Shown one piece after another: positions 1-53,373 of a stretch of DNA of 53,373 nt. Source of the DNA: Polyangiales bacterium (GTDB lineage Bacteria > Myxococcota_A > Polyangia > Polyangiales > Ga0077539); NCBI GenBank assembly GCA_044229975.1, contig JBGARZ010000030.1, forward strand, positions 1 through 53,373. Direction: 5' to 3'. The notes beneath the pieces are model-generated. The model made no database searches, had not been told where the DNA came from, and saw nothing but the letters and a program-made list of their open reading frames with translations. The position numbers and the translations under genes were made by a program. Within the stretch, counting starts at the first letter, position 1. Each line of letters opens with the position of its first letter.

Positions 1-136
1 CCTCGGGCACGTGACCGTCCCCCCGCCGCGCGCGGCGGAAGAAGAGACGACGACCGACTGACGACGGGGAGTCCATGCGTCCGTGCATCGTGGCGATTGA
101 GACTCGCCACGTCGAGAACGCGGGCTCGTGCAGCGG

Positions 137-634
137 TTACAGTGCAAGGAGGCCCGCGTTCGCGCGCACGAATGCCTCGGAGTCGCGGAGTACGCGCTCA
201 CGCTCGACGCAGCCACGGGCCAGGGCCTCTCGCACCAGCTTGGCAAAGGACACCTTCTTCTTCGTCGCAGTGGTGAGGCGGCGCTGAACGTGGTGCAGGC
301 GCGCAATCACGGCTTCGGGCAGCGCGATCGGCGAGAGCTGCGCGTACGTGTTGTCGGGGACGCGTTGGGTGCGGGGACGGATGTGCTCCTCGCGTCGCCG
401 AGGACCACGGGGAGGATCAGCGACCGTCCAGGTGATCGACCGAGCCGCATCGAGATCCCGTTCGAGGACGTTGCAGCCCTGCATGAGCAGCTCCCTCGCG
501 GCGAACGTGATGGTCACCCGGGGGAACATCGGCGATCGCATCGCCTCCATGGCCGTCTCGATCGCGTCGGCGAGGCTCGCTGGGATGAGGAAGGGCTGCA
601 CCTTGCGCAGGGATTCGCGCGGGAAGTTCGTCAC
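137..634 (-). CDS. Putative DNA-binding protein with two tandem ribbon-helix-helix-like units (165 aa, GTG start)
   Basis: Internal duplication: VQPFLIPASLADAIE..VTITFAARELLMQGCNVLERDL vs LSPIALPEAVIARLH..VSFAKLVREALARGCVERERVL; strand-helix-helix pattern resembles CopG/RHH. Confidence 0.5.
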   Translation of the reverse strand: MTNFPRESLRKVQPFLIPASLADAIETAMEAMRSPMFPRVTITFAARELLMQGCNVLERDLDAARSITWTVADPPRGPRRREEHIRPRTQRVPDNTYAQLSPIALPEAVIARLHHVQRRLTTATKKKVSFAKLVREALARGCVERERVLRDSEAFVRANAGLLAL

Positions 635-848
635 CCCGAGAAACTATATCTCTTGGGCATCTCGCGGCAAGGAGTCGGCCGTGAAAGGGGCGACGAGGGC
701 TGCTGCGTCGCACTCGGTCCGTGATGGACGGCCGTCGGTTGGCTTGCGCGTCCATCGGTCCGCTTGTGTGTGACTACGACCGGGGATGGTCACAATTCCG
801 TCGCGGCGGCCAAGCCCGCAGGGGGCTCGTCGCCGCCACGAAGATGGG

Positions 849-2405
849 TCACCGAGTAGGCGCCGCCAGAGCCGGCGGCGAGAGCGGACCCCAGCGTTGG
901 TACGCCGGATCGAGCGCATCATGGCTCACGACGACCTGAGGATGGGTGACGGGCGTTGTCCTCGCTGCGCGCGGGGGGATGAGCGGCACTGTCGCCCCCG
1001 CAGAGCCGGCCGCCCCGACCTGGGCTCGCTTGTGCTCGCTGCGTTCGTTGGGATCAGCGGCGGGGTCGGGGCGCGCCTCCGAGATCCACCGCGCGATCGA
1101 CGCCTCGTGCGTGCACGCCCCCATGGGCGACCCCCACCACGCGATGACGACCTCGATGACGGCGCACGTCGACTCCCGCGGCAGCGCCTCGAACCAGCGT
1201 CCCACCCCTTCCGTCAGGACGTCGCGCACCGGCGAACCGTCCACGCCCGTCGTCCCCACCGGCCGGGCCACGGCCGTGGCAAACCACCTGAGGCGATCGG
1301 CGACGTCGACGTAGCTGACCGGGGCGAGTGCGAGGATCAGGTGCGCGTACATCCGGGCGCACGGTCCGTCGCGTCGGGCGAGGGCCACGGTCATCCGCGT
1401 CACGCCCACCTTGAGCAGCTTTTCGGCGGCGTCCGCTCGCATCCTCCGCCACGAGTGATCCCGCCAGACCTCGCCGGCCCGCTCCAACAGGGTGCCCGCC
1501 GGGTCGATGCCAGAGATCGCGATCCGCTCCACGACATGCAATGCACCGAACACTGCCCGGGGACCCTTCCCAGGAACTTCGCCAAGCCATCCAGTGGCAG
1601 CGCCGATCAACTCCGCCCGCCGATCGTTGTCGATGCCGTGGCGCACCAAGGCGGGCGCGATCTCGGACAGCCAGTGGAGGCGGTCGACCGGATCATCGAA
1701 CGCGATGTCGGCGACGTCCCCCAACCAGACGCCGAGACCGTCGCGCTCGCAGCCAGAGTTGAAGCTTTCGCCGGAGCGGGCGCGGGCGAACACCGCCGCG
1801 ATGAGAATGCTCCGCACCTCATCCGTGGGGATCTCCTCCCACGCCACGTCATCGGCCGAGGACTCGGTGTCTTGGAGCGGGTTGGTCGCGCGAAGCCAGG
1901 CGCGGGCAAGGTTGAGGTTGGGTGCGTGGGCCTCCTCCATGGCGCTCTGGACACCATTGGCATCAAGGAGGGCACGGGTCTCGACCTGCGGCGGCGGCGG
2001 TTCGGCCTGGAACGGCGCGCAGGAGGCGACCTGGGCGGGGACCGGGGGCAAGGGATCGTTCGCCGGGACCGGGGGCGCGGCGTAGACGGCTGGACTCCTG
2101 TAGCGGGCCGTCACCCCCCACGTCGGCGGGGTCACCACGGTGGGCGGAATCTCCTTTACAGACGCCGTCGGCTGCAACTCCGCAGCGCCGAGGAACCGCC
2201 GGAAGAACTCGACGCCCAGCAGGACCCCGCGCGCAATCTTCACGGCCCATTCGTGGAGCCACTCCGCCAGGCTGCGGAGGGCCGTTTCGACGAGCGACGG
2301 TACCCTGACGGGACCCGGGCAGGCCGACACCGGCGGATGGACTGCGGGCAGGGGAACCTGACCCTGCGTCCGCAGAATCCAAGTGGGGAAGGTGTGATCA
2401 TCCAT
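849..2405 (-). CDS. Hypothetical protein (~518 aa), Pro-rich linker plus Trp-rich helical domain; paralog of 25701..26951
   Basis: ATG at 2405 with AAGGAG about 10 nt upstream; collinear motifs shared with the 25.7-kb ORF (ARAWLR/VRAWIR, WLGEV/WYGEV, DVADRLRWFA/DLAERLLWFA, SPMGAC/TPMAAC). Confidence 0.7.
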   Translation of the reverse strand: MDDHTFPTWILRTQGQVPLPAVHPPVSACPGPVRVPSLVETALRSLAEWLHEWAVKIARGVLLGVEFFRRFLGAAELQPTASVKEIPPTVVTPPTWGVTARYRSPAVYAAPPVPANDPLPPVPAQVASCAPFQAEPPPPQVETRALLDANGVQSAMEEAHAPNLNLARAWLRATNPLQDTESSADDVAWEEIPTDEVRSILIAAVFARARSGESFNSGCERDGLGVWLGDVADIAFDDPVDRLHWLSEIAPALVRHGIDNDRRAELIGAATGWLGEVPGKGPRAVFGALHVVERIAISGIDPAGTLLERAGEVWRDHSWRRMRADAAEKLLKVGVTRMTVALARRDGPCARMYAHLILALAPVSYVDVADRLRWFATAVARPVGTTGVDGSPVRDVLTEGVGRWFEALPRESTCAVIEVVIAWWGSPMGACTHEASIARWISEARPDPAADPNERSEHKRAQVGAAGSAGATVPLIPPRAARTTPVTHPQVVVSHDALDPAYQRWGPLSPPALAAPTR

Positions 2406-2793
2406 GGTGGAGTGACTCCTTAGGAGAAGAGGGTGACGTTGCTGAGCGATGTGACCAGTCTCCTTTCCAAGACACTCTCGTGGCCCTCCCAACGCGTAGA
2501 CAATTCGCCCCGGAGCCCGAGTTCGCTCCCACTCGTAGGGCGATTATCCGTGTTTTCGGTCTTCGGGACTGCTTCCGAGGGCCGGGAAGGACGGGAAGAA
2601 CCTCTCTGAACCCGCCTTGGGAACGCACCTGGCCTCAAACACCCATGGACGGATCGCGTCGTCGACGGTGGTGCGAGATGCGATTTGTCCGTCAGATCCG
2701 CTGTTTTCTGAGGCGAGTGGCCTCGGTCGGACTGGCCTTCGGCCTTGAGGACTTTGGGCGCACGAATCGCACGAACGGCCTGAGCTCCAGCAA

Positions 2794-3792
2794 TTATCGC
2801 ACGTTCGAGCCCGCCGGGAGGTTCTTCAGAAAGGCTTCGATCGCCTCCAAGACGCTGAGGAGGGGAGGACTTGGGGGGGCGGAGGGCTGGGTGGCGGGCA
2901 CCGGGCTCTGTTGCGGCGTGTTCCTCACACCGGCCAGAGCTGCGAAACCCGAAGCCGGGGCGGCTTTGTCGTTCGATGGTGGTGCTTCCCGCATCGGCGT
3001 CGATGGCACCTCCGCGATCGGGGGTCGTGTGTCGTGGACCGGTGCCGACCTCAGCGTCTCGGCGACAGGCTCTGGTGGAGTCTTCACCTGACTGTTGGCC
3101 GCTTCCGCTGGCGTCAGCGCTCCTGCAGCCAACCTGACAACGTCCGCCTTGCGCTGCCGCCGCTCGTTGGCGAGCCCCTCTCGCACTTCGGCGAGTCCTT
3201 CGCGACCCTTCCGGTGCCGCGTGTCCTGCTGGGTCTCCAGTTCGTTCACACGGATCACCAGGCGTTCGAGCTTCTCCTGCATCGTCTCGAGGAGCTCGTG
3301 GCCACGGAGTGCTTCTTTCAGGTGCTTCTCCCGCTGCACCGCCAGGTCATGCTCTAGCTGGACGTTGGCGGCGTAGGCCTCGCGGAGATGGGTCTGGAGT
3401 TCCTGTACCCGCTCCATGATCCGCTGCGTCCCACGTCTCGCCGCCGACGTGGTCGACGGTCGCCGGGGGTAGTCGCTGGGAACCCGCGGCGGGACCATGA
3501 CGGGTTCGAGTGTCCCGGCCGGCACCTCAACAGCGAAGGAACCACCACGGAGGAAGCATCCGTTCTGGTCGAGGCTCGCCACGCGATAGCGTCCGGGACC
3601 CAGGGTTATCAGAGACGAGCGGAGCTTCGTCGGGGCAACGCGGGCAACGTGCTCGCGTCGGCCACCACGCTGGTGCGTGCCCGCCAGAACCCTGCCAATC
3701 GTCAGCTGGATCGTTCCCGTGGGGAGCGTCGGGAACGTTACGCGATGCGAGCCGCCAGGGGCATCAGACGACGAGACGTCGGGCGCGTTCAT
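2794..3792 (-). CDS. Hypothetical protein with central coiled coil and Pro-rich tail (332 aa)
   Basis: ATG-start ORF; heptad-like E/L/Q/R-rich stretch (IMERVQELQTHLREAYAANVQLEHDL..LERLVIRVNELE). Confidence 0.55.
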   Translation of the reverse strand: MNAPDVSSSDAPGGSHRVTFPTLPTGTIQLTIGRVLAGTHQRGGRREHVARVAPTKLRSSLITLGPGRYRVASLDQNGCFLRGGSFAVEVPAGTLEPVMVPPRVPSDYPRRPSTTSAARRGTQRIMERVQELQTHLREAYAANVQLEHDLAVQREKHLKEALRGHELLETMQEKLERLVIRVNELETQQDTRHRKGREGLAEVREGLANERRQRKADVVRLAAGALTPAEAANSQVKTPPEPVAETLRSAPVHDTRPPIAEVPSTPMREAPPSNDKAAPASGFAALAGVRNTPQQSPVPATQPSAPPSPPLLSVLEAIEAFLKNLPAGSNVR

Positions 3793-4089
3793 GGGGTGGC
3801 CGTCCGGGGTGAGAGAGGCAGTGGATGCCGACGGGACAACGAGAGCTCGCCGAGTGCTGGGGGTTTGGCGCAGGGGTTTGGTTCAAATATGAAGTAGCCC
3901 AGTTTCGCATCCCCATTTGCGAGTCACCCAGCAGATTGAGACTAGAAGCATGGATGTCTGTTGTCACTGGAAAAGACGTGATGACGATCGCATGGGGCCC
4001 GTATGGCTGGCGAGGTTGCGACAAATTGGTCGCGAAATGGGGTCGCAGAGTGGGCGTCGGAGGCTCCCGCTGGGTTCAGCGGGGCGCGC

Positions 4090-4110
4090 GACCCCTGGGG
4101 TTCAGGGGTC
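4090..4110. promoter_or_regulatory. Perfect 8-bp inverted repeat GACCCCTG-N5-CAGGGGTC
   Basis: Read directly: 4090-4097 and 4103-4110, in the gap between divergent genes, just before the 9-bp array. Confidence 0.45.
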
Positions 4111-4132
4111 GGCAGCGAGCCAGCGAATCAAC

Positions 4133-4240
4133 TGTAGCGGCCTTTGCGGGCGCTATTGCCATCGCGGGGGTTACAGCCAGTACGACCGTTACTGCTTCTA
4201 CAGGCATCATGACCGTTACGACAGTTGCGGCCGTTCCGGC
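4133..4240. repeat. Degenerate 9-bp tandem array, 12 units, consensus CGTTACGGC
   Basis: Units in register: tgtagcggc ctttgcggg cgctattgc catcgcggg ggttacagc cagtacgac cgttactgc ttctacagg catcatgac cgttacgac agttgcggc cgttccggc (4-8 of 9 matches each). Confidence 0.6.
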
Positions 4241-4459
4241 CACGGCCCAATGGGATCGACTTGGTAGGACACGATTGGAACGGAGTCGGCAGTCGTTCCG
4301 TGTCGCCCTGGCAAGAAAACTTCCCGTTGAACTCGACGCGCCATCTGTCGGTGATCTAGGGTTGAAAGCGTCCGGGGGAGATCCCTCGGATGACGCATCG
4401 ACCGTAGTGGGCAGTGGCCGGATCGATCGGCGTTTCCACACCCGAAAGTTGAGAGACAC

Positions 4460-5575
4460 ATGCCGCCGTTCAAGGTTTGCGCGATCGTAGTCGTGTCGGC
4501 CGAATCCACACAGTGGCCATCGGACCCGACGGCTGAGCTCGATTTCGACGAGTTCCTCGGGCTCCGCGATGCCCCCAATCGTCCGCCGGTAGCCCGAGCA
4601 CGGATGACCCTCTTCCGCTCTGCGGAGCGCACGGTAGCTATGACCGAGCGTTGGGGATCCTATCCGCCAATCGTCGATATCATCTCTGACAGGTCGGCGC
4701 CTGTACGCGTCGCGAAGCGGTCTCGAAAGCTCACGGGTGAGACCGCGCCTCGGGTGCGGGACATCGCTAGCGCACCGATGTCCACGGCGTCCGGCCGTGC
4801 GGAGGACGAGGAGTTGCTGACGACCCGCGCCGCGGCGCTGTACTGCGGCTACCTCACTGAAGTAGGTATCCGAAAAGCGAAGCACGATGGTCTGCTGGCG
4901 TCCGCCGGGGTCGGGAAGAATCGTTCGCTCCTATGGCGCCGCTCCGATCTCGATGCGCACAATCTCCGTCGGGGATATGTGCCCAGTGACGCTCAGGTCG
5001 TGGGCGCTGGAGTTGTGTGCGAAGGGGATGCCGGAGTTGGGGTTGGTGGTCTTCCAGCAGCGTCCGCGGCGGGCGACTCCGCGCCCTTGCCGGCGGACGT
5101 GAGTCCAAAGGTGACGGCTCCCGTCGTTGAGCCGATCTTGGTTACGGCGTCGGACTCTTCTCTGTCGACCGATGCATCGGACGCGGGACTGGCCTCGGTG
5201 GAAGGGCACTCGCCGACCGTCATGGTCTCTGAATCCGTCGAGATCGTGCTCGATTCCTGCACCCCTCTCGCGGACCAGAGCGACTCGCCGAGCTCCAGCG
5301 GGACGTTGGTGCCCGCCACCCACGATGGCGAACCGTGCACCGCCACGGGCGGCCTGGTCGCTGTGACGACGCCAGCCTGGCGTAGGAGGCCGCTGGCTCC
5401 CGTCCTGCGGGTCGTCCTGCTGTGGGAGGTCTTCGCTGGCGCGTCGGAGCCCGATGTCCCCGCCGCTTCGCCTGAGGTGCCACCTGCGCCGGTGATCCCG
5501 TCGCAGCGGTACAAGACCCGCGTCCCCTACCGTGGTGCCCTGCTCGCGCGGCAGCGGCATCGCGCCTCGGGCTGA
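4460..5575 (+). CDS. Excisionase-like (HTH_17/MerR-type) DNA-binding domain protein with low-complexity tail (371 aa)
   Basis: EELLTTRAAALYCGYLTEVGIRKAKHDGLLASAGVGKNRSLLWRRSDLD fits the excisionase wHTH pattern (LLTxxEAA..L..WRRSDLD). Confidence 0.6.
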   Translation: MPPFKVCAIVVVSAESTQWPSDPTAELDFDEFLGLRDAPNRPPVARARMTLFRSAERTVAMTERWGSYPPIVDIISDRSAPVRVAKRSRKLTGETAPRVRDIASAPMSTASGRAEDEELLTTRAAALYCGYLTEVGIRKAKHDGLLASAGVGKNRSLLWRRSDLDAHNLRRGYVPSDAQVVGAGVVCEGDAGVGVGGLPAASAAGDSAPLPADVSPKVTAPVVEPILVTASDSSLSTDASDAGLASVEGHSPTVMVSESVEIVLDSCTPLADQSDSPSSSGTLVPATHDGEPCTATGGLVAVTTPAWRRRPLAPVLRVVLLWEVFAGASEPDVPAASPEVPPAPVIPSQRYKTRVPYRGALLARQRHRASG

Positions 5576-6275
5576 CCCTCCGGGACTGGTAGCGACGTTC
5601 GGTCGAACCATCTCGTCGCAGGACGGGTCTTAGAACTCCTAAATTTACCTCCGCTCGCCGCACATTTGAGGGCTGCCGCGCGGGGTGACGGTCCCCATGC
5701 TGGGTCCATGTCACGACGGTGGATCGACGACGGGTTGTGGGCGGTGATCGAACCGTTGCTGCCGGTGCACCCGCCGTCCGTGAAGGGCGGCCGGCCACGC
5801 ACCTCGGACCGAGTCGCGCTGATGGGCATCGTGTTCGTGCTGCGCACCGGGATCCCCTGGGAAGATCTGCCGCAGGAGTTGGGCTGCTCGGGCATGACGT
5901 GCTGGAAGCGACTGCGGGACTGGCAGGCGAGCGGGGTCTGGCCGAAGGTGCTGCACGCGCTGCTGACCCGACTGCACAAGGCCCGCAAGATCGATTGGTC
6001 GCGCGCCGTGGTGGACTCCTCGCAGGTGCCCGCTAAAAGGGGGGCGCGCAGACCGGGCCGAACCCCACGGACCGCGGCCGCAAGGGCTCCAAGCACCACC
6101 TGATCGTCGACCGCTGGGGCACCCCGCTCGCGCCGCCATTGCTCACGGCGTCGAACGTGCCCGACGTGGTCACCCTGTTGCGCATGGTCGACCTGATCCG
6201 ACCGATCGGCGGTCGACGCGGGCGCCCGCGCCGACGCCCCGACAAGGTCCACGCCGACAAGGGCTACGTCTGACA

Positions 6276-7869
6276 GTAACAGTTCAGGCGTGTGCCGCAG
6301 CCTCGACGGGCGATCGGCTCTTTGCTGATCGGGTACGAGCAGCCCGATAGGCCTCGATGAGCACCGCGGGTGGTGTCGCGGCGGGACCCGCTCGAGTGCG
6401 CGAGCGCAGCGCCTCGACCACCACGGCCTCGAAGCTCACCCCGAGTTGCTCGCAGGTTCGCGCGACCGTCCGCAGCACCATGTCGCGATACAGGCCGCCC
6501 AACGTGCGGTTCTGTTGGACGCGGCGGCGGTCGATCACGGCGGGGCGCAGCGCCCGCTCGGAGCGGTTGTCCGTGGGCTCCATCTCCCCCGTCCGGTCCC
6601 ACAGGAAGGTCACCCACAGGTCCACCTCGCGATGGATCCGCTTCGCCATGCGCACGCAATCCGGCTGCGTCCACGGTCGATCGGCCAAGGCCAGCAGCTC
6701 CCGCCGTGCCCGCGCTCGGTACTGCAACCACGTCGAGGCCGCCAGCGTGTCGCGCCGTGCATACAGCCCGATCATCCACGACAGGTGATCGCGCAGCGGC
6801 CCCATCATCGCCGTGACCTCGGGCTCGCCCGGGTGCTGCGCCAGCAGGTCGCGCGCGGCGCGTAGCGGGTGCGCCAGGCAGCGCTGGTCGCCCGCGTGGG
6901 CGACATGCCCGAAGCGCTCGGCCTCGTCGCTCACCACGCTCCCCTCGATCCGATCGCCCAGCACCGCCCGCGGCACCAGGGCCGAGCCCGACGGGTCGAT
7001 CCAGTAGACGGTCAGTCGCGGCGTCGTGAACGCCCACAGCACGGCGCGCTCGCCGTCGAACCGCCAGGAGGTCGTGTCCTCGTACACGACGGGCTCGTGG
7101 GTGACCTGCTCGACGATCCACCAGAAGGTGGGCACCAGCGCCGCCGCCGTGCGGTCGAGCATCGCCACGATCTGCCCGCCCGCCACCGGCCACCGCCACA
7201 CCGAGCGCGTGAAGGTCTCCAGGTCCCCGACCGTGGCGCCCATCGAGGCGTGCTGCACGGCGAGCGTCGCGTGCGCCCGCGGGCCGTAGTCCGAGTCGGG
7301 CAGCACGAGGGGCGACGGCGGCTTCACGCGACGTCGGCAATGGGGACACCAGCCGTGATGGAGCACGTGCCGCAGGACGTGCAGCGCCCGCTCGGCGGCC
7401 TCGAACTCGAAGCGCTCGGTGCTACGCGCCGTGGGCTCGACGTCCCCACCGCAGCGCGGGCATGCCGTGACGGCGTGCTCCCGCGTCTCGTCGACGCGCT
7501 CGGGGCGCGTGCGCGCATGGCCCTGGTGGCCGCGTTGGCCGCCGCGCGGTCGGCCCGAGGGGGGCCGCGTCGGCGGAGGCGTCCCGCGGCCCCCGCCGCG
7601 ACCGCCCGAGCCCAGACGGCTCTTGAGGTCCTCGACCTCGCGGGTCAGCGCGAGCACCGCCTGCCGAAGCGCCGCGTTCTCTTCGCGCAGGGCCGCGTTC
7701 TCCTCGCGCAGTCGCGCGTTCTCGGCACGGGCGTCCGCGAGCTCCGATTCCAGCGTGGCGACGCGAGCAACCAGCTCGCGGATGGGCGAGAGGGGATCCA
7801 CGGCGACGAGGAACACCTGGTTCCCCGCCCCGCGGCGTCAAGTCACGCGGACCGGGGCTGAACTGTTAC
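6276..7869 (-). mobile_element. IS66-family single-ORF insertion sequence (ISBst12-like)
   Basis: 12-bp TIRs GTAACAGTTCAG (6276-6287) / CTGAACTGTTAC (7858-7869) with the IS66 GTAA terminus; duplicated TACGTCT at 6265-6271 and 7870-7876. Confidence 0.88.
6284..7816 (-). CDS. IS66-family transposase (510 aa)
   Basis: N-terminal leucine zipper, GGQRGHQGH, CPRCGG and CPHC zinc-finger motifs, EDTTSW, QRCLAH, PTDNRSERALRPAV; stop codon lies inside the TIR. Confidence 0.9.
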   Translation of the reverse strand: MFLVAVDPLSPIRELVARVATLESELADARAENARLREENAALREENAALRQAVLALTREVEDLKSRLGSGGRGGGRGTPPPTRPPSGRPRGGQRGHQGHARTRPERVDETREHAVTACPRCGGDVEPTARSTERFEFEAAERALHVLRHVLHHGWCPHCRRRVKPPSPLVLPDSDYGPRAHATLAVQHASMGATVGDLETFTRSVWRWPVAGGQIVAMLDRTAAALVPTFWWIVEQVTHEPVVYEDTTSWRFDGERAVLWAFTTPRLTVYWIDPSGSALVPRAVLGDRIEGSVVSDEAERFGHVAHAGDQRCLAHPLRAARDLLAQHPGEPEVTAMMGPLRDHLSWMIGLYARRDTLAASTWLQYRARARRELLALADRPWTQPDCVRMAKRIHREVDLWVTFLWDRTGEMEPTDNRSERALRPAVIDRRRVQQNRTLGGLYRDMVLRTVARTCEQLGVSFEAVVVEALRSRTRAGPAATPPAVLIEAYRAARTRSAKSRSPVEAAAHA

Positions 7870-8162
7870 TACGTCTCCCGCGCCAACCGCCGTGGCCTCC
7901 GTCAGCGCGGCATCCAACCGCGCATCGCTCGCAAGGGCATCGAGAGTTCCGAACGCCTCGGCCGATACCGCTGGGTCGTCGAGCGCACCAACGCGTGGCT
8001 GCATCGCTTTCGACGGCTGCTCATCCGCTACGAGCGACGCGCCGACATCCACGAGGCCTTCCTCACCCTCGCGGCCATCCTCATCTGCTGGCGGCGGCTG
8101 CGACGAAGAAAGGGGTAAATTTAGGAGTTCTTAGCGACGCGTCTGGTCGCCAGCGGCGGCGA

Positions 8163-8615
8163 TCATCGCTTCGTCGGATCCCTGTCCACCTCGGAGGGTA
8201 GGGCGCGGTCTTTCGAAGAGGTGTTCGAACTGGCGGGGGACAGCTCGTCCTCCAGAGCCTCTGAGACAGGGCCGGAAGCTCTGGCGTCTGCGGTCGTCGG
8301 CTCGGCTGGGGGCATGTTGCGGGGGCGTCCCACCCGGCGTCGAGCGATTGGCGTCGCAGGCAGGAAGAGTTCAGCGGGCGCGATGCCGAACCCGTCGCAG
8401 AGCTGCGCCAGGGCGCTCGCGGTGAAGTTCGCGTTGCCGGACTCCAGCAGGTGCAGTTGGTAGATGCTCATGCCGCCGCACCGGGGCGCGCACTCCCCCT
8501 GGGTCCAACCTCGCTCGGCACGGAGGCGCCGGACGTTGGATGCCACCGTGTCGAGGATGGAGCGGTGGGTCGGGCCGGTGTAGCGGCCCGCTCCCCCGGC
8601 GGGAGGTCGTGCCAT
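8163..8615 (-). CDS. XRE/Cro-C1 HTH transcriptional regulator (150 aa)
   Basis: NVRRLRAERGWTQGECA..LESGNANFT..LAQLCDGFG is an HTH_3 pattern, followed by RRRVGRPR. Confidence 0.85.
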   Translation of the reverse strand: MARPPAGGAGRYTGPTHRSILDTVASNVRRLRAERGWTQGECAPRCGGMSIYQLHLLESGNANFTASALAQLCDGFGIAPAELFLPATPIARRRVGRPRNMPPAEPTTADARASGPVSEALEDELSPASSNTSSKDRALPSEVDRDPTKR

Positions 8616-8899
8616 GGGGTCGGCACGCTGAGGTGAAATCAGGCCTTGTGAATATCAACTTCCGTTGGTATTCGTGGCGTGTGTCTCGGTGGGTGCAAGA
8701 AGCGCAAGCGGCAGCCGCAGGCAGCTCAGGGCGGCTGGGAGCGGGCACAGACCTCGTTGATCGCCTCGACGACTGTCTGGTGGCGCCAACTCTTGGCGGC
8801 GACGACACGGGCCTCGTTGCTCACGCGAAGTCTGGGAACCCAAGTTCCAGGACGGGTCGCGGTGATGCGTGCGGTCGCTCCCGAGCGGGAGCCTATGGG

Positions 8900-9346
8900 T
8901 CAGCTCTGTCGCTCCTGCGACGCTGGTGGAGCTTCGCGGATGTCGTCCGCGACGACACTACTAGCCGGGTCAACTTCGCCGCCGGACGGGATGGCCTCGA
9001 CGACGTCGACAGGGGAGCTTCCCACCGCGGGCGGAGTGGCCTTCTTCGGGGGACGTCCCGGGCGACGCGGCGGCAGAGGTACCGCCGGGATCAACAGACT
9101 ACCCAAATCCGCGCCGAGGCCATCCGCCAGACGGGCCAGGGTCGTCCCGGTGGGGTTGGTTCCTTCGCCTTCGATCGTCTGGAAGAAGGCCGTCGTCATC
9201 CCGCACCGGTGGGCCGCCTCTTCCTGGGTCCAGCCGCCCGCGGTTCGCAGGGCCCTGACGTTGGCGGCCAGCCGGGTCAGGAGTTCCCGATAGGTCGTCC
9301 CCGCGTAGTGGTGCGAGCGGCGACTCTTCCCCGACGGCCGCGGCAT
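8900..9346 (-). CDS. XRE/Cro-C1 HTH transcriptional regulator, paralog of 8163..8615 (148 aa)
   Basis: NVRALRTAGGWTQEEAAHRCGM..IEGEGTNPT..LARLADGLG then RRPGRPPKK; ATG 9346 chosen by alignment with the paralog. Confidence 0.85.
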   Translation of the reverse strand: MPRPSGKSRRSHHYAGTTYRELLTRLAANVRALRTAGGWTQEEAAHRCGMTTAFFQTIEGEGTNPTGTTLARLADGLGADLGSLLIPAVPLPPRRPGRPPKKATPPAVGSSPVDVVEAIPSGGEVDPASSVVADDIREAPPASQERQS

Positions 9347-9456
9347 CGGGAGCAGCCCTACCGGCAAGGGCCTCTTGCAAACACTCGGCGTGCCGGGTAT
9401 TCGAAAGCGCACGGGATGGACAGCCGAACGGGGGCCGCGTCGATGCGGAAAAAAGG

Positions 9457-11451
9457 TTGCTGACGCCGGGGACGCTTGTGGGGAACGACTTCCGCGTCCT
9501 CCGGCTGCTCAAGGAGGGCGGCATGGCGGTCGTGTACGTGGCCGAGCAAGTCAGCCTGCAGGAGACGCGTGCGCTGAAGTTCATGCGCCAGGAGATCCCC
9601 GGTCTGGAGTCACCCGAGCGGCGCGAGAAGTATCGCGCCCGCTTCCTGGAGGAGGCGCTCAAGAGCCGCGGAATCCGCAGCGCTCACGTGGTCAAGATCG
9701 TGGCGGCCGGTGTGGACGTGGCGACGGACACGCCGTGGCTCGCGATGGAACTCCTGACCGGCGAGGACCTCGACGCGCGTCTCCGTCGATGCGGTCGACT
9801 TACCTGGGAGGAGACTCGAACACTCCTTGAGCAACTCGGTCACGGCCTCGGCGCGGCGCACCGACAGGGCGTTCTCCACCTCGATCTCAAGCCCGACAAC
9901 CTCTTCGTCGCCGAGCCGGAGTCGCCGGGGGTGCCCTTCACGGTCAAGGTCCTCGACTTCGGCATCGGTCGCGTGGTGGACGAACAGCGCGCCGCGGTCA
10001 CGGCGACCACCGCCGTCGGTTCGCCGTTGTGGATGGCCCCGGAGCAGACGCTCCGACAGGAGGTCTCCGCAGCGACCGACCTTTGGCCGGTCGGCCTGAT
10101 CGTCTACCGCTGCCTCACCGGCCACCACTACTGGCGCGAGGCCGCGAAGTCCGAGGACACGTTCTCGCCGACGGGGTGGATCCTGGAGATGATGACCGGC
10201 GAGCTCGACCCCGCGTCGAGTCGCGCGCGGGAGAGCGGCGTCGAAGTGCGATTGCCGCCGGGGTTTGATGGGTGGTTTGCGCGGTGCGTTTCGCGCGATC
10301 GTATTGCCCGGTGGCAGAGCGTCGACGAGATGTTGCGGGCGTTCTTCAGCCTCCCGCCTCCGACGTCGACGCTGGAGCCCGCGACCGCAGCAACTCGACT
10401 CTCCGCGACCGTCGCGTGGACCACGCCGACGACGCTGGGCGCGCCCAACGTCGCACCAGTACCAACGGGGTCGACCGTCGTGTGGTCGGCGCCGACGTCA
10501 GCCCTTCCTGGTACGCCTACCGCGAGCCGGAGGTCGTCCCGGTGGTGGGTGGGAATCGTGCTGGCAGTCGCGGCCCTGGCGAGCGCGGTGGCATTGGCGG
10601 CGCGACAGCGTGGAGTGGCGGGCGACCCAAGCCGTTCGACGACGGCACCCGCTCCACCGTTCCCCGCGCCCGCCGTGGTCGCGAGCCCCATCGCCACCGC
10701 GGTGGTTCCTGACTCGGGACGTGAGGTGTCCCCCGCCGCAGCCCTGCATTGCCCAGGCACGATGGTGCTGATTCCGGGCGGACACGTCGACCAGCCGACC
10801 AGCAATGCCTCGGATGCCGGGGTGGAGCGCATCGAGGTGCGCCCGTTCTGCCTCATGACCCGGGAGGTGTCGGTGGCTCAATACCGCGAGTGCGTCGACC
10901 TCGGCGCGTGCACCCCAGGTGGCAGCGGGACCGGCTGCAACGCCCGTCGCTCTGGACGAACGAGTGCGCCGATGAACTGCGTCGACCCGCAGCAGGCAGA
11001 GATGCTGTGCGCATGGCTCGTGGGGCGTCTTCCGACCGACGCCGAGTGGGAGATCGCTGCGCACGGTGGCGGCCGGACCTATCCGTGGGGAGAAATCCCG
11101 GCGACGGATCAACCGTGCTGGTCTGGTCTGACGGAGTTGTCGCGGACCTGCGCCATTGCCGGTTCGCCAGACGACGTAACGCCGGGGGGAGTCTTCGACT
11201 TGTCAGGCAACGTCTCGGAGTGGGTGTCCGGCACCTGCCGTTTCCTCGACCAGGGCCAGGTCCGGTTTGAGCGTGCGGCGGGAGCGACGGGTCATCTCTA
11301 TCGCGGAGGCAGCTACACCACGACCGACACGGGCCAGATCGCTCAGCGACAGTGCCTGGAACCTGCCGTTGCGGCGGACTGGGTCGGGTTCCGCTGCGCT
11401 GCAAGTCCCACGGTCGAAGGCAGCGACGCGGGATCAAACGACTCTCCCTGA
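9457..11451 (+). CDS. Hanks-type Ser/Thr protein kinase - TM - FGE-sulfatase (SUMF1-like) domain fusion (664 aa)
   Basis: EGGMAVVY, ALK, HLDLKPDN, DFG, WMAPEQ; TM segment WWVGIVLAVAALASAVALA; C-terminal RLPTDAEWEIAA, YPWG, DLSGNVSEW, GFRCA. Confidence 0.92.
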   Translation: MLTPGTLVGNDFRVLRLLKEGGMAVVYVAEQVSLQETRALKFMRQEIPGLESPERREKYRARFLEEALKSRGIRSAHVVKIVAAGVDVATDTPWLAMELLTGEDLDARLRRCGRLTWEETRTLLEQLGHGLGAAHRQGVLHLDLKPDNLFVAEPESPGVPFTVKVLDFGIGRVVDEQRAAVTATTAVGSPLWMAPEQTLRQEVSAATDLWPVGLIVYRCLTGHHYWREAAKSEDTFSPTGWILEMMTGELDPASSRARESGVEVRLPPGFDGWFARCVSRDRIARWQSVDEMLRAFFSLPPPTSTLEPATAATRLSATVAWTTPTTLGAPNVAPVPTGSTVVWSAPTSALPGTPTASRRSSRWWVGIVLAVAALASAVALAARQRGVAGDPSRSTTAPAPPFPAPAVVASPIATAVVPDSGREVSPAAALHCPGTMVLIPGGHVDQPTSNASDAGVERIEVRPFCLMTREVSVAQYRECVDLGACTPGGSGTGCNARRSGRTSAPMNCVDPQQAEMLCAWLVGRLPTDAEWEIAAHGGGRTYPWGEIPATDQPCWSGLTELSRTCAIAGSPDDVTPGGVFDLSGNVSEWVSGTCRFLDQGQVRFERAAGATGHLYRGGSYTTTDTGQIAQRQCLEPAVAADWVGFRCAASPTVEGSDAGSNDSP

Positions 11452-11496
11452 GCATCGCGCACGGTGCCGCCACTCAACGCCGTCCACGGAGGATTC

Positions 11497-12024
11497 ATGA
11501 TTCGTCGAACATCAACTCTCGCGTCTCGCCGTCCCATCTCTGCGGCGCTGGTCACGCTGCTGCCGATCGCGCTGATCGTCGCGTTCACCGTCGGGCACCG
11601 CGACGCCGCAGCGCAGCCCGCGGCGAACTTCACCGGCGAACTCCATGGACTCGCCAACAAGTGTCTCGACGTCCGCGGTCCGAGCACCGACAACGGCACA
11701 CCGGTCCAGCTCTGGGACTGCGTCAACGTCCCGCAGCAGCGCTGGACCCTGACGCGTCGGGGTGAGTTGCGCGGGTTCGGCGGGAAGTGCCTCGACGTCC
11801 GTGGGCCAAGCACCGACAACGGCACGCCGGTCCAGCTCTGGGACTGTGTGGACGTCCCGCAGCAGCGCTGGACCCTGACGTCGCGGGGCGAACTGCGCGG
11901 CCTTGCCGGAAAGTGTCTCGATGTGCGCGGTCCCAGCTCGGCGAACGGGACGCCCGTACAGCTCTGGGACTGCGTGAACGTTCCGCAGCAGCGATGGGTG
12001 CTGTCTGGCCGCTCGGGCGGCTGA
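11497..12024 (+). CDS. Secreted ricin-B-type beta-trefoil lectin (175 aa)
   Basis: GGAGGA RBS before ATG; signal peptide ending AAA-Q; three KCLDV..VQLWDC..QQRW repeats. Confidence 0.92.
   Translation: MIRRTSTLASRRPISAALVTLLPIALIVAFTVGHRDAAAQPAANFTGELHGLANKCLDVRGPSTDNGTPVQLWDCVNVPQQRWTLTRRGELRGFGGKCLDVRGPSTDNGTPVQLWDCVDVPQQRWTLTSRGELRGLAGKCLDVRGPSSANGTPVQLWDCVNVPQQRWVLSGRSGG
11635..12012 (+). repeat. Three 126-bp tandem coding repeats of the lectin
   Basis: Units start at 11635, 11761 and 11887; 36/42 aa identical between units 1-2 and 34/42 between units 2-3. Confidence 0.9.
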
Positions 12025-12087
12025 TCCTGCCTCGCGGGCAGGTCGGCGCTTGCTCCCCACCTTCGCTCCGTCCGATGCTGCGCCGCG

Positions 12088-15000
12088 ATGATGGGGACCG
12101 ACGCCTCCGCACCCGTTCCTCCGCTCACTCCCCGCGCGCTGCCCGAGCGCGGGAGCTTCGTCCGCGTGCGCCAGCGGCGCTGGCTCGTCGAGCGGTGCGA
12201 CCCCTTCGACACGTTGACCTCCCTCGACCTCGCCTGCGTCGAGGACGATGCCCAGGGCGAGCGTCTGTCCGTCATCTGGGAGGCCGAGCCCGACGCGCGC
12301 ATCGTCCACGACGAGCGCACCGCTCGACCCGCTCGTAACCCTGATCCCCCTGAGCGATTCGCGGCCTACCTCCACGCTCTCCGCTGGAGCTGCGTGACGT
12401 CCACCGACCCGACGCTGTTCCAGGCGCCGCTGCGCGCGGGCATCATCCCAAAGACCTACCAGCTCGAACCGCTCCGCAAAGCCCTCGCCCTCCCGCGGGT
12501 CAACCTCTTCATCGCCGACGACGTGGGGCTCGGCAAGACCATCGAGGCCGGGCTCATCCTCCACGAACTCCTCCTGCGACAGCGCATCCACCGCGCGGTC
12601 ATCGCGGCGCCGCCGTCGGTGGTCCTCCAGTGGCGCGACGAGCTCCGCCAGCGCTTCGGCCTCGACTTCACCCTCTACGACCGGTCCTTCATCCTCGAGT
12701 GCCGACGCACCCGCGGCTTCGGCGTAAACCCTTGGAAGACGGGCTCGTTCTTCGTCGTCTCGCACGCCCTCCTGCGCGACGAGGAGCACCTCACCGGCCT
12801 GCGCGAATGGCTGGGCGACTTCGCCTCCGGCTCGATGCTCATCCTCGACGAGGCCCACGTCGCGGCGCCCGCGTCGGCCAGCCGCTACGCCGTCGACACC
12901 CAGATCACCCGCGCGGTGCGCGACCTCGCGCAGCGCTTCGAGCACCGGCTCTTCCTCTCCGCCACGCCGCACAACGGACACTCCAACAGCTTCTCGTCGC
13001 TCATGCACATCCTCGATCCGCAGCGCTTCACGCGCGGCATCGACATCAGCGGCCCGGCGCAGCTCGCGCCCGTGATGGTGCGCCGACTCAAGGCCGATGT
13101 GCGCAAGCACGCCACGGCCTCGCTCCCCGACCGCAAGCTCGTTGAGGTCTCCCTCGACGACACCGCTGACACCGCCCCCGAGCTACGCTTGGCGGCGCTG
13201 CTCGCGGCCTACGACGACGCGCTCGCGACCCGCACCGAGGGCGCCAACAAGAGCGTCCGCGCCCTGGTGCGCATCGCCGTTGAGGGGCTCCGCAAGCGGC
13301 TGCTGTCGTCGACCTACGCCTTCCAGCGCACCCTCCGCGAGCACCGGAAGAAAACCGCGAAGACCATCCTTGGTGCGCTCCCTCCCACGCCGTCCGACGA
13401 GGACGAGGCCTCGGAGCAGCAGGAACTCGCGCGCCTCGACGCCGAGACCGTACGCGCCGCGCGGGCCGTCGAGCCCTACACCGACGACGCGATCCGCGGG
13501 TTGCTCCAGGAGATGGCCGACGTCGCCGAAGAGGCCGCCGACCAGCCCGATGCGCGGGTGCGTGCCCTCGTCGCGTGGATCCGCGCGCACCAGTGCCCCA
13601 CGCTTGCGCCGCTCGGCACTGCGAATCCCGCGGGCGCCCCGTGGCTGCCGCGGCGCGTGTTGATCTTCACCGAGTTCGCGGACACCCGCGCGTGGCTCGT
13701 CGATCAGTTGCGCGCGGCCATCGACGGCACCGACCGCGACGACGATCGCGTTGGCAGCCTGCACGGGTCGCAGGACGACGACGACCGTGAGGCGGTGAAG
13801 CAGGCCTTCAACGCTTCGCCCGAACAGCACCCGCTGCGCATCCTCGTGGCGACGGACGCCGCGCGCGAGGGCATCAACCTCCAGGCCGCGTGCGCCGACC
13901 TCTTCCACTTCGACCTCCCCTGGAACCCCGCGCGGATCGAGCAGCGCAATGGGCGCATCGACCGCATGCTCCAGCCCGAGCGCGAGGTGCGGTGCCACTA
14001 CTTCCGCTACCGCAACCTCCCGGAGGACGCCGTGCTGGCGCGCCTCGCGACCAAGAGCCACGCCATCTCGGCCGAGCTGGGGAGCTTCGCGCCCGTGGTG
14101 TCCGACCGCATCCTCGCGGTGCTGGCCAAGGGGCTCTCGCGCCGGGAGCTTGCCCGGCGCATCGCGGAGATCGACGAAGCCGCTGAGGCCCCCGACGCCA
14201 CCCGTGCGGCGGTGACACGCGAACTCGACGACGCCCGCGAGAAGGACCTCTTGCAGAGCCTCGGCGTGCTCGCGAAGCTCTATGACAAGGCACGCGATCA
14301 CCTCGACTGCGATCCGCGGCGGCTGCGGCAGGTCGTGTCCGAGGGGCTGCGCCTCTGCGGCGGTGACGAGCTCCGCGCGCGCACTTCGCCGCCGCGTACC
14401 TACGACGTACCGCGCATGGACGAGCGCAACGCCAACGATCCGACCTGGCTTCGCGCGATGGATGCCCTCCGCTCGCCGCGACCGCCGAAGATGTCCGAGG
14501 GTGAGTGGCGGGCGCGCTTCCCCCCGCGTCCAGTGCGCCTCGAACCCGTCGACACCCTGGTGTCCGACGCGGTGCAACTGCACCTCCAGCACCCGCTCGC
14601 GCAGCGCGCGGTGAGTCCGTTCCGCTCGCAGGCATTCACCGAGGACGGCCTCGCGCGGGTGACCGTGGTGATCGACCGGTCGAGCGCGCGCAAGCGGGTG
14701 CTCGTACTCGGGCGCCTCGCGGTGTTCGGGTGGGGTGCCGCGCGGCTCCACGAGGAGATCCTCGGGCTGGCGGCCTACTGGTCCGAGGGGGACGACCCCA
14801 AGCGCCTCGAACCCTTCGTGACCGAGGACGCCAACGACAAGGCGCTCCAGGCATTCTTCCGCGTGCTCGACGAGCCCGAGGTGCCGACCCTCGATGACGA
14901 GCTCGTCGCACGCATCCTCCACAGGGCCGCGGGCGACCAGCGCGCGCTCGAAGGTCACCTCCGGCGCCGGGCGGTGGCGCGTACCGAGATCGCACGCACG

Positions 15001-15303
15001 AAGCTCCAGGTCCGCGGCGCGGCGGAGGCCGATGCCATGCGCGTCGTGCTCGAGACCCAGCGGGAGAGCATCCGCAAGGCCCTCGCGGGTACGCAGCTCG
15101 CGCTCGGACTCGGCGACGATCCCAGCCTCGACGAAGCCCAGAAGCAGCAGTGGAAGGACGACCGCGAGTTCCTGAAGCGGCGGCTCCCGCAGATTGACGA
15201 CGAGCTCGCCACCGAGCCAGAGCGCATCTGCGCGCTCTACGAGGACCGCCAATACCACGTCGAGATCGTGGGCATCGTCTACCTCTGGCCGGCGACCTCG
15301 TGA
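12088..15303 (+). CDS. drmD: DISARM SNF2-like helicase DrmD (1071 aa)
   Basis: LPRVNLFIADDVGLGKTIEAG, LDEAH, RLFLSATPHNGH, TDAAREGINLQ, WNPARIEQRNGRIDR; heads a drmMI/A/B/C cluster. Confidence 0.92.
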   Translation: MMGTDASAPVPPLTPRALPERGSFVRVRQRRWLVERCDPFDTLTSLDLACVEDDAQGERLSVIWEAEPDARIVHDERTARPARNPDPPERFAAYLHALRWSCVTSTDPTLFQAPLRAGIIPKTYQLEPLRKALALPRVNLFIADDVGLGKTIEAGLILHELLLRQRIHRAVIAAPPSVVLQWRDELRQRFGLDFTLYDRSFILECRRTRGFGVNPWKTGSFFVVSHALLRDEEHLTGLREWLGDFASGSMLILDEAHVAAPASASRYAVDTQITRAVRDLAQRFEHRLFLSATPHNGHSNSFSSLMHILDPQRFTRGIDISGPAQLAPVMVRRLKADVRKHATASLPDRKLVEVSLDDTADTAPELRLAALLAAYDDALATRTEGANKSVRALVRIAVEGLRKRLLSSTYAFQRTLREHRKKTAKTILGALPPTPSDEDEASEQQELARLDAETVRAARAVEPYTDDAIRGLLQEMADVAEEAADQPDARVRALVAWIRAHQCPTLAPLGTANPAGAPWLPRRVLIFTEFADTRAWLVDQLRAAIDGTDRDDDRVGSLHGSQDDDDREAVKQAFNASPEQHPLRILVATDAAREGINLQAACADLFHFDLPWNPARIEQRNGRIDRMLQPEREVRCHYFRYRNLPEDAVLARLATKSHAISAELGSFAPVVSDRILAVLAKGLSRRELARRIAEIDEAAEAPDATRAAVTRELDDAREKDLLQSLGVLAKLYDKARDHLDCDPRRLRQVVSEGLRLCGGDELRARTSPPRTYDVPRMDERNANDPTWLRAMDALRSPRPPKMSEGEWRARFPPRPVRLEPVDTLVSDAVQLHLQHPLAQRAVSPFRSQAFTEDGLARVTVVIDRSSARKRVLVLGRLAVFGWGAARLHEEILGLAAYWSEGDDPKRLEPFVTEDANDKALQAFFRVLDEPEVPTLDDELVARILHRAAGDQRALEGHLRRRAVARTEIARTKLQVRGAAEADAMRVVLETQRESIRKALAGTQLALGLGDDPSLDEAQKQQWKDDREFLKRRLPQIDDELATEPERICALYEDRQYHVEIVGIVYLWPATS

Positions 15304-15343
15304 GCGCCACCGTGTTTCCCTTCGCCCCCGATCAGAGCCCCCG

Positions 15344-18300
15344 ATGACCCTCGACCCTCGCGTTCGCGCCCACCAGGACTGGCTCGGCATGGTGCAGCCC
15401 ACCGGGTTGTTCCTCGCGCCGCGCGTGCTCGCCGACGCCGGCGCTGCGCCGACCGACCCCATCATCGACGTCCAGGCGATTGTCGCCGAGGCCGTCACCG
15501 ACGGCGCCCTGCGCGACCCGCTGGGTGCCTTTCGCGACGTGTTCGCGTGGCCCGACGCGGTGCTTCTCCAGGGGGACACCCTCCCGGCCGACGTCGCGCT
15601 CTCCCTCGACGGGGGCGTGCGCGTCGTGCCCGACTTCGCGCTGCGCGACCTAGACGAGCCCGTCCATGTACTCCTCGGCATGATCGTCGCGCCCGACGTC
15701 GTGCTCGACGCTGCCTCCGACGACCAGGCGTGGACCGCCTCGGCGCACCACCGCTTCGAGCGTCTCCTGCGAGCGCGGGAGTGTCCCGTGGGTGTGCTCA
15801 CCAACCATCGCTCCGTCCGCGTCGTGTACGCTCCGAAGGGCGAGGCCACCGCTCACGCCACGTGGAGCGTGGGCGACCTGCTCACCGTCGCCGGGCGCCC
15901 GCTGCTCGCGGCGCTGCACATGTGCCTCAACGCGCGGCGGATCCTCACGCTCGATGGCGACCAGCGACTCCCGGCGCTGCTCGCCCGCAGCCGGGAGTTT
16001 CAGAACACCGTCAGCACCAGGCTTCAGGGCCAGGTGCTCGACGCGCTACAGGAGCTGCTCGACGGCCTCCAGCGGGCCGACCGCGTGACCGACGGGCGCC
16101 TCCTCGCGCCGTGGCGCGCCAACGATGACGATCGCCAGGGCATCTACCGCGGCCTCGTCACGGCCCTCCTGCGCATGGTGTTCGTGCTCTTCGCGGAGGA
16201 GCGCCGGCTGCTCCCGCTCGACGCGAAGCGCTATCGCGAGAGCTACGCGCTCACCAACCTTCACACCCGGTTGCAGGACGATCACGCCCGCCTCGGCGCC
16301 CGCCTCGACGCCCGCTACGGAGCGTGGGCGCGGGTCGTGGCGCTGTTCCGACTGCTGCACGACGGACTCGACGCGCGGGCCATCCCCGACGGGTTCTCGA
16401 TTCCGCCGCGGCGCGGGGAGTTCTTCGACCCCGACCGCTTCGCCTTCCTCGAAGGGCGGGCGCTTGGGCCGCGCGCGCCGGGCCCGCTGGAGCTGCCGAA
16501 GATCTCCGACGGGACGGTCTTCCGCGCGCTCGACAAGCTGCTCGTGCTGGACGGCGAGCGCCTGAAGTATAGCGACCTCGCCGTCGAGCAGATCGGGTCG
16601 GTCTACGAGGGGATCATGGGCTACACCCTCGAGCTCGCTGAGGGCCGCGCGCTGCGCATCCGCGTGGGGAGCGCCCTCGACGTGGTGGTCGACCTCCAGC
16701 GCTTCGCCGACCTCGCGCGCAGGGACTTCGTCAAGCACCTCGCCGACGACCTCGGGCTCAAGCTCTCCGACGGCACCGCGAAGGCCGTCGAGAAGGCCGT
16801 GCGCGAGGACGACGTCGCCGCCGCACTCTCGCAGCAGAAGGCCTTCAAGCACCTCACGGCCATTGAGCGCGGGTGGATGTTCCTCCAGCCAGGCGAGGAG
16901 CGCCGCCGCTCGGGCTCGCACTACACCCCGCGCTCGCTCACGCAACCCATCGTCGAGCGCACCCTCGCGCCGGTGCTCGCAGCCATGGGAGAGCACCCAA
17001 CGCCCGAGGCCATCCTCGCGCTGCGGGTGTGCGACCCGGCGATGGGGTCGGGGGCGTTCCTCGTGGAGGTGTGCCGCCAGCTCGCCACGCGGCTCGAAGC
17101 GGCGTGGAAGCACCACGACGCGATGCCGACGATTCCGCCCGACGAAGACCCACACCTGCACGCGCGCCGCCGCGTCGCCCAGCGCTGCATTTACGGCGTC
17201 GATCGCAACCCCCTCGCGGTCGACCTCGCGCGGCTCTCGCTCTGGCTGGAGACCTTCGCGCGCGACCACGCGTTCACCTTCGTCGACCACTGCCTGCGCC
17301 ACGGCGACTCGCTCGTGGGCTTGTCGCTCGACCAGATCGCCAGCGTGTCGCTCGACACCCGCAAGGGCGCGCAGCTCGACCTCGTACGCAAGACCGTCAA
17401 CGAGACGCTCGCCCGGGTGCGCGCGCTCCGCCGGGAGATCCACGTGGCGGGCGACGGCGACCCGCCCGACAACGACGGGCAACGCTCGCTCTGGCGCGAG
17501 GCGCAGGACGCGCTGCTCGAAGCGCGCACCGTGGGAGATCTCGTCGTCGCGGGGTTCTTCTCGCAGAAGACCGACAAAGACCGGGCGAAGTGGGTCGCGG
17601 GACAGCACGCGGCGATCACGGAGTGGCTCACGAAGAAGGGGACGGGCGAGGCGCTGCGGGGCGAGGTGCGGCGGGTGCTCGGCGCGAGGGGGATCGTGCC
17701 GTTCCACTGGCCGCTGGAGTTTCCCGAAGTGTTCGAGGGCGCGAACGGCGGCTTCGATGCGTTCGTGGGCAATCCGCCATTCATCGGCGGCGGGAGAATC
17801 TCAGGGATGCTTGGCGCGGCCTACCTTGACTGGATCAAGCAGCTTCACGAGGAGAGTCACGGCAACGCCGACCTCGTCGTGCATTTCTTCCGTCGCGCGT
17901 TCGACTACCTCCGTGACGGAGGCACGTTCGGCCTGATCGCAACGAACACCATCGCCCAAGGTGACACGCGCAACTCCGGTCTCCGTTGGATCTGCACGCA
18001 TGGAGGCACGATCTACGAAGCTCGCCGACGCTATAGATGGCCTGGTATCGCGGCCGTCGTGGTGAGTGTCGTCCACATCGTGCGCGGTGCTTTGGTGCAA
18101 TCCCGAATTCTCGACGGACGTGAGGTTGCCGCGATTACGGCGTTCCTCTTCCACCGCGGCGGACACGAGAGTCCTGCAACGTTGAGCGAGAACGATGGCA
18201 GATCCTTTGGCGGCTCAAAGGTTTATGGGCAAGGCTTCACCTTCGACGATCGCGAGAAGAAACGCGACACCGTGAACAGCCTCGCCGAGATGCGCTCGCT

Positions 18301-19270
18301 GATCGAAAAGGACTCACGGAATCAGGAGCGAATCTTCCCCTACCTCGGAGGGGAGGAGCTCAACGACGACCCCGCGCAGAAGCCCCATCGCTACGTGATC
18401 AACTTCGGTGAGGTGAGCGAGGCCGAGGCGCGCGAATGGCCCGACTTGATGGCGGTCGTCGAGTCGAAGGTGAAGCCAGAGCGACTGAAACAGAACCGCG
18501 AGATCCGCGCACGATACTGGTGGCGCTTTGGCGAAACTACGCCAGCTCTTTTTCGTGCGATCCAAGGCAAATCACGCGTGCTGGCGAATTCGATCGTGAG
18601 CGGTCATCTCTCCTTCGCATGGTTGCCGACAGGAATCGTCTACTCACACAAACTTGCGGTGTTTCCTGACGATCGCGATGCATTCTTCGCCGTGATGCAG
18701 TGTCGTGTTCACGAAGCGTGGGCGCGGTTCTTCTCGTCCTCGATGAAGGACGACCTGAATTACTCGCCATCGGACTGCTTCGAGACCTTCCCCTTCCCGC
18801 GGGGGTGGGAGGAGAGCACTGCGCTGGAGGACATCGGGCGGCGCTACGAGGCGCACCGGGCAGCGGTGATGAAGCGCACGATCGAAACGAAGAAGCCCGA
18901 GGGACTGACGGCGACGTACAACCGCTTCCACGACCCCAACGAGCGCGGCGCCGAGATCGCGACGCTGCGCGCGCTCCACGCGGAGATGGACCGCGCGGTA
19001 CTCGACGTCTACGGCTGGACGGACCTGCAGCCGGCGTACGACTACCGGGTGCAGCTCGACGAGCGGGTGCGCTACACGTGGGACGACGACACGCGCGATG
19101 AGGTACTCGCGCGGTTGCTGGAAGAGAACCGGCAGCGTGCGCGGGCGAACGAGGCGGCGCCGCAGGTCAGGGCGGCAGTCGACGAGGAGGCGGCCGCGGC
19201 ACCGGCGAAGCGGGGACGGAAGAAGAAGGGCGACGAGGCGAGGGAGCCGGGGTTGCCTGGGGTGGAGTGA
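15344..19270 (+). CDS. drmMI: DISARM N6-adenine DNA methyltransferase DrmMI (type IIG/Eco57I-like, ~1308 aa)
   Basis: GSHYTP, CDPAMGSGAF (motif I), GNPPF (motif IV), C-terminal CFETFPFP..GLTATYNRFH..LHAEMDRAVLDVYGW; follows drmD. Confidence 0.9.
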   Translation: MTLDPRVRAHQDWLGMVQPTGLFLAPRVLADAGAAPTDPIIDVQAIVAEAVTDGALRDPLGAFRDVFAWPDAVLLQGDTLPADVALSLDGGVRVVPDFALRDLDEPVHVLLGMIVAPDVVLDAASDDQAWTASAHHRFERLLRARECPVGVLTNHRSVRVVYAPKGEATAHATWSVGDLLTVAGRPLLAALHMCLNARRILTLDGDQRLPALLARSREFQNTVSTRLQGQVLDALQELLDGLQRADRVTDGRLLAPWRANDDDRQGIYRGLVTALLRMVFVLFAEERRLLPLDAKRYRESYALTNLHTRLQDDHARLGARLDARYGAWARVVALFRLLHDGLDARAIPDGFSIPPRRGEFFDPDRFAFLEGRALGPRAPGPLELPKISDGTVFRALDKLLVLDGERLKYSDLAVEQIGSVYEGIMGYTLELAEGRALRIRVGSALDVVVDLQRFADLARRDFVKHLADDLGLKLSDGTAKAVEKAVREDDVAAALSQQKAFKHLTAIERGWMFLQPGEERRRSGSHYTPRSLTQPIVERTLAPVLAAMGEHPTPEAILALRVCDPAMGSGAFLVEVCRQLATRLEAAWKHHDAMPTIPPDEDPHLHARRRVAQRCIYGVDRNPLAVDLARLSLWLETFARDHAFTFVDHCLRHGDSLVGLSLDQIASVSLDTRKGAQLDLVRKTVNETLARVRALRREIHVAGDGDPPDNDGQRSLWREAQDALLEARTVGDLVVAGFFSQKTDKDRAKWVAGQHAAITEWLTKKGTGEALRGEVRRVLGARGIVPFHWPLEFPEVFEGANGGFDAFVGNPPFIGGGRISGMLGAAYLDWIKQLHEESHGNADLVVHFFRRAFDYLRDGGTFGLIATNTIAQGDTRNSGLRWICTHGGTIYEARRRYRWPGIAAVVVSVVHIVRGALVQSRILDGREVAAITAFLFHRGGHESPATLSENDGRSFGGSKVYGQGFTFDDREKKRDTVNSLAEMRSLIEKDSRNQERIFPYLGGEELNDDPAQKPHRYVINFGEVSEAEAREWPDLMAVVESKVKPERLKQNREIRARYWWRFGETTPALFRAIQGKSRVLANSIVSGHLSFAWLPTGIVYSHKLAVFPDDRDAFFAVMQCRVHEAWARFFSSSMKDDLNYSPSDCFETFPFPRGWEESTALEDIGRRYEAHRAAVMKRTIETKKPEGLTATYNRFHDPNERGAEIATLRALHAEMDRAVLDVYGWTDLQPAYDYRVQLDERVRYTWDDDTRDEVLARLLEENRQRARANEAAPQVRAAVDEEAAAAPAKRGRKKKGDEAREPGLPGVE

Positions 19271-20574
19271 TGGCGATCGAACCGGTGTTCGGTTGGGTGG
19301 CGACGGATGCAGCGGCTGTCGCGTCCATCCGCAAGGCGCTCGAGTCGACGGAGCAGGGCGTCGTCGATGAGCTCGGCGTGGGCGTGCTCCACACCGGCTA
19401 CGCAGACCGCTTCTTCCCCGGTACGTCGGTGTTGCTCACGCGGGCGAGGTACGCCTTCTTCGTGCCCTGGACCTTTCTGATCCTCGCAGAAGCGCGGGTG
19501 AACCGCGATCGGTTCCCCACCCGCAAGCTCCAGCTCGAACTTCGACTGACCGAGCGCTTGAGAGCGATCTACGAGAACGCGACGGGCGCGGAGGGAAACG
19601 GGATCATTGGCGTGCGGGTGTATCCCGAGCCTCCTGCCCAACCCCCCGATTTCGCGTGGTGGTCGGCGCTTGACGCCTGGGGGATGTACCGGGGCCGGTC
19701 GCGAGCCGGACTGCTGAGCCGCTGGGACCCAAAGGGCGTGCGCCGCGCGGCGGACCTGCGACCGCTGCGCGAGGAGGAGATCGAGGAAGACCATCTCGCT
19801 TCGTTCTCTGTGCCTCCTCCGCCCAGGGATTGGCCCGACGGGATGACGGACGGGTTCGACCTGTCCGCGCCTGAGGCTGAGTGGCTACGAGCGCGGTGGG
19901 AGAGACTCCCCAAGCCATCGCTCCTTGGCGCGTGCGCCTCGCTCATGAAGCAGTCCCGACGCCCGAAGCGCCGGCAGCTTTGGGACGATCCCCTGGTGCG
20001 AGACGCCGCGACGCTCGCCGACGCGGATCCGCGCCCGAAGCCCCTTGGGTTCGTGAGAGCGATCGAGCATGCGAGGCGTGCGTCGGCAGCGGCGGAGATC
20101 GTGCGCGCGACCTATGGCGCCTTCGTCGAGGTCGAGTGGGAGCGGGACCAGCGCCACAACTCCACGGATCAACCGGAGCCGCTCGGCCACATCGAGCACC
20201 TCGGAACCTGCTGGGAAGATCCGCAGGGTCTGCGCGACCTGTTGTTGGAGCTCAACGTCGATGACCTCCTCGTGGACATTCCCGAGATGCGTCGAGGCCG
20301 TCGGCGGGTCGACGAACTCCTGCGAGAGTTTCAACGGGCCTGGCGCGCGGCGCGATCGGCGGAGGACATTCTGGGTGACCGCAGACTCCGGAGCGTCTGC
20401 GAACAGGTCGAGCTCAGCCGGAAGGGATCGCGAGCGCAGTTGCCCCGGGTCTCAGGTCGCGCGCGCCGGGCAGTCGCCGGCGGGTCGATTGGAGCGGTCA
20501 CGGGCATCGATTTCCGGTGGGCGGTGACCCGTCGACTCCTGACCGACGTATGCGACGGCCTTGCCCGTGGCTGA
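19270..20574 (+). CDS. DUF6361-like protein (434 aa), first gene of the embedded trio
   Basis: GVVDELGVG..ADRFFPGTS..TRARY..FVPW N-terminal signature; TGATG overlap with the drmMI stop. Confidence 0.75.
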   Translation: MAIEPVFGWVATDAAAVASIRKALESTEQGVVDELGVGVLHTGYADRFFPGTSVLLTRARYAFFVPWTFLILAEARVNRDRFPTRKLQLELRLTERLRAIYENATGAEGNGIIGVRVYPEPPAQPPDFAWWSALDAWGMYRGRSRAGLLSRWDPKGVRRAADLRPLREEEIEEDHLASFSVPPPPRDWPDGMTDGFDLSAPEAEWLRARWERLPKPSLLGACASLMKQSRRPKRRQLWDDPLVRDAATLADADPRPKPLGFVRAIEHARRASAAAEIVRATYGAFVEVEWERDQRHNSTDQPEPLGHIEHLGTCWEDPQGLRDLLLELNVDDLLVDIPEMRRGRRRVDELLREFQRAWRAARSAEDILGDRRLRSVCEQVELSRKGSRAQLPRVSGRARRAVAGGSIGAVTGIDFRWAVTRRLLTDVCDGLARG

Positions 20575-22459
20575 TGCGGACAAGGCTCAAGTTGCGGCGC
20601 TTCCGGGCCTCCCGGTGCTCGACGCACTGCGACCGCCCGAGGGGTTCGTCACGGACGTCGCGCTGGCGACGACCTATTCGCTGGAGTTGCCCGTCGCGCT
20701 TGCGACGATGGTGGCCCTGTCGGGGACCGCGCACGAGACTTCGGACTACGGCCTGCACAGCGCGGTGCGCTCCCTCCAGACCTTGTCTGGTCGCGTGCGA
20801 ATCCTCGCTCAGCAAGGGCGCATCGCGGCGCCATCGCCGGAGCGTCGGCAGCTCGTGCACCTGCTCGATCGTGTCGTGGTCGCCATCGCGCGCGACGAGC
20901 GGGTAGGTTGCTTCCACCCGAAAACCTGGGTGGTGCGTTGGCGGAGTGAGGCGGCTGATACTCCCGCGCGCTGGGCTCTGGTGGTGAGTTCGCGAAACCT
21001 CACCTCGTCCCAGGACTGGGACCTTGGCGTCGTGCTGACGGGGGTCGAGGGCGGCGAGGGCATCCTTCTGCCAACGCTGCAGCCCTACGTGCGTTGGCTC
21101 CTGAGCCAGACGGGGGAGCCCTCGTTTGGGGGCGACGTGTGGAATCGACTCTCGTCGGTCCGGTGGAAGGGGCCGTGCTCCGAGCTCGCGTTCGGGTTCC
21201 ATGGCGATCGTCCCATCGCCTGGAAGGACGGCGCGCTCGCGAGGCTCGGGAATGAGGTTGCTCGGCGGGTGCTGATCGTGTCGCCCTTCCTGGACGTCGA
21301 AGCACTTCGGGAGGCCGAAACGCGCCTGACCGTGGCGAAGCCGCTGGAGGGGTCCCCGCGCCGCTTGATCGCGGGTCACACGGACCTCGAAGATCTCGCG
21401 CGACAACCCGCGGGGCGGTCTCTGCTTGCGAGCCTCGGGGACGTACGGAGCCTCGCACCCTCGTGTGAAGGCGTGTCTGTCAGCGACGAAGCATCGACGA
21501 CGGGCCGCGGGGTTGACGAGGTGCACGCGACGGAGGTCGGACTCCACGCGAAAGCAATCGCGGTGTGGCACGTCAAGAACGACGTCTCGGTACTCGTTGG
21601 CAGTGCCAACCTCTCACGGCGGGGTTGGACAGGAGTCAACGCCGAGGCGTGGGTTCGCATGCGCGGCCGAGGGATCGCCGACGCCCTGTGGGCCTGGAGC
21701 GAGAAGGCGGTGACGTTCCACTACGAATCGGTTGAGGCCCCGTCGAGCGAGGAGAACTCACGTCGCACGTTGGAGCGCTCCCTCGACGCCTACTGCGCGG
21801 AGGTCTCGTTGACGCAGATGGCACTCGACGACGCCGCGGATGGCGCTCTGCGCGCGGGGGCGCCGTTGCCGCGCCCTCCGCGAGGCTTGGAGCCGCTCGT
21901 CTCCGTAGGTCGCCTCGGAGCCTCTCACGCGCTTATCGTGTGGCCCCCGGGGAGCTCGGAGACCCGGCTCGGAGCGGTACGCGATGCGGAACGCACCCAG
22001 TTTGTCGTGGTGCATGTCCGTGCGGCCGGGGTCGTCGACGCGATCGAGCGCACCTGGGTCCAGCTGGTGTCGGTCACGCCTCCGATCGACGGGCGGCGCG
22101 ACGGCGAGGCGATCGCGGAAGCACTCGGACCGCGCGGGTTCATGGCGTACCTGAACTCCCTGCTCGATCCAACGGGCGACGAGCGCCATGGCGATCGCGA
22201 GGACGGTCTCGACGCGGTGGGGCGATCGGGCCGACGCGGCGAGTGGGAGATGGCCAACGAGCTGTCGCTGGAGACGCTGCTCCGTACATTCGCCCGATAC
22301 GACAGCGTCCGCATCGAGGTCGTGAGGGCCCAGATATCCCGGGCGATCGAGATGTACCGAGGGGTGGCCGGCGCGCGCGACGACGGGGCGCTGAGCCAAC
22401 TCTGGGAAGCGTGGGAGGCCATCGAGCAGGGCTTCGGGCGTCAGGGGGTGGCGCCATGA
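20567..22459 (+). CDS. Phospholipase D-superfamily protein with two HxK motifs, probable nuclease (~630 aa)
   Basis: LRPPEG..ATTYSL, FHPKTW..SSRNLT and LHAKA..GSANLS; overlaps the upstream stop and has ATGA coupling to the helicase. Confidence 0.82.
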   Translation: MADADKAQVAALPGLPVLDALRPPEGFVTDVALATTYSLELPVALATMVALSGTAHETSDYGLHSAVRSLQTLSGRVRILAQQGRIAAPSPERRQLVHLLDRVVVAIARDERVGCFHPKTWVVRWRSEAADTPARWALVVSSRNLTSSQDWDLGVVLTGVEGGEGILLPTLQPYVRWLLSQTGEPSFGGDVWNRLSSVRWKGPCSELAFGFHGDRPIAWKDGALARLGNEVARRVLIVSPFLDVEALREAETRLTVAKPLEGSPRRLIAGHTDLEDLARQPAGRSLLASLGDVRSLAPSCEGVSVSDEASTTGRGVDEVHATEVGLHAKAIAVWHVKNDVSVLVGSANLSRRGWTGVNAEAWVRMRGRGIADALWAWSEKAVTFHYESVEAPSSEENSRRTLERSLDAYCAEVSLTQMALDDAADGALRAGAPLPRPPRGLEPLVSVGRLGASHALIVWPPGSSETRLGAVRDAERTQFVVVHVRAAGVVDAIERTWVQLVSVTPPIDGRRDGEAIAEALGPRGFMAYLNSLLDPTGDERHGDREDGLDAVGRSGRRGEWEMANELSLETLLRTFARYDSVRIEVVRAQISRAIEMYRGVAGARDDGALSQLWEAWEAIEQGFGRQGVAP

Positions 22460-25400
22460 GAACGGCGTTTCAGTCCGCGACGGTGCGCTGGGCCACCGAA
22501 CGCCTGATCGACCCGCGAGGCACCGGTCGGGTGCTGGTCGCCGATGAGGTAGGGCTTGGCAAGACCTTCGTCGCGCAGGGTGTCATCGACGAGCTCTCGC
22601 AGCGGCACAAGGGCCCCGACCCCTTCCGCGTGTTCTATGTCTGCTCGAGCCTCTCGATCGCAACGCAGAACGAGGAGCGCATCCGTGACGTGCTGCCAAA
22701 GGGCGAGCGGGAGAGCGCACGCGTCGAGGGAACCAGTCGATTGAGCATGATGCTCGAGGCGGAGATCCCGTCGCCCGCCGCGCGCTTCCTGTTGTACACG
22801 CTCACCCCGAACACGTCGTTTCGGCAGGGTACGGGCCTCGCAGACGAGCGTTTGAAGCTCGCACGCTGCGTCTGGGCGCAGTTCGGCTACACCGCCCTTG
22901 ACTGGTTTCACGATGCATTTCAGGTCGGCGTGGGGAGCATCCGGTGGCGGCATCTGTGGGACGACATGGCGATCCCGTCGTGGTTCACGGTTGCGCTGAG
23001 CAAACGCTTTGAATCGAACGTCCGGGTGGGGTTTCCGCGGGGGACCACGTTCGGCACGGACGCACTGGCGGAACGGGTCAAACGTGCGCTTCAAGACGGA
23101 GCTCGGTGCAGAGAAGCGGTTGCGTCTCTTCGCGCGGCGTTGATTCTCACGGTCGTCGACCAGCTCCGACCCGACCTCATCGTCTTCGACGAGTTCCAGC
23201 GATTCTTCGAGGTGCTTCCGGTCGATGCCGAGCCGGACGAGGCCGCTCGTGAACACGACGATGACAACGAGCAAGCCCGTGAGGTCGTGGCCGCACTGCT
23301 GCGTCAGTCGGCCTGCGTCGGCGAACGGGCACGGGTTCTCATGCTCTCGGCCACGCCGTACCGCATGTACGCGAGGGCGCAGGAGACCCAGCAGCATCAC
23401 GAAGAGTTCTACGCGCTCGTTCGCTTCCTCTTCGCGGAGCGGGGCGTCGAGACCACGCAGGTTCTGCGCGCCGAGTTCGCACGATACCGCGAGCTGCTCG
23501 AACGCGAGCTGGTGGGAAGCCCGGCGGTCCTCCGTGTGAAGCGCACCATCGAGAAGCTCCTGGGCACCGTGATGGCACGCACAGAGCGCGCGGGACTACT
23601 GGGCGGCAGGCATTCGCCGTCGAACATCGAAGCGTGCCCGGTGAAGCTCGGCCCCGACGAGGTGAAAGTCTTCCGGCACCTCATCGAGTCCTGCGGCGGT
23701 CGGCACCGGGGCGCCGCGGAGGCGTTCTGGTCTTCGGTCCCGCTACCATTGCAGATGATGCGGGCCAAGGACTACGCCTTCCGCCGGGCAGCTGAACCCG
23801 CGCGTGTCCCGCGGGACGGGTCCGTGCCCAGCCTCGGCACCGCCTCCCTCCGATCGTATCGCGCGTTCGAGAACCGTTCGTATCCGCACGCGAGATTGCG
23901 TGGATTGCTCCACGTTCTCCCCGCAGAAATCCTTGAACTTCCGTGGCTCCCGCCTTCGCTTCCGTGGTGGCCGCTGGAGGCGCCGTTTCTCCCGCCTGAG
24001 GCGCACGGCCGTTGGTCCAAGGCGTTGGTGTTCTCTCGCTTTCGCGCGGTGCCCCGATCGCTCGCGACTCTCCTCAGCTACGAGGCCGAGCGCGGTGCCA
24101 TCGAGCCCTCGATGCGGCGACGAGGTCGACGTCGATTCGACTGGTCGTCCCGTGGCACGCATGAAGTTCGAGCAGGCGAACCGCGCAACCGTCCCCCGAC
24201 CCTGAGACCACTGCCGAGCCCATCGTTCGCGACGGCGCACGGCCGAGGGTGGTGCACACCGATCGTGATGTTTCTCCCGTGGCCGACGCTGGCGAACGTC
24301 GTTGACCCTCTTGCTCTGGCCGTTCGATGTCGGGGGAAGCTCACACGCGACGCCGCTCTTGCTGCCGCGCGGAGCAGATTGGTAGCGCTCCTCGGACGCG
24401 ATCCGGACAGACGGACACATGTCCCGGTCTGGAAGTGGATCGTGCGACTCGAACGCCGTCTCGGCGGCGATGACGGGCGAGACCTCGAGCGTGCGCTCTG
24501 CAAATGGCGCGAGCTCGGCGCGAGCTCGGCCCTGTTTGAACTCACTGACGACGAGGCGTCGAACCCGACGGATGGCGAGCTCGACGAGCTTGCAGACATC
24601 GCCGTGTCGGGCCCCGGACCGATGCTGTGGCGTGTTGTGCGTCGTGTGTTCGGCCCGGGCGGAGAGAGCATCGAAGAGCGCGACGAGCGGATGGTCGCTG
24701 TCCTGGCGGCGGCGAACGCGCTTCGCGGGTACCTCGATGTCCCCGAGTGGCACGTCTCCTTCGTGGAGCACCTCGGACGCGCTGGCCGCCTCGCCGAGGG
24801 CGTGCGGATGGCAGCCTGGCGAGGCAACCTCGAAGCTGTGCTCGACGAGTTTCTCGCAACTGAACAGGGCATGGGCACAACCAGACCCAACACCGAGCGA
24901 GAGGCGGCTTCACTCAAGTCCCTGCGCAACGTCCTCGCACTCCGCGAGACCCGTCTCGAGGTCGAGCGTGTCGGTGGAGTTGGCAGGCCGCTGAGGTTGC
25001 GCTGTCACGCCGCCGTTGCCTACGGGCTGGGCTCCTCTGGTGAGGAACCCGACGCACCGCGCGCGGATCAGGTCAGGGCGGCGTTCAACTCACCCTTCCG
25101 CCCGATGGTGCTGATCACGACGTCGGTCGGACAGGAAGGGCTCGATTTTCACCGCTGGTCGCGCCACCTGATTCACTGGGACCTACCCGGCAACCCGGTC
25201 GACCTCGAGCAGCGTGACGGACGGCTCCGGCGTCACGGAGGGTTGGCCGTGCGCTCCGCTTTGGGTGAGCGCGTGCAGGTTCACGAGATCGACCCTGAGC
25301 GCAGCCCCTGGCATGTCGTCTCCGAGCGCCACCCGCCGTCACCGGAGGGGCTTGGCCTGGAGCCCTGGTGGCACTGCGACGGCGCGACCGTGCGCCGCAC

Positions 25401-25608
25401 GCTGATTCTCACCTCCTTCTCCGATCAGCGGGAGCGTTGTCGGCGCCTCCAGAACGAGCTCGACCTGTATCGACTCGCCATGGGCCAGCCCGACCAGGAG
25501 GAACTCCTCGCACGACTTGAACAACGTCTGATCGGCGCGGATCCCGAGACACGCCAGGAGGTTCGCGTGTGGCTGCGGAGCGCCACGATCGACCTGCGAC
25601 CTCGGTGA
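22456..25608 (+). CDS. SF2 helicase (1050 aa), third gene of the embedded Azaca-like trio
   Basis: LVADEVGLGKT, IVFDEFQRF, MLSATPY, AFNSPFRPMVLITTSVGQEGLDFH, WDLPGNPVDLEQRDGR; start ATG overlaps the PLD stop. Confidence 0.88.
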   Translation: MRTAFQSATVRWATERLIDPRGTGRVLVADEVGLGKTFVAQGVIDELSQRHKGPDPFRVFYVCSSLSIATQNEERIRDVLPKGERESARVEGTSRLSMMLEAEIPSPAARFLLYTLTPNTSFRQGTGLADERLKLARCVWAQFGYTALDWFHDAFQVGVGSIRWRHLWDDMAIPSWFTVALSKRFESNVRVGFPRGTTFGTDALAERVKRALQDGARCREAVASLRAALILTVVDQLRPDLIVFDEFQRFFEVLPVDAEPDEAAREHDDDNEQAREVVAALLRQSACVGERARVLMLSATPYRMYARAQETQQHHEEFYALVRFLFAERGVETTQVLRAEFARYRELLERELVGSPAVLRVKRTIEKLLGTVMARTERAGLLGGRHSPSNIEACPVKLGPDEVKVFRHLIESCGGRHRGAAEAFWSSVPLPLQMMRAKDYAFRRAAEPARVPRDGSVPSLGTASLRSYRAFENRSYPHARLRGLLHVLPAEILELPWLPPSLPWWPLEAPFLPPEAHGRWSKALVFSRFRAVPRSLATLLSYEAERGAIEPSMRRRGRRRFDWSSRGTHEVRAGEPRNRPPTLRPLPSPSFATAHGRGWCTPIVMFLPWPTLANVVDPLALAVRCRGKLTRDAALAAARSRLVALLGRDPDRRTHVPVWKWIVRLERRLGGDDGRDLERALCKWRELGASSALFELTDDEASNPTDGELDELADIAVSGPGPMLWRVVRRVFGPGGESIEERDERMVAVLAAANALRGYLDVPEWHVSFVEHLGRAGRLAEGVRMAAWRGNLEAVLDEFLATEQGMGTTRPNTEREAASLKSLRNVLALRETRLEVERVGGVGRPLRLRCHAAVAYGLGSSGEEPDAPRADQVRAAFNSPFRPMVLITTSVGQEGLDFHRWSRHLIHWDLPGNPVDLEQRDGRLRRHGGLAVRSALGERVQVHEIDPERSPWHVVSERHPPSPEGLGLEPWWHCDGATVRRTLILTSFSDQRERCRRLQNELDLYRLAMGQPDQEELLARLEQRLIGADPETRQEVRVWLRSATIDLRPR

Positions 25609-25700
25609 AACAGCGTCTGCGCTGCGACGTTGGGCGCGTACTGTTGGACCCCGCTTCGGCCGCTGTGCGACTACCTGTGCAGTTCCCTCAGGAGCCTTCC

Positions 25701-26951
25701 ATGCCCAACGATTCAGGTCCTCCGTTCGGTCCCATCGAGCTTGATCTCGCGGTCCTGGACGTCGTCAGCCGGATTCACCATCTCGTGCAGACAGCCCGCC
25801 GTCACCCGGATCTACCCGCCGAGGCGGGAGTCAACCTCACCCTCGATGAGTACGAACACCTCCTCGAACTCGCGAGCGGCTCGTCCGACCTCGTCGCCCG
25901 CTCGAACCTCACGACCGGTGACAGCGAGCGCGAGTGCCGAGACGCGCTGGAGACGTTTCGCAACAAGGTGCTCGAAGATCTCGGCGCCCGCGAAGACCTC
26001 GACTACGACACCATGTGCGAGGTGCTCACGAACCTGAAGGAGCGGAGTGACTGGTACGAGCCCTTCGCCCCGCCGACCGTGGGCAAGGCCCTGGTACGCG
26101 CGTGGATCCGCTCCGGCGGTGACCTCACGACCAACGGGCATTGGCACGACGGCGTCTCATGGAGCGCCGTCCCCGAGGGAGAGGGCCGGCAGGTGCTCGA
26201 TGCTGCGGTCGATACCTGCGTGCTCGCGGCGCAGATGAACGATGAGTTGCGACACGGGCTCCGGTTCTGGGTCGAGACCGTGGCACCCGAGGTGATCGGT
26301 GATGCAGCGGAGCGGCTGGAGTGGATGGCGGTGCGCGTCGCGCGTCGATCGAACGAAGGGATGCTTCACGCGAGCAGGGAGTTTCTCCGCGAAGCGACGT
26401 GGGACTGGTACGGCGAGGTCGAGCCGAACGATGTGGCAGGGGCGGTGCGAGCGCTTCGTGCGCTTGAGACGATCGCGCGCTCGAACGTCGACCCGAGCGG
26501 GGAGATGTACGAGGGGCTCCCCGAGGCGTGGGAGAACTTCCCCTGGGCCGATGCACCCGTCGAGGCGTTGGACGCGGTGATGGCCGAGGCGGTGGCCATG
26601 GCGGTCGGCGATGCCGCCAAGGGCAAGGGGCACGGTGACGAACTCGTCCGCTGGGTTGGTGTGGTGGCGCCGAAGAGGTTCCCCGACCTGGCGGAGCGGT
26701 TGCTGTGGTTCGCGGCCTCCGTGGGCAAGCTCGCTGGCGATGCTCCCCCGTTCTCATCGTCGCTCAACGAGACGCTCACTGAGCTGGTGTGCGACTGGCT
26801 CCAAGAGTTGGAGAAGGGATCGATTGAGGACATCGCCGTCGTGCTGCGCTCCTTCCGACGAACGCCGATGGCGGCCTGCTTGTGGAAGCAGAGCCTGGAG
26901 GAGAGCCTCGACGCGCTCGCCGAAGCATTGAAGTCAGGCGATGGCGACTGA
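25701..26951 (+). CDS. Hypothetical acidic helical protein (416 aa), paralog of 849..2405
   Basis: AGGAG RBS before ATG; high-GC3 codon usage; collinear similarity to the 0.8-2.4 kb ORF. Confidence 0.75.
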   Translation: MPNDSGPPFGPIELDLAVLDVVSRIHHLVQTARRHPDLPAEAGVNLTLDEYEHLLELASGSSDLVARSNLTTGDSERECRDALETFRNKVLEDLGAREDLDYDTMCEVLTNLKERSDWYEPFAPPTVGKALVRAWIRSGGDLTTNGHWHDGVSWSAVPEGEGRQVLDAAVDTCVLAAQMNDELRHGLRFWVETVAPEVIGDAAERLEWMAVRVARRSNEGMLHASREFLREATWDWYGEVEPNDVAGAVRALRALETIARSNVDPSGEMYEGLPEAWENFPWADAPVEALDAVMAEAVAMAVGDAAKGKGHGDELVRWVGVVAPKRFPDLAERLLWFAASVGKLAGDAPPFSSSLNETLTELVCDWLQELEKGSIEDIAVVLRSFRRTPMAACLWKQSLEESLDALAEALKSGDGD

Positions 26952-27062
26952 TGGTATCGACGGGTGCCATCGGGTGGTGACGACCGGGCCGTGACGTAAT
27001 CCGTCACAGCTCTGGGAGAAGGCCGACCTTCTCATAGCCCGTGCGGTACCGTGCGGCCCCAC

Positions 27063-30000
27063 ATGCACGCTGCGCCCGTCCGCGACCGGTTGATCCACGC
27101 GCTCCGCCTCGACCTCGTTGGCCCAGACCCGCTCGACCCGCGCGACGTCTCGCTCGCGGCCGAGGTGCTGGAGGTGCCACCGACGCACTGGTACCTCACG
27201 GGGTTCCTGGTGCCTTCTGGTGTCGTGCCCGAGCTCTTCGAGGACCCGACCGCCACCGAGGAGGTCACCTCCGGCGCGAGCGGTTCCGAGGAGGGCGAGG
27301 ACGACGACGGCCCCGCGCGGCGTCCGGTCTTCCCGTCGTCGCTCGGGGTGACGGTGCTCGTGCCCGCCGAGGCGACGACGCTGCACGTCACCGCGCGCTG
27401 GGCGACGTACACACCCGAGGCCGCAGCGCCGAAGCCCGCGGGCGCAACCGAGCCCGTCGAGCGAGGCGGCCTCCCGACGCTGCGATGGACGCGCGAGCCC
27501 TACGAGACGGAGGTCTCGCTCGCCCTCAACGCCGCGGCGCTGCGCAAGGGCGCGGTGCTCCCCGGCTCCGGTGGCGTGATGGTGCGCGGCGTCCTGCGTC
27601 CGCTGCGCGACGACGAGCGCGCGCAGATCCCGGCCAAGACCTGCGTCGTCACGATCTTCCTCGTCAACCAGCGCCCGCCCATCGAGGCCGGGCCCGACCA
27701 GGACCGCGCGGTGATCTTCCAGACCGAGCTCGCGGTGCATTGCAGCGAGGGTTTCGTCCCGCGGCCCAACCGCCGCGGCGCCCACCTCGACGACGACCTC
27801 GACGAGCGCATGGGCGACCTCCAGTACCGCGACGCCTTCGAGTACGCGGTGGGCCACGGTGTGTCGGTGCGCTCCACGGTCCAAGGCACCGGGCCCGACG
27901 TGTTCTGCGACACCGTGCGCACCACGTGGACCCCGTCGGCGCAGGTCGAGCGTGTGATCCCCTCCGAGGTGCTCGGCTGTGAGCTGCGTATGGACGCGCT
28001 CGCCGCGATGGACAGCCCCGCGACGCTCCGCGCGGAGGTCGCCCCGATGGTCCGCCACTACCGCGACTGGATCGCCCAGCAGGGCCAGACCGTGCTCGAC
28101 ACGCCCGCGCGCGGCGACCTCTCGCGCTTTCTGCTGGAGGAGGCCTCCCGCGCCTGCGACCGCATCGAAGCCGGACTCGCGCACACCGAAGACCCGCAGG
28201 TGTTCGATGCCTTTCGCCGCGCCAACCGGGCGATGGCCGACGCCGCGCGGCAGCGCAGCCCACACCGCTACCTCGCGAAGCAGCAGGGCGGCGAAGGAAA
28301 GGTGCCGACCTGGCGACCGTTCCAACTGGCGTTCGTGCTGATGAACGTCGCTGCGCAGGCCGAGCCCACCCACGCCGAGCGCGACGTGGTCGACCTCATC
28401 TTCTTCCCCACGGGCGGCGGCAAGACCGAGGCGTACCTCGGCCTCGCGGCCTTCACGCTCGTGCTGCGGCGTCTGCGCAACCCGGGCGTCGGATCAGCGG
28501 GCGTGGCGGTGCTCATGCGCTACACGCTGCGACTGCTTACGCTCGACCAGCTCGGCCGCGCGGCGACGCTGGTCTGCGCGCTTGAGCTGCAACGGCGCGA
28601 GAGCGAGGCGCTCCTCGGGCCGCAGCGCTTCTCCATCGGGCTGTGGGTCGGCAAGGCCGTGACGCCGCTCCGCTTCGGCACCGACAAGGACCACGACGAC
28701 AGCACCGCCCGCGAGCGCGTGCTTGCGTACAACCGCAACCCCGACGGCGCCCCGAGCCCGCTCCCGCTCGACAAGTGCCCCTGGTGCCGCGAGCCCTTCG
28801 GGCAGGACACCTTCCATCTCGCGCCCAGCATCGCGGCGCCGCGGCAGATGCGCGTGCGGTGTCACGCGCCCGCGTGCGACTTCCGTTGGTCGCGACAGTG
28901 GCACGAGGGGCTCCCGATCGTGACCGTCGACGAGGAGGTTTACCGCGAGCTGCCGTGCTTCCTCATCGCGACGGTCGACAAGTTCGCTGCGCTCCCGTGG
29001 GTCGGTCGCACGGGGCTCCTCCTCGGCCGCAACGCCACGCACCGCCTCCCCGACGGCTTCGCCGGCCCGGCCGATCCGCCCGACGGCGCCACGCCGCTCG
29101 TGACGCCACTGCTGCCACCCGACCTGATCATCCAGGACGAGCTCCACCTGATCAGCGGCCCGCTCGGGACGATGGTGGGGCTCTACGAGACGGCCCTCGA
29201 CGCCCTCTCGACTCGCATCGTTGATGGGAAGGTCGTGCGCCCCAAGATCGTCGCGTCGACCGCCACGGTGCGCAATGCGCAGGCCCAGGTGCGCGCGCTG
29301 TTCGCGCGGAGCGACGTGCGGGTGTTCCCGCCGCCGGGGCCCAACCGGTCGACGTCGTTCTTCGCCGAGACCTTGCCGCTCAAGCATACGAAGCTCGGGC
29401 ACCCGCGCACCTACGTCGGCATCTCTGCGCCCGGGCGGAGCATGAAGGTGCTGCTCCTGCGCTCGTACGTGGCGCTGCTAGGCGCCGCGCAGCGGGCCTA
29501 CGAGGACGACCCCGCGTCGAGCGATCCGTACATGACCCTGGTGGGCTACTTCAACAGCCTGCGCGAGCTCGGGGGCGCCCGGCGGATCGTCGAGGACGAG
29601 GTGCGCAGCAAGGTCGCGCGTGCCGACCGCCGGCGCCGCGCGGTGGGCCGCTCGGGGGACGAGGAGCTCGCCTCGCGCGTGATCTCCTTCGACTGCGTCG
29701 AGCTCACGAGCCGCGAGAGCACGGAGATGATCAAGATCGCCAAGGAACGCCTCGAGATCGCCTTCGGAGCGAAGCCCACGGCCTCGGCGAAGGCAGCGTC
29801 GCCCGCGAAGGGGGCGAAGGCCGCGAAGCAACGGTCGCCAGTCGACGTGGCGCTCGCGAGCAACATGATCTCGGTGGGCCTCGACATCGAGCGTCTCGGG
29901 CTGATGGTGGTGTGCGGACAGCCGAAAACGGCGGCGGAGTACATCCAGGCGTCGAGCCGCGTGGGCCGCGCGGCCGACCGGCCGGGGCTCGTTGTGACGC

Positions 30001-30596
30001 TGCTCAACGCCCACCGTCCGCGTGATCGTTCGCACCTCGAACACTTCGAGGCCTTCCACCAGGCGTTCTATCGAGCGGTAGAGGCGACCAGCGTGACGCC
30101 GTTTTCTCCGCGCGCGATCGACCGCGGACTGCCGGCGGTGGCCGTCGCGCTCGCTCGACTCTCGGAGCCAGGGCTCACAGCTCCCGACGGCGCCGCCGCG
30201 CTCGCGTCGGTGAAGACGCGCGTCACCGAATATGTGGCGGACACGCTCGTGCGCCGCGCCGAGGCACACCGAAAGGGAGCCCCCGCGGACGAGTCGCTGG
30301 AGGAGCTGTCGCAGGGACTTCGCGCACGCGTCGCAACGCTCTTCGACGCGTGGGCGCACGTCATCGACGATGACCCCGGCTCCAAGGGTCTCGCCTACCA
30401 GAAGTACGAGGACCCCGGTGGGGGGAGGCCGCTGCTGCACATGCCGCTCGACGAGGACCTCGCCGAGGCGAACCGGTACGAGCGGCGGTTTGTCGCCGCG
30501 CGCTCGATGCGCGACGTGGAGGCGTCGACCGACCTGATGGTGATGACCCGCAAGGGCGCCGGGGCCGTGGTCGCCGACGAGGAGGAGGGGCGATGA
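27063..30596 (+). CDS. drmA: DISARM helicase DrmA (~1177 aa)
   Basis: LRLDLVGP..WYLTGFL, EYAVGHG, WRPFQLAF, FPTGGGKTEAYLGL, MRYTLRLLTLDQ, IIQDELHLISGPLG, QASSRVGR. Confidence 0.93.
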   Translation: MHAAPVRDRLIHALRLDLVGPDPLDPRDVSLAAEVLEVPPTHWYLTGFLVPSGVVPELFEDPTATEEVTSGASGSEEGEDDDGPARRPVFPSSLGVTVLVPAEATTLHVTARWATYTPEAAAPKPAGATEPVERGGLPTLRWTREPYETEVSLALNAAALRKGAVLPGSGGVMVRGVLRPLRDDERAQIPAKTCVVTIFLVNQRPPIEAGPDQDRAVIFQTELAVHCSEGFVPRPNRRGAHLDDDLDERMGDLQYRDAFEYAVGHGVSVRSTVQGTGPDVFCDTVRTTWTPSAQVERVIPSEVLGCELRMDALAAMDSPATLRAEVAPMVRHYRDWIAQQGQTVLDTPARGDLSRFLLEEASRACDRIEAGLAHTEDPQVFDAFRRANRAMADAARQRSPHRYLAKQQGGEGKVPTWRPFQLAFVLMNVAAQAEPTHAERDVVDLIFFPTGGGKTEAYLGLAAFTLVLRRLRNPGVGSAGVAVLMRYTLRLLTLDQLGRAATLVCALELQRRESEALLGPQRFSIGLWVGKAVTPLRFGTDKDHDDSTARERVLAYNRNPDGAPSPLPLDKCPWCREPFGQDTFHLAPSIAAPRQMRVRCHAPACDFRWSRQWHEGLPIVTVDEEVYRELPCFLIATVDKFAALPWVGRTGLLLGRNATHRLPDGFAGPADPPDGATPLVTPLLPPDLIIQDELHLISGPLGTMVGLYETALDALSTRIVDGKVVRPKIVASTATVRNAQAQVRALFARSDVRVFPPPGPNRSTSFFAETLPLKHTKLGHPRTYVGISAPGRSMKVLLLRSYVALLGAAQRAYEDDPASSDPYMTLVGYFNSLRELGGARRIVEDEVRSKVARADRRRRAVGRSGDEELASRVISFDCVELTSRESTEMIKIAKERLEIAFGAKPTASAKAASPAKGAKAAKQRSPVDVALASNMISVGLDIERLGLMVVCGQPKTAAEYIQASSRVGRAADRPGLVVTLLNAHRPRDRSHLEHFEAFHQAFYRAVEATSVTPFSPRAIDRGLPAVAVALARLSEPGLTAPDGAAALASVKTRVTEYVADTLVRRAEAHRKGAPADESLEELSQGLRARVATLFDAWAHVIDDDPGSKGLAYQKYEDPGGGRPLLHMPLDEDLAEANRYERRFVAARSMRDVEASTDLMVMTRKGAGAVVADEEEGR

Positions 30597-32482
30597 GCCG
30601 CAGCGATCGTTGGAAGGCGGGCGTTCCCTTCGGCCAGCGGGCCCATGGGTCGATCCGACAGAGTCAGCTGGTGGGGATGTTCGGCCCCGGCGCGCTGGTC
30701 GACCTGATCGACGAGGCCGTGGTGGTGGCCGGCCTCTCGTGGTGGGCCAAGGGCACGCCCGTCCACGAGGAGCGCCTCGTGTCGATGCTCGCGCGCCAGG
30801 AGGGCTTCGGCAACGTGACGCTCCACGCGCCCCCGGCCGCCTCGCAGGATCGCGAGGATCCCAACCGCCGATGGATCAAGGCGTTCCAGTTTCCCGAGTG
30901 GTTCACCTGCCAGAGTGAGAGCTGCTGGGTCGACTTCGGGCGCGAGCCGCGGCGCGATGGCGGACGCCCGCGACGGCTGCTGCATGCGAGCGATCTCGAC
31001 TCGGGCGGTCACCGCTGCGAGGGCAAGGGGAAGAAGCGACCGAGTCCGGTGCAGCCGATCCGCTTCGTGCGCGCGTGTCGCTTCGGCCACCTCGACGACC
31101 TCGACTGGAAGGAACTCGTCCACGGCAAGGGCGGGACGTGCGCGAAGGCGCGACCGATGTACTGGATCGACGAAGCCGGCACCTCGGGCGACCTCGCCGA
31201 CGTGCGGGTGAGCTGCGACTGCGGGAAGAGCCTGCGCATGTCGGTGGCCGCCGAGCGTTCGTTCGACGACCCGCCGGTCGGGTGGTGCCAGGGCAAGCGC
31301 CCCTGGCTGGGTGACGTGCCGCGAGAGGACTGCCCCGGCGAGCCGATGAAGCTCCTCCTCCGTTCGGCGAGCCACGCGTACTTCCCGCAGGTGGTGAGCG
31401 TGATCCATGTGCCCGAGAAGTCGGCGCGCCTGCGCGACGCCGTGGGGCGCCTCTGGGACAAGCTCAAGGGGGCCAAGAAGGTCTCGAGCGTGGCGTTCTA
31501 CCGAGACGAGCAGGAGGACGTTGCCGAGGCCCTGCAAGGCATCACCGACGCCGAGGTGTTCGCGGAGATCGAGCGTCGTCGCAACGGCGCCCCGGTGGCG
31601 GGCAAGAAGCTCAAGGACGCCGAGGTCGAGGTGATGCTCGACTGCCCGCCGGAGCTCGCGAAGGACGACCCCTCGGGGAGCTTCTACGCGCGCACGGCGA
31701 AGCCCTGCTCGACGCGCGACCGCTCGCCGATGACGAAGATCGACAAGGTGGTGCTGGTGCACCGGCTCACGGAGGTGCGTGCGCTCGCAGGCTTCACGCG
31801 CTTCGAGCCCAAGATGACGGACGTCGACGGCGAGCTCGACCTCGGCGTCGGCACCGCGCGCATCGACCAGCCGCTGACGTGGCTCCCGGCGATCGAGAAC
31901 CACGGCGAGGGCGTGTTCTTCTCCCTCAAGGAGTCGCTGCTCACGAAGTGGGAGAGCACCCGCGCGGAAGCGCGCGGGAAGCAGTTCCGTACCGGCTTCA
32001 ACCGCTGGAAGCAGCGGCGCGCCGACCGGGCCGATGCGCGCGATGAGTTCGCGCGGCCGCGCTACGTGTTGATGCACTCCCTCGCACACCTGCTCATCAC
32101 GGCGGTGTCGCTGGAGTGCGGTTACCCCGCGAGCGCGATCCGCGAGCGGGTCTATGCGGGCTCGGCGGGCTCCGGGGTGTTGCTGTACACCGCGGCGCCG
32201 GGAGCGAGCGGATCGCTCGGCGGCCTGGTGCAGGTGGGTCGTGACTTCGAGCGCTTCCTCGATCTCGCGCTCAACCTCGCGAGGCTCTGCTCCAACGACC
32301 CTGTGTGCGCGGGACACTCGCCCGACGACGCGCACGATGACCGGCACCTGGAGGGCGCCTCCTGCCACGGTTGCCTGCTCATCTCGGAGCCCAGCTGCGA
32401 GCGGATGAACAGCTACCTCGATCGCACCCTGGTGGTGCCCACCGTCGAGGACGGGGACGCCGCGTTCTTCGACGAAGGGTGA
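30593..32482 (+). CDS. drmB: DISARM DrmB, DUF1998 (MrfA-like Zn-binding) protein (629 aa)
   Basis: IRQSQLVGMFGPGALVDL, HSLAHLLI..LECGYPASAIRER, CSNDPVC..GASCHGCLLISEPSCE; ATGA overlap with drmA. Confidence 0.93.
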   Translation: MSRSDRWKAGVPFGQRAHGSIRQSQLVGMFGPGALVDLIDEAVVVAGLSWWAKGTPVHEERLVSMLARQEGFGNVTLHAPPAASQDREDPNRRWIKAFQFPEWFTCQSESCWVDFGREPRRDGGRPRRLLHASDLDSGGHRCEGKGKKRPSPVQPIRFVRACRFGHLDDLDWKELVHGKGGTCAKARPMYWIDEAGTSGDLADVRVSCDCGKSLRMSVAAERSFDDPPVGWCQGKRPWLGDVPREDCPGEPMKLLLRSASHAYFPQVVSVIHVPEKSARLRDAVGRLWDKLKGAKKVSSVAFYRDEQEDVAEALQGITDAEVFAEIERRRNGAPVAGKKLKDAEVEVMLDCPPELAKDDPSGSFYARTAKPCSTRDRSPMTKIDKVVLVHRLTEVRALAGFTRFEPKMTDVDGELDLGVGTARIDQPLTWLPAIENHGEGVFFSLKESLLTKWESTRAEARGKQFRTGFNRWKQRRADRADARDEFARPRYVLMHSLAHLLITAVSLECGYPASAIRERVYAGSAGSGVLLYTAAPGASGSLGGLVQVGRDFERFLDLALNLARLCSNDPVCAGHSPDDAHDDRHLEGASCHGCLLISEPSCERMNSYLDRTLVVPTVEDGDAAFFDEG

Positions 32483-32485
32483 GCG

Positions 32486-33274
32486 ATGGACGACTGGGCC
32501 TCGGACGCGAACCCCGCCGACCTCGACCTGCTGGCCCGCGCGCTCGACGACGGGAGGCTATCCGCGCGTGGCGACTCCGCGGCGGCCGTGCAGGCCCTGG
32601 GGCTCGCTGAAGGGGCGAGGGTGCGGGCCTTCCTCGCGTCGGTGCCCGTGCGCGACCCGAAGGCCCTCGCGTGGTGCCTGCGACGCCTCGCTGCGGAGCG
32701 ACGCGCGTCGTCCGATCGCCTCGCGTGCAGCGCGCAACTGGTGTGGAGCGGTCAGGGCGACGGGCACCAGCCGCTGCGCGACACGCGGGCGGTGCTCGAC
32801 GAGGTGTGCGCTCGCGCCGAGCAGCACGTGATGCTCGCGACGTTCGTCGTGTACGACGGGCGGCGCAGCCTCGCGGCCCTCGCCCGGCGCATGCGCGAAG
32901 TGCCTTCGCTGCAGGTGGACTGCTACGTCGACCTGAAGGCCGCGCGGCACCAGGCGTCCGACGAGGCGCGCGACGTTGACGCGTGGGTGCGGCGCTTCCG
33001 CGAGGAGCACTGGCCCGACGATGTTCGCCTGCCCGCGATCTGGTACGACCCGGCGACGCTCGACCGGTCGGCGGGCACGTCGCTCCACGCGAAGTGCGTC
33101 GTGGTCGATGGCCGGTGGTCGTTCGTCACGTCGGCGAACTTCACTGAGGCCGCGCAGGAGCGGAACATCGAGGTGGGTGTGGTGCTCGACCACCCTGCGC
33201 TTGCCCAGGCCCTTAGGGCCCAGTTCCAGGGGCTGCGAGAGCGCGGTGGGTTTCGACGGATGGCGGGGACGTAG
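32486..33274 (+). CDS. drmC: DISARM phospholipase D-like nuclease DrmC (262 aa)
   Basis: LVWSG, SLHAKCVVVD (HKD), TSANFTEAAQERNIEVG; directly after drmB. Confidence 0.92.
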   Translation: MDDWASDANPADLDLLARALDDGRLSARGDSAAAVQALGLAEGARVRAFLASVPVRDPKALAWCLRRLAAERRASSDRLACSAQLVWSGQGDGHQPLRDTRAVLDEVCARAEQHVMLATFVVYDGRRSLAALARRMREVPSLQVDCYVDLKAARHQASDEARDVDAWVRRFREEHWPDDVRLPAIWYDPATLDRSAGTSLHAKCVVVDGRWSFVTSANFTEAAQERNIEVGVVLDHPALAQALRAQFQGLRERGGFRRMAGT

Positions 33275-33360
33275 CGGGACTTTGGGTGGGAGGGCCGTCG
33301 GGGCCTCGATACGGATCGGTGTCGGCAGGGAGCATCCCGCGGCGCTCGCAACCGCTTCTT

Positions 33361-35142
33361 CTATCGCGATCTGGCGCAACGGAACCCGACCGTGTGGCTC
33401 GACGTCGAGCCCGGTCCGCGCGCGGCGCCGCGCATCGCGGACTCATCCGCGGTCTGCCACGACCCGCCTCGAACTGCGTGGGACCCGGTTCCTGCGATCA
33501 CGCAGAGGGGATCGGTTCGCCGGAACTCTCCGGCCCAGCACCCGCGGCTCACGCTGTAGTCGGACCACGCGTCAGCGGTCCACTCGGTGACGTTTCCCGC
33601 GAGGTCGTAGAACCCTCGTGTTGGAGCGAAGCGGTTGACGCCGCAGGTCGATCGCTGGACGTACCCGCCACAGCCGGTGTTGAGCCCTGACCAGCAGCGA
33701 GGGAAGCACGCGGGCGTCCACGCGTGGCCCCAGGGGTATGCAAGCCCCTCGCTGGTGCGTGCGGCGTACTCGAACTCTGCCTCGGTCGGTAGACGCCCAC
33801 CGTCCCAGACGCAGAACGCCTGGGCGGTCCCCCAGTCGACACAGTTGATCGGCTGACTCTCCCGTGATCCCGAGGCCGAGTACCAGTTGCAGGTCGGCGA
33901 TGCCGCCGCCGAGATCGGCTCCACGGTGGGACCGTTCCAGCGGAGCAACTGGGCGCCTGGATAGGAGACCTCGGCGGGTGGATCGGGGTGCCCGGCCGTC
34001 CAGAACCGACGGAACCTCGCGACCGTGACCTCGAAGGCGTCGAGCGCGTACGAACTGACGGTGACCGATCCCGGAGGGGGGCTGCCGCCGCTTGCGCCGG
34101 ATTGGCCCATCGGGACCTCCCCACCTGCGACTTCGACCATCCCGCACCCCACCTCGTCACTGACCGGACAACTGGAGCCCAGGCCCGTAGGGGCGACGCA
34201 GCGTCCTTCAAGGCAGGTCGCGCCGCCAGTGCACGCGTGGCCGCAGGCGCCGCAGTGGGAGGCGCTGTTGTTCCGGTTCACTTCGCACCCGTTGGACGCA
34301 TCGGCGTCGCAGTTCCCCAGGGGTGCAGTGCAGGCGATGGTGCAAGCGCCTGAGTCGCACCCGGCCACTCCGCCCACGGCACTGCATCGAACGCCGCATG
34401 CCCCGCAGTTGGCGTTGTCGCTCGCGACAGCGACCTCGCATCCATCAAAGGCAGCGCCGTTGCAATCGCGGCGATCGGGCGGGCAGGTCAGGGGAACCTC
34501 GCGGTCCGGCGAAGGCGCCACGTCCCGCGGAGTCTGCCGGTCGGTCGCAAGCGCCACGTCCGCTGGCGTCGGCCGGTCGGACCCACTGGGGATGTCGCCC
34601 GGGACGTCGATAGCATCCGTGGGGGTCGAGGCGTCCAGACCATGGAAGGCGACGACCATGGTCTGGGCTGCGGAGGCCGGCTCGCAGCTTCCGCTCGTTG
34701 TGCAGCGTTCGTCCCTCTCGCAGGGGTCTCCGAGGCACGCGGACGCGAACAGCAAAGGGATCTCCTGGGTCTGTCCCGGGGAGAATCGAACCACCGCCCG
34801 TTGAGCGACCACGGCCGTACTCGCCGTGCAACCGTTGGGGTCGCCACACCCGAGCGCCTCGATCCAGACGGGTGTCTCGGTGTCCGCGTTGGCGGCAAGC
34901 ACGCCGATATAGAGCGGCAAGGGACGCCTCTCTCCTCCCTGTCCCAACGCGGTCACGCGGGTGCTGCGGAGGGGGCCGGTGGGTCCACCTCGCCGCACTG
35001 TGAGCAGGACCGCTTGCACCGACTGTCTGGGGCCCCAGGCGATCTCGGACTCCACCCGCACCACCAGCTCCGTGCGAGGTTGTTCGCAGGCCGCCCCGAC
35101 GAGCGCCGACATCCCCAGCCCAACGAATGCCCTCCGTCGCAC
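33361..35142 (-). CDS. Putative Tat-exported lipoprotein with Cys-rich repeats and C-terminal FGE-sulfatase domain (593 aa)
   Basis: MRRRAFV twin-arginine-like signal and GAAC lipobox; two DGCEV/NGCEV..CGACG repeats; RLPTEAEFEYAAR, YPWG, DLAGNVTEW, RGGSW, GFRCA. Confidence 0.85.
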   Translation of the reverse strand: MRRRAFVGLGMSALVGAACEQPRTELVVRVESEIAWGPRQSVQAVLLTVRRGGPTGPLRSTRVTALGQGGERRPLPLYIGVLAANADTETPVWIEALGCGDPNGCTASTAVVAQRAVVRFSPGQTQEIPLLFASACLGDPCERDERCTTSGSCEPASAAQTMVVAFHGLDASTPTDAIDVPGDIPSGSDRPTPADVALATDRQTPRDVAPSPDREVPLTCPPDRRDCNGAAFDGCEVAVASDNANCGACGVRCSAVGGVAGCDSGACTIACTAPLGNCDADASNGCEVNRNNSASHCGACGHACTGGATCLEGRCVAPTGLGSSCPVSDEVGCGMVEVAGGEVPMGQSGASGGSPPPGSVTVSSYALDAFEVTVARFRRFWTAGHPDPPAEVSYPGAQLLRWNGPTVEPISAAASPTCNWYSASGSRESQPINCVDWGTAQAFCVWDGGRLPTEAEFEYAARTSEGLAYPWGHAWTPACFPRCWSGLNTGCGGYVQRSTCGVNRFAPTRGFYDLAGNVTEWTADAWSDYSVSRGCWAGEFRRTDPLCVIAGTGSHAVRGGSWQTADESAMRGAARGPGSTSSHTVGFRCARSR

Positions 35143-35319
35143 GGCCGCACGCTAGCAAACAGACCGCGGCTCAGGCGATCAATCCGCGGCGGGTTTTCGC
35201 GCCATCGCCGTCCGTCGTCACGCATTGCCTCCCGTGGAAAGGTCGGGCCGGTAGTGAGCGTGGGGCGTGTTCGGCGCAAAGTAGCGACCGCCGTAGAGAA
35301 TCGCTGCGTTACGCACCAT

Positions 35320-36246
35320 TCAGTGGGCAGTGATCCGTGAGGCAATTCCCGCGAGGTAGCGGTCCATCGACTGGATGTGCGACGCGTCGGCGCGGATCAC
35401 GGAATTCTCCCCGATGAGCGTGGCGTGCGATGAGCCGTCGATGCCAACGATCCATCGCACCCCGCTCTGATAGGCGTCGCGCAAGATGCCGCCCGACCAT
35501 AGGACGATGAACGTGCCCACGCAGACGCTGTCCCTGCACAGCACCGAAGACCGACCCATCGCGCCACCGCCGCCGGTCGGGTGGAGGAGGGCGCGAATCT
35601 GGCGCGCGGTCGGGTCGTTCAGCGTGGCCAGCATCTCGCGGCGAACCGACTCCAATGTCGATCTCCGACTCTCATCCCCGGCACCCCCTGATTCCTCCGC
35701 GCGAGCCTCCGAACTGTCAGCCGCTGAGGTTCGCGTGCCCTCACTCGCTGCCTCGGCGGGAGCTGCACAGGCACAGGGCTCCCAAGCCATCCCGGAGTGG
35801 GCGCACGACTGCACACCCGAGGAGCCACCCACGCATAGACAAGCCTGCGTGCCCCCAGGGATGCAAGCCCTTGCGGGCGTCTCCGGCTGCTGCGACGGGG
35901 TCTCTGATGGTGCTGGGGTCCCGGCGGCGACGTCTCCCGCGCGTTCAGCGATGGACCCGGCGGGACAGGCACGCAGGAGCACTGTGCTCACGAAGAGCCA
36001 GCCCTCGGCGGTGTCGATCCGGGCCCGTACTGCCCGGTTCGACGCCTGCCGCGCACTTCCGTAGCTGATCACCCGCACCTGGGTGCGTGCAGGGAAGGAC
36101 ACACCACCGCTCGCCACGGCCTGCCGTTCCAGGAGCCTGAACGGCGTCGGCATGGTGACCAGGCATCCAGTCTGCTGCGCCGAGGCGGCCGACGTGATCG
36201 TCGTGAGCCCAAACGCGCAAGCAAAGCTGAACTTCCAAGTCGGCAT
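35320..36246 (-). CDS. Secreted protein with possible SH3b-like N-terminal domain and a Cys-rich module (308 aa)
   Basis: AGGAG RBS; signal peptide ending ASA-Q; ..VRARIDTAEGWL..; CIPGGTQACLCVGGSSGVQSC..WEPCAC. Confidence 0.6.
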   Translation of the reverse strand: MPTWKFSFACAFGLTTITSAASAQQTGCLVTMPTPFRLLERQAVASGGVSFPARTQVRVISYGSARQASNRAVRARIDTAEGWLFVSTVLLRACPAGSIAERAGDVAAGTPAPSETPSQQPETPARACIPGGTQACLCVGGSSGVQSCAHSGMAWEPCACAAPAEAASEGTRTSAADSSEARAEESGGAGDESRRSTLESVRREMLATLNDPTARQIRALLHPTGGGGAMGRSSVLCRDSVCVGTFIVLWSGGILRDAYQSGVRWIVGIDGSSHATLIGENSVIRADASHIQSMDRYLAGIASRITAH

Positions 36247-36504
36247 TCCCAGGACTCCTGCCCCGCATCCTGCTGCGCGGACGGCAGGGAAGCTCTCCCC
36301 TGCCAACCCTATTCGTCAACGCCTTCGAACGCTCCACGACTCGGGCGTCCTCGATGCCGTCGGCGAGTACGGCAGGTAGACGGTCCGCCTGCACTCCGCC
36401 ATGGCCACGGAACCCTCAGGCATTGGTCGTCGCATGCCCGTCACAAGGTGTCGTAGCCTGTGTGTCGCTTGCCAGAATTGCGGCCGACATGGTAGCCCAC
36501 CGAG

Positions 36505-38502
36505 GTGAATTCTCTGCAGCTTCTGCCGCAGGTCCAAGACGCGGTGCGACAGGTGAGGGAGCGGCTTGAGTCGACCCGGCGGGTCGCCCTGCTTGGTGAC
36601 GCCGGGTCGGGTCGATCGACCGTTCTCGACGAGGTCGCACGCACCATGACGACGGCGCGAGTTTCGACTCCTCGCACCGGCGACGACGCTGCGGCGGTGA
36701 CCTTGATGGACCTTGCCGTGTGTCTTCCGGACGCCGGGGATCTGACCCGTGAGCTCAAGCGGCTCGAACTTCGCTGGGCCGACAAGTTGGACCTCGTTCG
36801 CGGGAAGCTGGCCGCTGCGGGAGACCTCGTCGTCCTCTTCGATGAACCAGTCTTGCTGCCACGTTCGAGCGCGCCTCAGGACGCGTTCGAACGTCGGCGA
36901 ATCGAGGTCGCGGAGATGGTCACGAACGCTGCGCCGAAGATCGTCTTCACGGCCGAACCGTCGGCAATGCTACTGCATCCCGATCACGTCTCGATCCCCA
37001 CAAGGTCTGGCGCTCGGGCGCTGCTCGCGCAGGAGCATTGGGGCGAGTGGGCCTCGTTCGCGGCGGCACTGGCCGCGGCCGGGGGGAACAACCTCGACGC
37101 CTGGTCTCCGCTCGCGCTGCGAATGGCAGTCGCGCTGATTGCCCATGGGCAGGCGAGCGCGTCTGCGCTGGTCGAACGGCCACATGGGGTGCGGTCACTG
37201 GCGCCGCGAGTGGTGGCGCTCGTGCGCCGCGATCCTGGGCTGCGGAAGCTCGCGGAGTCGCTGGCGTTGGTACGTCTGCCCTTCGCCGCCGACCTGCTCG
37301 ATCGCCTCGAAGTCGGCGCGCTTGCGTCAGAGTCCAAGCGATTGCTTTCGAGTGTCTTGACCTACGAGGTTGACGGTCGACTCGTATGCCACGACGTCTT
37401 CGCACGGGTCCTGCTGCGATCGTCGATGGACCTCGCGCCGGACGAGCGTACCGAGCGGACTGCGGCCCACCACACGCTGGCGACGTATTACGGAGAGCGG
37501 TTCGAGAGGGCGGGTGCCGCCCACGATCTCGGCAAAGCCGTCCGCTTCGAGATGGAGGCCGTGCATCACCTGACCGAGGCCGGCGATTCGCGGGCACTGG
37601 AGAGGTTTACGCCGTTCTTTGTCGAACAGTGGGATGCGCTGGGCAAGGTGTTGGGGCAAGCCCGCAAGCACGAAGAGGCGGTGCGCTGCTACGAGCAGGC
37701 ACTCGAGCACGATCCTGAAGACGCCTACGCCCACCACTACAAGGCCTTCAATCTCGATTGCCTGGCGGTGCGGGTGAGTGAGGTCGAACACCACTACCGC
37801 GAGGCCATCCGGCTCGACCCGTCTCACGTCTGGCACCACGGCCGATTCGATTGTTTTCTAGTGACCCGCGGCCGGGTCGGCGACGCTCGACGTGCCTGGA
37901 CGGCGGCGCTCGCAGACCTCGCTCCCGGCGGGGACTATCGCTCCGAGAGCGTCTACGAGGAACTCCATCAGGGCGTCGCTCGTCTGCTCCTGCATCGCGG
38001 CGAACTGGAGTTCGCACGGGAGGTGCTCAACGACGTGGAGACGTATGCAGTCAAGGGGTCGGAGTGGTTTCGGGCGCTGTCGTTGTACCTGCACATGCTC
38101 GCCGAGGCGGCGCGCGACGAGGTCGTCTTCCCCCCACACGTTCCAGTGAACGAGCGCTGGGTGGCGCCGCACACGGTTCCCGAGGGCTCGGTGCTGGAAG
38201 GTCTCCTGAGCTGGATGCCGGGCAGGGTCGCCAGGGTCGACGACACCGAGGTGCACGTCCGTGTCGCTGCGTACGATGGGTCGTCGCCGAGCTATGGCTG
38301 GCGGACGTTCGACGCCGCACGCCTCCGGGCGATGACCGACTCGACCTGGGACATCCCCGCAGGGACGTTCATCGAGATTCTGTCCTTCGAGGGGGACCGC
38401 GAGGTTGTGCGCACCCACGCCAAGGTGCCGTTCGAACCTCGTCTCCCTGGAATCTACCCACGTCCCGACCGCTACCTTCGTCGTGTCGCTTCCCGTACTT
38501 GA
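36505..38502 (+). CDS. P-loop NTPase-like (degenerate Walker A) + TPR protein (665 aa)
   Basis: VALLGDAGSGRS (K replaced by R), LVVLFDEP Walker B; TPRs WDALGKVLGQARKHEEAVRCYEQALEHDPEDAYAH..YREAIRLDP. Confidence 0.75.
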   Translation: MNSLQLLPQVQDAVRQVRERLESTRRVALLGDAGSGRSTVLDEVARTMTTARVSTPRTGDDAAAVTLMDLAVCLPDAGDLTRELKRLELRWADKLDLVRGKLAAAGDLVVLFDEPVLLPRSSAPQDAFERRRIEVAEMVTNAAPKIVFTAEPSAMLLHPDHVSIPTRSGARALLAQEHWGEWASFAAALAAAGGNNLDAWSPLALRMAVALIAHGQASASALVERPHGVRSLAPRVVALVRRDPGLRKLAESLALVRLPFAADLLDRLEVGALASESKRLLSSVLTYEVDGRLVCHDVFARVLLRSSMDLAPDERTERTAAHHTLATYYGERFERAGAAHDLGKAVRFEMEAVHHLTEAGDSRALERFTPFFVEQWDALGKVLGQARKHEEAVRCYEQALEHDPEDAYAHHYKAFNLDCLAVRVSEVEHHYREAIRLDPSHVWHHGRFDCFLVTRGRVGDARRAWTAALADLAPGGDYRSESVYEELHQGVARLLLHRGELEFAREVLNDVETYAVKGSEWFRALSLYLHMLAEAARDEVVFPPHVPVNERWVAPHTVPEGSVLEGLLSWMPGRVARVDDTEVHVRVAAYDGSSPSYGWRTFDAARLRAMTDSTWDIPAGTFIEILSFEGDREVVRTHAKVPFEPRLPGIYPRPDRYLRRVASRT

Positions 38503-39493
38503 TGACGATGAACTTCACGTCTTCGTCTTCGGACCGGGCGTGGGAGAGCTTGTCATGGTGCGAGCCCCGCCGGGGGAGTGGCTCGTCGTGGACGGATGCT
38601 CGGGCAACGCGAAGGCGTACGCTCCTCAGGTGCTGCGCCACTACGGCGGGCGCTGCCGGCTCGTCGTGTTTACTCACCCCCACAGCGATCACGCGCGCGG
38701 GGTCGCCGAGGTCATCGATGAGGCGACGGCTGGGCCCTTCCTGAGCTGGCCGCGGGTCGGAATGTTGCCGCTTTTTGCGTCGGCGTTACCGCCCCCGACT
38801 CCAGGGACCGATCCTGCGGCGGAATACGAGGGCGGAGTCGCCGAGCAGGCATGCGCGACGGTCGTCGACCGTTGGGACCGCCACCCGCCGTGCCGTTGGG
38901 ACCTGACGGTGGGCGCGGATGAACCCTTGGGTTCGGCATCGGTGCGCGCACTTTCGCCATCGGCTGTGGCGGTCGGTCGAAACGGCAGGGACGTGAACAC
39001 CTTGGCGACCGCTCTGACCGTCGAGTGGGAGGGTCGAAGGATTCTGCTTGGGTCCGACCTGGTGGAATCGCCCGGTTCTGGGTGGAGCGCGGCGCTCTCC
39101 GCGTATGGGGGTCTTGCGACCCACGATCTCGCAAAGATTCCGCATCACGGGTCCGTCAAGGCCATCCACGCGCCGGTGTTTCCGTCGCCGGTCACCGGGA
39201 TCATCACTCCATTCTCTACGAAGCATCTGCCGAGGTTCGACGCCGCGGGCGGGGTCGCACTCCTCCACAGCTTCGGGGTGGACGTGGTGCTCACCTCCCT
39301 TCCTCGCGCGCATGCGTCGCAAGCAGGGACTCCCAGGACGATCATGCGGAGCGACCTCGCGTCGGATCCGACAGTTCGCCTCGACCCGCAGACCACGGGG
39401 TTCCCAGACTGCTTTGTGTGCGCGTCCTTCGATCGCACGGTGGCTCCTCCTCGACTGCATTACGGCCCCGGTTCGGTGAGGGTCAATCAGTAG
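38483..39493 (+). CDS. Metallo-beta-lactamase-fold hydrolase, ComEC/Rec2-like (~336 aa; start uncertain)
   Basis: FGPGVGE, VVDGC, THPHSDH, LLGSD, KIPHHGS; GTG at 38483 overlaps the end of the upstream gene. Confidence 0.85.
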   Translation: MSLPVLDDDELHVFVFGPGVGELVMVRAPPGEWLVVDGCSGNAKAYAPQVLRHYGGRCRLVVFTHPHSDHARGVAEVIDEATAGPFLSWPRVGMLPLFASALPPPTPGTDPAAEYEGGVAEQACATVVDRWDRHPPCRWDLTVGADEPLGSASVRALSPSAVAVGRNGRDVNTLATALTVEWEGRRILLGSDLVESPGSGWSAALSAYGGLATHDLAKIPHHGSVKAIHAPVFPSPVTGIITPFSTKHLPRFDAAGGVALLHSFGVDVVLTSLPRAHASQAGTPRTIMRSDLASDPTVRLDPQTTGFPDCFVCASFDRTVAPPRLHYGPGSVRVNQ

Positions 39494-39545
39494 ATCTATC
39501 TGGGAGACCCTCATGAGGGGTCGACGACGTCGGGCCGAGCGGTAG

Positions 39546-39773
39546 TGTCGAACGCTTCACGCGCGGTGGGTGCGCGAGCGGAGGATTCACGCTTCGCAGC
39601 AGGTCGAGGTGCGCACCGATGGGAGCCTGCTCGTGCGCATGCGGGTGGACGGACTCCACGAGGTCGCCGACTGGGTCTTGTCGCTCGGCGAGTACGCGGA
39701 GGTCATCCAACCGCCGGGCTTGCGGCAGATGGTTGCGACTCGCCTGCGAGACGCGGCTGCGCGGTACCGGTGA
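39546..39773 (+). pseudogene. C-terminal WCX remnant of a WYL-domain regulator (PafB/PafC-like)
   Basis: ARWVRERRIHASQQVEVRTDGSLLVRMRVDGLHEVADWVLSLGEYAEVIQPPGLR is the WCX signature; in-frame TAG at 39543 and no HTH or WYL core upstream. Confidence 0.75.
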
Positions 39774-39845
39774 GGGGTCGACATACTCTGTCGGCCCCTG
39801 TCTCTATCCTCTCGATCGTTCGCGCCCATCTGAGGAGGACCATCC

Positions 39846-40856
39846 ATGAGCCATCTTTCGATCGATCTTGTTGGCCTGAAGCCGGCGCCCGTCGCCGATG
39901 CCGAGCGCGTCGGCGCTGTCGGTCGGGTAGACCTCGGACCCAAGTGCGCCGGGGACTCTGCGTTCACCGCGAGGATGCGTTTTCACCAGAGCCACTACCG
40001 CGCGACCGTGCTCGGGGTGCCCTTCGGCCACGGGCCGAACGCAGGTGACGCCAGTTGCTACGGCAACATGCTCGACCCGGTCAGCGGTCTGGCGGGCCTC
40101 AACTACCTCTCGCCGCTGATCTTCGCGAGGGTGAAGGACCGTCTCGCCGCGGGCGGTGGCGTTCTCGAACCGTACCGACTCCTGCACAACATGCTGTCGA
40201 GCCAGCCCATGTGCTTCAACCTCTTCGGCCCGCTCGTCGACGCGCCGGAGCGTGCGACCCGCCTGCTTGGGGCGCTGATTGGTGACGATCTCGTCCGCGT
40301 GAAGCGCGTCGCGATCGAGTGGGCCCCAGCGCCCGCCCACGAGTACCTCGACGACCGCACGGCCTTCGACGCGTTCGTCGAGTATGAGCGCCGCGACGGG
40401 ACGTGCGTCGCGTTCGGGGTGGAGACGAAGCTGACCGACTCGTTCTCCCAGAGGCCCTGCGACGGCGAGAAGTACCGGCGCTGGATGCGCGGCGCCGGCT
40501 CCCCCTTCCGGGAGGACGCCCACGGCGACGTTGCTGGCGCCCGATACAACCAGCTCTGGCGCAACCACCTGCTCGCGATCGCCGCGCGGGATCACGGCCG
40601 CTCGCCCTACGGCGCGGCGCGCAGCGTCGTGGTCCACCACGCGCTCGATCACCACGGCACCAACGTCATCGGTGGCTACCGGAGCCTGTTGCGACCGGGC
40701 GACACGACCTTTGACGCGTGGACGCTCGACCGGGTCATCGGGGCCTTCGAGCGGGTCGCGGTCGGCACCGACGAGGTGGCGTGGCTCGCCGCGTTTCGCG
40801 CCCGCTATCTTGATCTGTCGAAGAGCGAGCACGCCTGGAACCACCGGCACGTCTGA
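39846..40856 (+). CDS. Putative PD-(D/E)XK restriction-endonuclease-fold protein, PGN_0703-like (336 aa)
   Basis: GAGGAGG RBS; NMLSSQPMCFNLFGPL, DRTAFDAFVEY..GVETKLTD, YNQLWRNHLLA. Confidence 0.75.
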   Translation: MSHLSIDLVGLKPAPVADAERVGAVGRVDLGPKCAGDSAFTARMRFHQSHYRATVLGVPFGHGPNAGDASCYGNMLDPVSGLAGLNYLSPLIFARVKDRLAAGGGVLEPYRLLHNMLSSQPMCFNLFGPLVDAPERATRLLGALIGDDLVRVKRVAIEWAPAPAHEYLDDRTAFDAFVEYERRDGTCVAFGVETKLTDSFSQRPCDGEKYRRWMRGAGSPFREDAHGDVAGARYNQLWRNHLLAIAARDHGRSPYGAARSVVVHHALDHHGTNVIGGYRSLLRPGDTTFDAWTLDRVIGAFERVAVGTDEVAWLAAFRARYLDLSKSEHAWNHRHV

Positions 40857-40883
40857 GACGCCAGAGGGGCAACCGCGGGTCCG

Positions 40884-42434
40884 TCAGGTGAGGCCGAGTT
40901 GACCGAGCACCCAGCGCCCGAGGGCGCCGCTCTCGGACTCACCTGGTCGCAATCGCCAAAGGCCGAGGCCGTGGCTCGCGAGGAAATCCTCGGCGGCCCA
41001 GGCGACGCAATCGTCCGCGATCTCGGGCACCAGCAGCAGTCCGGCTCGGGGTCGGCCGCCGTGATCTCGCAGCAGCAGAGCGTCGCGGTAGACGTGCAGC
41101 GACGCGAAAGCCTCGGTGATCGATGCCCGCTGCACGCGGTACTTCGCGTCGAGCACCACCCAAGCGCCTTCGGCGTCGCCCGCGCGCCACTGCACGACGA
41201 GGTCGGGCCGACGCTCGCCCGTCAGCGCGCGTCGTGTCCTTCCGGCCTGGGCGCTGAAGGTGTGGTTGTAGCCGATGACGAGGGTTCCGCCGGCGTGCGC
41301 GCGGTGCAGCGTGAGGCCGCCGAGGTCGTGCGCGAGCAACGTGTCCTCGCCGAATGCACCATGTGCCCACGGGGCCGTGCCAATTGCCGCGTCGAGCGAT
41401 CGCCGCACCGCGAGAAGGCACCAGAGTTCGTACAGCTCGAAGCTGGCGCGTACCGGCGCGAGCGCGTCACCCGATGGTGAGTCGGCCGAGAAGCGGGCGC
41501 CCAGGATACGTCGCGCGAGCCGCATCACCCTGGCGTAGCGGGGCTCGTCCTGGAGCGTAAGCATCGCGCCCTCGTCGGGCGGAGCTGCGGGGAGGTCTGC
41601 GAGGAAGGTCGACGCGACGAGGTGGCGCAGTCGCGCGCTGGCCCGTTCGAGCGACCGCGCGAGGGCGAGGCACCAGGTCGCGGTGTCGTCCATCAAGCCC
41701 GACGACGCCTTGCGCAGGGCGGGAGCGAGCGGATCGATGGCCGCGGCGACCCGCTCGGCGTACCAGCGGACAGCACGGTTGGCCGGGTGGTCGACCGTCG
41801 CGTCCGGTACCCGCGTCGGCACCCACGGGTCGCCCGGCGACTGCGCGCCCGAGGTGCTGACCGTCAGGGTGGCTGCCACCGCCGGGTGACGCGCGACCCA
41901 CCGCAACGTCTCCGGCCTCACCCGACGGATGGCGTGCATGCGCCGATCGACCGGGCGCTCGCGGTCGAGCGTCGTCGGCGCGCGCACCACGGCGGCGATG
42001 GCCTCCAGGAGCGGGTCGAGCAGGGGCTCCATCGCGGCGACGGCGAGGCCCGCCTGGACGCCGTCGAGGCTCACGCTGCCGCCGCTCGCGGTCGAGAGCC
42101 CGAGCAGCAGGTCGGGGAGCCAGTCCGCGAGGTCATCAACGAGCGCGGACCACGCGCCGACGTCGAGTTTCTCGGCGCGCGGCCGAACCTCCACGGGTTG
42201 CCGCAGGGTCATCGGGGGGGCATCGAGGACGAGCTCCATCCGACCGACGGCGTGACCGACCCGGAGAAGGAAGGCGGTGTTGTCGTCGCTGCGCTCCAAC
42301 GCGACCGGTCCGAGGTGGCAGGAGGTCACGCCCTCGGTGCCGAGCAGATGGAGCCGATACTCGCGGTTCTCTTCGAGGACGAGGACATCCTCGTCGAAGG
42401 GCGCCGCGCGGCCCTCGTGATCGACGACTCTCAC
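40884..42434 (-). CDS. mcrC: McrC-like DUF2357/PD-(D/E)XK nuclease (516 aa)
   Basis: TVDHPANR, ELYELWC, RRPDLVV..VLDAKYR; start is 1 nt after the McrB-like stop. Confidence 0.8.
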   Translation of the reverse strand: MRVVDHEGRAAPFDEDVLVLEENREYRLHLLGTEGVTSCHLGPVALERSDDNTAFLLRVGHAVGRMELVLDAPPMTLRQPVEVRPRAEKLDVGAWSALVDDLADWLPDLLLGLSTASGGSVSLDGVQAGLAVAAMEPLLDPLLEAIAAVVRAPTTLDRERPVDRRMHAIRRVRPETLRWVARHPAVAATLTVSTSGAQSPGDPWVPTRVPDATVDHPANRAVRWYAERVAAAIDPLAPALRKASSGLMDDTATWCLALARSLERASARLRHLVASTFLADLPAAPPDEGAMLTLQDEPRYARVMRLARRILGARFSADSPSGDALAPVRASFELYELWCLLAVRRSLDAAIGTAPWAHGAFGEDTLLAHDLGGLTLHRAHAGGTLVIGYNHTFSAQAGRTRRALTGERRPDLVVQWRAGDAEGAWVVLDAKYRVQRASITEAFASLHVYRDALLLRDHGGRPRAGLLLVPEIADDCVAWAAEDFLASHGLGLWRLRPGESESGALGRWVLGQLGLT

Positions 42435-42435
42435 G

Positions 42436-45294
42436 TCACGACCAGAAGCGCGTCACGCCCGTCGACTGGAGGCGTTGCTGCATCACGCGAAGTTTCTCCG
42501 ACGACCGGGTCAGGCCGTGCTTCGCCGTGATCTCCGAAGCGACCTTGAGGGCCCGTTGGAGGTCGGGGTCCTGGTCGCCGCGGAGGCGCGGCAGGACCTT
42601 GGAGAAGACCGCCATGTCAATCGCCGCGGACTCGGACTCGCCCGCCGCGAGCGAGCCGAGGGTGAAGTCGAGCACCTCGCCCGCGGTGCGGTAGCCGAAG
42701 TGGCGTCTCGCGGGTCGGAGCGCGTCGTGGAGCGCGATCAGGCACGCCTCGGTCGTGGCGTGTCGCTGCGAGCGGCGCTCGAAGAAGTGGGGGAGGTCGA
42801 CGTCCCAGAACTCGAGCGTGAACGCGCGGTCGAGCACCTTGTCGGAGAAGGGGTGGGTCGACTCGTCCATGTTGACGGTGCCCGCGAGGAAGAGGTTGCG
42901 CGGCCACGTGACGCTCGGCGGGACCCCGTTCACCGCCTCGGGCGAGGCATGGAGCGCGATGGGATCGCCGGTCTCCATCGCTGACAGGAGCGGCGCGAGA
43001 TAGCGCTCGACCCGCGCGAGGTTCATCTCGTCGAGGATGAGGAAATACGGGTTCGCGCGGTCGGCATCTGCTGCGAGCAGGAGCTGGAGCGCGGGCTCGA
43101 TCTGATAAGTCGGGTCTTCGTGGAGTGGGTTGAAGTAGCCGAGCAGCCCGGACGGGTCATGCCAGTCGGGCGACACCGCGACGACCGCGAGGTGGTGATC
43201 GGCGTCGAGACCGCGGACTCGACACCAGGTGCGGGCGTAGTGGCGGAGGACGGCGGTCTTGCCCGTACCCGAGAGGCCAGAGAGGAGGATGAAGTGCTTG
43301 GAGGGATGGCAGGTCCAGGCGACGTGGAGGGAGCGAAGCGTGCTGTCGTCGAGCACGAAGGCGCGGGTCTCCGCGTCGTTGCGGAAGGCCGCTGTGAGCT
43401 CGTCGAAGGACGGCGCGGCGACGGTCTCGGGCACGCGTGTCGAGGTCGGCGTCGGTCCGATCGCTGCGGCGGTTGCAGCCACCGCAGGGTCGGGCAGCGC
43501 TTCGGGCAGCCGGGCGTGCCACTGCACACCGTACTCAGTGAGTCGGAGGTGGTCCGTCGGAAGCACCTCGATGAGGCCGAGATCGACGAAGAACGCGACC
43601 AGCGAGTTCGGAGCGAAGTCCGACGTCCAGGCAGGGTACCGCTGACGGATTCGACCGAAGAGGCTCTGCTTCGACATGCCCTCTGGTGATTCGACGAGGC
43701 AGCGCAGCAGCAGCGCGAAGCCGTACGTGCTCACCAGCAGCTGCTCCACCAGCGGGGCGTCGTCGCCGTCGAGGATCAACAGTCCACCAGGGGACGGTCG
43801 ATAGAGACCTCCTTCGCGCAGTAGCAGCTCCATCCCGTAAAGGCGCGAGACCGAGTACCCGATCGTCTTCGCGGAGGCCGACACACCAGCAGCGCGGACC
43901 TCGTCGACGAGCACCTCGACGCTCTGTCCCGGCAGGGCCGCACGGAGGATGTCGCGCCACGTTGCGGCGTATCCGCCGATGGCGCCGACGCCACGATACT
44001 GTCGCCCGATGGGCCACAGTTCGAGTCGCGGGGCGTTGGAGGTGTCTGACGGCGGCGGTGGTGGGGTCTCGCTGCCGGGGGGCACGATCGAGCCCAGCAC
44101 TGGCGGCTGCTGCTCCTGAATCCGCCACGCGAAGCGCGAGCGACGGACGTGCTCCGCGAGCGTGGCCTCGTCGCCGAGCACGCTCCGCAGGCGCGCTCGA
44201 ATCTGCACCTGCTCGGCGATCGCCCCGCCGGAGGGGGAGCGGCCGAGCAGGCGCCGGACAGCCTTCGCGCGGGCGTCGCTCTGTAACAGGCACGTCAGCT
44301 GCGTCGGGATGAGGATCGCGAAGGTACGGAGCAGTTTGGCCGTCGGCCGCGCGCGCACGCCGAGGCCGGTGATGAGACGTCCCATCACGGCGTCGAATTC
44401 CGCTTGGATGGTCCGCGCACAGGCATCGGCGTCGCTCGGCCATTCGCGATGACGGAGACCGTCGAGGCGCTGGAGAATCTCGGGGTCGTCGAAGGCCGCG
44501 CTGACGTTGATGGACTCGCCCATCCCCGCGCTCGCCACGCCCTTGCCGCTCCAGAGTCGCTGCTGGATGGCGCGCGTGGCGAAGCTCGCCGGGTCGGCCG
44601 CCGCCACCTCCGTCACGAGGCGGGCCCCGTCGGCGATCCACGGGGCGGTCGCCGCGTCGAAGGTGCGCCAGGCTTCGAGGAGCTCGGCGTCGCTCCAGCG
44701 ACGATCGCCACTCTCGTCGCGGGGGGGAAGGAGCGGGGGGATCGCCTCCTCCGCGAGGCCGTAGTCGGGCCGAGGGAGCGCGCGTCCGGTCTCGGCTTCG
44801 ACCAGTGTGACAGCCTCGGTCGAGAAGCTGGGGTAGTACCCCGTTCGAGACGCGACGGTCTTCGCGGCGCGATCGATGGCGGCCTCCAGGGCAGGACGAA
44901 TGCGGGGCAGGAGTCGGGCGAGTGCGTCGGCGGGCATCGACCGAACGATGACCTCCGGGGCGATCGTGAAGGGCTCCACCAACGACTCGTGAGAGAGCCC
45001 GGTAAAGACCTCCTCAGCAGGCGAATCGAGGGCAGACTCGATGAGGGCGATCTTCGCTTCGCCGTTGTCACGGAAGCGGAGCACAAGGAGCTGTCCGACC
45101 GAGAGGGTCAAAACTGCGCCCGAGGAGAGGGTGAGCACCCACCGGGCGGAACCGAGCGCGTGTGCCCGTGTGATGGCCTCGGCGAGGCAACCCATGCACG
45201 CAGTTCGCACATCGGCGGAGGGGAACCAGTCCTCGATTGGTCGCGAGAGCGGGGTCGATACCGAAGCGACGGTCGTATGTTGATCGGGGGTCAT
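42436..45294 (-). CDS. mcrB: McrB-like AAA+ GTPase with long N-terminal specificity region (~952 aa)
   Basis: ILLSGLSGTGKT, VSPDWHDPSGLLGYFNPL, LDEMNLARVERY, GTVNMDESTHPFSDKVLDRA, FGYR, KVLPRLRG. Confidence 0.85.
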   Translation of the reverse strand: MTPDQHTTVASVSTPLSRPIEDWFPSADVRTACMGCLAEAITRAHALGSARWVLTLSSGAVLTLSVGQLLVLRFRDNGEAKIALIESALDSPAEEVFTGLSHESLVEPFTIAPEVIVRSMPADALARLLPRIRPALEAAIDRAAKTVASRTGYYPSFSTEAVTLVEAETGRALPRPDYGLAEEAIPPLLPPRDESGDRRWSDAELLEAWRTFDAATAPWIADGARLVTEVAAADPASFATRAIQQRLWSGKGVASAGMGESINVSAAFDDPEILQRLDGLRHREWPSDADACARTIQAEFDAVMGRLITGLGVRARPTAKLLRTFAILIPTQLTCLLQSDARAKAVRRLLGRSPSGGAIAEQVQIRARLRSVLGDEATLAEHVRRSRFAWRIQEQQPPVLGSIVPPGSETPPPPPSDTSNAPRLELWPIGRQYRGVGAIGGYAATWRDILRAALPGQSVEVLVDEVRAAGVSASAKTIGYSVSRLYGMELLLREGGLYRPSPGGLLILDGDDAPLVEQLLVSTYGFALLLRCLVESPEGMSKQSLFGRIRQRYPAWTSDFAPNSLVAFFVDLGLIEVLPTDHLRLTEYGVQWHARLPEALPDPAVAATAAAIGPTPTSTRVPETVAAPSFDELTAAFRNDAETRAFVLDDSTLRSLHVAWTCHPSKHFILLSGLSGTGKTAVLRHYARTWCRVRGLDADHHLAVVAVSPDWHDPSGLLGYFNPLHEDPTYQIEPALQLLLAADADRANPYFLILDEMNLARVERYLAPLLSAMETGDPIALHASPEAVNGVPPSVTWPRNLFLAGTVNMDESTHPFSDKVLDRAFTLEFWDVDLPHFFERRSQRHATTEACLIALHDALRPARRHFGYRTAGEVLDFTLGSLAAGESESAAIDMAVFSKVLPRLRGDQDPDLQRALKVASEITAKHGLTRSSEKLRVMQQRLQSTGVTRFWS

Positions 45295-45557
45295 GTCACA
45301 GCTCGGTGGTTTGGAGTTGCCCGGAGTGGCCAGGGCGATCCACAGGTGAGATCGGCGCGGTCCGGAAGCATCCGCAAGGAGTGCCGCAACCTTCGTCCCT
45401 CCAAAGGTGTCGAAGCGTAGCGTCGTTCCACTTTGGGGCCGCGATGGTTTCACCGTCGGCAGCGGCACGCCAGCGGACGTGAACGATGGGCGTGTGGACG
45501 GCGCGCCACGGCCGCGAACCGGTTGGGGACCCGATCAACGTCGCTGATACTCCGCCG

Positions 45558-46919
45558 ATGAGCACGATCCCACGCAAGCGTCCGAAGGCGGCCAGCGTCC
45601 CGCCCTTCGCGAAGATCCTGCGCCGCCACCTCGGATGCGATCCAGCGTCCGTCGCCATCGTCGGGGACAGCTTCCCGTTGCGCGCAATCGGTGACCTCCA
45701 ACTAGCTGTGGACGACTGGCTACAGGGGCCTGGTCGTCGTCGAGAGATGGTCGGCGTGGTGACCGACCGGCACGTGGTTCGCCTCGGCGCGCTGGCGTCG
45801 CCACCTCCGTCGGAGCGCAAGCACGGCTGGGCGGCGGACGTCGGCCCCGTCGAGTACAGCGCCGTGTCCCTTGCCGACGGCGGCTCGCTCGCGAGCGTCG
45901 AGCGCGGTCTGCTACTCCTCTCGGACGGTGACGCGCGACTCGCGATGCTGGTCGCCGGACCGTGCGGCGAGCCGTACATCCACCAGGTGCGCGTTGAGGT
46001 CGGCGCGGCGACCCAACCCGAGGCCGAGCGGCTGCTCCAGCAACTGCGCGACGGGATGCGTCGCCGAAGCATCTTCCGCGGGCGCTCGCTCAGCGTCGGC
46101 GCAGACCGGCAGGGCGAACTGCTGGTGAGCTTTCAGGCGCTACCCAAGGTCGCGCGCGAGGACGTGATCCTCCCGCCCGGGGTGCTGGAGCGCATCGAGC
46201 GCAACACGGTGCGCTTCACGCAGCGCGCGTCGGCCTTGCACGCGATGGGGCGCCATCTGAAGCGGGGCCTCCTGCTCTACGGGCCGCCTGGAACCGGGAA
46301 GACGTTCAGCGCGATGTTTCTCGCGAGCCAGATGCCCGACCGCACAGTGCTGATGGTGACGGGGCGGGCAGTCGGACTCATCGAACAGGTCGCCGTGATG
46401 GCCCGCCAGCTAGCGCCTTCGACGGTAGTCTTCGAGGACGTCGACCTCATCGCCGAGGACCGCCGCACCACGCAGAACCCGTGCGCCACTCCCGTGATGT
46501 TCGAGCTGCTCAACGCGATGGACGGCCTGGCCGAAGACGCCGACGTGCTCTTCGTCCTGACGACCAACCGCCCGGAGGTGCTTGAGCCCGCGCTCGCGGC
46601 CCGACCGGGGCGCGTCGATCAGGCGATCGAGATCCCGCTGCCCGATGAGGACTGCCGCGACCGGCTCATCGCGCGTTATGGCGAGGGTATGCGCCTCGCA
46701 CTGACCGACCGCGCGGCTGTCATCACGCGCACCAAGGGGACGAGCGCGGCGTTCATCAAGGAGCTGCTGCGTCGGTCGGCGCTCATTGCCGCGGACGCCT
46801 CGCCTGGATCGAGTTCGCCCGAAGTGAACGACGGGCATGTGCGCGACGCGATGCAGGAGATGCTCGTGGACGGGGGCAGCATGACGCGCACGCTGCTCGG
46901 GGTGGGCGGAAGCCGGTAG
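45558..46919 (+). CDS. Classical-clade AAA+ ATPase (FtsH/Cdc48-like module; ~453 aa, start uncertain)
   Basis: RGLLLYGPPGTGKT, VVFEDVD, LLNAMDG, TTNRPEVLEPALAARPGRVD (SRH). Confidence 0.88.
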   Translation: MSTIPRKRPKAASVPPFAKILRRHLGCDPASVAIVGDSFPLRAIGDLQLAVDDWLQGPGRRREMVGVVTDRHVVRLGALASPPPSERKHGWAADVGPVEYSAVSLADGGSLASVERGLLLLSDGDARLAMLVAGPCGEPYIHQVRVEVGAATQPEAERLLQQLRDGMRRRSIFRGRSLSVGADRQGELLVSFQALPKVAREDVILPPGVLERIERNTVRFTQRASALHAMGRHLKRGLLLYGPPGTGKTFSAMFLASQMPDRTVLMVTGRAVGLIEQVAVMARQLAPSTVVFEDVDLIAEDRRTTQNPCATPVMFELLNAMDGLAEDADVLFVLTTNRPEVLEPALAARPGRVDQAIEIPLPDEDCRDRLIARYGEGMRLALTDRAAVITRTKGTSAAFIKELLRRSALIAADASPGSSSPEVNDGHVRDAMQEMLVDGGSMTRTLLGVGGSR

Positions 46920-47013
46920 CAAGAGAGCCAAGATCGGTGCGTCCCATGGCCTCGTCGGATCGACGTTGAAGGTTCGAGGGTCGCCGTGAGAGGTTGAGGG
47001 AGGGAGTCAATCA

Positions 47014-48591
47014 ATGGGTGGACACGTCTTCGTCGTCCGGGGCGACGTTCAGAAACTTCGATGCGATGCCCGCCTGATCCCGGCATACGACGCCAGCACA
47101 CCGGACGTGAGCTGGTTTCACCCTGACGAATCCGAGCTGCACGCGAAGCCTGCGGACGAATCGTGGAAGGGCGGCGAGGAGCGGGTGCGCTCTCTCGGCT
47201 CGAGCAAGCTGGGCCCTGCCCTCTGGGTGGCGAAGGTCGGTTTCGACCGGTTCACCCAACTATCCAGGGCGATGGAGGGCGTGTCGGAGTTCCTGATGCG
47301 GGCGGCCGCGGCCCTGAAGAGCGCTCCGAGGGTGAGTGGACGCAGCCAACCCCTGATCGCGTTGCACGTTGTCGCTACCGGAAGGAAGAACGCCGCCCAC
47401 CGCAAGGACGACGCGATCGTCGCGCTGCTCAAGTGCGTCGCCGCGTGCGTTGCGGAGCACGACATGGATGTCGTCATCGTCGCGAGGGAGGAGGAGACCT
47501 ATGCGGCGTTGCAGGTCACTCGCTCCATGCAGCGTGGCGGCGTCTTGCCGACGCTCGACCCCTCGCTGCACGCATTGGCCCGTGAGCTCGCGGTCAAGGC
47601 TCGCGAAGGGAATTTGTCTGTCCTGGTGGGGGCAGGCTTGAGCATGAACGCCGGCCTGCCGAACTGGATAGGCCTGCTCAGCAGCGTCGCACAGGGGGCG
47701 AAACAACGTGCACCCGAGCATGGCGAAGACCTGATGCGCTATGCCGCGTGGATCGAGCAGAGCATGGGGCCGCGGGCCTTCCGCACGGCGATCGCCGACC
47801 AATGCCGCGCTACGAGGTACGCACTCGGGCACGCGCTGCTCGCGTCGATGCCGGTCCGCGAATTTGTCACGCTTAACTACGATGTCCTTCTCGAAGAGGC
47901 GGCTGTGGCAGCGAAGGCACCGCTCGTGGTCCTCCCCCACGGTCGCGTCAGTGCCGGGCAACGATGGCTGCTCAAGCTCCACGGGTCGGTTGATCGATGT
48001 GACGACATCGTCATCACCGAACGCGACTACCAGCGCTTCGACGACTGGCGAGCGGCCTTCCGTGGCGTCGTGGAGGCTCAGCTCATTACCCGTCACATGC
48101 TTTTCGTCGGGTTCGGCATGGCCGACCCCAACGTCGCCCGCGTGCTGGAGTCCGTGGCGCGCGCCGCCCGCCGCGACGAGGGCAAGCAAGGCACCTCGGT
48201 TGGGACGCTTCTGCATTTCGATGCGATCGCGGATCAGGAGAAGCAGAAGTACCCGCTGAGCTTCGTGCGCGTCGGGGAGGAGGAGACGAGCATCGCTCTC
48301 CGCGCGCGGCAGACCGAGATCCTGCTCGACGAAGTGGCGCGCCTCGCGGAGGACGGAACCCACCACCTCCTCGACCGGAGCTTCGACGGACTGCACCGGG
48401 CTGAAGTGGACGTGCGTGAGAAGGTCACAGCCCTCCTCACCAGCCTCCACGGCGCGCACCGAAATTCGCGTCTCCGTCGCGAGATCATGGAGCGCCTCCG
48501 CCCACTCATGGGCGGCGATCCCGAGCTCACCCGATTGTTCGACCCTGCACCCGACGAGCCCTCCGATGACCCGCTGCATCCTCGTCGGTGA
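47014..48591 (+). CDS. SIR2-like (SIR2_2) NAD-utilising domain protein with N-terminal Macro-like domain (525 aa)
   Basis: VGAGLSMNAGLPNW, VTLNYD, LLKLHGSV, MLFVGFGMADPN. N-terminus HVFVVRGDVQKLRCDARLIP resembles the first strands of a Macro domain (weaker call). Confidence 0.82.
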   Translation: MGGHVFVVRGDVQKLRCDARLIPAYDASTPDVSWFHPDESELHAKPADESWKGGEERVRSLGSSKLGPALWVAKVGFDRFTQLSRAMEGVSEFLMRAAAALKSAPRVSGRSQPLIALHVVATGRKNAAHRKDDAIVALLKCVAACVAEHDMDVVIVAREEETYAALQVTRSMQRGGVLPTLDPSLHALARELAVKAREGNLSVLVGAGLSMNAGLPNWIGLLSSVAQGAKQRAPEHGEDLMRYAAWIEQSMGPRAFRTAIADQCRATRYALGHALLASMPVREFVTLNYDVLLEEAAVAAKAPLVVLPHGRVSAGQRWLLKLHGSVDRCDDIVITERDYQRFDDWRAAFRGVVEAQLITRHMLFVGFGMADPNVARVLESVARAARRDEGKQGTSVGTLLHFDAIADQEKQKYPLSFVRVGEEETSIALRARQTEILLDEVARLAEDGTHHLLDRSFDGLHRAEVDVREKVTALLTSLHGAHRNSRLRREIMERLRPLMGGDPELTRLFDPAPDEPSDDPLHPRR

Positions 48592-49729
48592 CCTCGGCCC
48601 CAACCCCGCGCCATTGGCGGAAGCACTCTGGTCGCTCGCTCGCCACCATGACCTCCGGACGCGGGCGGCCTTCCTGCTCACCTACGCCCGCGGCGCCCAC
48701 TATCTCGATCGGGAGTTCCTCGCGACGGGCGGCGCGCTCGACCAGTTGCACGCTGTCCTCGGTCGCGACGTCCTGCCGCGCGACGCGCTCTTCTTGCACC
48801 GCGTCCAAGCCGACGACGGCGCCGCGATCGACGACGACTGGGAGCCCGCCCACACCCTCGCCTGGAACGAGGCCCGTTGGCGGTCCGCGCTCGCCGCGCT
48901 GAAGACCGCCGGGAACGACCCCGTCGTCTTCACCCTCCTCGGTGGTCGACGGCGCAGCATGAGTGCCCTCGACGCCGTCATCTTCCAACTGCTCGCACGC
49001 CCGCAGGACCGTCTGCTCGACGTGCGCGTGAGCGACACCCGCGTTGAAGGCGGCAGCGGGTTCTTCTTCCCCGAGCAGCGCAACCCCCTGGTGCGTACCC
49101 GCGGCGGTGACGTCGTCGACGCGCGGACGGTGACGGTGCGACTGGTCGACCTCCCCGTCCCGAAGCTGCGACGCCTCCTGGGCGAGCGCGTTCCGGCGAC
49201 CTACGCCGAGGCCCTGGTGCGCGCCGACGTCGCCGTCGATCGCACGCCGCCGATGCTCACCATCGACCTCGCAGCCCGAACCGTACGCGTGGGTGAGCAC
49301 CTGTTGGCGCTCCCGGCGCGGCAGTTTGCCTGGTACGCAACGCTCGCGTCGGATCGCTGCGCCGGCGCAGGCGACGGCACCATCTCCGCCGACGACTTCG
49401 AGGCACGCCTGCACCGAACGCTCCATCGGATGAAGTCGCTCGACCCGAAGTGGATGGCGACCTCGGGTCCCTTGGTGAAGCTGCTGGCGGTCCCGGCTGC
49501 GGCGGCGAGCGGCTCGTGGGTGGCGATCGCGCCCAACGAGGAGTGGAGCAGCCTGCGCTCGACCACCCGGAAGATGGTGAAGGACGCCGTCTCCGAGCTG
49601 GGACTCGTCGCGTCGGTGGCGTCACTGTTCGTTCCCACCCACCTCATCACCCACGCTGCCAAGGTGAAGCTCACGCTCTCCCGGCTGCCTCTCGACCCGT
49701 CGCGCATCGAGATCCTCCCGGCGCCGTAA
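48566..49729 (+). CDS. NE0113/Csm6-like CARF-domain protein with C-terminal winged HTH (387 aa)
   Basis: ILVGDLGPNPAPLAEALWSL, FTLLGGRRRSM, QLLARPQDRLLDVRVS, GFFFP, VRLVDLPVPKLR follow the Cas_NE0113 motif order; then LTIDLAARTVRVGEHLLALPARQFAWY. Confidence 0.75.
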   Translation: MTRCILVGDLGPNPAPLAEALWSLARHHDLRTRAAFLLTYARGAHYLDREFLATGGALDQLHAVLGRDVLPRDALFLHRVQADDGAAIDDDWEPAHTLAWNEARWRSALAALKTAGNDPVVFTLLGGRRRSMSALDAVIFQLLARPQDRLLDVRVSDTRVEGGSGFFFPEQRNPLVRTRGGDVVDARTVTVRLVDLPVPKLRRLLGERVPATYAEALVRADVAVDRTPPMLTIDLAARTVRVGEHLLALPARQFAWYATLASDRCAGAGDGTISADDFEARLHRTLHRMKSLDPKWMATSGPLVKLLAVPAAAASGSWVAIAPNEEWSSLRSTTRKMVKDAVSELGLVASVASLFVPTHLITHAAKVKLTLSRLPLDPSRIEILPAP

Positions 49730-49791
49730 CCTTACGAAGCGCTGACTTCTCTGCCGGGGACGCCCATCAGTGTGGGGCAGAAGGAGTCCCC

Positions 49792-50556
49792 ATGAACCAA
49801 CTCGCTCCGCACGAAACCCCCTGGCTCGCCGTCGCCGACCTGCACGGTCACCGCGCTCACTTCAACGCCCTGCTCGGCTGGGCCGAAGCGGAGTTCGGCG
49901 CGCAGCTCCACGTCTGCACCCTCGGCGACTACGTCGACAATGGCCGCGAGATTCCCGCGCTGCTCGACGACCTCATCGCCCTGCGTGAGCGCCTCGGGGA
50001 GCGCTTCGTTCCCATCCTGGGCAACCACGATCTCGCCCTTCTCCGTGCGCTCGGCTGGCCCGGCGCGGAGCCCGACGAGGTCTGGTACCAGCGCTGGAGT
50101 CGCAACTACTGGAACGCCGGGTTCGGCACCCCCGCAGCCTACGGCGCACGGACGTTGACGGAGTTCGTCGCGCGCTTCCCGGCGCACCATCGCACCTTCC
50201 TGGAGTCGCTGCCCTGGTTGCACGACACGGGTCGGTGGCTCTTCGTACACGCCGGCATGGAGCCTGGACCGCTCGCCCCGCAGTGCGCCGCGCTCGCCGC
50301 GAAGATCCTGCCCGCACAGCACGAGTGGCTGCCGACGCAGCTGCGCGACAAGGCGCTCTCCAAGACCGCCGATGCCGCGTGGGATCGCACCGTCGTCAGC
50401 GCGCACAACAAGCACCTGGGAGGGGCGCGCTTCGAGGGGCCCAACCGGATCTGCCTCTCGGGCGAGGTCGACGCGACGGGCATCTTGCGGGCGGTGGTGC
50501 TGCCCGCGCGCACCTTCGTACGAGTGGCGGCCGACGGTCACGTGACGTTGGACTGA
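49792..50556 (+). CDS. Calcineurin-like metallophosphoesterase, PPP/ApaH/PrpA-like (254 aa)
   Basis: ADLHG, LGDYVDNG, LGNHD, FVHAG, SAH; AAGGAG RBS. Confidence 0.9.
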   Translation: MNQLAPHETPWLAVADLHGHRAHFNALLGWAEAEFGAQLHVCTLGDYVDNGREIPALLDDLIALRERLGERFVPILGNHDLALLRALGWPGAEPDEVWYQRWSRNYWNAGFGTPAAYGARTLTEFVARFPAHHRTFLESLPWLHDTGRWLFVHAGMEPGPLAPQCAALAAKILPAQHEWLPTQLRDKALSKTADAAWDRTVVSAHNKHLGGARFEGPNRICLSGEVDATGILRAVVLPARTFVRVAADGHVTLD

Positions 50557-50568
50557 AGGGGACTCGAC

Positions 50569-51477
50569 ATGGACGCACTTCACGGATTCGAAGGACTCTT
50601 CAACGTGGGCGAGCCGAGCGGCGCCGGGGGATTGAAGGTGTTCCCGCTCTTCCCGACGGGGCCGGTGGTGCTCCCCGTGCGGACGTTGCGCGAGGTGATC
50701 GCCGCCGGAGGCGCTCGCGTGGAGGAGACCGATGCGGGGGAGGGACCGTGGTTTCGCGCGTTGTCCCTGCTCAATGAGAGCGCGCAGACGGTGCTGGTGA
50801 GCGACGGCGATCTGCTGACGGCCGGTTTGCAGGATCGCATCGTGGACACTCCGCGCGTGGTGCGCCCGGGAGTGCGAGTGACGTTGCTGGTGTCGTGCGT
50901 CGAGGCGGGCCGTTCGTCGCGGGGCGAGCGCGCCGACCTGGTCGTCGCCGAGCGTGCGGCCGAGCCCTCGGTGCGGCGCAAGCGGGCACTGCACGCGCTC
51001 CGCGGGGAGCGACCCAGTCAGGAGGAGACATGGGCGCACGTCGCGGAGCTGCGAGGCGGCCGCGGGCACCACGACGGGTCGGGTTCGTTGGCGGAGCGCT
51101 CGGGGCTCGACGAGCGGGCGGCGGCGACGGCGGCGCTGCTCCCTGCGGCGTATGGGGCGACGGGGCTGGCGGTCGCGCGCAACACCACGCGAGGCGCGCG
51201 GGTGGTGCTGCTGGAGTGGTTCGCCGACCCGGTGGCCTGCGCGAGCGCGTGGGAGTCGCTGGTGCGCGGCGTCGCGATGGACGTGCACCAGCCGACGGCC
51301 GACGTGAGGATCAGCCGCACCGAGCTGCGCAGCGTGGTGGGGAGGGTCAAGACTGCGACGGCACGGGAGGAGGTGTTTGCGGAGGGCGATCGGGTGACTT
51401 GGTTGTCCGAGGGCGCGATGGTGGGCCACGCAGTCGCGCTCGGTGAGCGGCTCGCGCACGTGGCGTTGCTGGCGTGA
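50569..51477 (+). CDS. ARPP-1/DUF6569-like protein (302 aa)
   Basis: GLKVFPL..RVEE..LLNES..GDLLTAGLQDRIV..VSCVEAGR..SQEETWAHV matches the family pattern as I recall it. Confidence 0.7.
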   Translation: MDALHGFEGLFNVGEPSGAGGLKVFPLFPTGPVVLPVRTLREVIAAGGARVEETDAGEGPWFRALSLLNESAQTVLVSDGDLLTAGLQDRIVDTPRVVRPGVRVTLLVSCVEAGRSSRGERADLVVAERAAEPSVRRKRALHALRGERPSQEETWAHVAELRGGRGHHDGSGSLAERSGLDERAAATAALLPAAYGATGLAVARNTTRGARVVLLEWFADPVACASAWESLVRGVAMDVHQPTADVRISRTELRSVVGRVKTATAREEVFAEGDRVTWLSEGAMVGHAVALGERLAHVALLA

Positions 51478-51488
51478 GAGGAGACGGG

Positions 51489-52655
51489 ATGTTCGAGCTG
51501 CTGTTTGCATTGGGGAATGACCCTGCCGCGGAGTCGGAGCTGGTCGACGGGCTGAACGCCCACACCGAGCGCGTGAGGGCCTCGCTGGGCGGGGGCGAAC
51601 GCACGTGGGTGTCGGCGGCCGAAGAGGAGGTCGCGGCCGACCCGGCGGGGACTATCTCCTTCGACGGGCGCGGCCGGGCGACGGTGCGTGCCCTGGGGCG
51701 GACGTGGGCCGCGGGGTGCTTCGAGATTCCGACCATCGGGGCGCTGCGCGACCGTGCCTCGCGCCGCGCGCTGCGGGCGGATGTGGGTCCGCATCGCCTA
51801 TGGGTGCTCGACGGGGAGAGCGTGGCAACGGACATCGGCGCGCTCCAGGCCCACGCGCCGGATGGAGCGCTCTTCCAGGCGGCCTCCCAGTTCAATTGCC
51901 TGGAGTCGCCCGGGGCGTACGTGACGCCTGTGATGGCGTATCTGGGTGACCCGACCCAGGGACCACGCGCGTCGATCTCGGCCTTTCCGGCGACGCTCAT
52001 CCGGCACTACGCGGCGCCCTCGAAGGATGGACGTCGCTTCACGCAGTCCACCCACCGGGAGCAGATCGACCTGCTCGCGGACGTGTGCGGTCCGCACGTG
52101 GCGTGCGTCGAGAGTGGGTACCTCCGCGACCGCTCGATCTACGACGCCGGGGCCTTCGCGGAGGCACTCCAGGCGCGCTTCGACGCGGTGCGCTTGGGCC
52201 TCCACGACGACGTGGAGGTTGTGCTCGGTGCCAACTGGGACGGCGCCGTCGCGACGCCGCACCGCATCGCGCAGGTGTTCACGTCGACCTTCGCGGGTGG
52301 GATGTACAGCTCGCTCGCGAGTCCGGGGGAGGCGTATCGGATCATCACCCGGCAGCTCCTGCGCGCGGCCTACCTCGGAACACTCCTGGGCGCGATCGCG
52401 GTCGGGCGCCGCGTGGTGGTGCTGACCCTCATCGGCGGCGGGGTGTTCGGCAATCCCATCGGATTGATCTGGGAGTCGATTCTGTGGGCCTTGGAGGAGG
52501 CCACGCGCGTGGCGCCGGTCGCGCTCGACGTGGTGGTCAATGGGCGCGCGCTGGCGCAGAGCATCGAGCCGACTGAACTCGCGGGTGAGGCCGCGCGCCG
52601 CGGCGGCGTGATGGTGGAGCTGGGCCGCACCGGAGGCGCGGTCGTGTTGCGATAG
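51489..52655 (+). CDS. Uncharacterised ASQFN/TQGP-motif protein, predicted Macro/PARG-like fold (388 aa)
   Basis: GAGGAG RBS; ALFQAASQFNCLE, DPTQGP, AAYLGTL, VVLTLIGGGVFGN (like the GxGxFG diphosphate loop of PARG/Macro proteins). Confidence 0.6.
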   Translation: MFELLFALGNDPAAESELVDGLNAHTERVRASLGGGERTWVSAAEEEVAADPAGTISFDGRGRATVRALGRTWAAGCFEIPTIGALRDRASRRALRADVGPHRLWVLDGESVATDIGALQAHAPDGALFQAASQFNCLESPGAYVTPVMAYLGDPTQGPRASISAFPATLIRHYAAPSKDGRRFTQSTHREQIDLLADVCGPHVACVESGYLRDRSIYDAGAFAEALQARFDAVRLGLHDDVEVVLGANWDGAVATPHRIAQVFTSTFAGGMYSSLASPGEAYRIITRQLLRAAYLGTLLGAIAVGRRVVVLTLIGGGVFGNPIGLIWESILWALEEATRVAPVALDVVVNGRALAQSIEPTELAGEAARRGGVMVELGRTGGAVVLR

Positions 52656-52701
52656 AGGGAAGGGGCGGAATCGACGTTGGCGAGACTCCCGGACGGGTCA
52701 C

Positions 52702-52983
52702 TCACCAGGCGTACCGTCCCCCACGTCCCTCGAACTTCTCTGCCGAGAACCCCACCTGCTCCAGCGCCTCGTGCACGCCGACCTCCAGGGTCGGGGCGCA
52801 CGGTCGCGCGCACGGCGTGTATGGGGGCCGCGCCGACATCTGCGGCATGAAGTGATCGAGAATGAGCGTGCGGAGTTGCTCGTCGTCGCGGTCGTCACGG
52901 GCAGCTTCGGGCGCCGCAGGCGGTTTGGGTGTCTGACGGTCACGCGGTAGTGGTCGTCTATCGTCGCCTTCCGGAGAGGACAT
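52702..52983 (-). CDS. Small hypothetical protein (~93 aa)
   Basis: ATG-start ORF convergent with the operon end; no recognisable motif. Confidence 0.3.
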   Translation of the reverse strand: MSSPEGDDRRPLPRDRQTPKPPAAPEAARDDRDDEQLRTLILDHFMPQMSARPPYTPCARPCAPTLEVGVHEALEQVGFSAEKFEGRGGRYAW

Positions 52984-53337
52984 GCAGACAACCGCGCTGC
53001 CGTTCCGGGAGTACGACTGGGCTTCGAGTCGCGAGTCTCTCGATGCGGTCGACGCCTCCGTCCCGTCCACTCGGACCCCCGCAACTCACCGACATAGCGA
53101 TGGCGCAGGGTTTTATGCCGCCACGTCACTCTGGACGCCGTTCGAGCGGCGTCGTACCGAGACGATCGGATGTGCTCCTCTGGAGGAGTGGCCGTCGCCA
53201 CTCCGGCCATCGACTGACAACCCGCGACCAAAGTGTTGATGGCCGCGTGGAAGCGGAGGTTTCGTGAGGGTCCCGACGGCGGGGTGACTCGCCGGGCTCC
53301 CTGGGGTGGAGTTCGGGTGCCTGGCCCTGGAAAGCTT

Positions 53338-53370
53338 GAAGGCCCGGGAGCTTGCACCTCCCGAGCCTTC
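53338..53370 (-). terminator. Terminator-like hairpin, likely for a gene beyond the right edge
   Basis: Minus-strand RNA GAAGGCUCGGGAG-N7-CUCCCGGGCCUUC forms 13 bp with one G-U pair; weak U tract (AAGCUUU). Confidence 0.45.
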
Positions 53371-53373
53371 GGT

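Follow-up and report, generated by a model that had tools for sequence, protein, structure and literature searches.

Class 1 DISARM is encoded by drmD-drmMI-drmA-drmB-drmC, and the same five genes stand intact, in the same order and on one strand, in a Polyangiales contig (JBGARZ010000030.1) of which we analysed a stretch of 53,373 nucleotides, hereafter the window. This locus, however, is split by 7.8 kb of cargo and carries a predicted internal promoter before drmA. What are the inserted genes, do they belong to DISARM, and how does the system accommodate them? The features on which the analysis rests are as follows:

12050..12079, +, predicted promoter of drmD-drmMI-zacABC (TTG-type -35, 18 nt, GAnnnT -10, 8 nt before the ATG)
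12088..15303, +, drmD, SNF2-like helicase of class 1 DISARM (NF038317, 973 bits, cut-off 610; Walker A, DEAH and motif VI intact)
15344..19270, +, drmMI, N6-adenine DNA methyltransferase (PADLOC DrmMI, 1252 bits; Pfam Eco57I and MmeI_TRD; SAM-binding and NPPF motifs; putative start codon, the frame opening at 15194)
17981..18943, +, drmMI target-recognition part, with likely exchange through recombination (GC3 and identity drop against relative G161)
19271..27041, +, slot of variable cargo separating drmMI from drmA (limits of blastn identity; GC3 of four genes)
19270..20574, +, zacA (DUF6361), Azaca subunit, overlapping the drmMI stop (PADLOC ZacA, E 4.9e-76, model positions 4-395 of 396; PF19888)
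20567..22459, +, zacB, two-lobed PLD-family nuclease of Azaca (PADLOC ZacB, E 3.2e-91, model positions 8-579 of 586)
22456..25608, +, zacC, SF2 helicase/ATPase of Azaca (PADLOC ZacC, E 2.1e-224, model positions 14-1016 of 1019)
25701..26951, +, orf4, encoding an all-helical (alpha-solenoid) protein of 416 aa from a small family (predicted model; no profile match)
27047..27052, +, TACCGT, predicted -10 element of a near-leaderless internal promoter for drmABC (conserved TAnnnT; no clear -35)
27063..30596, +, drmA, helicase (NF038325, 1122.6 bits, cut-off 950; motifs intact)
30593..32482, +, drmB, DUF1998/MZB zinc-binding partner (NF038324, 525.5 bits, cut-off 240)
32486..33274, +, drmC, PLD-like protein (NF038319, 154.8 bits, cut-off 133; HKD motif at 201)

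A complete Azaca trio within DISARM

All nine genes from drmD to drmC lie on the + strand in open frames, and 7,792 bp with four genes separate the drmMI stop from the drmA ATG, in agreement with an earlier note on this DNA. That note had also described a first inserted gene overlapping the drmMI stop and a trio chained by overlaps, and we found overlaps of 1 nt (TGATG) between drmMI and zacA, 8 nt between zacA and zacB, and 4 nt (ATGA) between zacB and zacC; zacB starts with GTG, a start identical in relative G149. Its tally of three SF2 helicases (DrmD, ZacC, DrmA) and two PLD proteins (ZacB, DrmC) was borne out by the motifs present in each. The DISARM genes score above curated cut-offs where these exist, their catalytic motifs are intact (DrmD and DrmA retain Walker A/B and motif VI, DrmMI its SAM-binding and NPPF motifs), and the DrmC HKD and DrmB cysteines are present; no drmMII was seen at this locus and no tRNA in the window. 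Within drmMI, positions 17981..18943 have a GC3 of 0.75 as compared to 0.91-0.92 in the flanking parts, and identity to G161 falls there from ~0.86 to 0.70-0.75, suggesting that the target-recognition part was likely exchanged by recombination.

By its full-length PADLOC matches, the inserted trio zacA-zacB-zacC is the already named Azaca system, complete, and no new machine; the second defence module that the earlier note had placed inside DISARM thus acquires a name. The genes and their order are those of Azaca (PDLC03828-03830), and the PLD and helicase motifs are intact: H117-K119, H327-K329 and GSAN of ZacB are invariant (5/5 aligned ZacB), this ZacB and the other aligned ZacB alike lack the Asp of HxK(x4)D, and ZacC has Walker A, DEFQ, SAT and motif VI. 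The window copy belongs to a divergent clade, with proteins ~25–33% identical by alignment to two distant, canonical-scoring Azaca copies; its closest titled relative is from Sorangium (ZacC 44%). The name Azaca reportedly comes from Millman et al. 2022, and the word is absent from the text of the Millman et al. preprint.

Azaca elsewhere is found mostly as stand-alone loci. The full trio is present in 68/79 GTDB and 42/74 metagenome loci, whereas DrmA, DrmB or DrmC occurs in the examined flank of none of them (0/79 and 0/74), which indicates that Azaca needs no DISARM and sets the window copy, inside DISARM, apart; as evidence against coupling the 0/79, drawn from outside this order, has low power, a DrmA-like match being found in only 4 of 50 genomes tested and over the cut-off in none. 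In work on other Azaca systems, ZacABC forms a complex that cuts DNA of the T4 type and protects against T-even phages; cleavage of T4 DNA in vitro requires all three subunits and nothing beyond them. That work demonstrates a preference for modified DNA with those systems and presents T4 modification as only a possible cue (bioRxiv 10.1101/2025.07.10.664194).

The fourth gene, orf4, stands outside the chain, with gaps of 92 nt before and 111 nt after it and an AGGAG ribosome site of its own. It has no match in Pfam, PADLOC or NCBIfam, and its relatives number 31 among 1.84 billion representatives, two of them full-length at 40–44%. The predicted model (pLDDT 78; a single-sequence model was poor, at 55) matched a designed repeat protein best (Z 13.1, rmsd 7.4) and then generic HEAT-like solenoids, with no specific fold match; there was no match in the ESM Atlas, and Foldseek returned nothing at E 0.001 or better in the PDB (single-sequence model) or among viral structures. 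Orf4 is a rare helical-repeat protein, unrelated to Azaca, and constitutes separate cargo. We rejected a four-gene module of Azaca plus orf4: orf4 does not travel with zacABC, matching in 0/79 GTDB Azaca loci, its place in G149 is taken by a TacAT-like pair, and its paralogues are found without Azaca. Although orf4 is co-oriented and similar in GC3 (0.83), we therefore give almost no credence to the four genes being one new system, or to their arising from an assembly chimera, readings that are largely refuted. The latter draws on the orf4/drmA junction, for which no bridging piece was found among those listed; the left junction, however, is bridged by contigs of two studies (19114-19409, 0 differences; 19222-19637, 17 differences), which clears it of the chimera that the earlier note had named as a possible refutation. 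The zacB/zacC junction and the zacC end are bridged too, and in G149 a distance of 1.5 kb separates zacABC from a downstream drmA of 85% identity, lending indirect support to the right junction.

A variable slot between drmMI and drmA

Blastn identity to relatives G145 and G161 ends at 19270, with the drmMI stop codon; it sets in again at 27042, 21 bp before drmA (G145, G161 and G149). The four genes between these limits have a GC3 of 0.78–0.83 as compared to 0.87–0.91 for the DISARM genes, and G145, of the same genus and with a 95%-identical DrmA, holds ~1 kb of different DNA in the slot. Surveying relatives, we found cargo of at least 1.3 kb in 34/40 assessable loci of this order and of at least 5 kb in 21/40, which upholds the suggestion of a cargo hotspot at this junction; for locus L038 the computed 245-bp gap is a frame artefact, DNA alignment giving about 1.0 kb. 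Cargo in relatives includes Septu-like, Iet, Thoeris, GmrSD-like, PD-T7-3 and PDC types, with numerous cargo genes lacking any defence match. Pieces of the drmMI 3' end are duplicated in four junctions (L039, L076, L086 and G365), which fits recombination through drmMI. A repeat search of the slot found only short, chance-like repeats and no long terminal, flanking or att-like repeats.

Embedding in DISARM is already published: in describing embedded systems and 'guilt-by-embedding', Payne et al. (bioRxiv 10.1101/2024.01.29.577857) name DISARM as often holding co-oriented defence genes, as here. Their main text contains 0 occurrences of Azaca or of the drmMI-drmA junction; the supplements may name them. 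Azaca is likely a swappable add-on in this slot. New here are Azaca or Azaca-like trios in the slot from lineages rejected as one clade in a tree test, together with the conserved TAnnnT element ahead of drmA described below. Besides the window's genome (G000), three genomes carry such trios in the slot (G149, G191 and G365); in G000, G191 and G365 the trio is the first cargo behind drmMI, in G149 it lies shortly ahead of drmA, and a single clade for the slot lineages was rejected (AU p 0.0006). With this result, and with linkage in only 3/7 other genomes that have both systems, we rejected a dedicated DISARM-Azaca subtype.

Predicted promoters and transcription units

How are the genes flanking the slot read? 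The arrangement of the predicted drmD promoter is kept in G161. GAnnnT showed no clear peak or enrichment genome-wide and was therefore dropped as a promoter signal, leaving TAnnnT alone. TAnnnT lies 8–10 nt before the drmA ATG, with no Shine-Dalgarno sequence, in 6/6 loci with DrmA at ~70% identity or more, the window included, these six being kin of one another. Genome-wide, TAnnnT at 6–11 nt precedes 9.1% of 4,630 ORFs as compared to 1.0–1.1% in control windows, a ninefold excess. Across the order, drmA starts carry TAnnnT in only 14/60, and the motif occurs in 0/5 gap-free junctions and about 8 of the others, giving no separation of cargo-bearing from gap-free junctions, so we limit the promoter claim to the window's clade. 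A consensus scan of 11000-30900 returned 0 promoters and 8 terminator-like sites against 7.2 expected by chance, and a literature listing gave nothing relevant on leaderless promoters in Myxococcota. Among the sequencing runs listed as containing this sequence there was no RNA run.

The TAnnnT data suggest that drmABC probably has its own promoter. Such a promoter speaks against a single operon and would account for the tolerance of the slot towards inserts. Co-transcription of zacABC with drmMI is plausible because of the TGATG overlap. The single operon of the earlier note is plausible for the trio with drmMI, and its extension to drmA is doubtful.

Independent defence, partnership or passive cargo

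We think it probable that the locus is a complete Azaca plus an unrelated gene in the variable slot of an intact DISARM, with Azaca a likely self-contained second defence and no DISARM subunit. Homologous recombination in the drmMI and drmA flanks, which are conserved, would exchange the cargo without an integrase; zacABC would be read from the predicted drmD promoter, translationally coupled to drmMI, while predicted separate transcription of drmABC would keep inserts from silencing the DISARM core. Judging from homologues, DrmMI would methylate self DNA, DrmAB would load on unmethylated DNA with 5' overhangs, and ZacABC would assemble into a complex whose ZacB subunit, once licensed by the ATPase activity of ZacC, cuts DNA, preferably that of the hypermodified, T4-like kind. 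The two systems are likely independent and complementary, DISARM acting against unmethylated DNA ends and Azaca against hypermodified DNA, so that together they may cover unmodified and modified invaders. In BREX with embedded BrxU, similarly, the host system relies on methylation and the nuclease placed inside it is thought to act on modified DNA; the embedded part here is instead a three-protein PLD-helicase complex, and its complementarity is our inference. Both systems and their embedding are known and the locus itself is ordinary, yet it offers a natural test pair for whether systems against unmodified and modified DNA are kept together by selection, and the predicted drmA promoter gives a concrete reason for cargo tolerance at this junction.

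A selected partnership, in which DISARM and Azaca work together and Azaca is repeatedly kept in the slot, seems to us unlikely. DrmAB might unwind or hold invader DNA while ZacB takes over as nuclease from DrmC, which is dispensable; alternatively, Azaca might guard against DISARM evasion. The slot trios of four genomes, with one origin rejected, speak for such a bond, as does the slot placement of Azaca in 3/7 other genomes with both systems against 1/25 for the control cargo IetA (p 0.025, four unassessable genomes left out), and an earlier discussion suggests that DrmAB may recruit further PLD nucleases (bioRxiv 10.1101/2021.12.26.474123). The excess, however, falls to p 0.088 once G149, kin of the window, is omitted; the other 4/7 genomes (G249, G355, G047 and G064) keep the systems apart or merely adjacent; ThsA likewise sits in the slot in the 1/1 genome with both ThsA and DISARM; Azaca occupies only 2/41 other junctions in the first 200 genomes; and ZacB needs ZacA and ZacC in vitro (bioRxiv 10.1101/2025.07.10.664194). 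The slot frequency of Azaca above the control cargo is not predicted by a purely passive slot and counts against our preferred explanation. A bolder synthesis, unlikely in our estimate, would make class 1 DISARM two separately promoted halves with a recombination-fed slot, into which Azaca was captured at least three times in this order as a working pair (DISARM for unmodified, Azaca for hypermodified DNA), with ZacB possibly the nuclease for DrmAB-loaded DNA. Since DrmC is dispensable, a ZacB able to act for DrmAB would bear on which nuclease DISARM uses.

The slot could also be a genomic sink, a hypothesis named by Payne et al. (bioRxiv 10.1101/2024.01.29.577857), whose tolerance of inserts lets Azaca hitch-hike through linkage without complementing DISARM in any particular way. 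The high variety of the cargo and its many genes without a defence match agree with this idea, which we nevertheless hold very unlikely: the Azaca motifs are all intact, and both the close coupling through TGATG and the recurrent capture point to selection for expression. It overlaps with our preferred explanation except on complementary targets.

An Azaca module inside DISARM

The window is an entire 53-kb contig (C12) of a 10-Mb genome with 71% GC, and partial matches to it came from metagenome runs from a bioreactor and activated sludge. A Sorangium relative and an MXAN_6577-like protein mark the genome as likely myxobacterial. All five DISARM genes (drmD, drmMI, drmA, drmB and drmC) are intact with catalytic motifs present; four of the five pass NCBIfam cut-offs, and DrmMI scores 1252 bits in PADLOC. 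The layout described in the earlier note, a DISARM split by a second defence module whose trio is joined by overlaps, was borne out: the drmMI stop (19270) and drmA ATG (27063) are separated by 7,792 bp and four genes, zacA starts within the drmMI stop (TGATG), zacA and zacB overlap by 8 nt, zacB and zacC share ATGA, and the fourth gene, orf4 (25701-26951, forward strand), stands separate from this chain. A chimeric left junction is countered by contigs from two studies spanning drmMI/zacA, one of which has 17 differences and so derives from a related strain; no metagenome piece among the matches listed bridges orf4/drmA.

Because the trio matches the PADLOC ZacA, ZacB and ZacC models over nearly their full length, we identify the module, from its sequence, as Azaca. 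Both HxK motifs and GSAN are retained in its ZacB, as are all helicase motifs in its ZacC. Azaca is reported to restrict T4 strongly, the combination of its three proteins cleaves T4 DNA in vitro, and activity requires nuclease and Walker A residues; glucosyl-hydroxymethylcytosine has been proposed as a possible cue (bioRxiv 10.1101/2025.07.10.664194). Embedded, co-oriented defence genes are already known to be frequent in DISARM from Payne et al. (bioRxiv 10.1101/2024.01.29.577857); a literature search at the level of result listings found no publication on Azaca inside DISARM, a pairing that the supplements of Payne et al. may list. In each of the 13 papers found to contain both words, Azaca appears once or twice.

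The drmMI-drmA interval as a cargo slot

The proposal that this interval is a cargo hotspot held up in a survey of the order, in which 75 of 201 genomes have a DrmA match. Among 60 fetched drmA loci, 40 have drmMI in the 19 kb ahead of drmA. Twenty were set aside: in 11 the sequence stopped too early, one had no match, and eight lacked drmMI in the full 19 kb, perhaps reflecting another gene order. Cargo of at least 1.3 kb occupies 34 of the 40 junctions and at least 5 kb occupies 21, while five measure 54 bp or less and one ~1 kb. The longer co-oriented junction ORFs (96 of 165) were scanned, revealing Septu-like, Iet, Thoeris, GmrSD-like, PD-T7-3, kinase and PDC cargo, as well as many ORFs without any match.

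The borders are sharp: DNA identity to the close relatives G145 and G161 stops at the drmMI stop, and identity to these and a third relative, G149, resumes at 27042. GC3 is 0.78-0.83 in the four inserted genes versus 0.87-0.91 in the DISARM genes; the drmMI target-recognition segment is itself atypical (0.75) and more diverged. A repeat search found no att-like repeats in the slot, and additional drmMI 3' pieces occur in four junctions, which together point to homologous recombination in the flanks as the route of cargo exchange.

Across 401 genomes of the order, ZacB is matched in 20 and ZacA in 21 (both tallies include the unpublished genome G387, on which nothing else rests). Three genomes besides the window's carry a trio in the slot. 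That of G365 is true Azaca (E 2e-59, 4.5e-77 and 2.5e-190), in the order drmD-drmMI-zacABC-drmMI piece-ietAS-second drmMI-drmABC; that of G191 is a distant, Azaca-like trio whose helicase measures 690 aa; and in G149, whose drmMI side lies beyond the contig end, zacABC (51-59%) precedes a TacAT-like pair and drmA (85%). In a ZacB tree built from 42 of 84 rows (each order-level or close row, and one in three of the rest; quick search under LG+G4, with two long branches), the slot copies were rejected as one clade (AU p 0.0006), implying at least two, probably three, captures.

The stacked G365 junction (L188/L268), where a drmMI 3' piece follows Azaca and the second drmMI is full, preserves a legible history of successive cargo captures and possibly encodes two methylase specificities. 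The distant trio, with a short SNF2-type helicase, occurs in three genomes (L070 in G191, L277 in G249, L278 in G355); its ZacA reaches only E 6e-11, and the trio is possibly an unnamed subtype. At four other loci (L029 in G109, L097, L121 and L152) Azaca adjoins an SNF2 helicase and large methylase pair, and drmA, drmB and drmC are absent from the fetched DNA.

The pairing is not fixed. DISARM and Azaca lie apart in G355, G047 and G064, and of the two trios in G249 one is convergent with drmC and the other sits elsewhere. With G157, G004, G300 and G237 left out of the linkage count, Azaca occupies the slot in three of seven other genomes with both systems versus 1 of 25 for IetA (p 0.025; p 0.088 without G149) and ThsA in one of one, but the Azaca excess is only a hint because the comparison was devised after the data were seen, related genomes do not count as independent, and some IetA genomes lack an assessable junction. 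Outside the order, DrmA, DrmB or DrmC was near Azaca at none of 79 GTDB loci (44 with adequate flanks) and none of 74 metagenome loci (14 with adequate flanks) among the matches listed; only 4 of 50 such GTDB Azaca genomes have any DrmA-like match.

Expression and possible division of labour

The single operon proposed earlier is not clearly so. At all six loci with DrmA ~70% identical or more, which are kin, the hexamer TACC(G/C)T precedes the drmA ATG by 8-10 nt and there is no Shine-Dalgarno site; the conserved block ahead of drmA begins just upstream of this hexamer. The more general motif, TAnnnT, is present at only 14 of 60 drmA starts overall. Genome-wide, 9.1% of 4,630 long ORFs have TAnnnT 6-11 nt ahead of their first ATG, versus 1.0-1.1% in control windows, and it is accompanied 23-24 nt upstream by the T-rich signal that a sigma-70 promoter would have; the copy at the window's drmA lacks a clear -35. 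The hexamer and the genome-wide excess make it likely that drmABC is served by a near-leaderless promoter of its own, which would shield it from cargo, and the excess suggests that leaderless or near-leaderless transcripts are numerous in this lineage.

With every functional step at this locus judged from homologues, the simplest model would have the two systems working autonomously against complementary targets, as BREX and BrxU do (bioRxiv 10.1101/2024.01.29.577857). Azaca homologues prefer T4-type DNA (bioRxiv 10.1101/2025.07.10.664194); class 1 DISARM protects better when cognate sites are unmethylated, and does not need drmC (bioRxiv 10.1101/2021.12.28.474362); DrmAB stays autoinhibited until it binds unmodified DNA bearing a 5' overhang, and may bring in other PLD nucleases (bioRxiv 10.1101/2021.12.26.474123).

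Neighbouring genes and a second DISARM

The same genome carries a second class 1 DISARM (C31:5549-23239; L282), ordered drmA-B-C-D-[4 kb]-drmMI. A complete PDC-M55ABC module, comprising an ABC ATPase, an unknown protein and a GmrSD_N protein, occupies its gap, so each of the two DISARMs has an embedded module that may be linked to modified DNA. Window positions 1439-5586 are 83% identical to the start of C31, which likewise runs into a DISARM, suggesting related mobile islands; an IS66 transposase gene follows (6284-7816, reverse strand). Further defence-like genes lie at 39846-49729:

39846-40856, PD-(D/E)XK nuclease gene
40884-45468, reverse strand, DUF2357/PDDEXK_7 gene and PDC-M26A-like partner
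45486-46919, AAA ATPase gene
47014-48591, SIR2-like gene
48416-49729, CARF/ring-nuclease-like gene

orf4 has no family match in Pfam, PADLOC or NCBIfam profile searches, and its predicted alpha-solenoid (pLDDT 78) no specific structural match in fold searches. It shows no association with Azaca elsewhere (present at 0 of 79 GTDB Azaca loci among the matches listed). It has four paralogues in its own genome and one other match in a word-indexed search, and a search of 1.84 billion representatives yielded 31 relatives; this is a small unnamed helical-repeat family, possibly defence-related. Members (window 849-2492, reverse strand; L003, L004, L005; L271:8903-9637) recur in the vicinity of mobile or defence DNA. 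One precedes drmD by 10 kb and another the second drmA by 5 kb; on C24 one is ~6 kb away from a methylase-like gene, and in G145 one is convergent with drmC.

Follow-up and report, generated by a model that had tools for sequence, protein, structure and literature searches.

A CRISPR-orphan CARF–winged-helix gene with an operator-like dyad borders a predicted ADP-ribose eraser unit in a Polyangiales bacterium

Overview

The window analysed here, a stretch of 53,373 nucleotides from a Polyangiales bacterium, contains five neighbouring genes (A–E; Table 1), which on balance we read as a cassette in two parts: an ADP-ribose eraser unit, C-D-E, controlled by the CARF-wHTH protein B, and an accessory gene, A. 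What is conserved is the CRISPR-orphan CARF-wHTH gene, not the five-gene set. A 12-bp dyad at the end of gene B marks the first eraser gene and suggests that B likely activates C-D-E, which would probably be an undescribed use of a CRISPR-signalling type of sensor.

Locus and gene layout

The five co-oriented open reading frames were found where the original prediction had placed them, with a 26-nt overlap between A and B followed by gaps of 62 (B–C), 12 (C–D) and 11 nt (D–E). Their frames are supported by GC contents of 0.81–0.89 at third codon positions against 0.46–0.54 at second positions. The accompanying claims of absence also held, as 30 window ORFs scanned with Pfam, PADLOC and NCBIfam gave no match to cas10 or CD-NTase, and CRISPR-spaced repeats were absent from the window. 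Neither cas10 (TIGR02577) nor RAMP genes were found in the 93%-complete source genome (G000). The window is a defence island. The leader of gene A was conserved in G000 and two further genomes despite three different upstream neighbours and defines the cassette's left boundary; a search of this leader for the sigma70 consensus gave no match.

Table 1. Features of the cassette, in window coordinates.
Feature	Position	Strand	Remarks
Leader of gene A	46946..47013	+	DNA alignment of G000, G002, G005
Gene A, Macro-SIR2	47014..48591	+	525 aa
Gene B, CARF5 + OmpR/PhoB-type wHTH	48566..49729	+	387 aa
12-bp dyad CGTAACCTTACG	49725..49736	.	predicted operator of B
Predicted internal promoter	49742..49770	+	inferred from fixed offset from dyad
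Gene C, calcineurin-like (PPP/ApaH-type) metallophosphoesterase	49792..50556	+	254 aa
Gene D, ARPP-1 (PF20208)	50569..51477	+	302 aa
Gene E, PARG-fold Macro, unnamed family	51489..52655	+	388 aa

Conservation of the neighbourhood

The five genes had been proposed to form a single NAD+/ADP-ribose circuit; the neighbourhood search did not support a conserved set of five: the whole set was present in only three genomes of one genus and was not found beyond it. In 24 of 25 Myxococcota-group genomes, in contrast, the CARF-clade gene has a gene for ADP-ribosylglycohydrolase (ARG), ARPP, a phosphatase or Nudix next to it, the phosphatases counted being of the R-P, inositol monophosphatase, calcineurin-like and PHP kinds. 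ARG, ARPP and the C-type phosphoesterase each lie beside it in nine of the 25 genomes, and E does so in three. Among metagenome contigs with DNA downstream of the CARF gene, ARG or ARPP was present in that downstream DNA in eight of nine.

The CARF regulator

Protein B matched Cas_NE0113 (PF09623; E 6.8e-9, 36.3 bits against a cut-off of 23) and the PADLOC CARF5 model (E 1.2e-25), and carries the motifs GPNPAP (residues 11–16) and GGRRR (126–130). In its structure model (pLDDT 94.9), the best structural match of the CARF part was Cad1 (Z 14.2, rmsd 3.2, 184 aligned), and residues 229–377 matched an OmpR/PhoB wHTH (Z 8.8, rmsd 2.3, 89 aligned) with many tied entries, more than 15 OmpR/PhoB/ToxR DNA-binding domains scoring Z 7–8.8. 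Pfam gave no match to a winged helix in this segment, the B profile had none among PDB sequences, and no B relative was found in IMG/VR. From the modelled fold, B is predicted to be a one-component transcription factor. The C-terminal OmpR-type wHTH and the nearby operator-like dyad back the original reading of this CARF-wHTH protein as a regulator, the regulation itself being predicted. The domain assignments of the original prediction and its ADP-ribose theme were supported as well.

The dyad and the predicted internal promoter

Overlapping the end of gene B at its stop codon and located 67 nt before gene C, the dyad is the sole perfect N3-AA-NN-TT-N3 dyad in the window. Perfect dyads were present at 15 of 32 CARF gene 3′ ends versus 3 of 2,532 control gene ends (separately, 2 of 152 and 1 of 2,380 gene ends, and none of 88 TAA-ending ends), an excess whose computed significance is overstated because the CARF loci are kin. 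Counted by lineage, 11 of 27 groups had a perfect dyad, as did four of the eight loci fetched once the motif had been defined. At ten of the 32 CARF 3′ ends, not even a dyad with a single symmetric flanking pair was present, six of these ends belonging to a subclade with rearranged gene order. All six loci there carry the dyad in front of the preceding X-Nudix-type gene, at a distance of 65–74 nt; it is perfect in four and has two of three pairs in two, compared with 3 perfect and 27 near-perfect dyads among 2,383 controls. The other four CARF 3′ ends without a dyad are those of G376, L169, L171 and L173, and G386 was likewise without an upstream dyad.

Across 24 sites, the half-sites vary symmetrically, with C/G in 11, T/A in eight, A/T in one, G/C in one and mismatches in three. 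A −10-like YA (TA or CA) begins 27–28 nt past the dyad in 18 of the 24, whereas other offsets average 2.9 with a maximum of 9. In the window, this places a predicted promoter with a weak −35 slot (CTGACT, 49742–49747) and a −10-like CATCAG lacking the final T (49765–49770), from which transcription of C-D-E is predicted to start near 49777. A dyad centred near −45 together with a poor −35 element favours B as an activator rather than a repressor. The original prediction of a single operon overlooked the operator-like dyad, which splits A-B from a C-D-E unit that is probably B-controlled.

Other readings of the dyad were discarded. An RNA hairpin or terminator was unsupported, with no stable structure and z values of −1.18, 0.38 and 0.31. 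Integron attC sites have the consensus RYYYAAC...GTTRRRY and span 57–141 bp; inspection by eye ruled them out, given arms only 2 bp apart and the occurrence of dyads away from stop codons. The NrtR box has the consensus GT-N7-AC and was likewise dismissed, the dyad being GT-N6-AC or GC-N6-GC and no NrtR gene lying in the window cassette. The source genome carries four ARG genes, all on contigs other than that of the window; no dyad lies upstream of any of them, and A–E have no PF03747 match. A genome-wide regulon was therefore rejected, the genome holding five GTAA-N2-TTAC sites in 10 Mb, none of which precedes an ARG gene.

Predicted enzymes of the cassette

Protein A matched SIR2_2 (PF13289, E 2.9e-23), and its N-terminus (approximately residues 3–170) is a Macro domain with a profile match to macroH2A1.1 (E 2.2e-8), whose glycine loop GTGxGG is replaced by ATGRKN at 120–125 and is degenerate in the window's lineage. 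The SIR2 motifs are GAG (206–208), TxNYD (286–290) and KLHG (321–324), with G206, G208, T286, N288, D290 and H323 invariant in 29 sequences; by analogy, we take H323 to be the catalytic histidine. The best solved matches of the SIR2 domain were ThsA and DSR2, and A is predicted from its sequence to be a SIR2 of the ThsA/DSR2 type with NADase activity. Thoeris consists of a SIR2-SLOG or TM-Macro ThsA and a TIR ThsB. The PADLOC match of A to ThsA spans the SIR2 part only, no TIR ThsB was matched by PADLOC among the 30 window ORFs, and the window does not hold a Thoeris system. What separates A from Thoeris ThsA and DSR2 is its N-terminal Macro domain, which takes the place of SLOG or of the DSR2 sensor.

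Protein C matched Metallophos (PF00149, E 2e-10) with the metal motifs DLHG (16), GDYVDNG (45) and GNHD (77), and downstream of CARF genes its relatives with 44–58% identity occur as fusions with ARG. Gene C of G002 is interrupted at a poly-C run, which probably arose as an artefact of assembly. Protein D matched ARPP-1 (PF20208, E 1.4e-35) and retains Q88, R90, C110, E112, R115, Q151 and W155, which are invariant in nine sequences.

Protein E had no HMM match in Pfam, PADLOC or NCBIfam and no real match of its sequence or profile among PDB sequences. Its structure model (pLDDT 94.3) has a Macro fold, for which bacterial PARG was the best structural match (Foldseek E 1.6e-7; VIA: Z 15.4, rmsd 3.2, 223 aligned; next Macro Z 12.6). 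The family has the invariant motifs AASQFNxLE (131–139), DxTQGP (154–159) and GxGxFxN (316–322). The label "PARG-like" given earlier applies to the fold but not to the catalytic motif: GGG-x6-8-QEE, invariant in nine PARGs, is missing from E and its family. E shares the fold and the GxGVFxN loop with the bacterial PARGs (TIGR02452) of Thermomonospora curvata (3SIH) and Deinococcus radiodurans (5ZDA), and differs from them in having invariant E139 and D154 in place of GGG..QEE, 14–16% identity and no match to a PARG HMM (TIGR02452/PF10021). In hhalign, E and bacterial PARG were aligned at the loop alone, with a probability of 40%. By eye, TQGP of E is positioned opposite AQEE of PARG.

The E family accounts for 1,096 matches among 7,995 candidates scored and occurs on 32 viral contigs; none was found in INPHARED phages. 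E is mostly solitary and its neighbours are mostly unrelated: the flanks of 76 of 79 loci lack any CARF, ARPP or SIR2 relative. In five of the 79, E forms a fusion with an R-P phosphatase, as is often the case for ARG. The modelled fold suggests that E is an ADP-ribosyl hydrolase, which we infer to stand at the place of ARG in the window's lineage, replacing it. The earlier view of C and E as erasers is thus supported as probable, their activities being predicted only.

Comparison with known systems

ARG-centred counter-ADP-ribosylation systems were predicted, and left untested, by Iyer et al. 2022 (PMC9503650). They are defined by an ARG core with no coupled ART or sirtuin and include ARPP with conserved Cys and Gln, Macro proteins and coupled phosphatases of the R-P, calcineurin-like, HD or HAD kinds; Nudix- or WYL-HTH regulators are optional, occurring in more than 42% of systems (PMC9503650). 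The five-gene composition had been thought to lack precedent, a view that gives way here, since the parts list largely matches this description (PMC9503650). The window has a coupled phosphatase (C), an ARPP with C110 and Q88/Q151 (D), an accessory Macro (E) and a one-component nucleotide-sensing regulator, and the corresponding position in close relatives of the locus is taken by ARG, R-P-ARG or IMPase-ARG. In contrast to the systems as described there, the window locus lacks ARG and has a sirtuin (A), its operon ends in a PARG-fold Macro, and its regulator is a CARF5-OmpR wHTH protein, probably an activator, instead of a Nudix or WYL repressor. A literature search found no paper on CARF with ARG or ARPP, although an earlier mention in CARF surveys or in a figure or supplement of Iyer et al. 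2022 is possible.

B also resembles the CARF-wHTH proteins Csa3 and MM_0565 in joining a CARF domain to a winged helix, and is unlike them in being CARF5/NE0113-like, with an OmpR-type wHTH, away from cas genes and mostly in RAMP-less genomes. Csa3 is reportedly a CRISPR-linked, dimeric DNA binder that binds cA4. MM_0565 is likewise described as a CRISPR-linked CARF-wHTH and dimeric DNA binder (PMC7465815). RtcR is a CRISPR-independent CARF sensor and sigma54 AAA+ activator of an RNA ligase/cyclase repair operon, whose CARF domain binds tRNA halves with cyclic-phosphate ends (PMC7790460). B, unlike RtcR, lacks an AAA+ domain and sits in front of genes for ADP-ribose enzymes.

Proposed mechanism and alternatives

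In the mechanism we favour, B would bind the palindrome, which we regard as quite likely, and would sense an adenylate ligand. The foremost candidate would be ADP-ribose or a phosphorylated form, a ligand type to which we give slightly less than even weight. Ligand-bound B would then switch on the internal promoter, activation being moderately favoured over repression on the promoter geometry, and C-D-E would strip ADP-ribose from modified molecules and degrade it. The purpose would be to reverse ADP-ribosylation that phages or rival toxins have introduced. As an NADase, A would serve as a second-line effector and could supply ADP-ribose to B.

A stronger role for A, in which all five genes form one circuit with SIR2 making the ADP-ribose signal, B sensing it and C-D-E erasing it, and in which none of the five is dispensable, appears unlikely. 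Its appeal lies in the overlap of A and B, in A keeping both its reading frame and its place in the gene order in G002 and G005, and in the five Macro-SIR2 genes found in 31 genomes of the family, all of which touch such a cassette (three co-oriented, one divergent from CARF-ARPP in G044 and one fused as IMPase-ARG-Macro-SIR2 in G015); an actinobacterial Macro-SIR2 (L220) likewise adjoins an NrtR-ARPP-ARG cassette. Against this, SIR2 adjoins the CARF gene in only four of 25 genomes, all of one family, the other 21 being without an adjoining A-type relative at loci some of which end at contig edges; six of seven Macro-SIR2 loci examined outside the family have no such neighbours (three of the six being one lineage), and the Macro loop of A is degenerate. 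A is a lineage-specific accessory outside the conserved core.

Two further alternatives concern the ligand of B. That it reads cyclic-phosphate RNA ends instead of ADP-ribose-type ligands is quite improbable: the RtcR precedent (PMC7790460), the action of Macro domains on ADP-ribose-1''-phosphate (PMC9503650) and the recurrence of four kinds of phosphatase near CARF genes would fit it, but the scan of CARF neighbours revealed no RNA ligase, RtcA or KptA, and B is CARF5-like and not RtcR-like. The reading of B as a stand-alone ring nuclease, or as a cOA or cyclic-dinucleotide sensor, with neighbours accreted by chance and a dyad that belongs to another factor or is functionless, strikes us as very unlikely. 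The best family matches of B are indeed Csm6/NE0113 ring-nuclease models, the locus lies in a defence island, the source genome has two SMODS genes (on contigs other than the window's), and RAMP genes occur in four of 16 B-clade carrier genomes. Yet B scores 55.1 bits against the CRISPR ring nuclease model TIGR02584, under its cut-off of 80.65, and G000 lacks cas10 and RAMP genes, so that neither the family score nor linkage to type III cas genes supports a ring nuclease or type III ancillary CARF; the other 12 carriers are RAMP-less. Moreover, the clade has GGRRR where two canonical CARF5 proteins carry GGRKT and forms its own branch in a tree with those two as the only outgroups, the ADP-ribose theme recurs in 24 of 25 neighbourhoods, and the dyad accompanies the CARF operon in either of two gene orders.

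Implications

Carried to its full extent, the two-part reading leads to a speculative proposal that we hold only tentatively. The B clade would comprise CRISPR-independent CARF5-OmpR activators that bind NGYAA-NN-TTRCN sites and take ADP-ribose or its phosphates as their signal, the first CARFs to read NAD+ breakdown and not oligoadenylates or RNA ends; in the window's lineage, they would link a Macro-gated SIR2 NADase to new Glu/Asp-swapped PARG-fold hydrolases that giant viruses share.

The locus provides a named regulator, a 12-bp site and a predicted start, and hence a handle on counter-ADP-ribosylation operons; with a reporter built on this site, the inducing signal could be sought among phages, toxins and small molecules. 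E represents a large unnamed Macro family with a PARG fold and different conserved acids, and is thus a target for enzymology. A CARF with a ligand that is neither cOA nor RNA would, if true, extend the chemistry known for the CARF superfamily.

Genomic context

The five co-oriented reading frames (47014–52655, forward strand; A, Macro-SIR2; B, CARF-wHTH; C, phosphoesterase; D, ARPP-1; E, PARG-fold Macro) were reproduced with the junctions first reported (−26, 62, 12 and 11 nt). They showed codon-position GC bias, with ribosome-binding sites before C, D and E. The window spans one complete contig (53 kb) from a genome of 10 Mb and 71% GC (G000), and the nearest named relatives of E belong to Myxococcota/Polyangiales metagenome genomes. 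It is a defence island, comprising DISARM, within which zacA-zacB-zacC and an unknown 460-aa gene are inserted between drmMI and drmA, together with an McrBC-like pair and an REase-ARP gene. The latter two also flank the cassette in a related genome, G005 (locus L087), and the Pfam name REase-ARP suggests the REase of the ADP-ribosylglycohydrolase (ARG)-centred systems. The AAA+ ATPase preceding A was placed outside the cassette because G002, another related genome, and G005 lack it at that position.

Coordinates of features in the window and in compared genomes
Feature	Location	Remark
IS66-family transposase	window 6284-7816	
29-bp direct repeat	window, about 11726 and 11852	directly before drmD
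Class I DISARM	window 12088-33274	drmD, drmMI, drmA, drmB, drmC
REase-ARP gene and McrBC-like pair	window 39846-45468	PF22558/PF20796; pair convergent
AAA+ ATPase	window 45486-46919	weak IetA/CDC48 matches; co-oriented, 94 nt before A
Dyad CGTAACCTTACG	window 49725-49736	predicted operator
Unannotated domain, ~110 aa	L155:6239-7003, L157:5754-6575, L158:555-1331, L195:2538-3289, L201:2136-2909, L153:2544-2885	fused to or beside Nudix
IMPase-ARG-Macro-SIR2	L098:2740-6132 (G015)	one 1130-aa chain, eraser plus NADase
Pieces of C and D, entire E	L003:9665-11167 (G002)	second shared site
Last 44 codons of E, nothing more	L213:7995-8126 (G003)	second shared site
Inositol-monophosphatase-ARG fusion	G000:C38 868408-870300 (L161:6409-8301)	stand-alone
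SMODS nucleotidyltransferases	G000:C29 112921-113409; G000:C8 44056-44478	two genes
E relative ending NAMPT and PRPP synthetase (PRS) cluster	L041:1362-4995	NAD salvage context, one locus

Conservation of the five genes

The proposal that the five genes form a conserved set did not hold: in the neighbourhoods of 79 E-relative loci, CARF, ARPP or SIR2 relatives occurred at three only, all from G002 and G005, whose proteins are 80–93% identical to those of the window, save A of G005 at 72%. Among 31 genomes of the family, A was found in 5, D in 6, C in 7 and E in 15, and the complete array in G000, G002 and G005, the last divided over two contigs inside D. Whole arrays occupy two different chromosomal settings and have a 70-bp leader in common, and the remnants in G002 and G003 are signs of gain and decay.

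The CARF-wHTH clade

The CARF-wHTH fold assigned to B was upheld by domain searches (CARF5-like) and by a structure model (pLDDT 94.9), in which residues 1–228 matched the CARF domains of Cad1, Crn1 and Csm6, and residues 229–377 the DNA-binding domains of OmpR, PhoB and ToxR. The B clade was assembled from 25 genomes (6, 9 and 9 from successive searches, plus G044 via its neighbours), with G410 and G131, weak matches carrying canonical CARF5, set aside as outgroups; a class-wide search added no further genomes (2/401). In a tree of 30 rows, the clade formed a single branch against these two outgroups alone. Genes for ARG, ARPP, phosphatase or Nudix adjoin the CARF gene in 24 of the 25 genomes, with ARG no more than two genes away in 9 and ARPP likewise in 9. 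Within the same distance, 9 have a C-type phosphoesterase, which in 3 of them is fused behind ARG (in G044, its first residues alone are visible); 4 have Macro-SIR2 there and 3 have E. Sixteen metagenome contigs carry the clade, and 8 of the 9 with downstream DNA have ARG or ARPP there. Of 16 carrier genomes, 77–99% complete, 12 yielded no RAMP genes.

Predicted operator

Reading the DNA past CARF gene ends revealed a 12-bp dyad. In the window it overlaps the stop codon of B, and the 53 kb contain no other perfect N3-AA-NN-TT-N3 dyad; the genome contains 130. The span searched opened 15 nt ahead of the stop codon and closed 45 nt past it, and loci truncated ahead of the stop, a locus carrying an internal stop and both outgroups were excluded. 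Perfect dyads were present at 15/32 CARF ends (11/27 lineage groups), and at 4 of 8 loci retrieved once the motif had been defined; several CARF loci lacked it. Controls gave 2/152 other gene ends of the same loci, 0/88 TAA-ending genes and, across 160 of the 480 chunks of the genome, 1/2,380 gene ends. Since many copies follow a different stop by 6–35 nt, the motif does not arise from the stop codon. One subclade has no dyad after the CARF gene, which is preceded there by an X-Nudix-type gene; its operon is headed by the unannotated domain, and the dyad lies 65–74 nt upstream of that gene in 6/6 loci (67 nt upstream of C in the window), one such site being itself one of the two hits among the 152 controls. 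A seventh locus (G386) had none. The inositol-monophosphatase-ARG of G000 is 50% identical to the fusion following CARF-ARPP in G003 and has no dyad upstream; none of the four ARG genes that G000 carries outside the window has a dyad site.

Across 24 lineage-collapsed sites, picked for having the dyad, the two halves change symmetrically. In 18 of them TA or CA starts 27–28 nt past the dyad (other offsets: mean 2.9, maximum 9), frequently in the form TACAT or CAnnnT, and the sites share no −35 consensus. This spacing puts the dyad centre near −45, which beside a weak −35 is the activator geometry of OmpR/CRP-type promoters. Against this reading, the −10-like element of the window lacks the final T, no sigma70 consensus was found, and the dyad is missing from several CARF loci and from the ARG genes elsewhere in G000.

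Enzymes of the cassette

The SIR2 domain of A matched PF13289 (E 2.9e-23). A profile of A built from 29 sequences recovered structures of ThsA and DSR2 with E values from 5e-38 to 6e-28, and positions 1–161 of this profile aligned with macroH2A1.1 (E 2.2e-8). Every sequence keeps H323 and the SIR2 motifs, but where distant relatives have the Macro loop GTGxGG, the window has ATGRKN. Within the family, each of the five copies adjoins a cassette of this kind, one of them being the IMPase-ARG-Macro-SIR2 fusion. Outside it, Macro-SIR2 occurred in 6 of 301 genomes (phylum of an actinobacterial centre) and one Minicystis genome; one of these seven adjoins an NrtR-ARPP-ARG/R-P cassette with TY-Chap3 and six do not. 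Macro-SIR2 is therefore a recurrent accessory, outside the core. C belongs to the calcineurin-like phosphoesterases and also matches ApaH and PPP weakly, and D is an ARPP-1 that keeps the invariant Cys and Gln residues.

E gave no HMM match. In its model (pLDDT 94.3) it adopts a Macro fold, with bacterial PARG as the nearest match, so that the PARG-like assignment stands for the fold but not for the catalytic motif: the GGG..QEE motif, invariant in 9 PARGs, is absent, and hhalign connected the E family with PARG at one loop only. The family retains three motifs, AASQFNxLE, DxTQGP and GxGxFxN; E139 and D154 do not vary across 40 diverse sequences. E is mostly solitary, and most scanned neighbours are unrelated (99 of 124 listed, plus a further selection); it is fused to R-P phosphatase at 5/79 loci. 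E-family genes also occur on 32 IMG/VR contigs (L227–L258), several labelled giant-virus MAGs, mostly at 25–32% identity, and one Atlas cluster is half viral. A canonical bacterial PARG match lies elsewhere in G000, on C2.

Proposed mechanism and relation to known systems

The analysis establishes folds, motifs, gene orders and the dyad with its position. We infer that A and B would be expressed from a promoter in the leader, and that a ligand in the CARF dimer of B would switch on C-D-E through the predicted internal promoter. E, standing in for ARG, may then free modified molecules of ADP-ribose, C may take off phosphates or cleave pyrophosphate, and D may act on ribose, as Iyer et al. propose. 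A would contribute NAD+ depletion as a second line, and might also strengthen the signal. Our best guess for the ligand is ADP-ribose, either plain or phosphorylated, because ADP-ribose is the expected substrate of every enzyme under the predicted control of B and because NrtR, the regulator that B replaces, senses it (Iyer 2022, PMC9503650); the main alternative is RNA cyclic-phosphate ends, the ligand described for RtcR (PMC7790460).

CARF-wHTH factors are already known (Csa3, MM_0565; PMC7465815), and NE0113-family proteins without effectors were predicted to regulate transcription (PMC4012209). None of the literature searched describes a CARF factor governing ARG/ARPP genes, or the dyad, and PADLOC lacks models for C, D and E and for related ARG fusions. 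The ARG-containing system outlined in PMC13069673 differs from the window cassette. The observation behind the original prediction is real, and the prediction itself is supported in part. For ARG-centred systems, Iyer et al. 2022 (PMC9503650) name regulators of the Nudix or WYL type and take as the defining trait an ARG to which neither an ART nor a sirtuin is coupled; their parts list matches the ARG, ARPP, phosphatase and Nudix of B-clade neighbourhoods, but the window locus has no ARG and does have a sirtuin, and is thus not classed in that family. Its relatives nevertheless suggest that it acts like an ARG-centred system, and an anti-phage role is predicted from two sources, the island context and the 2022 prediction.
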